In this document: positions 1 through 64,000 of the stretch, one piece after another | Layout of the letters: each line of letters begins with the position of its first letter | How positions within the stretch are numbered: position 1 is the first letter of the stretch | DNA from: Octopus vulgaris | Taxonomy: Eukaryota | NCBI GenBank assembly: GCA_951406725.2 | Contig: OX597822.1 | Location: 74,896,001 to 74,960,000 of the forward strand | Direction of reading: 5' to 3' | Length of the DNA stretch: 64,000 nt | Made by a program: the position numbers and the translations under genes | The notes under the pieces: model-generated | Seen by the model: only the letters and a program-made list of their open reading frames with translations | Databases searched by the model: none | What the model was told of the DNA's origin: nothing

Positions 1-639
1 GATGTCCGGTTGGATTGTTTCCATCCTTATGACTTAGTAGTTCACCAAAAGTATTTGATAGAAGTAAAAAAAATAAGTTCGGCTAAAACCCTTCAATGTG
101 GCCATAGCACGGCTGCAGTCCAACGACCAAACTAAGCGAAAGAGATGAAAAAAGGTGTATGGTGTGATAGGAAAGAAATTTGACTGTTATATCTATCAAG
201 TCAAGTGGGGGTATTTTAGGGAGAACAATGGTTTTATGTCCAGTGATAAGATGTTGAAGTATGAGGAAGATAATATCGGGTCATTTAGAATGAAATGTCC
301 GATTTTGACCTGAGAGTGATGATGTAACTCTTCAATGTTGTAAAACCGTTAAAACAAAGAATTGTCTGGATAAAGCATTGGAGTTAACGACTGTCAAACT
401 TAGTGCATAAGAAAATCGGACACTTCGTTCTAATGACCTGATATATGATGAACTCTCCATTGGTTTCTGCTATGGGCCTTCAGTTAATCAGTCGAGCTAC
501 CTTTTCATTAAATGGTTGTATAAGTGGCTGAATATTCCACAGGCACATGTGGTTCCTTAACCCATTAGCATTCAGATTTCTCTATTAAATGTAATGTTTA
601 TTATATTCACGTTGATGTGAATTAGTCACACATTTTTGT

Positions 640-1420
640 AACTCTTTTACTTGTTTCAGTCATTTGACTGTGGCCATGCTGGAGCACCGCCTTTAGTCGA
701 GCAAATCAATCTCAATTTATTCTTTACTAGCAGTATCGCCCGGCGTTGCTCGGGTTTGTAAGGGAAATAACTATAAAGCATTTTTAGATAGTTATAGCCA
801 AAATATAGCAAAAAAATGGGAAAAAAATAATGGTAAATTTTTTTTTTTGAGAGTTAAAAAGGTCGAGTTGCGTCCCCTAGACAGTCTGTGGTTTGTGTTT
901 CTCATTCTCGACCCCATGTCGAATTTATCGATTTTTTTCAGAACTGGGGTAACTTTTCAAAATTTTCGCTGCGTTAGTTTTGAATTATGACATTGGGCTA
1001 TGTGTGTGTCAAGTTTCATCAGAATTGGTTGAAAGCCGTGGTCAGGGTGAGGGTACAACCTAACAGACACACAGAAACACACACAGACAAACTGCCGTTT
1101 ATATATAGAGAGATAAACCTAGTACTTATTCTGTTGGTCTCTTTTGCCGAACTGCTAAGTTACGGGGACATAAAGACACCAGCATCGGTTATCAAGCGAT
1201 GTTGGGGGGACAAACACTGACACACAAACATATACATACATACACACACACACACACACACGATGGGCTTCTTTCAGTTTCCATCTACCAAATCCACTCA
1301 CAGGGCTTTGGTCGGCACGAGGCTATAGTAAAAGACACTTGCCCAATGTGCCATGTGGTGGAACTGAACCCAGAGCCATGTGGTTTGTGAGCAAGCTACT
1401 TACCACACTTTCACTCCTAT
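640..1420 (-). mobile_element. tRNA-derived SINE, family A, interrupted by a Helitron
   Basis: Reverse complement of the copy at 5543-5958. Confidence 0.8.
727..1113 (-). mobile_element. Non-autonomous Helitron
   Basis: Minus strand starts TCTCTCTATATATAAA and ends with hairpin CCCGAGCAACGCCGGG then CTAG; inserted between A and T with no TSD. Confidence 0.85.
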
Positions 1421-2756
1421 ACCTAATGATTGTTTGTTTTTAGAATGACGTAGGGTAAGTGTGAGAGGCCAAATCTGGTCAGTGTGAAGATAATACAGGT
1501 AGATTATTTTGGTCAGATATAGCTGGTTTAAATGCTAAGTGGTTAATATAATTCTCAAATCAAATCAGTGTGACACGGTGTGTGTGAAAGACAAGGCTGG
1601 ACCTGGTATAATTACTGGTACAGTTGATCTAATGGGCTACTATATAGGTTCTGTTGGCTCTGTTCCGCTCCCGAGAGCTTGGGTCGACTCAAAGTATATA
1701 TAGTAAAAGGATGCTTGTCTGAAGTGCCATGCAGTGGGATTGAACCTGGCACCTCGTGGTTGTGAAGCAAGCTTCTTAACTATTCAGTCCTACTTGCATC
1801 CATACAAATGCGGATATAATGAGGGTGTTTAAAATAAGGATGATGTCATGCAGCAAATACATTTTCTGGTACCAACCCACAGATGGAAAGAATGTGTGTG
1901 TGTGTGTGTGTGTTTACTCATGTTCTTTCTTTCTTTTACATGTACACATTACTGCCTACCAAACTACACCAAACACATACTGACAGCATAAATATATGCT
2001 CTCTCTCTCTCTCTCTCTCTAGCACACCCATTCATACATTTATAAACATGCACACAAACACACACGTAACCACCTACACACCAGAATACACTGTAGAATT
2101 GTTGTCCAAATTTCACCCCCTCCACCACTTCTCTTCCTTATCATGACTCTATTATCAACGATCTCCTCTTCCTCCTCCCCCTCTCTCTTCCTCTCACCTT
2201 CTCTGCCTCCTCATCTGCCTCATCCATCCAGCTATTCAAACAGCTAACAGCAGTTTGTTATTAAGAAGTTCATTTCACCAAAGAAGTTCTACTAAACCAA
2301 AAGCACAGATGGAATCCTTCTATTTAGATAGTGTCTATATTGGTCATAGAGTTCCAGAAATTCTTACACATATACATGTGTGTGTGTGTTTATGTGTGTG
2401 TGTGTATAGTGTTCTAATTGTACAAGAATATGTGTATATCTGTGTAATGTCTGTATGTAGGCTTGTTCTTATTGCTGGATATTTTAATTCTGGATATCTG
2501 CCTGATGAAGGCAGCAAGTGCCATTCACCTTGGCTAAAATTTTCCTCTGCTACTCTTCGGTTCTTGTGTCTGTTTATTCTCCTTAATGTTTATTCTAGAT
2601 TTTGGCTTTATGATAAACAAACACTTTGTCAAGATACAAATCGAAAAATTTTGTATGAAAGGGTTTGTTCAGATTATTCAGTTCCCATTTGGCTCATGCC
2701 AAATGCTGAATAAATTTATTTCTCTCTTCATTACGAACTGTTAAACTATCATCATT

Positions 2757-3395
2757 AAAGCACCGGTGCTAGTGTTACATAAAAAGCACTGGTGATGTAA
2801 AAAAAGCACTGGTGATGGTGCCATGTAAAAAGCACTGGTGATGGTGCCATGTAAAAAAACACTAGTGATGGTACCACATAAAAAGCACTGGTGATGGTGC
2901 CATGTAAAAAAAGCACTGGTGATGGTACCATGTAAAAAAGCACTGGTGATGGTGCCATGTAAAAAAACACTAGTGATGGTTCCACATAAAAAGCACTGGT
3001 GATGGTTCCACATAAAAAGCACTGGTGATGGTGCCATGTAAAAAAGCACTGGTGATGGTGCCATGTAAAAAAAGCACCGGTGATGGTTCCACATAAAGAG
3101 CACTGGTGATGGGGCCACGTAAAAAAGCATTGGTGATGGTACCACATTAAAAGCACTGGTGATGGTGCCACATAAAAAGCACTGGTGATGGTGCCATATA
3201 AAAAAGCACTGGCAATGGTGCCACATAAAAAGCACTGGTGATGGTGCCACATAAAAAGCATTGCTGCTGGAGCCACATAAAAAGCAATGGTTATGGTGCC
3301 ACATAAAAAGCATTGCTGCTGGAGCCACATAAAAAGCACTGGTGATGGTGCTGCATAAAAAGCACTGGTGATGGTTCCATGTAAAAAAGCACTCA
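2757..3395. repeat. Minisatellite, about 23 units of 27-30 bp (AAAAAGCACTGGTGATGGTGCCAC/TGT)
   Basis: Direct tandem array read from the sequence; no unique spacers. Confidence 0.95.
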
Positions 3396-3669
3396 TATGG
3401 ATACATGCATCCTTGGCAAAGGCAAAATTTGCACACATGCAACTATTTGTGCTTGCCTGCAGCAAAAACATTTAGAGCAAAAAATTAACCCTGACCTAGT
3501 TTCATTTCACTATACTCACCTCTTGTATTTACCTGGAAGTTGTGGTTTCCTCCATTCTTCTTCACCTCCTATGCATCATTGGAGGTTGTGGTTTCTTCCT
3601 CTCTTTCTCTTGTCAGTCTTGGAGGCCCTAGAAAAGTTTACGGTTGCTACTTTTCTTCCTTTGACTAGG

Positions 3670-3903
3670 TTGTCCAATATGTAGGTCTTCATGACTCCTG
3701 AAGGAAGAGCCCCTCCCTGGATTCCTTCTGCCACTGTCTATCTCTCGTCAGTCTTGGCCATGTAAGCTTCAGGCAGCAGGTGAGATCATCTCGCCAACTT
3801 GTCTTTGGTCACTTCTTGATCTTGTCCGTTGTCTTGGCATCCATTCTCTCACTTTGATTGTCCATATGTGTTCTTCAGTTGTGTGATGTGGCCAGCCCAT
3901 CTG
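3670..3903 (-). mobile_element. RTE-type LINE 3' fragment
   Basis: Minus strand encodes RWAGHI, typical of RTE ORF C-termini; cut by the mariner insertion. Confidence 0.55.
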
Positions 3904-4777
3904 CAGGCTGGGTGAAAAGTAAGCAGGCATTAAAAATCGCTAATAAAATCCATATTCCTTTTACAAATTTATTGAAACAAATGATACATGTTCTTTATTA
4001 CATGGGAAAATGAAAGTAAATCTTCATATTTCAACGTAAGCACCGGTGGGGTCAACAAGTTTCCTCAAACGGCCAGGGATGGAATGATTCTTCTGAAGGA
4101 CATCATCTGGAATATCATTGAGAACCTCCTGAATCTGTGTCTCCAAGTCCTCCTTTGTGCAAGGTTTTGTTGTGTACACCTCTTTTGGGTAACATCACAG
4201 GTAAAAATCACATGGAGTAAGATCTGAACGTTTTAGACTTCTGTGGTCACAGTCTTCAGGTTTTAATTCCTGCACATAATGGTGTTTCCATGGATGAAAA
4301 TTCAATACTTTATGCAACACCGCACATATTGTGTGTCTTGTTAGTCCACTTTCATGAGCTGCTTAATATGTTGATTTTTGCGGGCTGCAGTTAAATATTT
4401 CCTACACTGTTGCCATATTTTCCATCGATCAGGATGTGTTTGGACAGCCACTTCTTGCATCGTTCACTGAGCCTGTGGTCATCAGCTTTGCATGACCACA
4501 TTTTATTGTCTCCAGATGTTGTGTTGCATGCTTACCTTTCCATGCACACCACCATCTCTGAAATAAAACAATGGAATTCCACACTGCATAGTGTGCTGCT
4601 ATCTTAGTTCGCTCCTGAACAGTCAAGTGACCGGCCATCTGGAAAATAAGAAATAAAACAATAAGGAAATAAGAAATCCCCATTAGTGTTGTCTGCTTAA
4701 AAAATGTTTTCGTCAAGACTTTAGTGATACTAAAAATTCTATAATTTCTAGTGCCTGGTTACTTTCCACCCACCCTG
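3904..4777 (-). mobile_element. Decayed, internally deleted Tc1/mariner-superfamily transposon
   Basis: About 28-bp TIRs (CAGGCTGGGTGAAAAGTAAGCAGGCA and TGCCTGGTTACTTTCCACCCACCCTG-TA); ORF 4429-4716 gives an N-terminal HTH ending TTGSVND-ARSGCP-TS. Confidence 0.8.
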
Positions 4778-4969
4778 TATATTTGTTCTTTATGATGGTT
4801 CTTGTGATGTTGGCTCTCACATGCTGTGGAATCCAGGCATCGGTTTCTTTTACAACCTAGTCAACAACATTGACTAAGTTGTCAAAAAAAAAAAAAATTT
4901 AATATCGAACAACTTCTGAAATAATTCCGTTGTACATCAGACCCACCTTTACCATATGAATGCGATGTA

Positions 4970-5302
4970 ACACCTGTGGCACAATTATACCTGTTATTCC
5001 TATGTAACCTCATTCTGATCTGATTGGAAAACACCTGTGGAGCAGTTGTATCTGTTGTTGCTCTCTCGTTCCAGTCTGCTCTGGTGGAACACACCTGTGA
5101 TACCTAAGTTGTTGGTTGAATGACAAGGTGTGGTTGACAGAACCATTGGTTCAGACATACCCTGTCTTCTGCTTAACTGACTTCTACACTGTCCTGGAGA
5201 GATAATGTCATATTTCAGGTGTATTTTGCCCAATGTCCAGTCAGCTTTTGTATGATTAGAGATTCAGGTGTGGGCTCATCATTTGCTTGTTCATACAGGT
5301 GT
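4970..5302. promoter_or_regulatory. Homotypic cluster of six CAGGTGT (E-box / T-box core) sites
   Basis: ACACCTG at 4970, 5031, 5091; CAGGTGT at 5216, 5265, 5296. Confidence 0.45.
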
Positions 5303-5542
5303 ATTTGTTTGACACTTGGGAAAAATGAAAAAGTCTTTTATGTTTTGACCCTGTGCTCTTCAACAGAAAGGAATATGAGAAAATAAACAGAGAGAAAATA
5401 AAAGAAAACTTGTGGATTTACCAACCAAGCATATGTGTGTGTGTGTGTGCATACATGATGGACTTCTTTCAGTTTCCATCTACCAAATCCACTGACAAGT
5501 CTTTGGTCAGACTGAGGCTATAGTAGAAAATTCTTGCCCATG

Positions 5543-5958
5543 GGCGCAGGAGTGGCTGTGTGGTAAGTAGCTTGCTTACCAACCACATGGTTCCGGGTTC
5601 AGTCCCACTGCGTGGCATCTTGGGCAAGTGTCTTCTGCCATAGCCCCGGGCCGACCAATGCCTTGTAAGTGGATTTGGTAGATGGAAACTGAAAGAAGCC
5701 TGTCGTATATTTATATCTATATATATATATATATGTGTTGTGTGTATATGTTTGTGTGTCTCTGTTTGTCCCCCTAGCATTGCTTGACAACCGATGCTGG
5801 TGTGTTTACGTCCCCGTCACTTAGCGGTTCGGCAAAAGAGACCAATAGAATAAGTTCTGGGCTTACAAAGAATAAGTCCCGGGGTCGATTTGCTCGACTA
5901 AAGGCGGTGCTCCAGCATGGCCGCAGTCACATGACTGAAGCAAGTAAAGAGTAAGAGT
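5543..5958 (+). mobile_element. tRNA-derived SINE family A, full length with internal (TA)n/(TG)n; other copies near 13606, 16603, 27278, 28372, 37322, 49293, 53625
   Basis: A-box-like TGGCTGTGTGG, B-box-like GGTTCAGTCCC, CTTGGGCAAGT core; many similar copies. Confidence 0.85.
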
Positions 5959-6453
5959 AATGGTGCTATGCAAATGGTGGATGCAATGACATGCTGTTAC
6001 AGTGCATGATCCAATACTATTACTACTACCACCACCACCACCACTATTCCTCATTCCCCTCATCTATTACAATCAATTTACCATTCCACTACATTTTGCA
6101 GTTTCCCATCATCATCTTACCATCTCTCATTCACTTTACATCTTATCCCCTCATGTTGCCATTGTGTGTTTACTATTCCTCGTGTGCATCATGTTTTACT
6201 GTCTCATAGATCTGCTGGATATAGCAGTTGAAATCTTTAAATCACATGCTATTCTCATAGTAATAGCATGCCATTTAAGATACTGTTGTTCTTGATACAT
6301 GATGCCTGAGAGAAGAACAATATGGAATGTCTTTGAGCACCATGTTTAGCATTTCACATTACTTCCATGTTTCTAATTCTCACTTTTTCTTTCCCACAGA
6401 AAATTCCATACAAGTCCTTGATGAGAAATTGATATTCCAGTTGAGCCAAATTC

Positions 6454-6646
6454 ATGACGACCACCATGTCTCCAACGGTTACCAGAATCCTTCTGCTGCT
6501 CCTATTCACTGGCACTGTCTTATCAATTGACATTGATTGCAGTTCCATGGCACCAGTCTCCACATCAATTATTCCACAGTCAGAAGCATGTCCTTTTAAA
6601 ATTCATGTTTCGTCCAAATTCTACAAACCTAATGTTGCATTGACAG
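6454..6646 (+). CDS. Coding exon 1: signal peptide and Reeler start (MTTTMSPTVTRILLLLLFTGTVLS-IDIDCSSMAP...YKPNVALT)
   Basis: Hydrophobic signal peptide; donor G|GTAAAA. The acceptor ttcccacag at 6399 suggests an upstream non-coding exon. Confidence 0.85.
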
Positions 6647-7650
6647 GTAAAAACTCTTAATTTGTCTAAAGTTTTTTCTATATTTGTTGGGCATATTTAT
6701 TTTGCTATCTGTCTAGTTATTTGTCTGTGTATCTGGTCATCTCACGCTCTCTCTCTCTCTCTCTCTACCTGGTTATCTAACTGTCTATATAATCATCAGT
6801 CTGCCTAACCAGTTGTCTGACTGACTGCTAACTTAGTTGTCTGACTGACTGCCAACTTAGTTGTCTGACTGACTGTCAACTTAATTGTCTGATTGACTGT
6901 CAACGTAGTTGTCTGACTGATGAGAAAATGGACTTTGTTAGCCTAGTACTTATTCTATCGGCCTCTTTTACCAAACTGCTAAGTTATGATGTAAACACAC
7001 CATCATCAGTTGTTAAACGATGGTAGGGGACAAACATATACACACAAATACATATACATATATATATATGTATATATATATATACACACAGTTGTGGCCA
7101 AAATGTTCAGAATGGCATTGTTTTCGTTAGAAAAGTAGGTATAAGTTTTTATCAAAGTTGTTTTATATTCTATAATTTTCACAGACAATAAATACGATAT
7201 TAATAATTATTGTCTGAGATTTTGGTGTAATTTGGGAGGATATTGCAGTAAATTACTAAATCATCCATAACTTTTGTATTATCCTCTCAAATTACACCAA
7301 AATCTCAGACAATAACAATTAATATCGTATTGATTGTCTGTGAAAATTATAGAATATAAAACAACTTTGATAAAAACTTATACCTACTTTTCTGACGAAA
7401 ACAATGCCGTTCTGAACATTTTGGCAGCAACTGTACAAGATGGGCTTTCAGTTTCCATCTACCAAATCCACTGACAGGGCTTTGGTCGACCCAAGGCTAT
7501 TGTAGAAGACACTTGGCCAAGGTGCCTTGGAGTGGGATTGAACCCGGAACCATGTGGTTGGTGAGCAAGCTACTTACCACACCGCCAAAATGAACAGATA
7601 AGACAAACATTCAACAAAAATTACTACATTCATTTTTGGGCCAACCCATA

Positions 7651-7690
<40 letters not shown>

Positions 7691-10600
7691 CTGAAATAAA
7701 TGTTTAATCACTCAAACATGAATTTAGGACTGCTGTTTGATAAATTTATTAATCCTGCAAACTAGGTTGAGCATGCAGAATCGGTTTGCCTGACTGCACA
7801 AAGAAAGAAACAAACATAACAAGCTTCAAAATTGTCCTTCACTGTTGAGTAGTTAGCGATAAGTAGGGCACCCTGCTATAAAAATATATAAAAGTGAAAA
7901 GGAAAAATTATGTAATCTGTAAAAATGGGTAAAGACCCCTTTAGTCATGAATGACTGGGATTGCACTGAGAAAGTTCCCCTCTGGGGCACAAGTCCAAGC
8001 AAGGTTGTTTATGGAAGACCAGCAGTCACCCATGCACACTACTCTCCCTTCTCTTCATGCAGCTGATGTTATCATAGGGAAAGGCAAAAGCCAGTGCAGC
8101 TATGACACCAGTGACATTGCAACTCATTTCTATAGCTGAGTGAACTGGAGCAATGTGAAATAAATTGTCTTGCTCAAGAACACAATACACAGCCTGGTCT
8201 GAGAATCGAACTCACCACCTCATGATTGTGAGCCTGACGCTATAACCTCTGAGATAACATACAATGAAATGGCTCGTAAAGCATTTAACCCTTTTGATAC
8301 CTACCCGGCTGAAACCATCTCTGGCTCTGTAGTACAAATGTCTTGTTTTCATAAGTTTTGGATTAAAATCTTCCACCAAACCTTAGTCACAATTTATGTT
8401 CCTAACGTTAGCTTAATGATAACTAAGTTATTTTACTAAATTCTTTGTTATATTTAAAATTAATTGAAAGAAACACAGAGCATCTCAACAGAAATATGGT
8501 AACAAAAGGGTTAAAATATATAATAGAGAAACAATTCTGAACCCTTTTGATACAAACCTGGCTGAAACCACTTCTGGCTCTGTGGTACAAATGTTTTGTT
8601 TTCAAAAGTTCTGAATTAAAATCTTCCACCAAACCTTAGTCACAATTTATGTTCCTAACACTAGATGAATGATAACTAAGTTATTTTACTAAATTCTTTG
8701 TTATATTCAAAATTAATTGAAAGAAACACAGAAATCCGTCCAACCCATGCTAGCATGGAAAGTGGACGCTAAACGATGATGATGACAGAGCATTTCAACA
8801 GAAATACAGTAATGAAAGGCTTAATATAGTTGATAGTATATTCATTTCTACTCTAGGCACAAGGCCTGAAATTTTGGGGGAAGTGGCCAGTCGATTAGAT
8901 TGACCCCAGTATGCAACTGGTACTTAATTTATCAACCCCGAAAGGATGAAAGGCAAAGTTGACCTCAGCGGAATTTGAAATCAGAACGTAAAGACAGATG
9001 AAATACCGCTAAGCATTTCACCCAGTGTGCTAATGTTTCTGCCAGCTTGCGGCCTTATAGTTGATAGTATATTATGATTGCAAACTGAAATACAGTGTAT
9101 CTACCAGTAATTAATGTGTATGTACCAGCTGCCAGAAATGTGTTTAATATGTAAAACTGGTATCTCCAATGGTGTTACACTATTAAATTTTATTGTTATT
9201 TAAGCAATGTGTTTGTGGTTGGTTAATGGTTGGTTGTAGCACCGAAGGAGGAGCAAGAACTCCTGAAATGTTTATATATTACCCATTATCTATTTTTCTA
9301 TCTTCGATCGCATTGTTTACGTAAATGTATTCATATACAAAATGTAACTTTCAGCGTTGGCTCTAATTTCTGTAAAGAAATCTGTAGAGATAATTTTAAA
9401 AAGTGGTAAACTTATGTGTATATAAACATTGTATTTTCAGTAACTGTGTCATCTATAGATGGCAGTAAATTTCAAGACTTACAGATTGTAGCCAGGAAAC
9501 TTTCTGGTAATGATAACGGGCCCCAGGGCACATTCTTGGGTGCTGAACGAGAGGTTATGATCCAGAATTGTAAAGAAGTGTCAGGTGTAAGTATTCTCTT
9601 GATGTTTTCACTTTTTAAAATTGTTTTTCTTATTTGTGCTTTAAATAGATTGGACTCCTATGTGTTCACCTAACCTGAATTTGTTGCACGGTGATTGTAT
9701 GTGGCCTGAATGTGTTGTGTAGTGGCTTAGTGGTTAGGGTGCTTGGCTCAAGATCGTAAGGTTGTGAGTTTGATTCCTGGTGGTGCGTTGTGTCCTTGGG
9801 CAAGACACTTTACTTCACAATGCTCCAGTCCACTCAGCTGGCAAAAATGAGTTGTACCTGTATTTCTAGGGGCCAACCTTGTCACACTCTGTGTCCTGCA
9901 GAATATCTTTGAGAACTATGTTAAGTGCACATGTGTCTGTGGAGTGCTCAGCCACTTGCACGTTAACCTCACAAGCAGGCAGTTCTGTTGATTGCATCAA
10001 CTGGAACCCTCGTCATCATAACTGATGGAGTACCACAAGTGGCCACCATATGGTGTGAATATGTTGAGTGGTGTAATCTCATGCGATTCAGGTGTGTTTT
10101 GTATATTCACCATATGACCCAAAAATGTTGTGTGGGGTATAAACTGTGTGTCTTGAGTGTGTTGTGAAGTTTCTGTGTGCTTTGAGCATTTGAGTATATT
10201 GTGCTCACTCGTTGCCTGAGTATATTTAGTACTGTTCACTGTATCCCAGTCATAGAAACCATGGCAGGGTAGAGTGAGCTTAGTGCAGTCTTCAGCCTGG
10301 TCAGCTCCTGTCAAACTGTCCAACCCATGCCAGCATGGAGGGAGGATGTCAAATGATGATCTGTTCACTATGCACTATCTTTGAAGTTCATGTGTTCACT
10401 GTATGCCCTGGATGTGTTGTAGTGTTTACTGAGTGTCTTGAATATTTGAATGTATTGTGTTTACTGTATCCTGTGTGCATTGAATATTTGAATATATTGT
10501 GTTCACTGCATGCATTGTGTAGTGTTCACTATATGCCTTGAGTATATTGTGTTCACTATATGTGTTGTGTAGTATTCACGGTTTAAATATATTGTGTTCA

Positions 10601-13600
10601 CTATGTGCCTTGTGTATTTGAGTATATCATGTTCACTGCATGCATTGTGTAGTGTTCACTGTGCATTGTGTAGTATTCATTGTGTGCCTCGAGTACATTG
10701 TGTTCACTATGTATCTTGAGTATGTTGTGTTCAGTATGTATCCTGAGTGTGTTGTGTATGTTCACTGTGTGCTTTGAGTATTTGAATGCACATAGACATG
10801 CATGCATGTGTGCACTGACATGCAAGTTCTCACATGCACTGTATTGGATAGCATTTTGGGTGTTTAGATCAGCATTTCTTAAACTGTGGGTTGCAACCCC
10901 ATTTAGGATCATGAGGTGAAATGCTGGGGTTGCGAAAATTAAATTCAAACACTTGAATTTCAGTTTTTATGTTATTTCACAAATGTATATTTAATACCTG
11001 GGGGTCATGAAAAATCTTGTGATGTAAAATGGGGTCATGAATAAAAAAAGTTTAAGAAATGACCACAAATGGGATTGCAAAACAAAATGCTGGGGTCGCG
11101 AAAATTCAATTCAAACATTTGAATTTCAGTTCATATGTTATTTCACAAATGCACAATATTTAGCGTGATGCATCATGTTGAAGATGCTTTACATCCAGCA
11201 GTGCCAAATATTACACCAAGGTTTAATTTCGCTTATGCAGCAAAAAACAAGCACAGCTGTCACTTTGTTTTTTGTTTTTGTTTGTTCCTTCTCGAGTCAC
11301 GCCTGGCTCATAAGGGCTGGTTTCCAAGTTTCCTTGGCGTATAGGTTCCCCACCTGGACAGGACGCTGGTTGTCGCAGGTGAGCTGTAAGATGCAGGAGG
11401 AAAGAGTGAGAGAAAGTTGTGGCGAAAGAGTCAGCAGAAGTTCGCCATTACCTTCTGCTGGAGCCACGTGGAGCTTAAGTGTTTTGCTCATAAACACACA
11501 CATTGCCCGGTCTGAGATTCGAACCCGCAATCCCTCGACTGTGAGTCTGCTGCTCTAACCACTAGGCCATGTGCATCCACCATATTTTAATTTTGGCAAA
11601 TGATATAACTACTTTTTTTATAAATATATTGTACAGCAAAAAAATAAATGATTTATGTATTTATTTGTATGTTTTATTTCATATTACCTGGGTTTGCGCA
11701 AAAACCTCATGATGAAAAACGGAGTCATGAATAAAAAGAATTTAAGAAGCGCTGGTTTAGATAATGTTGTTCTTGTGGGAGGAAGAGTATAGGCATGACT
11801 GTGGGCCTGTGCAAATGACAACGCAACTATCATTTCTTTGGGTTTTTTATTCCAGGATGGCTATGTGAAGATCAACAATGAACTATTATCAAATATCACC
11901 TTTTTCTGGAGTGCGGACAAGTATGTTGGCCATATCTATTTTCTGTAAGTATTGCATTCTTTACATTGACCATTTTGGGAAGTTTTATTTTTTTCATGCT
12001 TTGTAAGAATAATAGTTGCAGGCATAGCTGTGTGTTAAGAAGCTTGCGAGCTGGCAGAAACGTTAGCACGCTGGGCGAAATACTTAGCAGTATTTTGTCT
12101 ACTGTTACGTTCTGAGTTCAAATTCTGCCGAGGTCGATTTTGCCTTTCATCCTTTCGGGCTCGATAAATTAAGTACCAGTTATGCACTTCGGTCGATGTA
12201 ATTGACTTAATCCATTTCTCTGTCCTTGTTTGTCCCCTCTGTGTTTAGCCCCTTGTGGGTAGTAAAGAAATAGAAATAGGTATTTCGTCTACCGTTACAT
12301 TCTGAGTTCAAATTCCACCAAGGTTGACTTTGCCTTTCATCCGTTCGGGGTCGATAAATTAAGTACCAATTATGCACTTAGGTCGATGTAATCGATTTAA
12401 TCCATTTGTCTGTCCTTGTCTATCCCCTCTGTGTTTAGCCCCTTGTGGGTAGTAAAGAAATAGCAATAGGTATTTTGTCTACCGTTACGTTCTGAGTTCA
12501 AATTCCAAGGTTGACTTTGCCTTTCATCCTTTTGGGGTCGATAAATTAAGTACCAGTTACGTACTGGAGTCGATGTAATCGACTTAATCCCGTGTTTGTT
12601 CCCTCTATGTTTAGCCCCTTGTGGGCAATGAAGAAATAAGAAGCTTGCTTCCCAATCACATGGTTCTGGGCTCAGTCCCACTGTGTGGCACTTCAGGCAA
12701 GTGTCTTCTACTTATTTGAGTTTTCACCTACCAAATCAACCCATGTGGAATCGGTTGGTCTGGGGCTGAAGTAGAAGACACTTGCATCTGTTGCCATGTA
12801 GTTGAATTGAAACTGAAACATGTTAGCAAAGCGAGCTTCTCAACCACATGACCATGTTGCAAACAAAACAGAAAAAAAAAAATTGCTCACGTTTTTGGAT
12901 TATATTTAGACAAACCATTTTAATGGTAAAACATAACATTTAAGAATCTTTATGAGATATCTTGTGGTTTTTTTTTTTTGCAGCTTTACCATATCAAGAG
13001 ACTACCAAACCTTCTGGATTAGAGAAAGGTCAGCAACAGTTCTTGACCACACTAAGGACCTACCTGTACCAAAAGTACCCCAAGAGGTGAGCAACTTTAT
13101 AAGTTCTTAATTTTGGTTTCATTTCTTTGTTGTCACCATGTTGTGTTGTTATGGTTGCTGTTTAGTTTCCAGATCATCCTTGATCAAAGAGACACATGAT
13201 CAAATGCATCCCAGCCATGACCACCGTGTCTTTTTCATATGAACAGGGAAACCGGGTTGCACATTATCCAACATGTTCTTTTCTAAGATGGCCAGATGGA
13301 ATTTGGGAGAGATTTGGCTGTTATTTCTAACAGGTTGAAGCTTTCTCTTTTTTTAGCTTTTTAATTTCTTTTTTCTTTTTTTTTTTTGCCACTGCTTAAT
13401 TATTTCTGTAACATTTTAATTATACCCACTCGTTAGTGCCTACTTTATGCATTAGTATCTACAGAGAGTGAGAGAAAGAAAGAAAGAGAAGTTGGAGGTT
13501 AATGATTGATTTAATCACATATACACAGTCCTCTCTGTCTTTCTCTCTTTCTCTTTCTCTTGTATAACATATTTATACATTTTCATGATAATTATCAATA

Positions 13601-16600
13601 AGCCACAGGAGTGGCTGTGTAGTAAGTAGCTTGCTTACCAACCACATGGCACCTTGGTCAAGTGTATTCTACTATAGCCTCGTGCCGACCAAAGCCTTGT
13701 GAGTGGATTTGGTAGACGGAAACTGAAAGAAGCCTGTCGTATATATGTATGTGTTTGTATATGTTTGTGTGTCTGTGTTTGTCCTCCAACATCGCTTGAC
13801 AACCGATGCTGATGTGTTTACGGCCCCGTAACTTAGCGGTTTGGCAAAAGAGACTGAAACAAGTAACAAGTAAAAGAGTAAGCCCATAAAGGCATGTAGC
13901 TTAGTGGTTAGGGTATTTGACTGACAAATCATAAGACCATGAGTTTGATTCTTGGCATCTCGTGTTCTTAAGCAAGACACTTTATTTCACATTGCTCCAG
14001 TCCACTCAGCTGGCAGAAATGAGTAGAACCTGCATTTCAAAGCGCCGGTCTTGTCACATTCTGTGTCATACTGAATCTTCCTGGGAACTACATTAAGAGT
14101 ACGCATGTCTGTGGAGTGCTCAGCTGCTTGCACGTTAATATCACGAGCAGGCTCTTCCATTGATCAGATCAACTGGAACTCTGATTGTCATAACTACTGG
14201 TAGTGCCAGTTACTTATCAATAAGTGTTATATACAATATAACCGGGTTATATTGTATTGCCAGTTCAATCCTTATGGCAAGCCAAATTATAAATATAATC
14301 TTATTGCTTCAATTTCAGGTAAATTGAGGCAATCGAGGATTATCTGGGCTAGTGGATTAACAGTCATAAAATGTGGTTCACAACTGGGATCTGGGATCAG
14401 TGAACTCACGATCTGGGATCAGTGAACTCATGAACTGGGATCTGGGATCAGTGATAAGCAAGGCTACATATATCATAGAAAGTGTAAAAGTTGAATCTTT
14501 TGGACCATTTTTTAAGCTTGAATTTATGGGGTTGACTTTGACATAGATAACTACTTTTGAGGGACTGAAATTCAAGCCAGAATCCGAGGTACCATATCTG
14601 CAGCAGAAGCCCAGCTCATCTTTAAACGAATAAAAACAAAAACTATGAATTACAGTAATATTACCAATTCTATGCCTCAAAACACGCATCCTAGTAAATA
14701 ACAAAGCCCATAAGAAAGACCGCATTGCTCTCGTGTGCAGTTACCAGTAAATGTCCATGATCTGGTGTAGAGTTGTTAATCTGAAGTAGGGATTCCCAAA
14801 ATGTGTTCTGCAAAACCCCAGAGTTCCCTGAAAGTTATCAGGGGTTCCATGTTTTTAAAAATAATGTCGAAGGATTCTGTGGCAAAAAAAAGTTTGGGAA
14901 CCAATGATCTAGTGATTAACTAAATGTTTTTTAGGCTTACCAAAGTTATGCCTCTGTATGAATTCCTACAGTGGTGTTTGCTATTGTTCACCAATAGTGT
15001 TGTCTGTAAAACATGTTTCTCACCATGTAAACAACAAGCATATGACACATGTGTTTATTGGATTTGGAAATGAGGAAAATATAAAGGTTGCATAGCAACC
15101 ACTGATCCAATGATTAATTGAATGATTTTTAGGCTTACCAATGTCATGCCTTTGTATGAATTCAGACTGTGGCATTTGCCAGTGTTTGTCAATAGTGCTG
15201 TCTGTGAAACACGTTTCTTACCATGTAAACAACAAGTGTATGTTTATAGTACTTGCAGCATATCCTGTGCATATATTTTCACATTTTAGTAATGGTAATG
15301 CAGCACCCATCAACAGATGTGTAGTGCTCGTTATTAAATGGTGAAGGCGCATGACTTAGTGGTTAGGGGCATTCAGCTCAGGATCATAAGATCGTGAGTT
15401 CAATTCCTGGTGACGCGTTGTGTTCTTGAGCAAGACACTTTATTCTACGTTGCTCCAGTCCACTCAGCTGGCGAAAATGAGTTGTACCTGTATTTCAAAG
15501 GGTCAGCATTATCACACCCTGTGTCACGCTGAACCTCCCCGAGAACTATGTTAAGGGTACACATGTATTTTTGGAGTGCTCAGCCACTTACATGTGAATT
15601 TCATGAGCAAGCTGTTCTGTTGATTGTATCAGCTGGGACCCTCGTCGTCGCAACCGATGGAGTGCTCCTACTATAAGCACTGAGCATTCCTTTATAAGTA
15701 CTCCACCTATAGAGCAGGGTACAGTAAGGTAGCCACACAATTTTGTAACTGTTAATTCTATGTAGATGACAGTATGGTATCTTGACCCACAAATGTTGTC
15801 CTGTTGTTTGTGAAATACTAGGGTTGACTTTTATATGGGTTCTATGGAAAATTCCCAATTATTTGGCCAAAAATAGGAGGTTGACTTTTACATGAGTTTG
15901 ACTATCACTCGAGTATATACGGTATATTAATTTCACCCCAATTTTCCATATTTCAGAACATTGTTCCCTTAACGAAGCAGATCAATACGGCCGACTGTGG
16001 CAAGACTCGTGGTTGCTATCGGGAACCAGCAGGATGCTGGGAGCTGAACTGCAAGTACATCGTAACCTGGAAGAGCATTGACAATGTCGTAGAGGTGGAA
16101 ATGAGTATGGCTACAGGTCGAATTCATAATGTCTGGATGACATTTGCTCTGTCTGACGATACATATGAGGTAAGTGAATATCTGTGAATTGCTCTGGCAA
16201 GGAAGTTTGTCTTACATTCTTAACATTTCTCCTGTTTTAGTTTTTCTTCAAATCTTTATATGATGGGTATGTGCCTTAGTTACTCTGCACAGGTAGCATA
16301 ACTGAAAGACATTATATATACAGGGCGCAGTGAATGGGGCTAATGCAGTTTTGCACCTCTTCTTGAAAAATGCACGTTTTTGAAAACATTTTTTCAGATT
16401 CCTACGTTTTAGATGTTGGAGATTATGAATATGCAAAAAAATGAATTTTTTTACATTTCACCCTCCGAATATGAAATTTTGATTTTGCTTATTTGGAAGA
16501 AATTGTAGTGAATTGATGAACATATGCAAATTGAAATTAAATATAGACTAAAACATCAAAGTGAAAAGAATTTGCATTTTACTTGTGTTTGCCTTAACTA

Positions 16601-17636
16601 GTGACTGTGTGGTAAGTAACTTACTTACCAACCACATGGTTCTGGGTTTAGTGTGTGGCACCTTGGGCAAGTGTCTTCTACTATAGCCTCTGGCTGATTA
16701 AAGCCTTGTGAGTGGATTTGGTAAACAGAAAGAAACCCTTTATATATATATATACACACACGTGTGTTTGTGTGTCTGTGTTTGTCCCCCCAACATTGCT
16801 TGACAACTGATGCTGGTGTGTTTACGTCCCTGTAACTTAGCAGTTCGGCAAAAGAGACCGATAGAATAAGTACTAGGCTTACAAAGAATAAGTCCTGGGG
16901 GTCAATTTGCTTGACCAAAGGCGGTGCTCCAGCATGGCTGCTGTCAAATGACTGAAACAAGTAAAAGAGTAATTGTAAATTTTTTTTTTTGCATATTCGT
17001 AATCTCCAACATCTAAAACGTAGGAATCTGAAAAAATATTTTCAAAAAAATGCGTTTTTCAAGGAGAGGTGTGAAACTGCATTAGCTCCCACTGAATATA
17101 TTGTCTAAATTACATAAAAATGAAAATAACACTGACATCTCATTTTAACAGATATATTTACCAAAATTACATAAAAATATTTTGAAATACTAAAGAGTAA
17201 ATCTATTCAATAAAATCACCATTGGCTTCAACCATGGCCTCCAGACAACTTTAGAATGCCCGTGGGCATATGGCGTAGTGGTTAAGAGTGCGGGCTACTA
17301 ATCCCAAGATTCCGAGTTCGATTCTGGGCAGTGACCTGAGTAATAGTAATAATAATAATAACATCGAAAAATACCTTAGGAATGAGAACCCAGGTTCGAA
17401 ATTTCCTTAAGACACCTGATGAAAGCTGGAGGGTATATCAGCCGAAACATTGTGTTAATAACAAACAAGATGAGGACAAATATCTGTCCAATGTAAATAA
17501 TGTACATAATTCCTCATCTCTTAAATATAGAACTGTAATATATATATATATATTTTGTATGGAATTGTAAAATAAAAAGAAATAATTTTTGAGGATGAAC
17601 AAGTCTCCAGATTCTATATTATTATAATTATTTGCT

Positions 17637-17680
<44 letters not shown>

Positions 17681-20600
17681 TGACTATGTGGTTGAGATGT
17701 TCACTTTGCAACTAGATGATAGGGTCAGGTCCAGTCTGGCTGTGTGGCCTCTTCTGCTATAGCTTTCGGCTGACCAATACCTTGGTAGATGGGGTCTGTA
17801 TGGAAGCCTATTGTGTATGTGTGAAACTTAGAGTAATTTTAATGAATAATAGAAAAGGAGATTTTGTTTCTGCATATTCATTTCCTTGAGCACTCCTTAG
17901 AATACATTGTGTGTGTGTATGAATCACTATCACTGAGGTACTCCTTGTTATCTCATCATCATCTTTTTACTGTCTATTTTTCCATTCCTGCATGGGTTGG
18001 AGTAGGGGTTCCCAACCAATGGTTCCTGACTTCCTATGGAGGTCATGAAGCCTCAGCAGTGGGGTTCGCGTAGCCTTGCCAGAAGTGGCTTGGGATAATA
18101 TTAATTGATTAAAATGTAAATCAAGCTGCTGATAGTAGGTGGTCGCTTGGGTTTCAAGCTCTTGCATAAGGGGTCGCGAGTGCAATAACGTTGGTAACAG
18201 CTGGGTTAAAGGAAATTTGTTGAAGTGGACTTTCTATGTTCAGCTGCCCTTCCTGTTGCCAACTCTCACCTGTTTCTGAGCAAAATAATATTTCCTCATG
18301 GGCAGATGTGTTTTCGCGAAAGATTGAAAACAAAGGACACTGCTTGTAGGTCAGTGACACTCGTTTATGTCTACTGTGTGGTGTCAATAAGAAGACTCAA
18401 ACATATACACATATACAAACATACAAATACAATGGGCTTCTTTCAGTTTCTGAAATCCATTCACTAATCTCTTCTCAAGATTTTATTCAGCTCAAAGTGC
18501 CACACAGTGGGACTGAACCTGAGAGCATGTTGTTGGAACACATTTGTGAACCACACAGTTACAACTGTGCTGTACAAGGTTAGAAGTTTTGTGGGAGAGC
18601 ATGAGCCTTGGGGGGGATGATAATTAATCTTAACTCAAGTAGGATTTGAACTCACAACATAATGGCACCTGTCTAGGTACCATTGGGAACTTTGTGAGGA
18701 GTTTTACCAATTGTTTCACATTGTTTTACCGTCTTGAATCCAAGAACTCATGGAACTAGTTACTTGTTTTCCAAGGGGTATAAATAAGATAACAACAGTT
18801 CCTTTGAATGGGATGCCATTCAATCACAGGGTTGTTACTCATGTACAGCTGAGTGGACTGGGCCAATGTGAAATAAAGTGTTTTGCTAAAGAACCCAATG
18901 CCCTGCCTGGTCCATGATTTTGCGATTATGAGTGCAACACCCTAGCCCCTATGCCATGCGACTCCTATCTCTACCACTTATGTTATGTGAAATGGGTTAG
19001 TCCACATTACTCAGTAGGAAGCATAAGACCAGTTTCCTGGTGTGTGTGTATGTGTGTATATACACACACTCACACACACACATATGTACGTATATATATT
19101 CCTACATAGAGAGGAGGATGGTCTGTTGCAGGATTCCTCATTTTTGCCAGCTGAGTGGACTGGAGCAAAATGAAATGAAGTGTTTTGCTCAAGAACTCAA
19201 TGCGTTGCCTGGTCCAGGAAATGAAACCACAATCTTAGGATCATGAGTCCAACACCCTAACCACTAAGCCATGCACCTCCACAGCAATGTGAAATGAAGT
19301 GTTTTGCTCAAGAACACAATACATTGCCCAATCCAGGGAATCAAAACCAACACCCCGACCACTGTGCCATGTGCTTCCATTGTTATCTGAAATACTGGAG
19401 TGAAATAAAATGAAATAAAGATAAAACTGAAAAGGCAAGACTCATGACTGTTTCTCTTGTGTTTTAATCTGTTGCAGAGAGATTCTTTTTGTGAATGTAT
19501 TTGTTACATTTTTATTTCCAATCTGTCTCTCCTCCTACTCTTCCCTCTAACACCTTTGGCACTCCCACCTCATTGTCATTATGAGCTGTTCTTTTTGTTC
19601 GTTTCCATTTTTTTATATCTATATATTTTTGACTTCCCTGCATATTTCCACAACACACCATGAATGGGATGGGTTTTTTTTTTGTAATTTTTATTTTTTA
19701 TTAATATTATTATTTTTTTTTTGTATCTGTTGTGCTTCACTTTTTATGCCAGAGCTTTCCTAAGTTTCCATGCTCTAATTTTTAATTTTTATTTTGTTTC
19801 AGTCATTAGACTGCGGCCATGCTGGGGCAACACTTTTAAGAATTTTTCCCATTTGTATTTGAATGTGTGTGTGTGTGTGAGAGAGAGAGTGAAGCACTCA
19901 GTCCACTCTTCAAGGTGGTTCATGTTAGGAAGGGCATCCAGCTGTAAAAATTAAGTGAAAACAGGCAGAAGTCTGGTTTTGTCTTCTACCCTGCCCACAC
20001 CTGTCAACCCATCCAACCTATGCCAGCACGGAAGGTGAACATTATGTATGTACACACACACACATCCCTATATATGTGTGTGTGTGTTTCTTTGAATTGA
20101 TATTGTGTGATAGTTGTAAAGTTGTAAATGAGTGTCACTATCAAACAAGCAGTGTTGTTTCTTTCCAGTCTTCCATAAAAACATGTCTGGCCATAGGGAA
20201 ATATTACCTTGCTTGGAAAGAGGTTAGGGTTGGTGATGGGAAAGGCATCTGGCTGTAGAAAAATCTACTTAAAAAAAAAATTCCCTAGAACCCATACAAA
20301 CATTAAAAAGTGGATGTTAAAATGTTGGTGATGATGATGATGGGTTAATGACAGCAGGTGTGTATCTACCCAAGATAGCCATGATGTCTGATAATTTGAG
20401 TTTCTTTTTGTTATTCAGGGTGATGACTATGCGTTTGACTGCATTGAGGATTTCAAACATGGAGTTGTATCTGTTTCACTTTCCTACATCAGAGGAGTAA
20501 ACGATATCGTGGAATTAGACGAGGTGAGTAGAGCTACTTCCAGTTAATGTTGTTGTTGTTTTACCTTTTAGCATTTAAACTGGGTCAGATCTGGCCAAAA

Positions 20601-23600
20601 TATTCTACCTGCTTTATGTTCAAAACTGACCAGTGCTGGCCCCTCACACCCACTGTACAAGGTCATTCTAAAAGTAGCCAATCACAAAATAATTTATGAT
20701 TAATTCAAAATAATGTCAATAACAGTTGACGAGTTTTGATACCTGTGCCGGTGGCACATAAAAAAGCACCATCACGTAAAAAGCACCAACTGATCGTGGC
20801 CGTTGCTAGCCTCCCCTGGCACTTGTGCCGGTGGCATGTAAAAAGCACCCACTACACTCACAGAGTGGTTGGCATTAGGAAGGGCATCCAGCTGTAGAAA
20901 CACTGCCAGATCAGACTGGAGCCTGGTGCAGCCTCCTGGCTTCCCAGATCCCGGTTGAACCTTCCAACCCATGCTAGCATGAAAAACGGATGTTAAACCA
21001 TGATAATGATGATGATCTTCAGATGTGTGTCTCATAGAGGCGATGACAGGTGGCTGAGAAGTTTGGTGATTTGCTGTGCTTGAAAAGACACATCAGGCTG
21101 AGTGAAATTGTAGTTGTGGCCAGTACTGGTGACATGTAAAAGGCACCCACCACTTTCTATGGAGTGGTTCACATTAGGAATGGCATCCAGCTGTAGAAAT
21201 CAAACCAAAAACAGACTGGAGCCAGGCGCAGCTCTCCAACTGGTCATCTCTTGTCAAACCGTCTAACCCTTGTCAGTTTGGAAAATAAACACTTATAGAT
21301 TATGATGATAGTAATCTGAATACTAAAGGGTTAAACCCTGGACTATCCTCAAGTCGACCTGTAATCAAAGGCTCTCCAACCATGACCATTTGATTTTTTT
21401 TTTATCATCTCAGGCCCAGTACATAAGTTCCACAGTTATCAGTGTGTCACTTTTGCCACCTCTTCAGTTGTCTGCTTTTTAACCATAGGCCCTAATGTTA
21501 CTCAACAAACCTTTTGCTTTAACCTTTTTGATACCAACCCACCTAAAACCACCTCTGTCTCTGTGGTACAAATGTCTTGTTTTCATAAGTTTTGAATTAA
21601 AATCTTCCACCAAACCTTAATCATAATTTATGTTCCTAACACTAGCTGAATGATAACTAAGTTATTTTACTAAATTCTTTGTTATATTTAAAATTAATTG
21701 AAAGAAACACACAGCATCTCAACAGAAATACGGTAACAAAAGGGTTAAAATATATAACAGAGAAACAATATTCTTAACCCTTTCGATACTAACCTGGCTG
21801 AAACCACCTCTGACTCTGTAGTACAAATGTCTTGCTTTCAGAAGTTTGGAATTAAAATCTTCCACCAAACCATAGTCACAATTTATGTTCCTAACACTAG
21901 CTGAATGATAACTAAGTTATTTTACTAAATTCTGTTATATTTAAAATTAATTGAAAGAAACACAGAGCATCTCAACAGAAATATGGTAACAAATGGGTAA
22001 AGTGACCATTTCATCATGGTCCTCAATGCTAGGACATTACTTTTGTGAATCCCAGAACTCAGAGGTTTGGTTACCTGGTGTCTGTGGTGCACAAGTGTTC
22101 AAGATCACAACTTTACCCCTGAATAGAATATCAGTCTGCCTCAGGGCTACTCATTTACAGCTGAGTGGACTGGGCCAACACAAAAAAAAAAGAATGAAGT
22201 GTTTTGCTCAAGAACACAAATGTACCAACCTGGTCTGGAAACTGAAACCACGATCTTGTGATCGTGAGTACCATGCCCTAACCACTAGGCCAATGCACCC
22301 TCCCTCAAAGCAGCCACATGGGCTTTTGTAAACTCAGTTATTCTAAGTGGTTTTGAGGGGGTTTGACCATCCAAAGTATAAAAAAGAATACCAATAGGTC
22401 CCTTTTTTTCTTTCTTTGGATCTTTGTAGCAATTTCTGTATGAATGTTGTCATTGTAGGGTCTCGTAAAATAAACCCGGTAAAGTGGTTATTTCAGCGAC
22501 CCACTGGTCAAGCAAAATGCTAGATCATCTATGATGGATGTTGGATGCAATTTACCTATACTACAAAACATTTTGTCTTCAAAATATATAGGTTCCAACG
22601 AATTTAGAGTCACTGCAGTTGAGAAAATTATTGATGATATTTCTTCTTTAGGAATACTCTTACACTGGCAGTGAGTGATTTGGACAATCAAACTGGTGAA
22701 AATGAGGGAAGTAGCGATTTGAGTGAACTAATATGATAGTTAAGCGAAAGGCCTATTATCGTTTTACTCTGAATTTTCTTGTGGTTCTGTCCATTAGTTT
22801 GCCGTACATATACAGTAGTTGAGAGATAGACCTATTATTATTATTATTCTCCTGAATTTTTTGTGATTCTATCTATTAGTGTGCCTGCAATCATTACTCT
22901 TGAGCTGTATTTGAAACTATTTATATGGTTTGTTCAGGAGCACAGGTGGAGGGTAGTTAGACACAAGGGCCTAGGTCTGAGAGGGTCAAAATATCTTTCA
23001 ATAAAGCATATGAAAGAGCATACTAAAATTGTTTCTTTTACAAATTATAGTTTTATTATAGGGATGCATTTTTATATACTGGTAAATACCATATATTATT
23101 GACTGGACTTACCCCAGTATATTACTGATACTTATTTTTTTTTAGTCTAAGAGGAACATAAGGGTTGGTTGGTTCTTGCAAGATTTGAACTCAGAACATA
23201 GAAGGACGTAATGTAAATGCTATTTGGCAATTAAATCAGATACCCTACACTTCCTGCCATCCTACCATTCTATTCTCACCGCACTTCCTATAAAAGTACA
23301 AGTTTAACGACGTTTGGCCATCTTCCAAGATGTCAAAGAATTATTGAAAGTTTATACAGACATGTCGAAACACAAGTGATTGGCTTGGAATCAACCAATT
23401 TCAACAGAATTTCTCAATCGTTTCAAATCCTTAATCTCTGCAAAGAACATCAATGTTTTTGGCCATCTTCCAATATATGTCAATAGATTCCAATAACATT
23501 ATAGGATACAAGTTGGTATATCGTATCCAGGGTATTTATCATTGACTACGTTAATAATGCACCTGGGTAGTTCAGATCACTTGGTGCCCACTTCATAGCT

Positions 23601-23825
23601 TTGTCTGCTACTTCTCTCGGTACCACTACCATACCACCATTATTATGATCACCACTAGTATTACAACCGCCACCACCACCACTACTACTACAAACTATTA
23701 CTACCACCACCACCACCACTACTATAACTACTACTTCTACCACCACCACTAGCACCACAACTACCACTATTACCACCACCTTCACTACTGCTACTACTAC
23801 TGCCACCACCACCACTGCTACCATC

Positions 23826-23858
<33 letters not shown>

Positions 23859-26800
23859 TCTGCCACCATCACCACCACTACTACTGTTTGTTTAGTTCTT
23901 ATTTTTGTTGTCATTTTTTCTGTCCATCCCGTTTTCTTTCTTTTTGTTCTAATTCTTCTTTTTGTTGTTGTTCTTTCTTCATTTTCTTGTTCTTCCACAT
24001 TTTTCTTCCGTTTCACCTTTCCTTGTTTTCTTTCTTTCTTTCCTTTTTGTTCTCGTTTTCCTTCTTTCTCACTTTCCTTCTCTCCTTTGCTTTCTTTTTC
24101 GTCTTTCTCCCTTGTGACCATCCCTCCTCCCACACACCATTATCTAATAGGCCAACCAGTTATATCATAACCACCACATCACACATTGTGGAGGCATATG
24201 ACTTAGAGGTTAGGAGTGTTACACCCATGATTGTAAGATTGTGGTTTCAGTTGCTGGACCGGGCAATGCATTGTGTTCTTGAGCAAAACCCTTCATTTCT
24301 TGTTGCTCCAGTCCACTCAGCTGGCAAAAATGAGTATTCCTGTGAGAGACTGGCATCCCATCCAGGGAGAGAATACACACACCGCAGAATCTGAGAAACC
24401 AGCTTCAGATCCATTTTTCTTTTTACTTGACTGGTGTCCGTGCCGGTGGCACGTAAAAAGCACCAACCAATCATGGATGTTGCCAGCCTCCTGTGGCACG
24501 TAAAAAGCACCCACTTCACTCATGGAGTGGTTGGCATTAGGAAGGGCATCGAACTGTAGAAACACTGCCACATCAGACTGGAGCCTGGTGTAGTCTCCTG
24601 GCTTCCCAGATCCCGGTCGAACCATCCAACGCATGCCAGCATGGGAAACAGACGTTAAACGATGATGATGATGATAACACTGGTGTTGGTGCCACGTAAA
24701 AAGCACCCAGTGCACTTTATAAAGTGGTTGGTGTTAGGAAGGGCATCCGGCCTTAGAAACCATGCCAAAACAGACAATGGAACCTGATGTGGTTCCTGGC
24801 CTTGCAAGTTCCTGTCAAGCCATCCAACCCATGCCAGCATGGAAAACAGATGTTAAATGGTGGTGGTGGTGGTAATGATGATGATACTACATTATATCTA
24901 AGTAGTGGGGGGTGATAACCTTGTTGTGCCAAAAGCTCTGTGGTCCTGGTTATGGCCCGTGGCAGCAGTCCTTCCTGTAGTAGTGGTAATAGACCCAAGT
25001 TGATCATTTCAGATTTTTCACAATCTCATTGGAGGAGGGGTGATGGAGACTGGTTAGCTATTTGCTGTGTGGTCAGTGTCCCAAATATTGACCAAAAGGA
25101 CAAATAAATTACTAGCCAATACTGATTATTATGTAACCAGGACTCATCCCCTAATGCACTCAATCACACAAAAATTACAGGTAATTAAGAGATCGGGTTC
25201 TGATATATTTAGACACATGTAATTCTATATTTCTAAGATGAGGAATTTATTATGTGTATCCTGTTTATATTTATTGGACTGGTGTTCTCATTTTGACTGT
25301 TGCTTTCACTATGGTTTGGCTGTTACATTCTCCAGCCTTCTTCAAGTGTCTTCTGTTGAAATTACAACCAAATTCAACTCCTGAAGTTACCTGAAGAAGG
25401 CTGAAGCAAACAACAGCTGAAATGTGGTGAAAGCAACAATTAAGATGAGGACATCAGTCCAACTAATGTATATAGGATACATAATATTTAGTCACATATT
25501 GAGCACAACAATGGTCAGAACTGGTCTCACTTATATTAAGTCACAGACTGACCACGGAAATTATTAAAATTCACTCAATTAATCAAACTATTTTAATAAA
25601 ACATCTTTAATATCACCAACTATTGTTAATTTTTTCTCTTCACTTTCTACTCGTTTCTCTTTCTCTTTCTTTTCACTTCTCCCCTATTTTCTTCTTTCAC
25701 TTCTCCCTTATGCCTTTATCTCTCTCTTTCTCTCCCTTCTTGCTCTTTTTGTCTCTTATTCATCCTCTCTCCTCTTTTCTTGCTCTTTTTAACTCTTTTC
25801 TCTGTCCTTCTGTTTTCCTCTCTTTCTCTCTTCCTTGTGTCTCATATTTTCACAATCTCTCTCCATCAGCCCAAAAAAGGAATTGTCTTTGAAACTGGAT
25901 CCCACTACAACAACCGTCTGCGATGCTTGTTCCGTATTCAGAAAAGTGCTGGCAACAAACATGACTACATGTTGAAGGAAGGCAAATGGCACGTCTTGTT
26001 GGGCGGAGGTAAAGCATGGGACGGTAAGTTCAGATTTCTCTCTTTAAGACCATCAGAGAACCCAAACCCATACAATATCTCCTTGTGAGATGGCCCCACC
26101 AAGACATTACCAACCAGGAGCAGCTCCATTTTTGGTGGGAATCATGGAGATTGATAGGGAGATAGGAACAACTTTTTTGATAGGAAGACAGGTGCATGCT
26201 GTCTTAGAACAAAGTACTAGGTACATTTATTTTGTAGGGTACTCCTACTAGGTATCCTTTTTTGTGTAAACTAGGTAATCCTTTTTTTTTCTTTGTGGGG
26301 AATGAGGGTCTCTTGGTAGGCAACCAGGATTCTCTTTTTGGCTGCAATCTAGGAGATCCTTCTTTTGGTAGGGAGTTCCTGGATCTCCTTTCTTGGAAGA
26401 GAACTGGGAACTCCAATTTTTCTAGCTAGGAATCTGATGTATCTCCTTTATTAAAAGGGAATCAGGCATTCCTTTCTTGGTAAGAAACCAGAATCATCAC
26501 ATTCCTTCATGGTAAGGAAGTAATAGCTTTCTTTGCTTGGAATCTAAGAATTGTGGTGGCTAAGGATAATTCCATACTCCTCTATATTCCTGAACTAGAG
26601 CCTTACCACCAAATAGTGTGTGCCATGCCACACTGTTTAAGGGGTCATCATTCTATTGTATTATAAAAAAAAGGACACATTGGATAAGAGTCTTGAATAC
26701 ACTTTATCTGAATATTACGACGAGTATGGGTAAAGCCAGATCATCTTGCTTGATCAGGGCTGATGTGGCATTAAACAACAACAACAATAACAAAAGTAGT

Positions 26801-29800
26801 AATAATAGGATGTATCTACAGTGTTTTTATTGTTGTATGAAGGGTAGACCAGATATACTTACGAGGGGGTGCTGTAAAGTTCCTGGCTTTAAGGGTTTTA
26901 TGAAAGGCCTGGTTGGTGACCCAACCTTCCGAGTTCTTTTACAAGGCTTAGAAAAACTGAAAGATGGCTGCAATGAGTGTGTGAATCTGAGAGGGGAATA
27001 CGTTGAATAAAATCATAATTAACTGATCCTCTTCTATTTTCTTTTCCCCAAAACCAGGAACTTTTCAGCAACCCCTTATACATATATCCTTATTATTTAA
27101 TCTTACGTTGATTCCTCTGTGGTGTTGTTTTGCATTTATAAATAAATATATACAAATTATATAAAAAAAAAGAGTATACTGTACAGTACTATTTCTACTT
27201 CGGATTTTCACCTATCATGGGGGTTGGTGGGAGTTGGAATGTAACACCCATGATAGCCAAGGGATTACTGTATATATACCACATGGTTCTGGGTTCAGTC
27301 CCACTGCATGGCACCTTGGGCAAGTGTCTTCTACTATAGCCTCGGGCCGACCAAAGCCTTGCCAGTGGATTTGGTAGACGGAAAATGAAACAAGCCTGTC
27401 ATGTATATATATATTGGTATGTGTGTGTGTATATGTTTCTGTGTTTGTGTTTGTCCCCCCAACATCGCTTGACTAACGATGTGGGTGTGTTTATGTCCCT
27501 GTAACATAGTGGTTCGGCAAAAGAGACTGATAGAATAAGTACTAGGCTTACAAAGAATAAGTCCTGGGGTCAATTGGTTCAACTAAAATGCAGTGCTCCA
27601 GGATGGCCACAGTCAAATGACTAACAAGTAAAGGAATAAGTAGAGTACTGTCTCTACTTTACGGATTTTCACCTATCACAGGTGGGGCTCTTCGAATGTA
27701 ACACCTGCAATAGTCGAGGAATTACTGTAATTATAATGACGATGAGGACGACAGCATGGAACTGATTATTACAGAGTTCAACTGAGGTGGAGGAATTCAC
27801 TGATTAAGAATTTGGTGGTGTCCCACAGACTGGATTGTAGCAGTGTTTGAAATGATGTGAAATTTTTAGTAGTTTGGGGTGATGTTTGTGATAGAGACAA
27901 CAGTGATTATAGTTTGTAGTAGTTGTTGTTATCAGCAGTAGTAGTAGTAGAAGTGGTGATAGATTGTTTTAGTTCTGATTATACTCATAAGAATAATAGT
28001 TTAACTGACTCTGCATTCTTGTATTCCAGGTAAGAAGACAGAACATGGTCTTGGCATTGGTCGTGTACCAATTGTCTCAGTGGAAGAAGTGGACATGTCA
28101 GAAACGGATGATATCTCTGGTATTTCAAGATACCCCATTGCTAAAACTCATGGTAAGTAGTGATATAAACGATCCTTTTCACCAAATCTTAATAACAAGT
28201 AAGACATGGTTGTCTCACCTGTCCAGGTGTGGAGTAAATCTGAATATGAACTGACTTGGGACTGTGATGATCTACTTGGCCCATCCTTGTATGGCAATCC
28301 CACGCAAAAGGAATCATGATAAGATTTTCTATTATATATCTGGGTAGCTTTTGTCTCATTATATACTACTAGGCGTAGGAGTGGCTTTGTGGTAAGTAGC
28401 TTGCTTATGAACCACATGGTTTCAGGTTCAGTCCCACTGTGTGGTACTTTACACAAGTCTTTTCTAATATAGCCTCGGGCTGACTAAAGCCTTGTGAGTG
28501 GATTTGGCTGACAGAAACTGAAAGAAGCCCGTCGTATATATGTAATAATAATAATAATAATAATAATAATAGGGAGTATAACTCCAAACTTACAGGGAAA
28601 AATTCAATTTAGCATTAAATCAAATTTCACAATATAAATATTAAAATTAGAGAAAAACCACTATTATGTAATTCAAACAATGATAGACATAAACCATATC
28701 ATATAGAAAAAATGAAATATATGATAAAACATATATCTGGATCACAAAAAGTACATAATAATAAATAAACAGTATATAATAAATAAAAAGACTATGTATG
28801 TTTTGTAGCTATAACTTCAATTCGAAATCCAGTTGGCTGCACCAGGCTCCAATTTAATTTGGCGAGGTGTCTACAGCTGGATGCCCTTCCTAATGCCAAC
28901 CATTCTGAGAGTGTAGTGGGTGTTTTTTACATGCCACCAGCATGGGGAGCCAGTCAGGTGGCACTGGCATTGACCTTGTTCAGTTGGTGCTTATGTGCCA
29001 CCAGCACAGGAAGCTAGTCAGGTGGTACTGGCATTGACCCACACTTGAATGGTGCTTATTACATGTCACCAGCACGAGTGCCAGTCAGGTGGCACTGGCA
29101 TCGACCTCGTTCAGTTGGTGCATATTATGTGCCACCAGCACAGGAAGCTAGTCAGGCGGTACTGGCATTGACCCACACTTGAGTGGTGCTTATTACATAC
29201 CACCAGCATGAGTGCCAGTCAGGTGGCACTGGCATTGGTCACAACAACTATTTCCATTTTGATTTCGATCTTGATTTGCTTTTGATTTTGATTTTCATAT
29301 CCTGCCAAACCCTGCATTGCTTATCATGACATCTTTTAAATGGGTCACTTCAATGAAGTCTCTCTCTTTCAATAGCTCGGAAACACAACCATCATCATCA
29401 TCATCATCTTCATTGTTTAACATCTGCTTTCCATGCTGGCATGGGTTGGATGGTTTGACTGGGGACTGGCAAGCCAGGAGGCTGCACCAGGCTCCAGTCT
29501 GATCTGACAAGGTTTCTACAGCTGGATGCCCTTCCTAACACCAACCACTCCGAGAGTATAGTGGGTGCTTTTTACGTGCCACCGGCACAGTTACAGTGCA
29601 TATCAAAGAAACAATCTCACAATTCTCCTTCCTGATTCATGAATGACAGCACTAAAACATTGAAACTCTTCACAAACTACTAAACTACAACCACGTCGGG
29701 TATCAATAACTCTGGCTAAGACCTGCTACTGTTGTTAGCATATTATCATTTGATTAATTAGTTCTCTCTGTGCTATGAAGCATATAAGGCTGCAATACAA

Positions 29801-32800
29801 TCTCTCCAACCAGCTTTGTTTTCTGTGACTGTTCTGGTCCCATTCCAGCTTCTCCACCCTTCTGTCCTTTTCTTGCCAATGGTCCTTTATGTGGTTGTAG
29901 AGTGCCCTGTTGCTCTTTTCTCTTCAGGCTGTCACTTTAGTGCCACCATACATTCGCTTTCTTGATCTCATTTAAGGACATATCCGACTCAGCATCTGTG
30001 TCCCTATGACGAAATAACATGCTCTCATTTAAAAGACGAACATTTTCTCAGATATTCTTCTGATATTATTGTGTTTTTTGCAGTAATTCTGATGATATTG
30101 GCCTGGATAGTCTGTGCTCCTATTGGTTGCTTAATGTCAATGTACTACAAGAGAATGTGGCCCAACAGTCGCTTCCTTGAAAAACGATACTGGTTTGTGG
30201 TAAGTTTGTTTCGCTTTTCTTTTGCTCTATGTTTCTCTTTTCTGTTTCCACAGCCTTTCATGTGATCATTCTCCTCTTTGATAGGAAGATTTCATCTCAG
30301 TTCTGACAGCATCTGAGAGCATTTACTCCCTTGCATTTAACCTTTAAGCATCCAAACTACTCCATCAAATCTAATACCTATTTATTCACATTGCTTTGAA
30401 TTAATCACGTATTATCCCATAGCTTCGAGATTTTGATGTTGTGAATTTTGTAATTCTGTATTGATTTGTACAGGAAAATGTGTCACTCAAGAAGGACTTC
30501 AGTTTGAAGAATTTTCGTGATGTTTTCTGTTTAGATGCTGTTATTAAATTCATTGGAATTAAATGGTTTTTATTTACTGTCAGGTGACTTTTGGCCAAGC
30601 CTGTATACACATCATTATTTAGCATCCACTTTTTCACGCTTGTGATGGGGTCAAATGGAATCTGTTGAGGCAGATTTTCTACAGCCAAATGACCTTCCTG
30701 TTATGAGCATTAACTAGACATTTCCCTTAACTAGACATAATTTTCACAGACGTCTAGAAACGAACTACCTTGCTTGTATGACAATGGTGATACTCATTAG
30801 CAACTCGTGTCGTCTAGACATCAAATAATGGTTCCAAATGACTCTCATTGTCGAAGCATATGCCCTCAGAGATTCTGGGTCAATGTCCGGAATACTGGAT
30901 GACTACTGAGATTGAGGTACTCCTTAGCTTTTGTTAAAGCCTGACTCACTTCAAATCAAGCAATGTCTGCTCCAGTAATCAGTGGTGACTTGGTCGACAA
31001 GTTCCTCTGCAACAGTCAAAAACGAACAACTTTGCTTGTATGACAATGGTGATACCCATTTGCAACTCATGTTGTCTCATCATCATCATCATCATCGTTT
31101 AACGTCCGTTTTCCATGCTAGCACGAGTTGGATGGTTCGACCGGGGTCTGGGAAGCCAGGAGGCTGCACCAGGATCCAGACTGATCTGGCAGTGTTTCTA
31201 CAGCTGGATGCCCTTCCTAACGCCAACCACTCCAAGAGTATAGCGGGTGCTTTTTACGTGTCACCGGCACAGGTGCCAGGGGAGCCTGGCATCGGCCACG
31301 ATCGGTTGGCGCTTTTTATGTGCCACCAGCACAGAAGCCAGTCAAGGCGGCGCTGGCATTGGCCACGTTCGGATGGTGCTTTTTACATGCCACCGGCACA
31401 GAAGCCAGGCAAGGCGGCGCTGACGTTAAATAATGGTTGTAAATGATCTTCATTGTCGAAGCATGTGCCCTCAGAGATTCTGGGTTCGTGTCCTCTGCAA
31501 CAGTCAAAAACGAACTACCTTGCTTGTATGATGATGATCATCATGACGATACTCATTTACAACTGCTGTGGTGCAAAACTCATAATCCACCATGTTGTGA
31601 AAGTTGGACAACACTAAACAACAGCTGCTGCACCACCACCTCCCCCACTTATATTGAATTTTCAAGCAGCAGAACATAAACAGCAAAACAAAGGACAAAC
31701 TTGTAGTAGTAGTAGTAGCAGCAGCAGTTATATAGTGGTGATGGTTTTAACCTAATGTCAGCTGCTGTCAAGGTCAACTAGAATCAATGATGCCCCAGCT
31801 GTGACAGCCTAGTCTTCCCACCCCTCCCCCATACCCACATCCAGAACCTATACACATTGTTCTTTATTTAGCATGTCTGCTTTAAAACCAGCACAGAAAG
31901 TTATTTATAGAAAGGAAAAAGGTAACCCAGGGAACCTGTTTTGCTTTTCCTTTCTACTCTAGGCACAAGGCCCGGAATTATTTGGGAGGGGTCCAGTCGA
32001 TAAGATCGATCCCAGTACGCAACTGGTACTTAATGTATCGACCCCTGAAAGGATGAAAGGCAAAGTCTACCTCGGCGGAATTTGAACTCAGATCGTAGCG
32101 GCAGACGAAATACGGCTACGCATTTCGCCCGGCGTGCTAACGTTTCTGCCAGCTCGCCGCCTTCCATTTGTTTTTCCATTAACCCATTAGCATTTAAACT
32201 GGCTCTATCTGGCCGGCTGCCAAAATTCTCCCTGTTCTATATTCAAACCAGCCAGGAGAAGCCAGGCCTCTTGCACCTACCCTACAATGTCATTTCAAAA
32301 ATAAGCAATCACATCATCGATTTTCGAAGCAATGAGATAAAGCATGATTAATTCAAAACAATGTGAATAAAAAAACATATTTGATAAAGTAATTTGTATC
32401 CTAAATGGTTTCATGGTTTGTGTGCATATTAATTAGAGTTAATGGTACGTGACGGGAATATTTTAAAATTCTCGATAATTCTGAGAGTCACGTAATTCGA
32501 TTTTAGAGCTAATCTTTAATGAGACATTCCCGAAACCATTTGATTTTTAATTAATATTGGTTTCTAACTCATATTCTTATTAAAATAAATCACCTTTTCG
32601 ATAGGAAATACTAATGAAATTATGTTACCATGTCTGGCTTTGTTTTAACCATTGTAAGGGAAGTAACTTGATTTGTAAATAAGAGAATAACCTCCCTTGA
32701 TTTACTTAACTGGGATTCACTACACTTGGAAAGTAAGATACATTGAATGAGACCACTTGTTGACCAAATTATAAATATACATCTGAGCTGAGATTTAAGT

Positions 32801-35070
32801 CATCATCATTGTTTAACGCATTCTGTGCTGGCATGGGTTGGACGGTTTGACATGACCAGACAAGTTTCCCTACGAGATTGGAAATGGACCCCGAATGTGT
32901 GGTGGTGACACTCATTTACAACTATCTCATGACATCAAAGCAAGGAAACTGTAACACTGACATATATACACGCATATACATATGTACAACAGTTGCCATT
33001 TATAAAAGCTTTGTTTGACCTGGGACTAAAATAGAAGACATTTGCGCAGGATGCCAAGCAGTTGGTCTGACTGAACCCTCAGAAATTCCAAGCTGGTGTT
33101 TGGCCTGCTGGAAGATCACTGTGAGTGAGGCTCCCCTTAGCTTTTGTTAAAGCATGTCTCTAGAGCCCACTTCAAAGACAGGCTACATCTGCCCCAGTAA
33201 TCAGTGGTAATCAGTGGTGACTTGATCAGTAAATTTTCAGTGATGGTTGATAGTCAATAAGTTGAGCTGCAATCCCAAAGTGTGAATGCAGGACCATATT
33301 TGAACCTGTATTCCTGCTGAAATCCCAAACATGAACTCTATGCCTAAACATTGCAGTCAGCACTCATGAAGGACCTGGTGAACCTGTTGGCTGGAGTCAT
33401 CTTGATCCATGTGGATGAATGCTACTACAGGAACATGTCAGGAAGCCTCGTTCTTACCCCACAACCGAATCCGGGCCTAAGCTACCCTTTTCACTCCGCC
33501 ATCCAAATTCTTTACTGTGCCTTTATAAACAGTTTAATTTTCCTTTATTCTTTTCTTTCCAGTTATTTTTATTTTAACTCACCCATGTTTTCTGTATATC
33601 ACCTGATCACACCCCTGATATTAGAAGTGAACCCCTCTTTTCTCTCTTTTGTCTTTTCAGGTCTACTGGCCATGTATGGTGTCAGTGTTTGTGCTCATGA
33701 TTTTGGCTTTCATCTTTTTCTTTGTGGATGCAGGAGGATATGTTGAGGTGAGTCTTCCTTCTTCTCTTTATCTGTTGTCATTGGCAACATCATCATTGTA
33801 TCATCATCACTGCCATCATCATCATCACCACCACCACCATTGTCACCACCACCATCATCATCATTCTATAGTTGGAATTTACCAAAAAACAAAAACAAAC
33901 AAAACAAAAGACGACGAATGTGTAAACAAACAAACAGATGTATTAGTTTAACGCTCGGGGAGTGAGAAAGTCTTTTACATTTCGAACCTACGCTCTTCAG
34001 CAGAAAGGAACACTGAAATAAACAGGGAGAGAATATAAAATCATCAGTCTATACTACTACTACTATTAGAAACAGCTATCATTAATAAAAGTGTGATAAA
34101 TTGGTAGAATCGTTAGAGGCATTTGGCAAATTGCTTTACTTTGTTGTTCTTAATGATCTGGATTCAAATCCTGCCAGATTTGATTTTGCCTTTCATCTTT
34201 TCAAAGTCGATAAGATAAAGTGCAATGGGGTACCAATATATGAACAGTTCTCTAAACAAACAAATTGTATAATGAATAGTTTTTCCTGAATAAAATTAAA
34301 CTCCCAAAATGAGCTGAAATTTGATCCATGAACCACGAGCAGACTGTGAACCTATAAGTGACTGGGAGTCCATTTACTTAGAGAAATGAAATTTGGACAA
34401 TGAACCACTTGTAAACTATTCAAGCATACAAGTTCTGGGAGAATGTGTATGAATGGTACAGTAAATGAATAAACTGAATGGTGAATGGTTCTTCTGAAAA
34501 AAATTATATTTAGCTGACCTGTTGAACTTTGAACAACAAACCTTAAATATTACTATTTCTAAATTTCACAACAAGAGATATTCAGCAACAGTACTTTGTA
34601 GTAAAGATTATCTGTCAACATAACATGGCAGTCCTGGCTTAGGACTAATGTTGCTGTAATTTAGCCCCAGGAGTCAACGTCTCCAGCTGACTATATGACA
34701 CAATCTGTGTCCTTATATTTTCAAACAAGGGAATCTAGCACCCCAACTCTAGCACCCGTTCATAGAGACCCTGTTGTACTAGTCTAGTTCTGGCTCAATG
34801 TAACTGACTACCCAACCTCTTCAGAATTACTGGCATTGTATCTAATTTAGAAAATTATTATTAAGGCGGCAAGCTGGCAGAATCGTTAGCATGCTGGGTG
34901 AAATGGTTTGCAGTATTTTGTCCGTCTTTATGTTCAAATTCTGCTGGGGTTGACTTTGCCTTTCATCCTTTCGGGGTTGATGAAATAAGTACCAGTTGAG
35001 TACTGGAGTTGATGTAATCGTCTATCCCCCCTCCCCCAAATTTCAGGCCTTGTGCCTAAAGTAGAAATGA

Positions 35071-35125
<55 letters not shown>

Positions 35126-37876
35126 GGTGGCGAGCTGGCAGAATCATTAGCATGCCGGGAAAAACACTTAGTGGTATTTTGGCCACCCTTACATTCTGAG
35201 TTCAAATTCTGCCGAGGTCGACTTTGCCTTTCATTCTTTTGGGGTCAATAAAATAAGTCCCAGTGAAACACTGGGGTCAATGCATTTGACTTACCCCCAT
35301 CTCCGAAATCATCATCATCATTATTATTATTATTATTATTATTTAAATGCCTTCTAATATCTTTCTCTCTCTTTGTTATATTTCCAGGCTCCCTATCTAC
35401 CGCTCAGAGCTCACCCAATCATGCTGATTGTCGTCTTCGTGTGTGTCTTAATAATCGTAAGTAAAACATTTTTTTGGCCAATTCTTACACCAGACTCCTC
35501 ACCTTGTAGTGATTTTATGTCAAGCAGGAAACTCAGACATTTTGATCATTGTCCCTTTTAGTGTGATGTAAATTATATCTACCTTATAACCACGAAGGGT
35601 CATACCCTTGAGATTGTGGTTTTGATTCCAGGACTGGGCAATGCATTGCATTCTTGAGTAAATCACTTAACTTCATGTTGATACAGTTCACTCAGTTGTA
35701 AACAAATCAGCCTACAATGGACTGATATACTGTTCAAGAGATTTGTTGTGATCTAGAAATCAGACAACCAGCTCTATAAATCCTACAACTTCAGATAGTG
35801 ATGTCCATGGCTTGGTGGTTAGAGTGTTGGACTCATGATTGTAAAATTGTGGTTTTGATTCCCTGACCAGGCAATGCGTTGTATTCTTGAGCAAATCACT
35901 TTATTTCACATCCACCCTGCTAGTAAAAAAGAGTAATCCTAAGACTGACCAGTGTCCCATCCATGGGGGAATATATATGCCTGATAAACTGGCCTAATGC
36001 TCTTTTTAGGAGTAATGTGGACTAACCAAGAATTGATGACGTTGATGATAACCATATTCAGCTTTACTATGATAGGACTCGCTCTGCCTTTCCTCTTCCT
36101 CCACCCATTGCTGGTGCCTCCACTGTGTGATTGCCACTAATGATGAGAAGACGCATGGCCCAGTGGCTAGAATGCCGGGCTCACAATCATGAGGTAGTGA
36201 GTTCGATTCCCAGACTGGACTGTGTGTTGTGTTCTTGAGCAAGACACTTTATTTCACTTTGCTTCTGTTCACTCAACTGTAGAAATGAGTTTTGACATCA
36301 CTGGTGCCAAGCTGGATTGGCCTTTGCCTTTTCCTTGGACAACATCGGTGGCATGGAGAGGAGAGGCTGGTATGCATGGGCAACAGCTGGTCTTGCACAA
36401 ACAACCTTGCCTGGACTTATGCCTCAGAGGGGGAACTTTCTGGGTGCAATCACATGGTCATTCATGATAGGACTGGTGTCCTGTTCAGAGGAAATGTTGT
36501 GGTCTCAATCACTTGTAATCCTTAGAAACCAAGTAACTGGTCCTCTGAGCCCTTGGACTTGAGACAGTAATGTTCAACAGTTAATGACAATGATGGTAAC
36601 CCTGTTCAGCTTTATCACGACAAAGGGATTTGGAGACTACTGCTTGAGTCTAACTGGATCATGTCCTGTCACTAAACATTGCACTATAATAATTGGCTAA
36701 GAAAATTAGTGGAGTATGGCTCAGTCTACCTGGTTGTAAATAGACACCTCAGCTCATGCAACCAGCGAAACCTTCTTCCACATACCAACTGAATGTTTTC
36801 TAACTTTGCAGTGAACCGAGATCAGATCAAAGAATACAATATATGTTCATCCATTATCTTCATTTTAGGCATTGTGCACCTAAGACCACATTACTCATTG
36901 TCCTTTTTTTTTTTAAAGATTGTAGGGTGTAATTCGAATGGGATTTGGTTGCTATTTCTAGCAGGTTGGGCAACCAAAGACTGTTAGATTAATCAGTTTA
37001 GCTTTCAGTGAATTCATTATCAATCAATATTTAATTTACCAGTAGATGGTTTTCTGCTACTCGCAAAATAATGTTACAGATTTGATTCACAATTTGTATA
37101 ATTTTACCGTTATTTTACATCTAATTTCCTTTTGCATCCATTATTTATTTAATAACACATAAATTTCAAATAATAGCACGCACTGAAAGACAGTGTTAGA
37201 ATTAATGAAGATATCAGATATTATGTTGAGTTAACCATGTAAAAGCTCTCAGTTTATTGTATATATACATATTAGAAGATTTTTTTTTCTTTTGGAAAAG
37301 AAATGATTTAAAAAAATATTCCTGGAGTGGCTGTGTGGCAAGTAGCTTGCTTACCAACCACATGGTTCTGGGTTCAGTCCCACTGCATGGCAACTTGGGC
37401 AAGTGTCTTCTACTATGGCCTCGGGCTGACCAAAGTCTTGTGATTGAATTTCATCATCATCACCATTTAACGTTTGCTTTCCATGCTAGCATAGGTTGGA
37501 CTATTTGACTGAGGACTGGCATACCAGATGGCTGCACCAGTCTCCAATCTGATCAGGCAGAGTTTCTACAGCTGGATGTCTTTCCTAACGCCAACTGCTC
37601 CGAGAGTGTAGTGAGTGCTTTTATGTGCCACTGGCACAAAGGCCAGTCAGGTGGTACTGGCAGTGGCCACGCTCAAATGGTGTTTTTTATGTACCAAGCT
37701 AGATTGGCCTTTGCCTTTCCCTTGGACAATGACCTCGCCCGAATGTTTTTTCACATGCCACCGACACAAGTGCCAGTAAGGCAACACTGGTAATGATCAC
37801 ACTCAAATGGTGCTTTTTATGTGCCACTGGCATGGAAGCCAGTCAGCTGCTACGGAAAGTGAAAGAAGCCCGTCAT

Positions 37877-37920
<44 letters not shown>

Positions 37921-40900
37921 GTGTTTGTGTGTCTGTGTTTGTCCCCCCAACATTGCTTTACAACCAATGCTTGTGTGTTTACGTCCCTGTAACCTAGCAG
38001 TTTGGCAAATGAGATCGATAAAATAAGTACTAGGCTTACAAAAATTAAGTCCTGGGGTCGATTTGCTCGACTAAAAGCGGTGCTCCAGCATGGCCGCAAT
38101 CAAATGACTGAAACTAGTAAAAGAATAAAAGAATAATACTGTAAATAACCGTACAAACTACAATAGCACAAGCAGTAATTTCCTTGAAGGATTTGGCTAT
38201 CAGAAATATATATTTTTTGATATGTCTGTATGAAGTAGCATCATGAGGTGTAAGAGAGCTAGAAAGGACAATGACGGAATGTTACCTCGCTGTGTTAAAT
38301 AATGCCATCCCATAATAAATTAAAACTATTTTTCTGTAGTTGAAATCTCCATTAATAAAAGAATCTTCAAAACCACATTTTAATAAAAATATATGAAAAT
38401 CATGATTTTTAAGAATTTTTAATAATCGCTTTAATAGTCACTTTCTTTTAGTAAAAGTTGTATACTCTAGACTAATTAATAAACAGCTTTCTTTATTATA
38501 ACACAGATATAAATATAAGCTTAATACAAGTAATACACTGCTATGTTGGGGGTCTTATGATTGGTACTTCACCGTTTCACATTTGTGAGCTCAAATCTTT
38601 CTAGAATTGATATTGTTAATCTTTTTCTAGTAAAGTAAATGAAATGCACTTCTTAAAAAATACAACAGAAAAGAAACCAAAAAAATTATTTACTTATACA
38701 AGTTTGTCAAGTGGAGTCAGTGACTTGACTTTTATGAGGTCAGTGACATCTATCAGTGAGTGATTGTTTGTTGCAGGCACATGCTGTCAGTAATTACTCA
38801 GGGTAGGCAGTTGGTGACCTTTATGTAGCAAAACATACAAAACAATAAGCAAAACACAGGTGTGTGACTGAGCTGAAGGCAGATTTACTTCTGCCTTTAT
38901 AGCACATAGAGAAAACGTTGTTGTAGGAGTGTATGCAGCATGTGTACTACATCAGTCCTATTCGTAGCTTTAATACTGAGATTGAAAGGCAGGGGCGAAT
39001 TATTTCTACCTAATCTACAAATAATAAAATATTTTGTATTTTATGCATAGTAATTAGAGTAACCAACACAATTTTATTGAATTAGATGCATATTTTGCCA
39101 TGACAGGAAAATGTTGCTATTGATATATTTTATTCAAGGTAGGCACTGCCTATCTTGCCTGTCTAGGGGGCATGTCCCTGGTTTGTTGAGTTTATAGGGA
39201 AAGTGAAATAGAAGTGGCTACACTCCTAAGCAATGCAAGACATTCCCTAGTGAGAATTGAAACTGTATCGCAAGCTCCAGTTTACTGGAGATTCAACTTC
39301 TCATCTCATTTCCTCTTCTGCTACAGCAGGAGTGATTTAACAAACCATGTTTGTTAAATCACTCTTGAAGCATGAAATATCTTACTGACACCTAATGCCA
39401 GCCGAGTGAAGATTATAGAATAACATAAAGACAAGATTTGAACCTATAATCCATCAAGTTAGATAGCCAAGCTACTATCATCTCTGCTCAGCTAGTTTTA
39501 CATTGTACAGCTTACGTTAAGCAAATACCTAAACCCTCAATCTTCTTTTTCGTATGGAATTATCAGTCCTTCTGCTTATTTAGTTATTTTTCAGTTACCA
39601 ACACACAGAACCACTAATCACTTCTCTCTTGTGTTTTCTTTCATTTATAATTGTTTATTGAAGCCCACATCATTTTATTTGCAAGTGTTTCTCCTAAGTC
39701 AGCATCAGCAACACCGTTTATTTTGCAAGTGTTTATCTAAGCCACACTATTTATTTGCAGTTGTTTATATACAACCACACTCCATTGATTTTTCTTCTTC
39801 TTTTCTTCTTCTGCTATTTATCTAAACTGCACCGTTTGCTCTGCGATTGCTGATCTAAGCCATTACTATTTGTTTGCAAGTGTTTATCTTATACAGCTCT
39901 ACAAAAAAAAAACAACAACAAAAAAACAAAAACAAACAAGCATAGAAAATAAATAGCTAAATAAATAAATAAACAAACAAACAAACAACCATTTCATCCA
40001 GTCATGCAGATAAAACCATGAAAGAATCTGTTGTAACCCTGACTCGCTTTTCTTTGTTTTTCTCTTACAGCCGATAATAATGTTGTTGATTCGATGCACA
40101 GATGGCTGCCTTCAGTTTATCTTCAACATCATCTGTTTCATTCTCTGCCTGGTGACTCTCATTTTGGCCAGTGAGTATTATAGCATTGCCGACAGCACTT
40201 CTTTGTTTTCCTTTAATCTCAGTCTCTTCATCTCTCTCTCTCTCTCTCACATAATTACGTCATAAACATTTTTAATTATTATTATAATTATTATTATCAT
40301 AACTCACATTTACTGCTGTATGAAACAGATCCCACCTCCATAACTCTGATTTACATGTAAACGTGTCTGTATAAATACATGTATAAAGTGTATAAATGTA
40401 TGTATAAACATACAGGTGTCGGCTGTGTGGTAAAGAAAATTGCTTCCCGACCATTTGGTCTTAAGTTCAGGTCCATTGCATGGCACCTTGGGCAAATATT
40501 TTTTACCATAGCTCTGGGCCAACCAAAACCTTGTAAGTAGATTTGGATGGAAACTGCAGATAACTCATTGTGTGTGTGTGTGTACCTGTGTCTATACCAT
40601 TGCTCTGCAACCATTTTTCACATGTGGTACACTTGTATTCTTTTCAAAATTCGGCTGTACACCTGAACTAAAATTATAATTGAAAGTATAGGGAAAAAAA
40701 ATTATATTTAGGTTACACTGCGGCACACCTAGTGTCATCTTGTGGCACACCAGCATGCCTCTGCATACCGGTTGCAAGGCATTGGTCTAGATAACAAAAT
40801 GTTTATAAATAATCATCTTCATCATCCTAATCATAATACAGGCAAGGTTGTTCATTTCCAGTCTTTTGTGGAAAACATATCTGTTCATTATTTACATTTG

Positions 40901-41724
40901 ATGGATATTTGTCTTCATCATATGGCGTAGTGGTTAAGAGCGCAGGCAACTAACCCCAAGATTTCAAGTTTGATTCCAGGCAGCAACCTAAATAATAATA
41001 GTAATGATAATAATAATAATGATAATTATAATAATAATGATTAATAATAATACCTTAGGAATGAGAACCCAGGTTCAAAATTTCCCCAAGATACCTGATG
41101 AAGGCTGGAGTGTATATCAGCTGAAACGTTGTGTTAACAACAAACAAGATGAGGACAAATATCCATCAAATGTAAATAATGTAAATAATGTACATAATTC
41201 CTCATCTCTTAAATATAGAACTGTAATATCTGTTCATGTGGAAGTCTTACCTTGCTTGGAAACAGGTGAGGGTTGTCAACAGGAAGAGCTGTAGAAGATC
41301 TGCATCAACAAATTCCATGGAAAATTGGGCATTAAATGAAGATGGTAATGAAAGTATGCAGTGTGGCTGAATAGTTAAGAAGTTATCTTCACTATTAAAA
41401 GGTCCTGGGTTCAATTCCTCTGTATGGCATCTTGGATATATATATATATATTATACCCTAGCCTTGAGTTAACCTGATCCTTGCAATTGAAATTAGGTAG
41501 ATTGGAAATTGTGCTGAAGCCTGTTGGCTTCGGCACATACAGTAGATTGGTGGAAACTCTTCACAGCCTTGGCTTTGTTATCTCATTCTATCTAACACAC
41601 ACACACACATATATATATATACATACACATAATTAAGGGATTAGCAAAAAGTTGCTTCACCACATACCAAAATTTAGAAATAGCAGTCAAAACTGCTAAT
41701 ACTTTTTTGCTATTCCCTTAATTA

Positions 41725-41775
<51 letters not shown>

Positions 41776-44700
41776 ATGAATGTGTGTTAGATAGAATGAG
41801 ATAACAAAGCCAAGGCTGTGAGGAGTTTTCAGGACATTTATAATGAAGTAGCCTTACTACTATTTCAGGGATATTATGAACATCCTTTCATCAGAGGCGG
41901 TGTGAGAAAATATTTGAGTTCGAACTATTGTGGAAGAGGAAATATAGAGGGAAATAAGACAATGAAAGTATAAATAAGATATATAAAGTCCATAACGCTT
42001 AATGTTTACCCACTACTCTTTGGGTCTTCTAGATACCAATACCTCTCCTATATATATGTATATGGTCTATAAGACTTTCATTGGTGTTTACTCTTTGTTT
42101 CCTTGCAGTTCCAACCTTACTGATCAGTCTAGACTATGGCAGATACTACATACCCTGGTGGATTACATGGTTCCTTGTTGCCATCATGATAATCCAGCTT
42201 ATTATTGATATTTTACTTAAGATTCACGATTTCTGCTATTACGAGAAGAACGAAGGTAAGTCTTTCATATTTGCATTCGGTTTGCAGTTTTTTTCTTTGA
42301 AATGTGAAATTGTATGTTGAAGTAGATGTTATTGCATTTTGGGAGGGTCATACTGCCAGTCAGTGAAACACATGCACTGGTTGTAGTTCACTTTAGTTTA
42401 TTATCAGTTAGATAGATAGTTTTATTGTATGATTATTTTTATCATCAGTTAATTATAATTAGTTTGGAACACTGAGCCAAGAGTAAGGAGCAAGAAGTGT
42501 CTGTTAACTGAGGAAATGTTGGGATGCGGGGTGGTGGGGGTGCAAGTGGGATCATCATTGATAAGGTCAAAGGCTCTGGTGAAAGATCTATGGTGAACCA
42601 ATTATTTGATTAATTCATCAATTAATTGACTAATTATCTAAGTAATTGATAATAAAACTCAAGTGAAATATGACTACAGAAGGTAACTCATTTTTGTGTA
42701 TCTAATATTTAATCGGAGTTTGGATGGGGTGGGGTTGCAAAGGTGGAACAGTGCATGTAACCTTTCTTCATGGCCTCTGAGACAAGCGAGAGGAAGGGAA
42801 GCAGGGAGGAAATTATCCTCAGGCTAAGGGCTACCTTGAATACTTTATAACAGCATAGCTTAAGGTACTCAAAGATCAGGTGGTTGTGTTGAACAAGGCG
42901 GCAGGTTAAGTGTACCCCCTATTTCTGTCTCTCTCTTCCCGTGCATTCTCTCTGACTTTTCCCCCCTCCTTCCTTTGTCTTTCAAATACTCCAGTTCTTT
43001 TTTTCCATCTCTCTTCTTAACACTCACATTTCTCTCTATCTTTCAATATATTTTTCTCCTTCATTTGATCTCTCTGTCCCTTCTTTCTATCTTTCTTCTC
43101 TCCTTATATTATATATCTCTCTCTATTCCTGTAACATCTTATATCCCTCTCACACTCTCTCTTGTTCCTTTCTTTTTTTTAGTTATTCTATTGTTGCCTC
43201 TCATTCTCTTGTTCTCCTTCTGTCTTTTCCTCTCATATATTCTCATCTTACTCTCATTTTGTCTTTCTCATGCCCCCTCCTACCACCTCTTTTCTCACTT
43301 TTTGTTTGTATCTTTCTCTCTCTCCCTCGCTGTCTGTCTCTTTCTGTCTTCGTTTTTCTCTTTCACTGACATTTCCCTTCCTCCGTTGTCTCCAATCAAC
43401 CTCTCACCTCACTCCATCACACATCCTATTAGAGAAACTTCATTGCTGCTGTATTCCTCAAGCAGTCGCATACTGAAAGCTTCAATACACCTCTTGTTTC
43501 TTTGTAGTCTCGCCTCAAGATGTCACTTCTAAACACCTTTTTTTTTATACCTTTTGTCTGCTGAAGGGCTACATAGGGAGCTGCACAACTAACACTAGAG
43601 TTTTCTCCCCCTGCTTCCATGTTCTCAGTGCAACTCTCTTGTGTTTGCTTAAATTTTTCTAGCGAATGAAATTGCCTGAAAATTCAGATACAATTATTTT
43701 GACCCAAACAACAACTGAAAAAAATTTCATTGAAATCCATTTGATAGAGACTGCATGCGTGTTAAGAACATGTTTCATTCTTTGATACAGATCATACACA
43801 AATCACAATTTGTATCAAATATTTGTTTTATATTCTTATAAATTGTCAGTTTAAACAGATGATCAGCATGAATGGGTTAAGTGTCTTAAACAAAACCATG
43901 TTATTGACACAAATGCTATCTCTATTGCAGAACGCCGAGAAAAATATGAATACTCAAAGAGGGAGAATCCAAAATTGTACATCCCAGAACCGCACCCCGT
44001 TGTAAGTATACACCTCTTATTATATAGCCTCTTGTTGATGTTGTTTGACAATCAGGGCCCTTATACTGTATAGTTCATATTAGGATCAGTTATTACAATG
44101 GTAATAAGATTGCTGGCTGTGTTCCGTTGACACTGCCTGCATTCAATCCTGGGCATCTCTTACCAGGGCAGAGTGAGAAATGAAGAAGTGATGGAAAGAA
44201 CTTGAATTGGAAGATTTCTGGACATAGTGACGAAGCAGTGGATTATGGTTTACTGGCCATGTGCTTTGATTACTGTAGGAGAAACATGCTACCATTGTGA
44301 TGTGGTGGATGCTGGAAAGAGGGAAAAGACTGAGTGGAAGACCAAGGAAAATGTGGAACAGTACATTCCAGGTCGACATATCATCATCATTATTGTTTAG
44401 CGTCCGCTTTCCATGCTAGCATGGGTTGGACGGTTCAACTGGGGTCTGGGAAGCCAGAAGGCTGCACCAGGCCCAGTCTGATCAGGCAATGTTTCTATGG
44501 CTGGATGCCCTTCCTAACGCCAACCACTCCGTGAGTGTAGTGGGTGCTTTTTACGCGCCACCGGCATGGAGGCCAATCGGGGTGGCACTGACAACGGCCA
44601 CATTCGGATGGTTCTCTTACGTGCCACCGGCACTGGTATCACAGCTACAATTTCCATTGATGTTGACATACTAGCAATGGAATTGGCTCAAGTGGAGCTG

Positions 44701-46394
44701 AGAGGAAAGCGAACAGTTGGGATGTTTGAAGGAAGTTCCTTACCTGTTGCGCTGATGGTATTGGTGTAAAATAAGTGAAATAGATACTTAGATCTCTATC
44801 AGGTTTCAGCAATGAATAGTCAATTGATTGGTCAACTGGACTATTTACTCAATGATTTGAGGTGTAAGTGGACGAGTATTCCACAGATATGTAAGTAAGC
44901 CTGTCTGTCTGTATGGTTAAGAAGCTTTGCAACCATGTAGTTTTGGGTTCTGTTTCACTGTGTGGCACCTTGGGCAAGTGTCTCCTCTCGACTGAGGCTG
45001 ACCAATGCCTTGTGAGTTGATTTGGTTGAGACAAGCTGAAGAAACCCACTGAATGTGTGTGTGTGTGTTACTGTATCCTTACCTTAATTTGCTATGATGT
45101 TTGTAAGTAAGCATCACCATGCAAGCGTTTTCCTTCATTTCCAATCTGCTAGAGCATGTTTTTTTGCAGAATATTAAAAATGAACGATTCATTTACAATT
45201 ATCACACGATGGCAAGACAAGCAGACACAAACACACACATCCATATACGATGGACTTCTTCCAATCTCAAGGCTTTGGTTGACCTAGGGCTATAGTAGAA
45301 AATATTTGCTCATGGTCCCGTGCAGTGAGACTGAACTTTAGACCATATGGCTCAGAAGTGAACTTAACCACCCAACCAGTCCTTCATCAGGGATAATATA
45401 TATTTTAATATACTGGATTTAAATTAACTTGTTAATATTTATTTTCTACATAAATTAATCTTATTAGAAAATTACTATTTTTAAATCTCACGAGAGATAT
45501 TTAGCTACAGTACTTTGTAATAAAGATTGTTTGCCAACATAACATGGCAGTCCTGGTTTAGGACGAATGTTGCTGTAATTTAGATCGTGTCATTTAGCCA
45601 ACTGGAGACAATGTCTCCGGAGGCTAAATTACAGCAACATTCGTCCTAAACCAGGACTGCTATGTTATGTTGGCAAACAATCTTTACTATAAATTAATCT
45701 TATGCCTAATTAAGAAGAATCCAGTTTGAGATTGTGGAACTTGGTTACGAATGCTTACATTCTCTGTTCAAATCTCTTTTTTGTCTATTTGGGCTGGTAA
45801 ATTAAAGTAATTAAAGTTCCAGCCCTGTAACAGAGGTTGATTCAATCTAGAGTACACTTCCCTTCAAAATCTGATGGTCATGTGCCTGGTAGAAGCTTGT
45901 ATTATTTGTATTTATTTTTGTTTCTTTGAAACTAACTTGGGACTGTCGGTTACCACTACGAGCATTCCAGTTGATCTGATCAACAGAACAGCCTGCTCAT
46001 GAAATTAATGTACAAGTGGCATGCATACCCTTAACGTTCTCAAGAAGATTCAGCACCATACAGAATGTGACAAGGCCGGCCCTTTTGAAATACAGGTACT
46101 GCTCATTTTTGCCAGCTGAGTGGACTGGAGCGATGTGAAATAAAGTGTCACCAGGAATTGAACTCACGACCGTAAAGTTGTAAGCTGGATACCCTAACCG
46201 CTAAGCCATGTACTGTCACTTCTTTGAAACTTTCCTACAATCCAATGTACCAATATTTGTTTGTACTCACTCTGTTTTTCCGTTCTGTTTATTATTTGCA
46301 GGGTCGACGCTTCAAGAAGTGTTGTCTGTTTGTTCACGTGTTCTTCACGGTGGTGCTGTCAGTTATTGTTATAATAGTGATCGCTGCCGCCTAA
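6454..46394 (+). CDS. FRRS1: FRRS1/SDR2-like ferric-chelate reductase family protein (signal peptide-Reeler-DOMON-cytochrome b561-TM), 15 coding exons, 602 aa
   Basis: Exons 6454-6646, 9441-9586, 11856-11944, 12984-13086, 15957-16169, 20419-20523, 25870-26023, 28030-28152, 30084-30199, 33661-33747, 35388-35456, 40071-40170, 42109-42255, 43931-44001, 46302-46394. All introns are GT-AG with compatible phases, giving 1809 nt with no internal stop. Family motifs: CSSMAP...QTFW (Reeler), CGKTRGC-P-GC...ALSDD--EGDD (DOMON), AKTHVILMILAW, YWF, AHP, FN (b561), GRRFKK plus final TM. The symbol denotes family, not proven orthology. Confidence 0.92.
6811..6920. repeat. Tandem repeat, 24-bp unit AGTTGTCTGACTGACTGCYAACTT x about 4.5
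   Basis: Seen directly. Confidence 0.9.
7089..7433. mobile_element. Palindromic Tc1/mariner-type MITE (about 155-bp arms)
   Basis: CAGTTG...CAACTG-TA ends; near-perfect inverted arms; sits in the microsatellite of a family A SINE. Confidence 0.85.
8285..8824. mobile_element. Tandem dimer of a roughly 225-bp piggyBac-like MITE
   Basis: TTAA-CCCTTTTGATAC...GTAACAAAAGGG-TTAA; second copy carries a short SINE-tail insertion. Confidence 0.75.
9441..9586 (+). CDS. Coding exon 2: Reeler (VTVSSIDGSKFQDLQIVARK...GTF...NCKEVSG)
   Basis: ttttcag| and |gtaagt; phase 1 to 0. Confidence 0.88.
10370..10790. repeat. Degenerate tandem repeat (GTGTTCACTRTRTG...TTGAGTATATT units)
   Basis: Recurrent gtgttcact motifs. 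Confidence 0.7.
10870..11754. mobile_element. hAT (Charlie-like) MITE with 8-bp TSD GTTTAGAT and a nested SINE at about 11290-11580
   Basis: TIRs CAGCATTTCTTAAA and TTTAAGAAGCGCTG; GTTTAGAT at 10862-10869 and 11755-11762. Confidence 0.85.
11856..11944 (+). CDS. Coding exon 3: Reeler (DGYVKINNELLSNITFFWSADKYVGHIYF)
   Basis: ttattccag| and |gtaagt; phase 0 to 2; W-x-A...G-x-I-x-F pattern. Confidence 0.88.
12046..12640 (+). mobile_element. tRNA-derived SINE family B with triplicated body; other copies near 8845(-), 31952(-), 34864, 35125, 52795, 56656, 57638, 62375(-)
   Basis: B-box GAGTTCAAATTCC; central GCCTTTCATCCTTTCGGGGTCGATAAA-AGTACCAG; many copies. Confidence 0.85.
12984..13086 (+). CDS. 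Coding exon 4: Reeler end and linker (FTISRDYQTFWIRERS...PKVPQE)
   Basis: Poly-T gcag| and |gtgagc; TFW motif. Confidence 0.9.
15346..15667 (+). mobile_element. tRNA-derived SINE family C; other copies near 9722, 13891, 24194, 36151
   Basis: TTAGTGGTTAG A-box, GAGTTCAATTCC B-box, TTGAGCAAGACACTTTA core. Confidence 0.8.
15957..16169 (+). CDS. Coding exon 5: DOMON N-terminal part (ADCGKTRGCYREPAGCWELNC...WMTFALSDDTYE)
   Basis: tttcag| and |gtaagt; 71 codons; FRRS1-type Cys pattern. Confidence 0.93.
16328..17094. mobile_element. MITE-like element with about 115-bp inverted arms and a nested family A SINE (16603-16970)
   Basis: 16336-16440 is the reverse complement of about 16985-17090. Confidence 0.75.
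17264..17537 (+). mobile_element. tRNA-headed SINE with Penelope-like tail (copy 1)
   Basis: A-box TGGCGTAGTGG, B-box GAGTTCGATTC, (TAA)n spacer, tail with CTGATGA...GAAAC; homologous to 40919-41225. Confidence 0.75.
17411..17456 (+). ncRNA. Degenerate minimal hammerhead ribozyme motif
   Basis: GACAC-CTGATGA-AA-GCTG...CAGC-C-GAAACATT-GTGTT; the stem III palindrome ACGT is mutated to ACAT. Confidence 0.45.
20419..20523 (+). CDS. Coding exon 6: DOMON (GDDYAFDCIEDFKHG...ELDE)
   Basis: ttattcag| and |gtgagt; GDD-x4-C. Confidence 0.92.
21519..22000. mobile_element. Second tandem dimer of the piggyBac-like MITE
   Basis: Same family and nearly the same linker as 8285-8824. Confidence 0.75.
23600..24130. 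repeat. Low-complexity (ACC/ACT)n then TC-rich tract
   Basis: Seen directly. Confidence 0.9.
25220..25490. mobile_element. Inverted pair of Penelope-like tail sequences with decayed hammerhead-like cores
   Basis: CTGAAGAAGGCTG...CAGCTGAAA near 25390 and an inverted counterpart near 25315-25345; shares AAGATGAGGAC and CATAATTCCTCATCT-like motifs with the tail of the 17264/40919 family. Confidence 0.55.
25870..26023 (+). CDS. Coding exon 7: DOMON (PKKGIVFETGSHYNNRLRCLFRIQK...WHVLLGGGKAWD)
   Basis: Long pyrimidine tract, catcag| and |gtaagt; C-x-F-R motif. Confidence 0.92.
28030..28152 (+). CDS. Coding exon 8: DOMON His region to first b561 His (KKTEHGLG...YPIAKTH)
   Basis: ttccag| and |gtaagt; phase 1 to 1; 123 nt. 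Confidence 0.9.
30084..30199 (+). CDS. Coding exon 9: b561 TM (VILMILAWIVCAPIG...YYKRMWP...YWFV)
   Basis: ttttgcag| and |gtaagt; LM-x-x-AW and WF motifs. Confidence 0.94.
31078..31420 (-). mobile_element. Retroposon family D with (GAT)n tail; other copies near 20740, 24440, 29391, 37452, 44381
   Basis: Shared CATCATCGTTTAACGTCC...GGATGCCCTTCCTAACGCCAACC...GCTTTTTACGTGCCACC. Confidence 0.75.
33661..33747 (+). CDS. Coding exon 10: b561 TM (VYWPCMVSVFVLMILAFIFFFVDAGGYVE)
   Basis: ttttcag| and |gtgagt; 29 codons. Confidence 0.9.
35388..35456 (+). CDS. Coding exon 11: b561 TM (APYLPLRAHPIMLIVVFVCVLII)
   Basis: tttccag| and |gtaagt; AHP motif. Confidence 0.9.
40071..40170 (+). CDS. Coding exon 12: b561 loop and TM (PIIMLLIRCTDGCLQFIFNIICFILCLVTLILA)
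   Basis: tctcttacag| and |gtgagt; phase 0 to 1. Confidence 0.88.
40877..41237 (+). mobile_element. tRNA-headed SINE with Penelope-like tail (copy 2), with 12-bp TSD and inverted tail fragment at the 5' end
   Basis: ATATCTGTTCAT at 40877-40888 and 41226-41237; 40889-40919 is the reverse complement of 41148-41178. Confidence 0.8.
41090..41135 (+). ncRNA. Minimal type I hammerhead ribozyme motif (Penelope-type)
   Basis: Stem I GATAC/GTGTT, core CTGATGA(A), stem II GGCTG/CAGCT, GAA-ACGT-T palindromic mini stem III. Confidence 0.6.
41553..41830. repeat. Fold-back inverted repeat with mirrored microsatellites
   Basis: GAAACTCTTCACAGCCTTGGCTTTGTTATCTCATTCTATCTAACACAC and its reverse complement; inner arm CATAATTAAGGGA/TCCCTTAATTATG. 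Confidence 0.9.
42109..42255 (+). CDS. Coding exon 13: TM (PTLLISLDYGRYYIPWW...KIHDFCYYEKNE)
   Basis: ccttgcag| and |gtaagt. Confidence 0.9.
43931..44001 (+). CDS. Coding exon 14: hydrophilic loop (ERREKYEYSKRENPKLYIPEPHPV)
   Basis: tattgcag| and |gtaagt; phase 1 to 0 bridges exons 13 and 15. Confidence 0.85.
45521..45686. repeat. Fold-back inverted duplication of a repeat also present singly at about 34560-34770
   Basis: About 62-bp near-perfect arms TAAAGATTGTTTGCCAACATAAC...GTAATTTAG. Confidence 0.9.
46302..46394 (+). CDS. Coding exon 15: final TM and stop (GRRFKKCCLFVHVFFTVVLSVIVIIVIAAA*)
   Basis: tatttgcag|; G-x-x-FKK plus TM as in FRRS1 C-termini; TAA at 46392-46394. Confidence 0.9.
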   Translation, partial: GRRFKKCCLFVHVFFTVVLSVIVIIVIAAA

Positions 46395-46640
46395 TGGATT
46401 AACAGATTAACTCTCTGCAACAACCTGCCACCAAGCGATTCTCTAAATCCTGCCTTACATCACAATCACCACCCACCACCACCACCATACCGGCAAACTT
46501 CAGTCTTGCGATGGATATGTTTGCTGGTGCTTTGGTTATCATTGTGGATTGTTATACATCGATACTGAAGATAAATGGTGCTATTTTGCAGACAAAAGAT
46601 TTTTTTTTTCTGGAAAAAAAAAACAAAACATAAAAGAACA

Positions 46641-46646
46641 AATAAA
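46641..46646 (+). promoter_or_regulatory. Candidate proximal polyadenylation signal AATAAA
   Basis: First AATAAA I noticed after the stop, about 250 nt downstream; weak evidence in AT-rich DNA. Confidence 0.3.
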
Positions 46647-47099
46647 AAGAATAACATTTAAAAAAAAAACCCTAATGCGAAGCCTCTTATAGAACAAATT
46701 TCTACTGTTATAAACAGAAAAGTCCAGACACACACATACATTCACACATATATATATATATTTACTATGTATTTACCAATGTATATTGCACCCCAGTTTT
46801 ATTAGTTGAAATCGAGCATAAAATAATGTGACATATATGAGAAAATACAAAGTGTGTATGTGTGCATATATCGTTACTATTATGTTGAAGTGTCATATGT
46901 CCAAATCTGAACAAATGCATTTTTTATCAATATTTATTTCTGCTTGCAATAGCTGGTTCTTTTGGTCAAACTATCATATGTCAAGATATAAAAATTGTCG
47001 AAGTGTAATACAACGGTTTTGCTATGGAATTGAGAAACTATTTTTTTGTTTTCTGAAAAAGCAATGTTTTAGACTTATGACACTTTTGCATAATACCAA

Positions 47100-47140
<41 letters not shown>

Positions 47141-47509
47141 CACAATTAAAGGTAACAAACCGCATTCAGGGATAGAAAAATCCTATGAAAGTACTGGTTA
47201 ATTACCTATACAAAGAGTATTGAACATTATATTTAATACTCAACTGCAAGGTAACTATATAAGATGTGGTTTATATGTATTTTATCTGTTATGAGAAAAT
47301 AGAAAGATAATTGATAAATAATAATTTATTAATTATGAAATTGACAAACATCCCTTATGGCAGTTTCAATTCAGACCGTCAGAAAATTAGTTAAATTAAA
47401 AATTATTTAAAAGTCGAATCTCTTCAGAGGTAGATAAAGATATACGAAATAGGTGTTCTATTTTCTCATGTTGAGTAAATGGCTGCAAATTACCTTTCTA
47501 TTCTCTCGT

Positions 47510-47562
<53 letters not shown>

Positions 47563-47840
47563 ACACACACACACACTTTTTATGTAGGACACAGAAGAAA
47601 AATAAATATATTTAGTTGCATACATGAAATTGTCTAGTGACTCAGAAGACGTGGAAACCAGGGATATACAGTGATACAAAAGCATTCTTGAATATTTCCC
47701 TTCACCAGTTTAAAAGTATATTTTAAAGTTAAAAAAAAAAAGTGGTACTCCCAAGTCAGAAGGAGAAAAATCAAGCAAATAAATGATTCTCTAATCAAAA
47801 TTGCTGGATACCATGTGTATACACATCTATGTGGTGTATG

Positions 47841-47873
<33 letters not shown>

Positions 47874-49011
47874 GATTTCACTTAGGTATTACAGTACTAA
47901 TAACTGGTCCTTAAAACTCAATATACATATACTTTAGAATAAATATGTTACGCAAATACAGAGTATAATATTAATTACTGAATGACAAGGGAACAAGAAT
48001 TATGTGTAAATATTTTCCAAAATAAACACATTTGAGTTTAATAGTTCCTAGGGAGTTTATAGGATGTTGCATAAAAACTCGGCTCTGAGTGCTTTGCATC
48101 TTATAGCAGAAACAACTGTAAGCTTATGGAAGTGATTACATAATTCCTGTCCAATTGTCATTCAATAATTTTTATGATGATACACACACAGATATATACA
48201 TTCATTCATATATATATATATATGTGTGTGTGTTTGTGTGTGTATGAAAATACACACATGTATATATATATATATGAAAACGTTTTTGTTAAAAATACTA
48301 AATCCAATCATATTTAAAGGAAGATATTCTGAAAAAGACAGAATGACACAAACCTTTTGGAAGAAAGCTTTCATAGTGTGTGTAAGCGCTTTCACTGTTA
48401 AATTTTTCCAAACACCTGTGGCGAGGTAATTTGTATAATGGAAGTTCTCCTTAGTTGCAGTGTTGACTATTTCTGGATGTAGAATAATGCATTCTAATTT
48501 TGCTTTTCGTAGTTCATCATTTTCGTTTTTAATCTATAAAAAAAAAAAGTATTTTGAATTTTCTATTTGCACTATATGCAAACTTCCTTCTGAAAGATTT
48601 GTATCATTCTCTTAGGATTATCTCTGCAACTAAAGGTCTCCTACAATGCACAAACATTAAAAATAATTTTACACAAACACACATATATACACACATGCAC
48701 ATTGCATGCATACATTCTGATTAATACTGAATATACAGACGTATAACTACCATTTGAATTGCATGTGATGCTTCATATTTCAACATGGCACAGGGAAGTT
48801 AAATGGTGGCGATCTGCTTTCTTAATTCTTACAATATTATTTAAAACAAATCAAAAGAAAAAAAAAAGAACATTTATAAATTTTCAATGCTTTCTTTTCT
48901 GTTTTTTTTTTTTTTTTTTCAAACCTAAAGATCTGTCTTGTTGCTAAAATTTTTATTGGAACAAACAGTTCTACATTGATATATATATATATATATACAT
49001 ACACACACACA

Positions 49012-49056
<45 letters not shown>

Positions 49057-51429
49057 GCGTGTGTGTGTGTGTGTATGTATGTATGTATATATATATATAT
49101 GTATGTATACATATTATTTGTTATATTTATTTATAATTTATGTAGTTATATGCATCTGCTTTTTCTCCACACACCCGCAACGATCTGAATCTTATTTTCT
49201 TTTTTCACAATTCTCTCGTTTGTATACAGTGTTTGTACTCACTGTTGACTGTAGCATGGAAAGTGGGCATTAAACGTCGATGATGATGAGGTGCTGGAGT
49301 AGCTGTGTGGTAAGAAGATCGCTTTCCTAGCACATGGTTTCGGGTTCAGTCCCACTGCATAGCACTTTGAGCAAGTGTCTTCTACTATAACCTCGGGCTG
49401 ACAAAAGTCTTGCGAGAGGGTTAGGTAAATGGAACCTGAAAGAAGCCATTCATATGTGTATATATATGTATTTGTGTGTGTATTTGTCTCCCGACCCACC
49501 ATCGCTTGACAACTGATGCTGGTGTGTTTACGTCCCTGTAACTTAGCGGTTCGGTGAAAGAGACCGATAGAATAAATACTAGGCTTACAAAGAATAAGTC
49601 CTGGAGTCGATTTGTTCGACTAAAGGCAGTGTTCCAGCATGGCCACAGTCAAATGACTGAAACAAGTAAATGAATAAAAGCAAAAGAATTATACATACAT
49701 GTATATAAATATATATATTGTATACGCCATATGTTTACATTGATTGTGTAGATCATGCATATACACTATTTAGAAACTGCTGTTTATATATATATATATA
49801 GTCTATACACACTAGGTCCCAAGATGGGACTGAACCCGAAACCATGTGGTGGGGAAGCAAACCTCTTACCACACAGCCACTCCTATATATGTATGTAAAT
49901 CGGACAGGAGTCTTCTATAGCTTTGGGTTGACCAAATCCTTGAGAGTGGATTTGGTAGACAGAAACTGAAAGGAGCCTGTCATGTGTGTGCACATGTGTT
50001 TCTGTGTTTGTCCTCCCACCAACAACTGGTGTTGGTATGTTTGCATCCCAATAGCTAACACTTAATTCCAGTAATTATATATATATATATATATATAATT
50101 ATGGTGATCTACTCCGAGGTCGTGTTAAAAATTGGTACCAACAGTTAGTCTTTTTTTTTATTGGTTTACTACTCGAATTTTGTAACTGGTCACAAAGTGC
50201 ATCTATTTTATAATTTGTATAAAACTTGTAAAAGATATGAGGGATTTCAACTGAAATTTTGTATGGTGTGGCAGTAATTGATACTCTTAACTATTATGTA
50301 TTTAAAAACAATGGAAGAGCTAAAAATAAAGCAAAATCATTTTTATTACAATAAATATTATTAATATTATTATTATTAAATTCTGCCGAGTTTGACTTTG
50401 CCTTTCATCCTTTTGGGGTCGATTAAATCAAGTACCAGTTATGCACTGGGGTCGATGTAATTGACTAGTCTCCCTTCCCCGAAATTTCAGACCTTGTGCC
50501 TATAGTAGAAAGGATTATTATGAAAGTGGCATTTTGTCTGTCTTTACGTTCAGAGTTCAAATTCTGCTGAAGTCGACTCAGGGTGGATAAAAGGAGTACC
50601 ATTTACACACTTGAGTCGATTTAACTGACTTAGCCATTCCCTAAAATTATTGTGGAAATTATTAGACTTTCGGAACAACACACACGCGTGCTAAATACCA
50701 TAGATGCCTTTGTAATATATAGTTATGGCTCTTTTTTTGTTTTGAGTTGAAATTTTTACTGAGGTTAACTTTGCCTTTCATCCTGTTGGAGTTTAGAGAT
50801 TAACGTACTTAATCAAGAATTGGGGTTTCTTGAGTGAGATGGGAACGATTAAATTAACCAACTCCTTTTCTCTAATTCCAGGTCTTGTGCCTTTGTTGCA
50901 TTCAGTTATTATTAAGAACAGTAGATTGTCAGAACCATTAGAGTTTGACATTTCTAAGTCTACGTTTCTCAGCTGCAGATCCCAGGGTCGCTTATGGCCC
51001 TCGACAGTCTTCCTTCTTTAAATCTAATAAATTTTTCTATGACTTGTTATTTACCTTTTATGGTAAAAAATCTTCTAAAAAATCCAGTCTTGGATCTGGC
51101 TCGGATATAAAAAAGGTTGAGAACCGCTGTACTAAGTTCAAATCTTACTAGAGTCAACCTTACCTTTCATTCCTCCAGCATCCTCCATCATTCCTCCAAC
51201 ATCGATACAGTAAAGTACCAGTCAAGAACTGAGGTCAATGTAATTGATTGTACCATTGTACTCCACTTCCTGTTACTTTCTGTGCCTTGTACCTAAATTA
51301 GAAAAAGTTATTTCAATTATCTGTATCCCATATTTGATGGTACTGTAAGATGCATTTTTTTCTCTCCAGAAAAATGTCCCTGAGATTAACTTTGCTTTTA
51401 ATCCTCCTGGAGTCAATAGAATAATGTAC

Positions 51430-51655
51430 TTAACACTTTTGTTACCATATTTACTTTGAGATGCTCTGTATTTCTTTCAATTAATTTTAAGCATAACAAA
51501 GAATTTAGTAAAATAACTTAGTTACCATTAAGCTAATGTTAGGAACATAAATTGTAACTAAGGTTTGGTAGAAGATTTTAATTCAGAACTTTTGAAAACA
51601 AGACATTTGTACTACAGAGCTAGAGGCAGTTTCAGCCAGTTTAGTATCGAAAGGG
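51430..51655 (-). mobile_element. Single inverted copy of the piggyBac-like MITE
   Basis: Reverse complement of the 8285 monomer. Confidence 0.75.
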
Positions 51656-53787
51656 AATCAACAACTAGGGTTTCAAGAGTGGGGTAGGGCGATTAAATGA
51701 ACTAAGTCCTTTTCTCTATTTCTATGCGAACTTGGGCCTATATTACATGCTTTAATGCACTGCCCCACTTCTTTTTTTCTCATAAATATGCACTGTTGAA
51801 ATTAGGGTACATCTAATATGCGTGTACATCTTTTATGCTATGGAATTCGGTTGTTTTTATTTTTACATTGGTCAGTTAATGAATAATTAGTCCGTTTAGT
51901 TTGTCGCAGTTCGTTAAAGGGAAAGAGAAAAGAACTAACAAGTGTAACTTAAAAAAAAAAAATTTGATTTGTTCATGTGTATTATTTTTAATTTGTAAAT
52001 CATGTGTATTTTTATTCTTACATTATCTGTATAACGTGTATTTTTTAAACATGTTCTCTCTTTTATGCAATTTCATTCACTTTTCAGACAAGATGTTTAA
52101 ATTTAAGCTCTGTTTTTAGTTGTTATTTTTTTTAATTAACTTATTAATTAATTAGTTTATTTATTTTAAGAGACAGGGAAGTTTTTAATTTTTATTTTTC
52201 ATTATTTTTGTTTTTTTTACATTTTTCAGATTGTGAACTGCATAAATAATTTTTTTTTTTTTTATGAAGAAAACATGCCAAGAATTTTATGTCAATAAAG
52301 TAATAACTTTTACAAAAGACATAAATAAAAACAATGAAAAAAACCCAACAAAATCTGCTGTTGTTTAAAAAAGATTAACAAAAGAAAAAAAAAATGGTAG
52401 AAACGGTTATTGATTGCAGTCTGCAGGAAGTAGTGTCATCGTAAAGTTAATTCTCTGGAGAATGTAATTAATTAGGATTATAATTTAATAAACTGTAATC
52501 ATTAAAGTAATGATTTCGAATTTACTATTACACATATACACAGACAAACCTGACGCACATATTCATTCATACATATATGTATATGCGCATGGACAGTTGT
52601 GTGCTTAAGAAGCTTGCTTCACTATCATGTTCTTATTGTGTTACACCTTGGGCAAGTGTCTTCTGCTATAACCTCAGGCTAACCAAAGCTTTGTGAATAA
52701 ATTTGGTAGAAAGAAACTCTGTGTATATGTATGGCCTGCTCGCCTCTCCAGCGGGTTGACATCATTCGCAAGCTAAAAACGATGCTAAGCTGAAGGCGGC
52801 GAGCTGGCAGAAACGTTAGCACGCCGGGCGAAATGCTTAGCAGTATTTCGTCTGCCGCTACGATCTGAGTTCAAATTCCGCCAAGGTCGACTTTACCTTT
52901 CATCCTTTCGGGGTCGATTAAATAAGTACCAGTTACGCACTGGGGTCGATGTAATCGACTTAATCCGTTTGTCTGTCCTTGTTTATCCTCTCTGGATTTA
53001 GTCCCTTATGGGTAGTAAAGAAATAGGTATTTCGTCTGTCGTTACATTCTGAGTTCTAATTCCGCCGAGGTCGACTTTGCCTTTCATTCTTTCAGGGTCG
53101 ATAAATTAAGTACCAGTTACGCACTGGGGTCGGTATAATCGACTTAATCCGTCTGTCTGTCCTTGTTTGTCTCTTCTGTGTTTAGCCCCTTGTGGGTAGA
53201 AACGAAAAAAAAAAAAATGATGCTAAGCGTATTGTGACCAGCAGCGTATAACTACCTCCGATAACCTGGTCGGTCATGTGATTACGTGATATATTATGTG
53301 TTTGTGTGCGTACTTTGTCTTGACGTAATGTTTGCAAACGAGAATCACCGTCATACAAGCGATGTTGTTTGTGCCGAGTCTTCCCCGAAAAACCTGTCTC
53401 GTCATGAGGAAATATTTACTTTGCATGGAAATGTGTGAGAGTTGGCGATAGGAAGGGCATCCGGCCGTAGAAAATCTGTCTCGGCGAATTCTGTTTTACC
53501 CGCGCGAGCATGGAAGAAACTGGACGTTAAATGGTGGTATATATGCGCAGATATGGCTGCATGGGTATTAAATTTCGGTTTTAGTCCCACTGCGTGGTGC
53601 CTTCAGCAACTGTCTTCTACTATAGGCGCAGGACTGGCTGTGTGGTAAGTAATTTGCTTACCAACGACATGGTTCCGGGTTCAGTCCCACTGCGTGGCAC
53701 CTCGGGCAAGTGTCTTCTACTATAGCCTCGGGTCGACCAAAGCCTTGTGAGAGGATTTGATAGACGTAAACTAAAAGAAGCCCGTCG

Positions 53788-53826
<39 letters not shown>

Positions 53827-54559
53827 ATGTCCTCCATCGCTCTTGACAACCGATGTTGATGTGTTAACGTCCCTGTAACTTAGCGGTTCGGCAAAACACC
53901 AATAGAATAAGTACTAGGCTTACAAAGAATAAGTCCTGGGGTCGATTTGCTCCACTAAAAAAGGTGGTGCTCCAGCATGGCCGCAGTCAAAATGACTGAA
54001 ACAAATAAAAGAATGATAGAATATAGCTTTAGGCTGACAGTGAATTTGATTGACAGAAACTGAAAGAAGCCTCGTATGTGTTCTCTTGTATTTTAATTAT
54101 TCCTGTAGGGAAACTGCTGGTTTATAACAAAACTACAAACTTCCATCGTTGGAATGTAGATAACAATAAGTTAACATTTTAAACTTGAGAAAAGTTTTGC
54201 ATATTTTTACTGTTCCACTTACTGACTATTTGTAATGTGCGAGTTGATTTATATTTTGTTTCTGAAAATCCATGTTTATCCAGACTGACAGTCTGGATAT
54301 GAAAATAATCTTTTCTTGGGGTATTTTGTGTGTAGATCATGAAAATAACATCCGTTTCTTTCTGTGACCTGCCTGAAATTTACCATCTGATGTTAAATAC
54401 AATGTTAGTTCTGTATGAATTGAGTGCAAACAGGATTGGGCCGAAACTGACAACTCTAAAAGTTATGAACGGATTTTGATATAATTTTAATGGGGTGTTC
54501 CTAACGTATTTGTCAACCTAACCTATGAAAATTATAAAAGTATGCTCGATATTTTTATA

Positions 54560-55725
54560 GTTATATGGGTCCAATTCTGCGGTAAATCTGATAAGAAACC
54601 ACACCTCATCATCCAACCTGAACTTAATGATCTAGTTCGTGATCTAACACTTACTAAGCCACAAAGTGAAGTCCTGGTCTCACGTCTACCGCAATGGAAC
54701 CTGTTGGATAAAGATGCTTGTATTACAGTATTTAGGAAACATTCTGGAGATTACCGCAATCCTTCACTCTGGAAAACAACTTGACTTACTGTAATGATAT
54801 CAGAGACCTATTCAATGCCCTTGAGCTGACCTATGAACCAAATGAGTGGAGGTTATTCATAGATGCGTCCCTTTACAGCATAAAAGCGGTTCTGTTGCAC
54901 ATTGGGAACACCATGCCTTCAGTTCCAATTGCTCACTCAGTCATTTTCAAGAGAAACATCCAAGAACCTCGCTTTTATTCAAGGAACATAAGAGGCTAAT
55001 TTGTGCGGACTTGAAAGTAGCTCTACTTAATGGGCTACAAACTGGATACACCGAGTGACTGCGTTTCCTTTGCGTGGGAGAGCAGGGCCAGATCAGAACC
55101 TTATGTACACTCAGAATGGCCACGTCCGGAAACTATGATGCTTGGATGCCATAATGTAAATCATGAGTCACTAGTTAAGGAGAAAATCATTTTGCCAGCA
55201 CTGCATATAAAACTAGGCCTAATGAAGCAATTTACCAAAGCACTGCAACTTAACAAGCCAGGTCTCCAGTACCTCAAGGTGATCCTCTCGAAAATAAGCG
55301 GTGCCAAGATTAAAGAAGGCATATTCGTAGGCCCTCAGATTCGTCAACTTATAGCTGATGAGGACTTCGAGACGACAATGGATGAAACTGTGCTAGTGGC
55401 CTGGCATGCATTCAAAGATGAATGTAAAGGACTTTTGGGAAAGCACCCAGTGGCCCAGCGAGAGAGTATAGTGGAGTGCATAATCAAGTGCTACCAAGAT
55501 CTCGGATGCAATATGTCACTGAAGATACACTTTCTATATTCTCGTTTGTCCTCAGAGAATGCACGAGACGTAAGTGATGGACATGGAGAGAGGTTCCATC
55601 AAGGTATAGCGTCGATGGAAAACAGGTATAAGGGGAAATGGAGACCAGCTATGCTGGCTGACTTCTGCTGGAACCTGAAGCGTGACACACCTGACATGTC
55701 TTATAAACGAAGAAATAAATACTAA
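54560..55725 (+). pseudogene. Decayed DDE DNA transposase, probably CMC/Chapaev3-like
   Basis: Frameshifted ORFs 54542, 54781 and 55030 join into PHLIIQ-ELNDLVRDL...WRLFIDAS-SIKAVLLH...LHIKLGLMKQF...KEGIFVGPQIR...MSLKIHFL...VSD-HGERFHQ-I--ME-RY-G-W---MLADFCW. Superfamily assignment is from memory. Confidence 0.8.
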
Positions 55726-57194
55726 AATGTAGGTTAATACATCATATAATGCTAACATACATGCTGATTCGTTATATATTTAATAATTAATTACAATGGA
55801 CATATTTAATCTGACTATATAATAAATTTATGATAGCGTGGAAATTGGTATAAATTGCATAGTTATTAAGTTGGTAGTTTGCAAGAAAATGTGACATGAT
55901 GGGAATTTTTGTAATAAAATTCGAATTTAGCACAATCAGCTTCATAATAAAATGTACATGAGAACTATGTCTATTTCTTGATCCTGAAATTTGTTGTACC
56001 GTGTTACTGGTATAATTGTAGATATAGAAGCTGGACGCTTTTTAATGGATATTCACGTTCGCTCTCTGACAGTACGTACGGTACTTTGTTTTGTCTGCTT
56101 CAAACAATCTGCCCAGTTATGTTTTGACTGGAATTTTCCCTCAATATTCTTTGTGTTGATGTTTGTGCATGTATTCAATAACAGGGGATTCTCTATTTAT
56201 TGCCCGGTAGACTTTTTTTTTTCCGAAAGACATTGTATATTGTTTTTGCGACAATGTTTTGTCGCCATAGGCAGATAGTACTTTGACGATATTTTAGGGC
56301 AGCTGTTAGTCACATGTGATGTCCTACATAGAAGTGACTAACTACATTTTCGGTTGCATCTTGGAGTTCTAAGGACTTCACTGTCTCTGTTTATTAAAAG
56401 TTTTGATGGGAATGTCCCACCAATATTCCTTCTATTGTTGAATACGTATGTATTCGATGCCTGGGGGATTCACCATATTTATCCTATGACAATCTTTGTT
56501 TCTCGGATGGCATTGAATATAATTAATTATAACAGCGACGTCATGCCACATTGGTAGGTGTACCTTGATGACATTTTCAGGCCATTTGTCCTATACGCAA
56601 ACGATCTTGCCTTCTCACCATCTTCAAACATACACCAGTAATAATAATATTCAAGGGCGGCGAGCTGGCAGAATCGTTAGCACGCCGGGCAAAATGCTTT
56701 GCGGTATTTCGCCAACCGTTACGTTCTGAGTTCAAATTCCGCCTAGGTCGAATTTGCCTTTCATCCTTTCGGAGTCGATTAAATAAATACCACTTACGCA
56801 CTGGGGTCGATGTAATCGACTTAATCTCTTTGTCCTTGTTTGTCCTCTCTATGTTTAGCCCCCTGTGGGCAATAAAGAAATAAAAAAAATATTATTTAAG
56901 ATGTGACCAACCCTCACCAAAACGGCCATGGTAGGCTTTGGATTGAAGCCTTGAATGTCGAATAAATTCAACGAGCGTTTGATATCACCAGACTTACCGT
57001 ATCATGACATTCACTTACAGCACGAAATTCAAAGCTAGCCCAAAATTTAATATTCTAAACCAGAAACAACACTTATGATAAGGTAGCCACAAATTATTGC
57101 TATTTCGGTTGGTAGATTTTCCCTTGACCCGTCAAACATGTTTTCGTATTTGGTTTGCAAGATTCTTTATGTGAATTCCTGTGTTGAAGCATAT

Positions 57195-57390
57195 TTTATT
57201 GTGTCTGGGAAGAGTCATTCTCTTTTAGTGCTTTATCACTTAACACAGAGTCAACGACTGTTAAAAGGGTTGCAAGACGCAACGAAAATTTTTAGAAAAA
57301 AATAAATAAGTAAACGTGGAAATCGAACCGGTGTGTGTGTGTTAAGTAATAAGACACTAAAAGAGAATGACCCTCCTCAGATACAATGAA
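57195..57390. repeat. Imperfect inverted repeat (about 53-bp arms), probable MITE remnant
   Basis: GTCATTCTCTTTTAGTG-TTA-ACTTAACACA and TGTGTTAAGT-TAA-CACTAAAAGAGAATGAC. Confidence 0.75.
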
Positions 57391-57604
57391 TTACATGTCT
57401 TTGTGCCTTTCTATTTTTCATTTGTTTCAGTCATTAGACTGCGGCCAAGCTAGGGCACCTTTAGTCGAACAAATTGAACCGAGTAATTTTGAATTTTTAA
57501 GTGTGGTACTTATTCTATCTGTCTCTTTTGGCGAACCGTTCGATGGCGGAAAGGAAAACATGCCAACACCGGTTGTCAAGCGGTGGTGAGGGACAAAAGC
57601 ACAG

Positions 57605-57635
<31 letters not shown>

Positions 57636-58531
57636 AAGGCGGCGAGCTGGTAGAAACGTTAGCACGCCGGGCGAAATTCGTAGCCGTATTTCGTCTGTCG
57701 TTACGTTCCGAGTTCAAATTCCGCCGAGGTCGACTTTGCCTTTCATCCTTTCGGGGTCGATAAATTAAGTACCAGTTACGCACTGGGGTCGATGTAGTCG
57801 ACTTAATCCCTTTGTCTGTCCTTGTTTAGCCCCTTGTGGGTAGTAAAGAAATATATATATATATAGTAGAAGACAATTGCCTAAGGTACCACGCAGTGGG
57901 ACTGAACCCGGAACCATGTAGTTCATAAGCAAGCTACTTACCACACAGCCACTGCTACGAATATATTTTCGAAATATTATTTGAAAGTTAGAAAGAAAAC
58001 GCTTATCTTTCTATATATTATAAATTCCGATGGATTACATTTTCAAGGTTAAATTCAATGAAACGAAAGAGAGAGAGAGAGAGAGAGAGATGTTTATAAA
58101 AAAATTATAAAATATATAAATGCCGTTTATGTATATTTTGAAAGTACATACAATACCATCTGCTTGGGGAAGAGAATCATCAATAGAATTATTCATTTGT
58201 TTTTACATATTTACGAAAACTAAAATCGTGTTCGGAGTTGCGAGGCATATTTAATGATGTGAAAATATTAACATTTAACATATTGTGAAAGCAGGTGTTC
58301 TATAAGATAGATTTTTAAAAATGTGGCGATAATTGCTGAAACCAACGTGTTGTTTAATAAATAGCAGAGTCAAAGAAGAGAAATGAATGTAGTTTATCAA
58401 ATTCTTGTGATGCTAATTTTAGGTGATACGGACAAACTCTGACTATATTTTAAGTGGAAACAGCTGTGAGAGACATGCAGCAAGCTTCTGGAGTTTAGGA
58501 CCCCCCCCCCAAGTTAAAGTGCAAATAGGAC

Positions 58532-59021
58532 ACATCTATACATAAAATACAAAATACAAAGTTATATCTTGATATCGCTAGTGATAACAATACTCAAAAT
58601 ATATAACAGACTGGAATTGTAGGCCCGTCACTTGCAATTTTGATCAATTGGATCTTATCCTCCCTCTTGTATAGAAGTGTACGGCTGCAGCGAAATTCAT
58701 TTTTGGACTTTCCTCTATCGAAGGTATTTTAACAAAAATGCTTCCGTTAAGACGGTGAAAATATTGTCAATTTCCCCAAACAGGGACACAATTCAATTTT
58801 TAAACAATAACCCTAACCCTTCACCGAAAGGGGGAGGGTTACGGTTTACAATTATTTAACAAATGCAACACAACAACGTTTCCCTGACGAGGAACCAACA
58901 AACGTGATTACAATAGTCAAACAGTAATAATAATAACAACAAACCTTTTTAATTTATCCACATTTATGTGAAACCACTTATTCAAGTTCAAGTCATTGAT
59001 GCAATTTTATACGAATTGCTA

Positions 59022-59076
<55 letters not shown>

Positions 59077-59458
59077 ATAAGGGTGAAAAATTGAATATTA
59101 ATTTGATTAATATGAATTGAAAACCAGTGGTGTAGCAAATAAGACCATAGCGGATCTTCTAGCAAAATGGATGACTATTGTTAATGGTTCATCCCTGTTA
59201 TATAATACTTTCACTATTAATAGTGAAAGTGTCTGCATTACAAAAGAGAGATGTTTTTGTTTCACTTTTAACACGTAATACTGAAATAGTGGAGAAGATA
59301 TGATATTGCGGTGGGGTCGCCCTAGGGAAAAAAGTTAAGATTTTTTTTGCCGATGACACTCCCCGGACCTAAGGCTTGAAAGAAATTGGTTGTGTAGTTC
59401 TCAAGTTTTAGGGAAACACACAGACACACATTCTCAGTTTTATATATAGAGAGAGAGA
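58532..59458 (-). mobile_element. Non-autonomous Helitron, 3'-truncated copy
   Basis: Homologous to 59459-61025; minus-strand 5' end TCTCTCTC-TATATATAAAACTGAGAATG. Confidence 0.8.
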
Positions 59459-61025
59459 CTAGCATTATGACCCGTCGTTGCCGGGTCATAGTGCTAGTGC
59501 ATTTATATATGTGTATATATATGTGTAAATATTACATGTACATCTCTCTATATACATCTACACATAAAATACAAAATATAAAGTTATATCTTGATATCAC
59601 TAGTGATAGCAATACTAAAAATATATAACAGACTGGAATTGTAGGCCCGTCTCTTGCAATTTCGATCCATTGTATCTTGTCCTCCCTCTTGTATAGAAGT
59701 GTAGCTACAATCCAGCCTACCTCTACTTTTGGTAGGGGACATTTTAAATTTTTATCCGGGACGTCCTACGTCCCAGATATAAAGGTAAAAATAAAATATT
59801 TCCATTTTGCAAGGTTCGAGTCGAGTACTCCCTTGCACGCTCTGTTGACTCGAACATTGCTTCTATTGTGGCGAATTTACTGCCTCTGGTTAGATATTTG
59901 ATATCTTTCATAGTCGCACCAAGACACTTTACGATGGTGCTTCCTCCAGGTGTTCAAATTTTTTTTCTCTACATTGTATACTTTATAGACAATAGTCTTT
60001 TCTTTTCTTTAATTTTTTATTTAGTTTGGTGGTGTTATCCTAGATTCACCGTCTTTGTCGGTGATTAATCCGTATTTCTTCCATTTTAATTTCAATGAGT
60101 TCGCGCCCGCCGACGGCTGCAGCGAAATTCATTTTTGGACTTTCTTCTATCGAAGACATTTTAACAAAAATGCTTCCGTGTAAACGGTGAAAATATTGTC
60201 AATTTCCCCAAACAGGGACACAATTCAATTTTTAAACAATAATCAAAGCCCCTTCTCCGAAAGGGGGAGAGTTACGGTTTACAATTATTTAACAAATGCA
60301 ACACAACAACGTTTCCCTTACGAGGAACCAACAAACGTAATAACAATAGTTAAACAAAAATAATAATAACAACAAACCTTACAGTAAACCAAAAAGCAGT
60401 ACTCTGTTGACGCTATAGGCCTTTATGGATCAGAAATAAACCAGTACTCAGTAGAAGCATCTTTCGAGAAAACAGACATTACATACAGCCAAACTTCATA
60501 TAGATACTTAATGCTAGTTAATTAGCAAATAATCTAATGTAAAAGCCGTGCACACCTCCATCTGGACTATTTCATTTCTGCACTTAAATTTTATTTTTTA
60601 TTTATTCCCATTCATGTGAAACCACTGATTCAAGTTCAAGTCACTGATGCAATTTTATACCAATTGCTATTTTTACTTTTGTTATGTTACGATAATATTA
60701 TATTTTAGTTTGATTTTAATTATTACTTACTACATATAATTCAATTGTTATTATTATTTTTATTGTTAAAGTGAAAGCATCTGACATAAAACAGAGAAAT
60801 GTTTTTGTTTCACTTTTAACACGTAATACTGAAATAGTGGAGAAGATATGATATTGCTAAGGGCTCGCTCTAGGAAAGAAGTTGAACATTTTTTTGCCCA
60901 TGAAACTACATGGACCCTAAGTAAGGCATGTTTAAAATTTGAATGAAATTGGTTGTGTAGTTCTCAAGTTTTAGGAAAACAGACAGACACACAGACACAC
61001 ATTCTCAGTTTTATATATATAGAGA
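59459..61025 (-). mobile_element. Non-autonomous Helitron, full length (about 1.57 kb)
   Basis: Minus strand A|TCTCTATATATATAAAA 5' end; 3' hairpin and CTAG at 59459-59497. Confidence 0.85.
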
Positions 61026-61301
61026 TTACATAAATATATTAGCTTGTTAATGAAATATATGAAGCGCGTATTCATTATATTAGTTATAGTTTATCGATAA
61101 TGAAGCTTAACTAATTCAATATTGATCACAGTTAACAATTATCTATGATTAATAAAGTTTGTCGTCGTAGAAAATAATTATACAGGCTTTGTGTAATTGT
61201 GGTAAGAAAGTATTCATTATTAGAGATATTTAGTTTCATTAAGTAATGGCTGTTTAAACGTTTCTTGTTGTAAACAAACGCATAGAGGAGAATTGTTTGT
61301 T

Positions 61302-61337
<36 letters not shown>

Positions 61338-61339
<2 letters not shown>

Positions 61340-61683
61340 CAATAGATTCTCTAAAAGAAATGGAGAAACTTTCAAAATACAAAGACTTGGAAATAGAGGT
61401 AACTCGAATGTGGAATCTAAAAACAGAAACAATTCCTATCATAGTAGGCGCATTAGGTATGATAGAAAAATATTCAGACAAATACATAACAAAAACACCA
61501 GGACTTATAAATATGATATAACATACAGAAAATTGCACTACTGGGCACCGCACACATCCTACGCAAAACACTTTTAATGCAGTAACCATGAGAGCATCAC
61601 AGCAAACAACAGCACATACCCAAGGCACACAGAGCTGCGCTCGGTAGTGAAGTGAAAGCACGTTATAAAAATAAAACTACTGA
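61338..61683 (+). mobile_element. 5'-truncated RLE-type LINE (R4/Dong-like) 3' end inside a (TAA)n tract
   Basis: KLSKYKDLEIEVTRMWNLKTETIPIIVGALG, then (frameshifted) QKIALLGTAHILRK; (TAA)n on both sides. Confidence 0.8.
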
Positions 61684-63179
61684 ATAATAATAATAAAAAT
61701 AAAATGCACTACAACAAATATTCTGCTCAATATCACATATTTGCTTGTCAGGTGTTTGACCTTAATCAGTTGAGCATGTCCTTTAGTGGCTGACGATATG
61801 TGCATTTCTGATCACGCGCAGGAGTTGTGCGGAGTTTCATAGCCATGTGTTGAGAGGAATTCTTTGGGGTTTGGATAATTCACCTTTGGAAACATGGGTG
61901 TTTCGTTCAACACCCCTAAACAAACCTTATTCAAGGACCTTTTCAGTGGGATAGGCTACTCAACCCGAAGAAAATTCTAACTGGATCCACCTGCAAGGTC
62001 ATACATTCTTTATCTTGATACGCGATCACCATGTCAGGCACATATGATTGTGATGCATATGTCTGGTGTACTCTTAATGAGACAGGTAGTCATGATGGGT
62101 ATACTGGGCTTCGCATATTTTACCCCAGTGTCACTTTGATGGCATGCACTGCTCTCTCACTCAATAAAAATGATAATCCTTTCTACTATAGGCACAAAAT
62201 CTGAAATTTGGGGAGGGGACTAGTTGATAACATTGACCTGTGTTTCACTGGTACTTAATTAATCGATCCTGAAAGGATGAAAGGCAAAGTTCAAATTCCT
62301 CGGCGGAATCTGAACTCAGAACGTAGTGGCAGACGAAATATCGCAAAGCATTTCGTCCAGCGTGCTAACGATACTTATTTTTTTATTGCCCACAAGGGGC
62401 TAAACATAGAGGGCACAAACTAGGAGAGACAAAGGGATTAAATCGATTACATCGACCCCAGTGCATAACTGGTACTTAATTTATCGACCCCGAAAGGATG
62501 AAAGGCAAAGTCGACCTCGGCGGAATTTGAACCCAGAACGTAACGGCAGACGAAATACGGCTACGTATTTCGCCCGGCGTGCTAACGATTCTGCCAGCTT
62601 GCAGCCTTCATAATAATCATAATAATGGTTTCGAATTTTGCCGCAAGGCAGTCATTTTGGAGGAGGGGACTAGTCGATCACATCGATACCCAGTGTTTCA
62701 TTGGTACTTAATTTATCGACCCAGAAAGGATGAAAGGCAAGGTCAACCTCGGCAGGATTTGAAAACAGAACGTAGCGACGGGCGAAATACCACTAAGCAT
62801 TTCTTCCAACGTGCTAACGATTCTGCCGGCTCGCTGCCTTGATGATGATAATAATAATAATATTTGCGAAAGGTTTGCCTTCTTGGTATGGCCAGAAGAA
62901 TGAGGAAAGTATTGGATAGTTGCAAAGTACAGATAGCATCATACCTTAGGCTGCAAGTAGGAAGACCTCTACGAACGGAAGACTCCAGGAGCTCCAACAA
63001 AAGCTAAGTTAAGAAAAAATAAATTGATCAATAAAAGAAAATGTACCGATTTCAGAAACAACCTAGTTAATACACGTCACAAATTAACAGACAAAAGCCA
63101 CGATGGTCAGAGTAGAAGCAGAAACACTTTCATAGTAAGAAGTAAATAACTCTACATACACGATAATATAAGTTAATTT

Positions 63180-63476
63180 TTTGGCTCAAAAAGCAAAAAG
63201 CAAGGCCATGTAGGGGGACATGGAGTTATGTATGGGTAGTGTTCATGCAAAGAGTTCATGCCATTTCTGGTCAAGAGAGACTTTGAACCGAGCGGTCGTC
63301 GGCATCTTCACTATCTCGTCCGGCAGCTTATTCCACGGATCCGCAACCCGGACGGAGAAAGCCCCTCTCCTTCGATTGAGATGAAATCGTCGCAGATAGA
63401 GCTTTTCGGAGTGACCCCGCAGCCGACGTTCTGGAGCAGGAGTGAAGAACAGCTCTTTCGAGAGGAAACAAGTTAA
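63180..63476 (-). mobile_element. CR1-type LINE 3' fragment
   Basis: Minus strand reads LRGHSEKL...AFSVRVADPWNKLPDEIV-----RFKVSLD, the CR1/L2 ORF2 C-terminal signature. Confidence 0.85.
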
Positions 63477-63489
63477 ATATACTCTCTGA

Positions 63490-64000
63490 AGATTAAACCA
63501 CTGCAGAACATGTTAATGAAGTTACCAACAACTTAACGGAAATAAATAATAATGGTGATATCAGGACAAATAGTGTGACAAAACTTGAAGAGCAAATAGT
63601 CGCTGAATGGAGCAAGGTCCAAAATGAAGGCATGAAGGAACGCAGCGACCTTCTTAAGATTTGCAATATATAAAAAAAAAATGCCAAAGGTTGAACACGA
63701 CTCTTAAATCCATCATAAACGAAAATGAACTAGATGTCACATCATTGAATAAATTACTCCAGGCTGCTGGTACAACCTGTACCAAAAGTATGGTGTAATA
63801 CTGAAAAAGGAAGTGGGAGGTTTTCGAAAAAGACCAACGTGGTAAGAAAAAGAAACAAACAAACCGAGGCTCTTCAAACTGATATAAAAATGCTTGCAAA
63901 CTTAAGCAGTAATCATAATATAAAAAGAGAAAGATGAGAAAATATGAATTAAAAAGCCTGAACATCAATTTTCTGAAGAAATGGAGAGTTTAAAAACAAA
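63490..64000 (+). mobile_element. Decayed N-terminal region of an R4/Dong-like LINE ORF, running off the window
   Basis: Broken + frames give ELDVTSLNKLLQAAG followed by a basic P-x-W segment, resembling R4-clade ORFs. Confidence 0.4.

Follow-up and report, generated by a model that had tools for sequence, protein, structure and literature searches.

The stretch of DNA analysed here (the window) comprises 64,000 nucleotides of the Octopus vulgaris genome (OX597822.1, positions 74,896,001 to 74,960,000) and contains, at 6454-46394 on the forward strand, a gene of 15 exons (Table 1). All 14 introns have GT..AG ends, and the joined exons encode 602 amino acids with no internal stop. The product matches the O. 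vulgaris protein CAI9728061.1 (P0161) at 100% and differs from XP_029641557.1 of O. sinensis by a single residue change, E122K; in NCBI, the Octopus protein carries 'putative ferric-chelate reductase 1' as its label. A preliminary description of this DNA had proposed an intact gene in which several heme ligands are replaced, and this observation is confirmed: the gene is not a pseudogene, and the substitutions are genuine and common to several species.

In RNA contigs, the splice joint 28152>30084 is present in two of four runs and 30199>33661 in all four, indicating that transcripts carry the modelled HV and VYW junctions. Thus, transcripts bear out the splicing of exons 8-9-10 in the earlier model, and the remaining 12 junctions are based on annotated proteins from three Octopus species and Argonauta, together with transcript-sized Logan contigs from the cuttlefish cluster. 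Exon 5 is complete in 17 of the 24 listed runs, none of which is on record as RNA or has a tissue label, and its absence from 4 listed runs does not constitute evidence. A longer model of 626 amino acids, using an upstream acceptor of exon 14 (43859), agrees with no ortholog protein, although a minor isoform of this kind is conceivable; the orthologs favour 43931, the acceptor chosen in the earlier model.

The preliminary description would have been overturned by other exons supplying the missing His or Met residues. Profiles of 130 canonical homologs rank the annotated exon first for exons 5, 6, 8, 9, 10 and 11, with the exon-12 profile providing a weak test because the real exon 12 itself lies outside the profile's top five, and no size-matched AG..GT exon with a canonical His motif was found in the introns flanking exons 10 and 12. 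A look-alike of exons 10 and 14 in intron 14 (~44200-44390) is attributable to chance, given that 15 of 300 random pieces of the window score equally high. These results bear on the possibility that the gene is decaying towards a pseudogene, as a redundant duplicate on which selection has relaxed, or is mis-modelled with real exons that do carry the ligands. The coleoid stem branch is indeed long (0.66 changes per site) and read-level splice support spans 2 of the 14 junctions, but three Octopus species, Argonauta and the cuttlefish cluster all keep an intact frame, spliced RNA occurs in all four runs, the terminal octopod branches are short (0.07 and 0.11), Octopus and Argonauta share four loops at 100% identity, and the search for another exon 10 or 12 bearing the His found none. 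We regard this explanation as largely refuted and highly improbable.

Table 1. Exons of the octopus gene and the residues that they encode (window coordinates).
Feature	Position	Strand	Content
Exon 1	6454..6646	+	ATG, N-terminal hydrophobic (likely signal) segment, Reeler start, aa 1-64
Exon 2	9441..9586	+	Reeler domain
Exon 3	11856..11944	+	Reeler domain; sole N-x-T sequon, N126
Exon 4	12984..13086	+	Reeler end and linker
Exon 5	15957..16169	+	Cys-rich segment, DOMON start; final codon 16167-16169 GAG, E248 in place of heme Met
Exon 6	20419..20523	+	DOMON
Exon 7	25870..26023	+	DOMON
Exon 8	28030..28152	+	DOMON His340 (28044-28046) and b561 His1, H375 (28149-28151), both retained
Exon 9	30084..30199	+	TM1 and first cytoplasmic loop; heme-propionate Arg (H1+20) replaced by M395
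Exon 10	33661..33747	+	TM2; His2 replaced by Y416 (33664-33666); next Arg replaced by W417
Exon 11	35388..35456	+	TM3; His3, H452 (35412-35414), retained; H3+4 Gly replaced by L456; H3+14 Asn/Gln replaced by I466
Exon 12	40071..40170	+	Second cytoplasmic loop and TM4; His4 replaced by C488 (40134-40136); H4-7 Arg replaced by Q481; H4+4 Gly replaced by C492
Exon 13	42109..42255	+	TM5 and start of subfamily-specific cytoplasmic loop; H-x-x-C at 539-542
Exon 14	43931..44001	+	Charged cytoplasmic helix/loop, same sequence in Octopus and Argonauta
Exon 15	46302..46394	+	TM6 and stop

The protein combines a Reeler domain (PF02014, aa 29-155, E 2.3e-17, 64 bits against a cut-off of 21), whose best Foldseek matches are the reeler domains of F-spondin, with a DOMON domain (PF03351, E 9.9e-7), for which the 29.5 bits fall slightly below the cut-off of 32.7 and are complemented by fold matches to the DBH DOMON and to CDH/PDH cytochrome domains. 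Pfam returns no b561 match in the octopods, but does so in the cuttlefish-cluster protein; the assignment is based on a helical core matching the b561 fold (Z ~12) and on the nesting of the protein with six-ligand orthologs among FRRS1 proteins (100/100). An AlphaFold model of aa 184-602 (pLDDT 96, pTM 0.91) aligns with plant cytochrome b561 (4O6Y; Z 12.1, rmsd 3.2, 155 aligned), Dcytb (5ZLG; Z 12.0, rmsd 3.0, 161 aligned) and the DBH DOMON (4ZEL; Z 12.2, rmsd 3.3, 145 aligned), with STEAP/NOX bundles also among the matches (Z 9-11), and a Z near 12 for a helical bundle is indecisive by itself. The b561 match was found by VIA-align and missed by Foldseek, a sequence search of the PDB gave nothing significant, and in a first whole-protein model built from 11 sequences the membrane part was poor (pTM 0.41). 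Both the DOMON and b561 folds are predicted to be retained; because the alignment supplied to AlphaFold consists mostly of canonical homologs, confidence in the model is no test of the changed pocket.

To place the substitutions, we aligned 158 homologs (160 proteins, less two without the b561 region), 130 of which carry the full set of six ligands. Octopus E248, H340, H375, Y416, H452 and C488 align with the homologs' DOMON Met, DOMON His, H1, H2, H3 and H4, respectively, in agreement with the earlier reading that Met, His2 and His4 are replaced and that the other three remain. In the family, H2 and H4 are described as ligands of the cytoplasmic heme and H1 and H3 as those of the non-cytoplasmic heme (available text of PMC10691727 and PMC10784544). 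Hence, both b561 histidines that were lost belong to a single heme, the cytoplasmic one, and the pair of the other heme is present. The canonical four-His paralog envisaged in the preliminary description exists in the same genome as two six-ligand genes (G000:C23:15.37-15.40 Mb and C24:47.75-47.78 Mb), which share intron positions with the altered copy over the DOMON and b561 exons and serve as controls for it.

The surroundings of the cytoplasmic heme have changed as well. Where canonical proteins have Arg at H1+20, Gln/Asn at H3+14, Arg at H3+21, Arg at H4-7 and Gly at H4+4, the octopus protein has M395, I466, I473 (with an Arg at +22), Q481 and C492, so that the second shell is altered by R395M, R481Q, G492C, N466I and A470M, the last replacing the small residue at H3+18. 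Nine of the 31 positions that are at least 85% fixed among the 130 six-ligand homologs are lost, six of them at the cytoplasmic heme/ascorbate site (R395M, H416Y, R473I, R481Q, H488C, G492C) and three elsewhere (M248E, G456L, I434F). Every conserved Cys is retained, as are S243, G330, H340, H375, M379, W383 and H452; on the cytoplasmic face K398, W412, F413, M420 and N485 survive, and R474 adjoins the lost Arg. With the residues that hold the inner heme gone, electron transfer across the membrane is likely impossible, and ascorbate-driven transmembrane reduction is very probably absent. The earlier doubt that this is a conventional ascorbate-to-outside ferric reductase is therefore well founded, as His2 and His4 share one heme, its second shell has gone and intact paralogs exist.

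In other proteins, heme can have Tyr or Cys as a ligand, and the octopus protein might remain a transmembrane reductase with another entry point, in which the outer heme is fed by a flavin, a quinol or a docked cytosolic reductase in the manner of STEAP, or in which the inner heme is held by Tyr416/Cys488. The old site is lined by aromatic residues (W412, F413, Y416, W417), a donor could dock at the conserved cytoplasmic loop, the STEAP/NOX bundles are among the fold matches, and single-heme STEAP1 is described as reducible by FADH2 or cytochrome b5 reductase (PMC10659578, in the part available). However, the residues at His2/His4 vary by lineage (Y/C, H/F, H/Y, Y/L), a pattern that fits loss rather than a new pair of ligands; larger hydrophobics have taken the place of the propionate Arg and the small packing residues, and no flavin-binding feature was identified in the protein. 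We consider this explanation very doubtful.

The state of the outer heme is uncertain. The Gly at H3+4, which touches the outer heme in Dcytb (available text of PMC10691727), is present in every one of the 130 canonical homologs and is Leu456 in octopus; in coleoids this position is Leu or Cys, and H1+1 is Val or Ser (Val in octopods), so that the outer heme may have been lost too. The 'mono-heme' label of the preliminary description is thus put in doubt. These same residues, together with the failure of Pfam to detect a b561 domain in octopods, could point to a cofactor-free scaffold or receptor, in which the leftover histidines are structural relics that bind no heme. Against this, the seven near-clade sequences scored, all without His4, keep H375, H452 and M379 (7/7) and W383 (6/7), and the H3+4 Gly persists in bivalve-type and other proteins without His4. 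We think a cofactor-free protein unlikely.

Phylogenetic reconstruction places the octopus protein in a single clade with homologs from Solemya, Pomacea, Littorina, Babylonia and Sinanodonta (100/100 support); it is 95% identical to its O. bimaculoides counterpart, 79% to that of Argonauta and 53-55% to the cuttlefish-cluster proteins. Six partial proteins were left out of the large tree, and the careful tree comprises 30 rows. Within this subfamily, ligand loss was stepwise: the gastropod orthologs and Solemya keep all six ligands, Sinanodonta and P0011 lack only His4 (Tyr there), the cuttlefish-cluster proteins lack the DOMON Met and His4, and His2 is lost, among coleoids, in octopods only. 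Loss has also been repeated. The seven near-clade His4-lacking sequences represent at least three lineages (three changes, counted without P0037, whose His4 region looks aberrant), and their union in a single clade is rejected (p-AU 0.0003); P0015 reached the same pattern independently, with Met, H2 and H4 lost and the DOMON His, H1 and H3 kept (p-AU 8e-5). Retention of the three histidines within coleoids is modest evidence, given that 106 of 219 ortholog-invariant sites (48%) are kept and the chance of three being kept is ~0.11. No further ortholog clusters emerged from a third homolog search, and the ortholog set includes no identified Nautilus or squid. The change in octopus is thus no oddity of this animal, but the endpoint of a stepwise and repeated trend in a molluscan subfamily.

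At the DOMON site, the Met/His axial pair has become E248/H340 within an otherwise retained motif, S243-x-D245-x-x-E248-G-x-D251, a pocket that has been proposed to bind metal (PMC10691727, available text). Glu occupies the Met position in octopods and in all eight aligned cuttlefish-cluster sequences. This stability inside an intact pocket, and the concentration of conservation in the outer half, could reflect redox or heme handling confined to the outer face, in which a His/Glu DOMON heme and the outer heme of b561 would trade electrons or heme with substrates outside the cell or in a lumen, independently of any input from the cytoplasm. Such a system has no evident donor, however, the Met position is Pro or Leu in other lineages, and the strongest subfamily-specific conservation is cytoplasmic; we judge it quite unlikely.

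That cytoplasmic conservation lies in the loop 538-577, which Argonauta shares in full (100% identity) and cuttlefish at 78%, with a mean identity of 67% within the subfamily versus 14% in the other canonical homologs. Orthologs with all six ligands have this conserved loop too, and it need not, therefore, account for ligand loss. We give about even chances to the protein being a non-catalytic membrane adaptor whose predicted pocket for heme or a metal faces outward. In this coleoid FRRS1 paralog (Reeler-DOMON-cytochrome b561), the residues of the cytoplasmic heme and ascorbate site are replaced; by analogy with the biochemistry of the family, loss of the inner heme would break the chain from ascorbate through the inner and outer hemes to the DOMON heme. 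H375/H452 may still hold an outer heme or a metal, H340/E248 with S243/D245/D251 would form an altered DOMON site that could take heme or metal, and the loop, as a conserved cytoplasmic helix, would offer a putative partner-binding surface, whose appearance in the subfamily may have left the redox role free to lapse repeatedly. Tentatively, then, a molluscan FRRS1 subfamily may have gained a cytoplasmic partner-binding helix and subsequently, step by step and more than once, lost the inner part of its electron wire, the coleoid version possibly acting as a heme- or metal-sensing receptor or adaptor with a His/Glu DOMON site. Overall, the earlier interpretation is partly supported.

The model for CYBDOM proteins is a three-heme wire, and in databases the octopus protein is labelled a ferric-chelate reductase; the gene is a conserved, expressed CYBDOM version from which precisely one half-site has been removed. 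Nature also provides intermediates, lacking His4 only (Sinanodonta), His4 and Met (cuttlefish cluster) or all three (octopods), and such a series makes it testable which hemes are required in a CYBDOM protein and whether the family serves a function other than redox. A literature search that covered few subscription papers returned no paper dealing with this gene, b561 pseudo-enzymes or mutants of the inner His; should the tentative reading above hold, the protein would be a cytochrome b561 pseudo-enzyme of a kind not described in the literature searched. The annotation 'FRRS1' in expression studies of cephalopods and bivalves need not mean iron reduction.

Among known systems, FRRS1L, to our knowledge without a b561 domain, was not identified among the homolog hits and resembles the octopus protein by description only, both being DOMON-containing membrane proteins. 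Vertebrate FRRS1L is described as having a non-enzymatic role in AMPA-receptor biogenesis (PMC6398485, in part) and as a DOMON with a transmembrane segment (PMC12188663, in part); the earlier suggestion of an FRRS1L-like or channel-subunit function finds no support in this analysis. Drosophila CG6479, a b561-domain protein without the conserved histidines that was excluded from the study in PMC10691727 (available text), offers a precedent for a His-less b561, likened to the octopus protein by description only. STEAP1, from a separate family, carries one heme, on the outer side, within a related helical bundle (Z 9.3 to the octopus model); its inner site binds FAD, whereas the octopus protein gives no evidence of a FAD site, and STEAP1 alone is reported to have no reductase activity, although partners can reduce it (PMC10659578, part available). 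The plant CYBDOM protein HYP1 of Arabidopsis shares DOMON and b561 with octopus but retains the complete set of ligands and is active as a reductase, for which a three-heme conduit model is described and the outer His pair is required for current (PMC10784544, part available). Compared with the animal CYBDOM proteins FRRS1/SDR2 and insect CG8399, the octopus protein has the same three domains and six C-terminal membrane helices, but lacks most of the shell around the cytoplasmic heme and ascorbate, as well as the DOMON Met, His2 and His4, features conserved in all CG8399/CYBDOM proteins examined in PMC10691727 (available text), and it possesses the subfamily-specific conserved cytoplasmic loop that it has in common with its orthologs in Solemya, Pomacea, Littorina, Babylonia and Sinanodonta.

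The octopus FRRS1-like gene is a real, expressed and conserved variant of a known family, in which half of the electron chain has been lost in a stepwise and convergent manner. Joining the open exons from an AG..GT scan of the window (G000:C9:74,896,001-74,960,000; G000 is this genome and C9 a contig) gives 15 exons (window 6454-46394) with GT..AG borders at 14 of 14 introns, and the 602-aa product is identical to O. vulgaris CAI9728061.1 and one residue apart from O. sinensis XP_029641557.1, which bears out the intact frame and canonical exons of the preliminary description. Complete exon 5 is present in 17 of the 24 listed sequencing runs (14 of those 17 guessed to be RNA), and contigs across exons 8-10 from four runs of four studies contain the GT..AG splice joints 28152>30084 (two of four runs) and 30199>33661 (all four), which confirms the modelled splicing at H375-V376 and V415-Y416. 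RNA confirmation covers exons 8-10. For the other 12 junctions, among them the ones at E248 and C488, the support is agreement with the proteins annotated in O. vulgaris, O. sinensis, O. bimaculoides and Argonauta and with the cuttlefish cluster of coleoid orthologs, which includes a named Acanthosepion pharaonis protein. A search for alternative exons that would supply the lost His or Met residues, weak for exon 12, found none. The frame is intact throughout octopods and cuttlefish, lineages that split roughly 270-300 million years ago, and we consider gene decay or a wrong gene model highly improbable.

Two further features concern the model itself. An upstream in-frame acceptor of exon 14 (window 43859-43930) could lengthen the cytoplasmic loop by 24 aa and is absent from all ortholog proteins. 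A second O. vulgaris model, CAI9728060.1 (P0162), has a different N-terminus without the hydrophobic leader, partly from another frame of exon 1 (window 6399-6646), and is probably a mis-model there. Elsewhere in the window, broken transposase-like frames (54491-55722, +) presumably resemble a Transib/Chapaev-type DNA transposase, and short frames (4432-4758, -; 26594-27007, +; 61258-61518, +; 63246-63512, -) we take to resemble Tc1/mariner and non-LTR retrotransposon fragments; Pfam searches gave no match for the former and no relevant match for the latter.

By descent, the protein belongs to the FRRS1/CYBDOM (Reeler-DOMON-cytochrome b561) family. Pfam recognizes Reeler (aa 29-155) and, slightly below the cut-off, DOMON (aa 208-327); the b561 profile matches a cuttlefish-cluster protein and none of the octopod proteins. 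The structure predicted for aa 184-602 from 92 sequences (pLDDT 96, pTM 0.91) has six long membrane helices and a cytoplasmic helix at ~544-560, and resembles the DBH DOMON (Z 12.2, rmsd 3.3, 145 aligned), Arabidopsis b561 (Z 12.1, rmsd 3.2, 155 aligned) and Dcytb (Z 12.0, rmsd 3.0, 161 aligned). In a tree of 30 rows built without the six ligand columns, the protein groups with Solemya, Pomacea, Littorina, Babylonia, Sinanodonta and other collected proteins in a clade of 13 rows (100/100). Identity is 95% to O. bimaculoides, 79% to Argonauta and 53-55% to the cuttlefish cluster.

Our alignment covers 158 proteins out of 160 collected (11 came from one search, and 150 were the best among 930 representatives; two without a b561 region were dropped). 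All six heme ligands (DOMON Met and His, b561 His1-His4) are present in 130, 11 are gapped at one or more ligand columns, and 17 carry substitutions. Losses among the 147 fully aligned proteins, a few of them perhaps alignment or gene-model errors, number 8 for Met, 6 for the DOMON His, and 1, 5, 3 and 12 for His1 to His4. This alignment upholds the earlier reading of three substituted and three kept ligands. The octopus protein has lost nine of the 31 positions fixed at 85% or more in the 130 canonical homologs: R395M (heme propionate), H416Y, R473I (an Arg is found at 474), R481Q (ascorbate), H488C, G492C (heme packing), M248E, G456L and I434F; in addition, I466 replaces Asn/Gln and M470 a small residue. 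It retains the six conserved Cys, S243, G330, H340, H375, M379, W383 and H452, together with K398, W412, F413, M420 and N485 on the inner face.

His2 and His4 are assigned to the cytoplasmic heme and His1 and His3 to the outer heme in the portions available of PMC10691727 and PMC10784544, and the octopus protein has therefore lost the ligand pair of one heme. Judged by its residues, it qualifies neither as a functional di-heme b561 nor as a Met/His heme DOMON. An Fe-Fe spacing of ~23 A appears in the available part of PMC10784544 for the model of HYP1, an Arabidopsis CYBDOM. If the inner heme is absent, cytosolic ascorbate would be unable to feed the chain, and the protein very probably has no transmembrane reductase activity; the replaced inner-heme and ascorbate residues agree with the preliminary description that a conventional ferric reductase is unlikely. 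A STEAP-like or Tyr/Cys-ligated reductase, for which STEAP1 is a precedent (PMC10659578, as available), seems improbable beside these replacements.

Within the subfamily, the gastropods and Solemya have six of six ligands. Sinanodonta and the collected proteins P0011 and P0019 (partial) have Tyr for His4, and P0013 adds Pro for the DOMON His. The cuttlefish cluster (eight of 24 members aligned) has Met to Glu and His4 to Phe with His2 retained, and octopods have Met to Glu, His4 to Cys and His2 to Tyr; under parsimony with outgroup rooting, His4 and Met would have been lost earlier than His2. His4 changes at least three times on the tree. With LG+G4 and groups defined after inspecting the tree, the AU test rejects one common clade for the His4-lacking proteins (p-AU 0.0003); P0015 shares the three octopus losses, yet its placement as sister to the octopods is likewise rejected (p-AU 8e-5). 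The bivalve-type and coleoid His4 losses may be one event or separate ones (support 57/19). Other FRRS1-like proteins with ligand losses are P0063, P0096, P0129, P0132 (Gordionus) and P0155 (Brachionus); they include a supported trio without DOMON Met and His, and the rotifer protein lacks His2 and His4 and retains His1 and His3.

The simple mono-heme reading has evidence against it: H375 and H452 are kept, also in seven of seven His4-lacking near-clade proteins scored, but Gly456, an outer-heme contact in Dcytb and Gly in 130 of 130 canonical homologs, is replaced by Leu or Cys in coleoids. Because 106 of 219 ortholog-invariant sites are likewise retained within coleoids, the three His retained there are in themselves modest evidence. 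A scaffold without any cofactor, which the Gly456 change would suit and the kept His would not, is a minority reading, and redox or heme handling at the outer face only is somewhat less probable still. The TM5-TM6 cytoplasmic loop (538-577) has a mean identity of 67% in nine subfamily proteins versus 14% in other canonical homologs (b561 core, 54% versus 42%), and in four loops Octopus matches Argonauta at 100% of residues. Our preferred reading, at about even odds, is a non-catalytic adaptor, in which H375 and H452 would form an outer pocket for heme or metal, this pocket would adjoin an acidic DOMON site of His340 and Glu248, and the cytoplasmic helix would couple both to a partner. An FRRS1L-like role with AMPA receptors is speculative, no more than an analogy.

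Canonical paralogs, which the preliminary description proposed to look for, exist in the same genome in at least two copies, with the second-shell Arg, Asn and Gly also present on reading of their exons. Together with two single-domain b561 genes, they make it likely that ferric reduction is covered without the window gene.

FRRS1 paralogs and cytochrome b561 genes of Octopus vulgaris (C, contigs; L, loci)
Feature	Location	Strand	Loci
FRRS1 paralog, six ligands; Reeler, DOMON and b561 exons	G000:C23:15371535-15397000 (15.37-15.40 Mb)	+	L018-L021
Second FRRS1 paralog, six ligands	G000:C24:47750651-47777200 (47.75-47.78 Mb)	+	L013-L016
Single-domain cytochrome b561 gene, His ligands visible	G000:C6:123975249-123975647		L001
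Single-domain cytochrome b561 gene, His ligands visible	G000:C9:47411234-47413240		L002, L003

The C24 paralog carries a long CAT-rich tandem array after the TM1 exon (L008), and the stretch examined yielded no Reeler exon. Seven DOMON-exon matches cluster within 0.4 Mb (G000:C8:86067751-86472973), possibly, at a guess, a MOXD1/DBH-like tandem expansion. Four FRRS1-like proteins of 1459-1804 aa (P0016, P0022, P0028, P0108) with 6-8 matched stretches probably carry multiple DOMON repeats on one b561.

Our literature search, mostly outside subscription journals and excluding supplements, found no description of the molluscan subfamily or of b561 pseudo-enzymes. A mantle-specific snail 'putative ferric-chelate reductase 1', which may be any of the paralogs, appears in PMC5995198; related literature includes PMC4425144, PMC12188663 and PMC6123691. 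Any new function of the octopus protein is putative. His-less b561 proteins have precedent, since PMC10691727 excluded one from Drosophila, CG6479. Compared with the CYBDOM proteins of that source, in whose sample the ligands are universal, the octopus protein lacks ligands that all of them share.

Follow-up and report, generated by a model that had tools for sequence, protein, structure and literature searches.

What remains of a ferric-chelate reductase when both histidines of its cytoplasmic heme are gone? The window analyzed here, a 64,000-nucleotide stretch of Octopus vulgaris DNA, raises this question through an FRRS1-like gene on the + strand (positions 6454-46394). Exon-by-exon translation gives 15 coding exons that encode 602 residues plus a stop codon in a single open frame, with AG..GT borders at 14/14 introns and no internal stop or frameshift, and the product has the domain order Reeler-DOMON-cytochrome b561. 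The protein is identical at 601/602 residues to P0001, an O. sinensis record named putative ferric-chelate reductase 1; the mismatch is E122 in the window versus K122 in the record. Exon 1 (6454..6646) encodes a hydrophobic N-terminal segment (residues 7-27), likely a signal peptide, and the start of the Reeler domain, which continues through exons 2 (9441..9586) and 3 (11856..11944) and ends, with a linker, in exon 4 (12984..13086). The N-terminal half of DOMON, including S243 and D245, comes from exon 5 (15957..16169), and the domain extends through exons 6 (20419..20523; G249, D251 and C256) and 7 (25870..26023) into exon 8 (28030..28152). The membrane part is encoded by exons 9 (30084..30199; TM1 and cytoplasmic loop 1, with the V376 codon split by the intron), 10 (33661..33747; TM2), 11 (35388..35456; TM3), 12 (40071..40170; loop 3 and TM4), 13 (42109..42255; TM5, H539 and the start of a conserved cytoplasmic loop), 14 (43931..44001; the loop at residues 539-580) and 15 (46302..46394; TM6 with H584, and the stop codon).

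Is the membrane part still a b561 domain? Pfam recognizes Reeler at residues 29-155 (E 2.3e-17) and DOMON with E 9.9e-7 at 29.5 bits, below the 32.7 cut-off. Pfam Cytochrom_B561 has no match to P0001; PF03188 matches its close relatives P0003, P0004 and P0006. A first model, built from 11 sequences, gave a poorly supported membrane part, and the predicted structure considered here (pLDDT 90.3, pTM 0.77) took its place. Residues 367-540 of this structure match Arabidopsis Cytb561 (4o6y; Z 12.0, rmsd 3.1, 155 aligned) and Dcytb (5zlg; Z 11.9, rmsd 2.9, 161 aligned) as ranks 1 and 2 of 48,161 chains, and such Z values alone also fall within the common helical-bundle range. Since the structure ranks agree with a profile match to Dcytb (E 0.042) and with PF03188 in the three relatives, the b561 core fold is accepted. 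Elsewhere, the model matches the F-spondin Reeler (Z 11.0-13.6), the DBH DOMON (Z 11.9) and the CDH cytochrome (Z 10.7). Foldseek gave a clear match for Reeler only, with b561 chains absent among the matches listed and also on a second inspection. When the PDB was searched by sequence with P0001, A1, A3 and part of P0006, b561 chains did not reach significance. Atlas feature searches returned b561 clusters (0.90 and 0.93) and nothing on histidine loss.

The four-histidine set of a diheme b561 (His1-His4) is incomplete in this protein. The initial annotation had assigned His2 to Tyr416 (TAC, 33664..33666, exon 10) and His4 to Cys488 (TGT, 40134..40136, exon 12), and its residue numbers and coordinates are matched exactly by the exon translation. 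His1 (H375; CAT, 28149-28151, exon 8) and His3 (H452; CAC, 35412-35414, exon 11) are present, as it had said, and H452 is the sole histidine from residue 376 to 538. WFVVYW aligns ungapped to the family WFxxH and FNIIC to FNWxH, and the His1-His2 and His3-His4 spacings noted in that annotation, 41 and 36, are the modal values, found in 122/137 and 136/137 intact homologs. The loss of the RP...R loop also proved correct: IRCTDGCLQ stands in its place, with I473 at R(H3+21) and Q481 (CAG, 40113-40115, exon 12) at R(H4-7), an arginine present in 137/137 intact homologs. In the Dcytb alignment, which was made with a profile of 85 homologs (E 0.042) and whose residue numbers were counted from the printed alignment, H375, M395, Y416, H452 and L456 align to H50, R70, H86, H120 and G124; His4 lies beyond the displayed alignment and was mapped from spacing and family motif. 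The lost pair corresponds to Dcytb H86/H159, which the available text of PMC6123691 assigns to the cytoplasmic heme, as the annotation had proposed. The outer position of His1/His3 follows from this crystal-structure paper, from the accessible part of PMC10691727 and from topology, in which H375 opens the first helix after DOMON; one review, in its available portion, puts His1/His3 on the cytoplasmic side (PMC11718626). All six heme ligands are carried by 137/154 homologs and Argonauta shares Tyr, Cys and, in DOMON, Glu at the matching sites, and the losses at Tyr416 and Cys488 are therefore not due to chance.

The DOMON heme-ligand pair is incomplete as well. Glu248 (GAG, 16167..16169), the final codon of exon 5, replaces the heme-ligand Met of the SxDxxMGxD motif (as given in the available text of PMC10691727), and His340 (28044-28046, exon 8) is kept. 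This Met is present in 143/150 homologs and is Glu in P0001-P0003. The initial annotation had overlooked Glu248, as well as V376 and L456 at two small outer-pocket positions.

On the cytoplasmic side, both octopods retain only 4/14 heme and ascorbate positions versus 12-14 in 136/137 intact homologs, a score that uses positions from the accessible part of PMC10691727 and allowed residues chosen after the data were seen. K398, K409, W412 and F413 are retained. The cytoplasmic basic residues at H1+20, H4-7 and, in the CG8399 type, H3+21 are absent (M395, Q481 and I473), and M395 (30140-30142, exon 9) occupies the place of the Arg/Lys to which the propionate of the inner heme binds. I466 (exon 11) stands at a family Asn/Gln, and exon 12 adds M470 and C492, the latter at a family Gly. 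The summed side-chain volume of six inner-pocket positions is 800 versus a mean of 645 cubic angstroms; the pocket is refilled by hydrophobic residues, unlike the Arg/Gln of YedZ/STEAP. Judged from these residues, the whole inner pocket is gone.

The outer pocket is altered as well, with scores of 5/7 and 4/7 in the octopods versus 7 in 129 and 6 in 8 intact homologs. H375, H452 and the small residues A382 (H1+7) and S506 (H4+18) are kept, and M379 and W383 are, like S506, retained near the outer heme. Gly(H3+4), present in 136/137 intact homologs, is changed to Leu456 (35424-35426, exon 11), and V376 and L456 form the same pair as in P0104, a homolog that lacks His3. Gly at this position is not absolute: 21/25 insect Group 4 b561s have it, according to the available text of PMC10691727. 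Of 96 core sites at which seven intact orthologs do not vary, both octopods keep 51; therefore, the chance of keeping both outer histidines is ~0.28, and by this measure their retention in the octopods alone is unremarkable. Over all family-conserved columns, the octopus protein keeps 7/10 outer versus 9/22 inner sites, an asymmetry that is not significant (Fisher p 0.25); the same asymmetry is significant in P0012 and P0026 (0.004 and 0.021), values that are uncorrected and count the lost ligands among the columns. The initial annotation had read the pattern as selection for a single outer heme, which the background chance and the altered outer pocket do not bear out. It is about as likely as not that H375 and H452 still hold a heme.

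The other part of that reading, that the pattern is not random decay, is upheld by the comparison of Octopus with Argonauta, which are identical at 121/143 positions of the b561 core and 42/42 of loop 539-580, along with 145/163 in DOMON, versus 75/127 in Reeler. Four short loops are identical at 11/11, 12/12, 7/8 and 7/7 positions. These identities and the open 15-exon frame point to a gene under purifying selection. Because intact orthologs, too, conserve loop 539-580 well (26-27/42), the loop was not acquired along with the loss of heme.

What, then, does the protein do? We propose, with somewhat more confidence than doubt, that it is a conserved pseudo-reductase that likely mediates no transmembrane electron transfer and would act as a noncatalytic surface sensor or scaffold with at most one outer heme. 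It is conservation that suggests the likely sensor or scaffold role. In the normal route, electrons would pass from cytosolic ascorbate to the inner heme, the outer heme, the DOMON heme and finally Fe3+, and the available text of PMC10784544 describes CYBDOM activity as a three-heme path that starts from cytosolic ascorbate. We infer that this route is interrupted where electrons would enter it and probably also where they would leave. On the outer side, the acidic DOMON pocket (S243, D245, E248, D251 and H340) and H375/H452 may bind a heme or a metal; on the cytoplasmic side, loop 539-580, which is invariant, may bind a partner. From the tree, changes at His4, at the DOMON Met and at Gly(H3+4) and Gly(H4+4) would have come first, before P0003 split off, and octopods would later have lost His2 together with the ascorbate Arg and the Lys that binds the propionate. 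The retention of H375, H452 and H340 together over a long branch, like that of M379, W383 and S506, speaks against a pseudo-reductase.

Loss of the inner heme is not proof of redox loss, because a b561 lacking His2/His4 can hold a redox-active heme and STEAPs use one heme. Could the octopus protein thus be a functional single-heme redox protein of the STEAP/YedZ kind? Here, H375/H452 would carry the outer heme. This heme would take electrons from a membrane quinol, from ascorbate on the outer side or from some other cofactor seated in the former inner pocket, and would reduce Fe3+ or Cu2+ in the acidic pocket of DOMON. One heme on the outer side is feasible because engineered His2/His4 double mutants retain the other heme: in Arabidopsis CYB561B1, H83A/H156A and H83L/H156L remove the same histidine pair and the low-potential heme stays (46 and 21 mV; PMC10005133, citing Desmet 2011, in its available text). 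These mutants were made in the laboratory and their outer pocket is as in the wild type, whereas that of the octopus protein is altered.

The homolog survey also favors such single-heme proteins. His4 is absent in 10/153 homologs versus His1 in 1/153 and His3 in 1/154; starred branches force at least five independent His4 losses and the best tree has six, and both outer histidines are retained in 5/6 of the His4-loss lineages (chance 0.008-0.13, depending on the assumed background). P0011, P0012, P0013, P0023 and P0026 have an outer pocket of 7/7 and an inner pocket of only 8-9/14, which makes them, by predicted pocket, better mono-heme candidates than the octopus protein. The octopus protein groups with intact FRRS1-like proteins of gastropods and bivalves, in a 15-row clade (100/98) that includes eight His4-intact proteins, some of them in records that name Solemya, Pomacea, Babylonia or Littorina. 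A single origin for all His4-less proteins of the mollusc clade (7 rows) was rejected (p-AU 3.85e-5). The joining of P0001-P0003 with P0011/P0012/P0023 is not rejected (p-AU 0.214), and the count of His4 losses is therefore five or six. The inner heme has thus likely been lost several times independently among related animal proteins. A region search with P0003 gave no additional close relatives (3/45 candidates).

According to the available text of PMC6194020 and PMC3591440, STEAP1-4 and YedZ lost the cytoplasmic-leaflet heme histidines and kept the outer heme, and STEAPs move electrons through one heme (PMC6194020). However, Arg/Gln replace the inner-heme histidines in STEAP/YedZ (PMC3591440, available part) versus Tyr416/Cys488 in octopus, and STEAPs hold FAD in the inner site, with an NADPH domain in STEAP2-4; neither is seen in the octopus protein, in which Reeler, DOMON and six helices take up the 602 residues and no NADPH- or flavin-binding domain occurs. 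The likeness to STEAP/YedZ is best taken as analogy only, across different superfamilies. Given also the His3-less P0104 pair, the lost DOMON Met and the background retention in octopods, a single-heme redox function is unlikely for the octopus gene and is better suited to those relatives whose outer pockets are intact.

It is improbable that the gene is a redundant paralog under relaxed selection, with stepwise loss of heme function, leftover histidines and persistence for folding or a minor role. The nearest relative, P0003, lacks His4 yet has His2, so the two ligands were probably lost one after the other and not as a pair, and this tree pattern, the long stem to P0001-P0003 (0.71 changes per column) and partial decay at all three heme sites would fit such a course. 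O. sinensis has another b561, of the TScytb type (PMC10691727 Fig 9, in the available text). However, the octopod end branches are short (0.084 and 0.095), the loops are identical or nearly so between Octopus and Argonauta, and the 15 exons carry no stop or frameshift.

Tyr, Cys and Glu are able to ligate heme iron. A ligand swap, in which Tyr416/Cys488 (His2 and Tyr in relatives) bind an inner heme of altered potential and Glu248/His340 bind the DOMON heme, is nevertheless very improbable. Tyr416 and Cys488 are common to Octopus and Argonauta, and Tyr stands at His4 in 5/10 His4-less proteins, but His to Tyr needs one C-to-T change and the other replacements include nonligands (Phe twice, Leu once). 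Moreover, Gly(H4+4) is replaced in 10/10 His4-less proteins (by Cys, Ser, Trp, Glu or Arg), and Met395 stands where the partner of the propionate would be.

In coleoid cephalopods, A-to-I editing recodes numerous codons, and the gene structure here was derived from genomic sequence. A motif scan of 28000-46500 found no in-frame WFxxH or FNxxH in an exon-like setting, tblastn with nine homologs gave no match outside the exons better than E 0.055, and the hidden histidine-bearing exon that the initial annotation had named as a way to be wrong was thus not found. A-to-I rescue of Y416, C488 and E248 was rejected, as A-to-G cannot make His from TAC/TGT or ATG from GAG. At Q481, editing of position 40114 (CAG to CGG) would bring back the invariant arginine. 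That a faulty gene model or assembly, or else RNA editing, hides a transcript with His at both sites is scarcely credible, given these results, the 601/602 identity of the public O. sinensis model and the same residues in Argonauta.

How does the octopus protein compare with characterized relatives? The animal CYBDOM ferric-chelate reductases FRRS1/SDR2 and CG8399 have the same Reeler-DOMON-b561 order, histidine spacings, WF motif, DOMON Ser/Asp pocket and DOMON His. The octopus protein differs by His2 to Tyr, His4 to Cys and DOMON Met to Glu, and has lost Gly(H3+4) and Gly(H4+4) as well as the Arg residues at H1+20, H3+21 and H4-7. Dcytb (CYBRD1, 5ZLG) and Arabidopsis Cytb561-B (4O6Y), the best structural matches of the membrane part, are diheme ascorbate-dependent reductases with no Reeler or DOMON; H50/H120 align with the octopus outer histidines, whereas H86/H159 and R70 have no counterpart. 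The plant CYBDOMs HYP1 and CRR combine DOMON and b561, with Met/His and two histidine pairs modelled as a three-heme path, but have six intact ligands, measured activity and no Reeler (PMC10784544, available text). Drosophila CG6479 is reported as a b561-domain protein without conserved histidines, which the authors set aside unstudied (PMC10691727, in its available text); its likeness to the octopus protein is one of description, and it shows that His-less b561 homologs had already been noticed. No report on a His-less mollusc or cephalopod FRRS1 was found in the literature covered, mostly open-access papers.

For these octopod proteins, 'putative ferric-chelate reductase 1' is probably a mistaken database label. 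Should the octopus protein prove to be heme-free, it would be one more pseudoenzyme of an expanded family, of modest interest. A broader reading, which we regard as doubtful, is that animal FRRS1-type proteins repeatedly (at least five times among the sampled homologs) became single-membrane-heme proteins, shedding the cytoplasmic heme like STEAPs (NOX/FRE superfamily); each would be an outward-facing redox module, made of the outer heme with or without a DOMON heme, that either draws on some donor in place of cytosolic ascorbate or senses metals or redox state at the surface, and the octopus protein would lie at the far end. The homologs form a natural graded series, from intact proteins through loss of His4 with a perfect outer pocket and loss of His4 and the DOMON Met to loss of His2, His4 and Met. 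This series allows the roles of the outer and DOMON hemes to be tested without the inner heme and allows one to ask whether FRRS1 proteins do more than reduce iron.

The octopus protein is an FRRS1-type CYBDOM by descent and architecture. Its gene lies in intron-rich animal DNA and consists of 15 exons (6454-46394, + strand) whose joins are all AG..GT and whose exon-by-exon translation gives a single open frame of 602 residues. Exon 5 as a query retrieved P0001, the Octopus sinensis "putative ferric-chelate reductase 1", which differs from the window protein at 1 of 602 residues (Glu122, 11880-11882, +; Lys in P0001). Pfam located a Reeler domain (residues 29-155) in P0001 and, below threshold, a DOMON domain (208-327); Cytochrom_B561 was matched by close relatives but not by P0001. 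The AlphaFold2 model, built from 85 sequences (pLDDT 90.3), contains six membrane helices C-terminal to the DOMON domain. Among 48,161 solved chains, the membrane part was matched best by Arabidopsis Cytb561 and human Dcytb, the DOMON part by dopamine beta-hydroxylase and cellobiose dehydrogenase, and the Reeler part by F-spondin.

The membrane part retains the outer-heme ligands His1 (H375) and His3 (H452) and carries Y416 and C488 in place of His2 and His4, the ligands of the cytoplasmic heme. Translation confirmed the positions assigned to these four residues in the initial annotation, and alignment of the 11 closest proteins placed Y416 and C488, as claimed there, in the His2 and His4 columns without gaps. 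The reported spacings of 41 and 36 residues are typical of the intact homologs that keep all six heme ligands (122/137 and 136/137, respectively). A profile of 85 homologs matched H375, M395, Y416, H452 and L456 to Dcytb H50, R70, H86, H120 and G124 (E 0.042) in a printed alignment that ended before His4, which lies outside that comparison. The assignment of His2/His4 to the cytoplasmic heme agrees with that of Dcytb, where H86/H159 bind the cytoplasmic heme and H50/H120 the apical heme (PMC6123691, in excerpt). One review states the opposite sidedness (PMC11718626, in excerpt); we keep H86/H159 as cytoplasmic on the basis of the Dcytb structure and the topology here.

The changes extend beyond the two ligands. 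Of the 14 cytoplasmic heme or ascorbate positions, taken from those named in PMC10691727, both octopods keep 4, compared with at least 12 in 136/137 intact homologs. The heme-propionate partner is now M395, Asn/Gln at H3+14 (offsets are counted from the b561 His) is I466, M470 and C492 take the place of the small residues at H3+18 and H4+4, and Arg at H3+21 and H4-7 are I473 and Q481. Q481 is encoded by CAG (40113-40115, +), and an A-to-I edit would yield Arg, which is present in 137/137 intact homologs. A-to-G editing cannot restore His from TAC (Y416) or TGT (C488). In the DOMON domain, a change absent from the initial annotation replaces the heme-ligand Met of the SxDxxMGxD motif with Glu248 (16167-16169, +, the last codon of exon 5), which is common to P0002 and P0003 of the octopod/Argonauta and sister trio. 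DOMON His340 is kept, as are the Ser and Asp residues of a proposed iron-binding pocket, into which Glu248 brings an extra carboxylate. In the outer pocket, Gly(H3+4), found in 136/137 intact homologs, is Leu456, and H1+1, which is Gly/Ala/Ser in 137/137, is Val376; both changes are shared by octopods and P0104, a DOMON-b561 homolog without His3. The octopods score 5/7 and 4/7 here, below all intact homologs, although pocket scores are descriptive and not a test because every allowed-residue set, as well as two of the seven outer positions, was picked from the data.

What could such a protein do? In plant and animal CYBDOMs, electrons are described as leaving cytosolic ascorbate and reaching Fe3+ by way of the inner, outer and DOMON hemes (PMC10784544 and PMC10784552). 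In the octopus protein, the entry (inner heme) would be gone and the exit (DOMON heme site) changed, which makes transmembrane ascorbate-driven reduction unlikely. The protein has the ligand set of neither a diheme b561 nor a heme-binding DOMON and for this reason should not be classed as a ferric reductase. We modestly favor a sensor or scaffold that is non-catalytic and would hold one outer heme at most, a role that conservation suggests.

A working single-heme redox protein is a possible but rather doubtful alternative. A single outer heme is chemically feasible, given that Arabidopsis CYB561B1 His2/His4 double mutants retain the low-potential heme (PMC10005133, which credits Desmet 2011). 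STEAPs provide a natural parallel, in which the cytoplasmic-leaflet His is lost and FAD takes its place (PMC6194020 and PMC3591440, as excerpted); however, the octopus protein lacks the Arg/Gln and the NADPH domain of STEAP2-4. The initial annotation suggested selection for a single outer heme. For octopods alone that case is weak: of 96 core sites that do not vary across seven intact orthologs from gastropods and bivalves, they keep 51, so that two given sites would survive by background with a chance of ~0.28. The wider homolog sample is more telling: both outer His are kept in 5/6 His4-loss lineages (chance 0.008-0.13, set by the assumed background).

This sample came from a profile search over 1.84 billion representatives, with the best 150 of 3,960 matches used; the b561 region was covered in 154 of the 160 proteins collected (P0042, P0074, P0106, P0108, P0115 and P0156 were dropped). 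All six ligands (four b561 His, DOMON Met and DOMON His) are present in 137/154 proteins sampled from these best matches and others. Losses affect His4 in 10/153, His2 in 3/154, His1 in 1/153, His3 in 1/154, DOMON Met in 7/150 and DOMON His in 3/152, in a sample tilted to the clade of the profile sequences because 4 of those 11 were His4-less, and which may include pseudogenes or mis-predictions, several on long branches. The lone His1 loss is P0159, whose flank looks mis-modelled. Gly(H4+4) is also lost in 10/10 His4-less proteins. A tree was built from 34 of the 154 rows, namely each of the ten His4-less proteins plus 24 chosen others, after 13 ligand/pocket columns had been taken out; it shows six changes of His4, of which five are forced by well-supported branches. 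Tree tests rejected a single origin for the seven His4-less proteins in the mollusc clade and did not reject one for the cephalopod-like trio with P0011/P0012/P0023.

P0003, which comes from contigs no longer than 2,733 bases and is sister to the octopods (100/100), has Glu in place of the DOMON Met, Phe in the His4 position and Cys at both H3+4 and H4+4, and retains His2, Lys at H1+20 and Arg at H4-7. Since P0003 lacks His4 yet holds His2, His4 was probably lost first and His2 later, pointing to stepwise erosion of one site and not to a paired event. P0011/P0012/P0023 group in one clade, in which His4 is Tyr and H4+4 is Trp. The outer pocket is 7/7 in P0011, P0012, P0013, P0023 and P0026, and P0011 and P0012 also keep DOMON Met and His. 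With P0036, these His4-less proteins have a complete or near-complete outer-heme pocket. The six are the best candidates for natural single-membrane-heme b561 proteins, and relatives with an intact outer pocket offer a better test of the single-heme idea than the octopus protein. P0026, sister to intact P0033/P0016, parallels the octopods independently: Pro replaces its DOMON Met, Tyr its His2 and Leu its His4, and His1/His3 remain. P0104, with Met to Leu, no DOMON His, and Tyr at His3 and His4, is probably fully heme-free. A His-less b561 homolog, Drosophila CG6479, had already been noticed and set aside (PMC10691727, in excerpt); our literature searches found no account of mollusc or cephalopod His-less cases.

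Relaxed selection on the octopus protein is improbable. Every ligand change is also present in Argonauta, and Octopus and Argonauta are identical at 121/143 residues of the b561 core, 145/163 of the DOMON domain and 42/42 of the cytoplasmic loop 539-580, compared with a lower 75/127 in the Reeler domain. These values bear out the earlier view that the changes are not random decay, and by such comparisons some constraint is acting on the protein. The loop, between TM5 and TM6 (42225-46325, exons 13-15), is typical of the mollusc subfamily, and neither His539 nor His584 varies among the 11 closest proteins. A Tyr/Cys ligand swap that preserves the inner heme is quite unlikely. An artefact behind the missing His is barely credible, and a search at the octopus gene for a His-bearing alternative exon, a worry raised initially, found none.

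The window also contains repeats. The stretch 54560-55725 (+), which resembles a degenerate DNA-transposon gene, has a 234-residue stop-to-stop frame (55021-55725, +) that matched no Pfam family, with broken frames upstream. By eye, we take 3500-4620 and 61330-61680 to resemble LINE and Tc1/mariner-type fragments; the one frame tried from these stretches (61257-61676, minus strand) had no Pfam match. Head-to-tail interspersed repeat units of 184-198 and 67 bases occupy 12090-12590, 52843-53207, 28915-29237 and 24493-24857 and are SINE-like by appearance. At 2757-3393, a 26-base unit is repeated in tandem ~24 times (82% matches).
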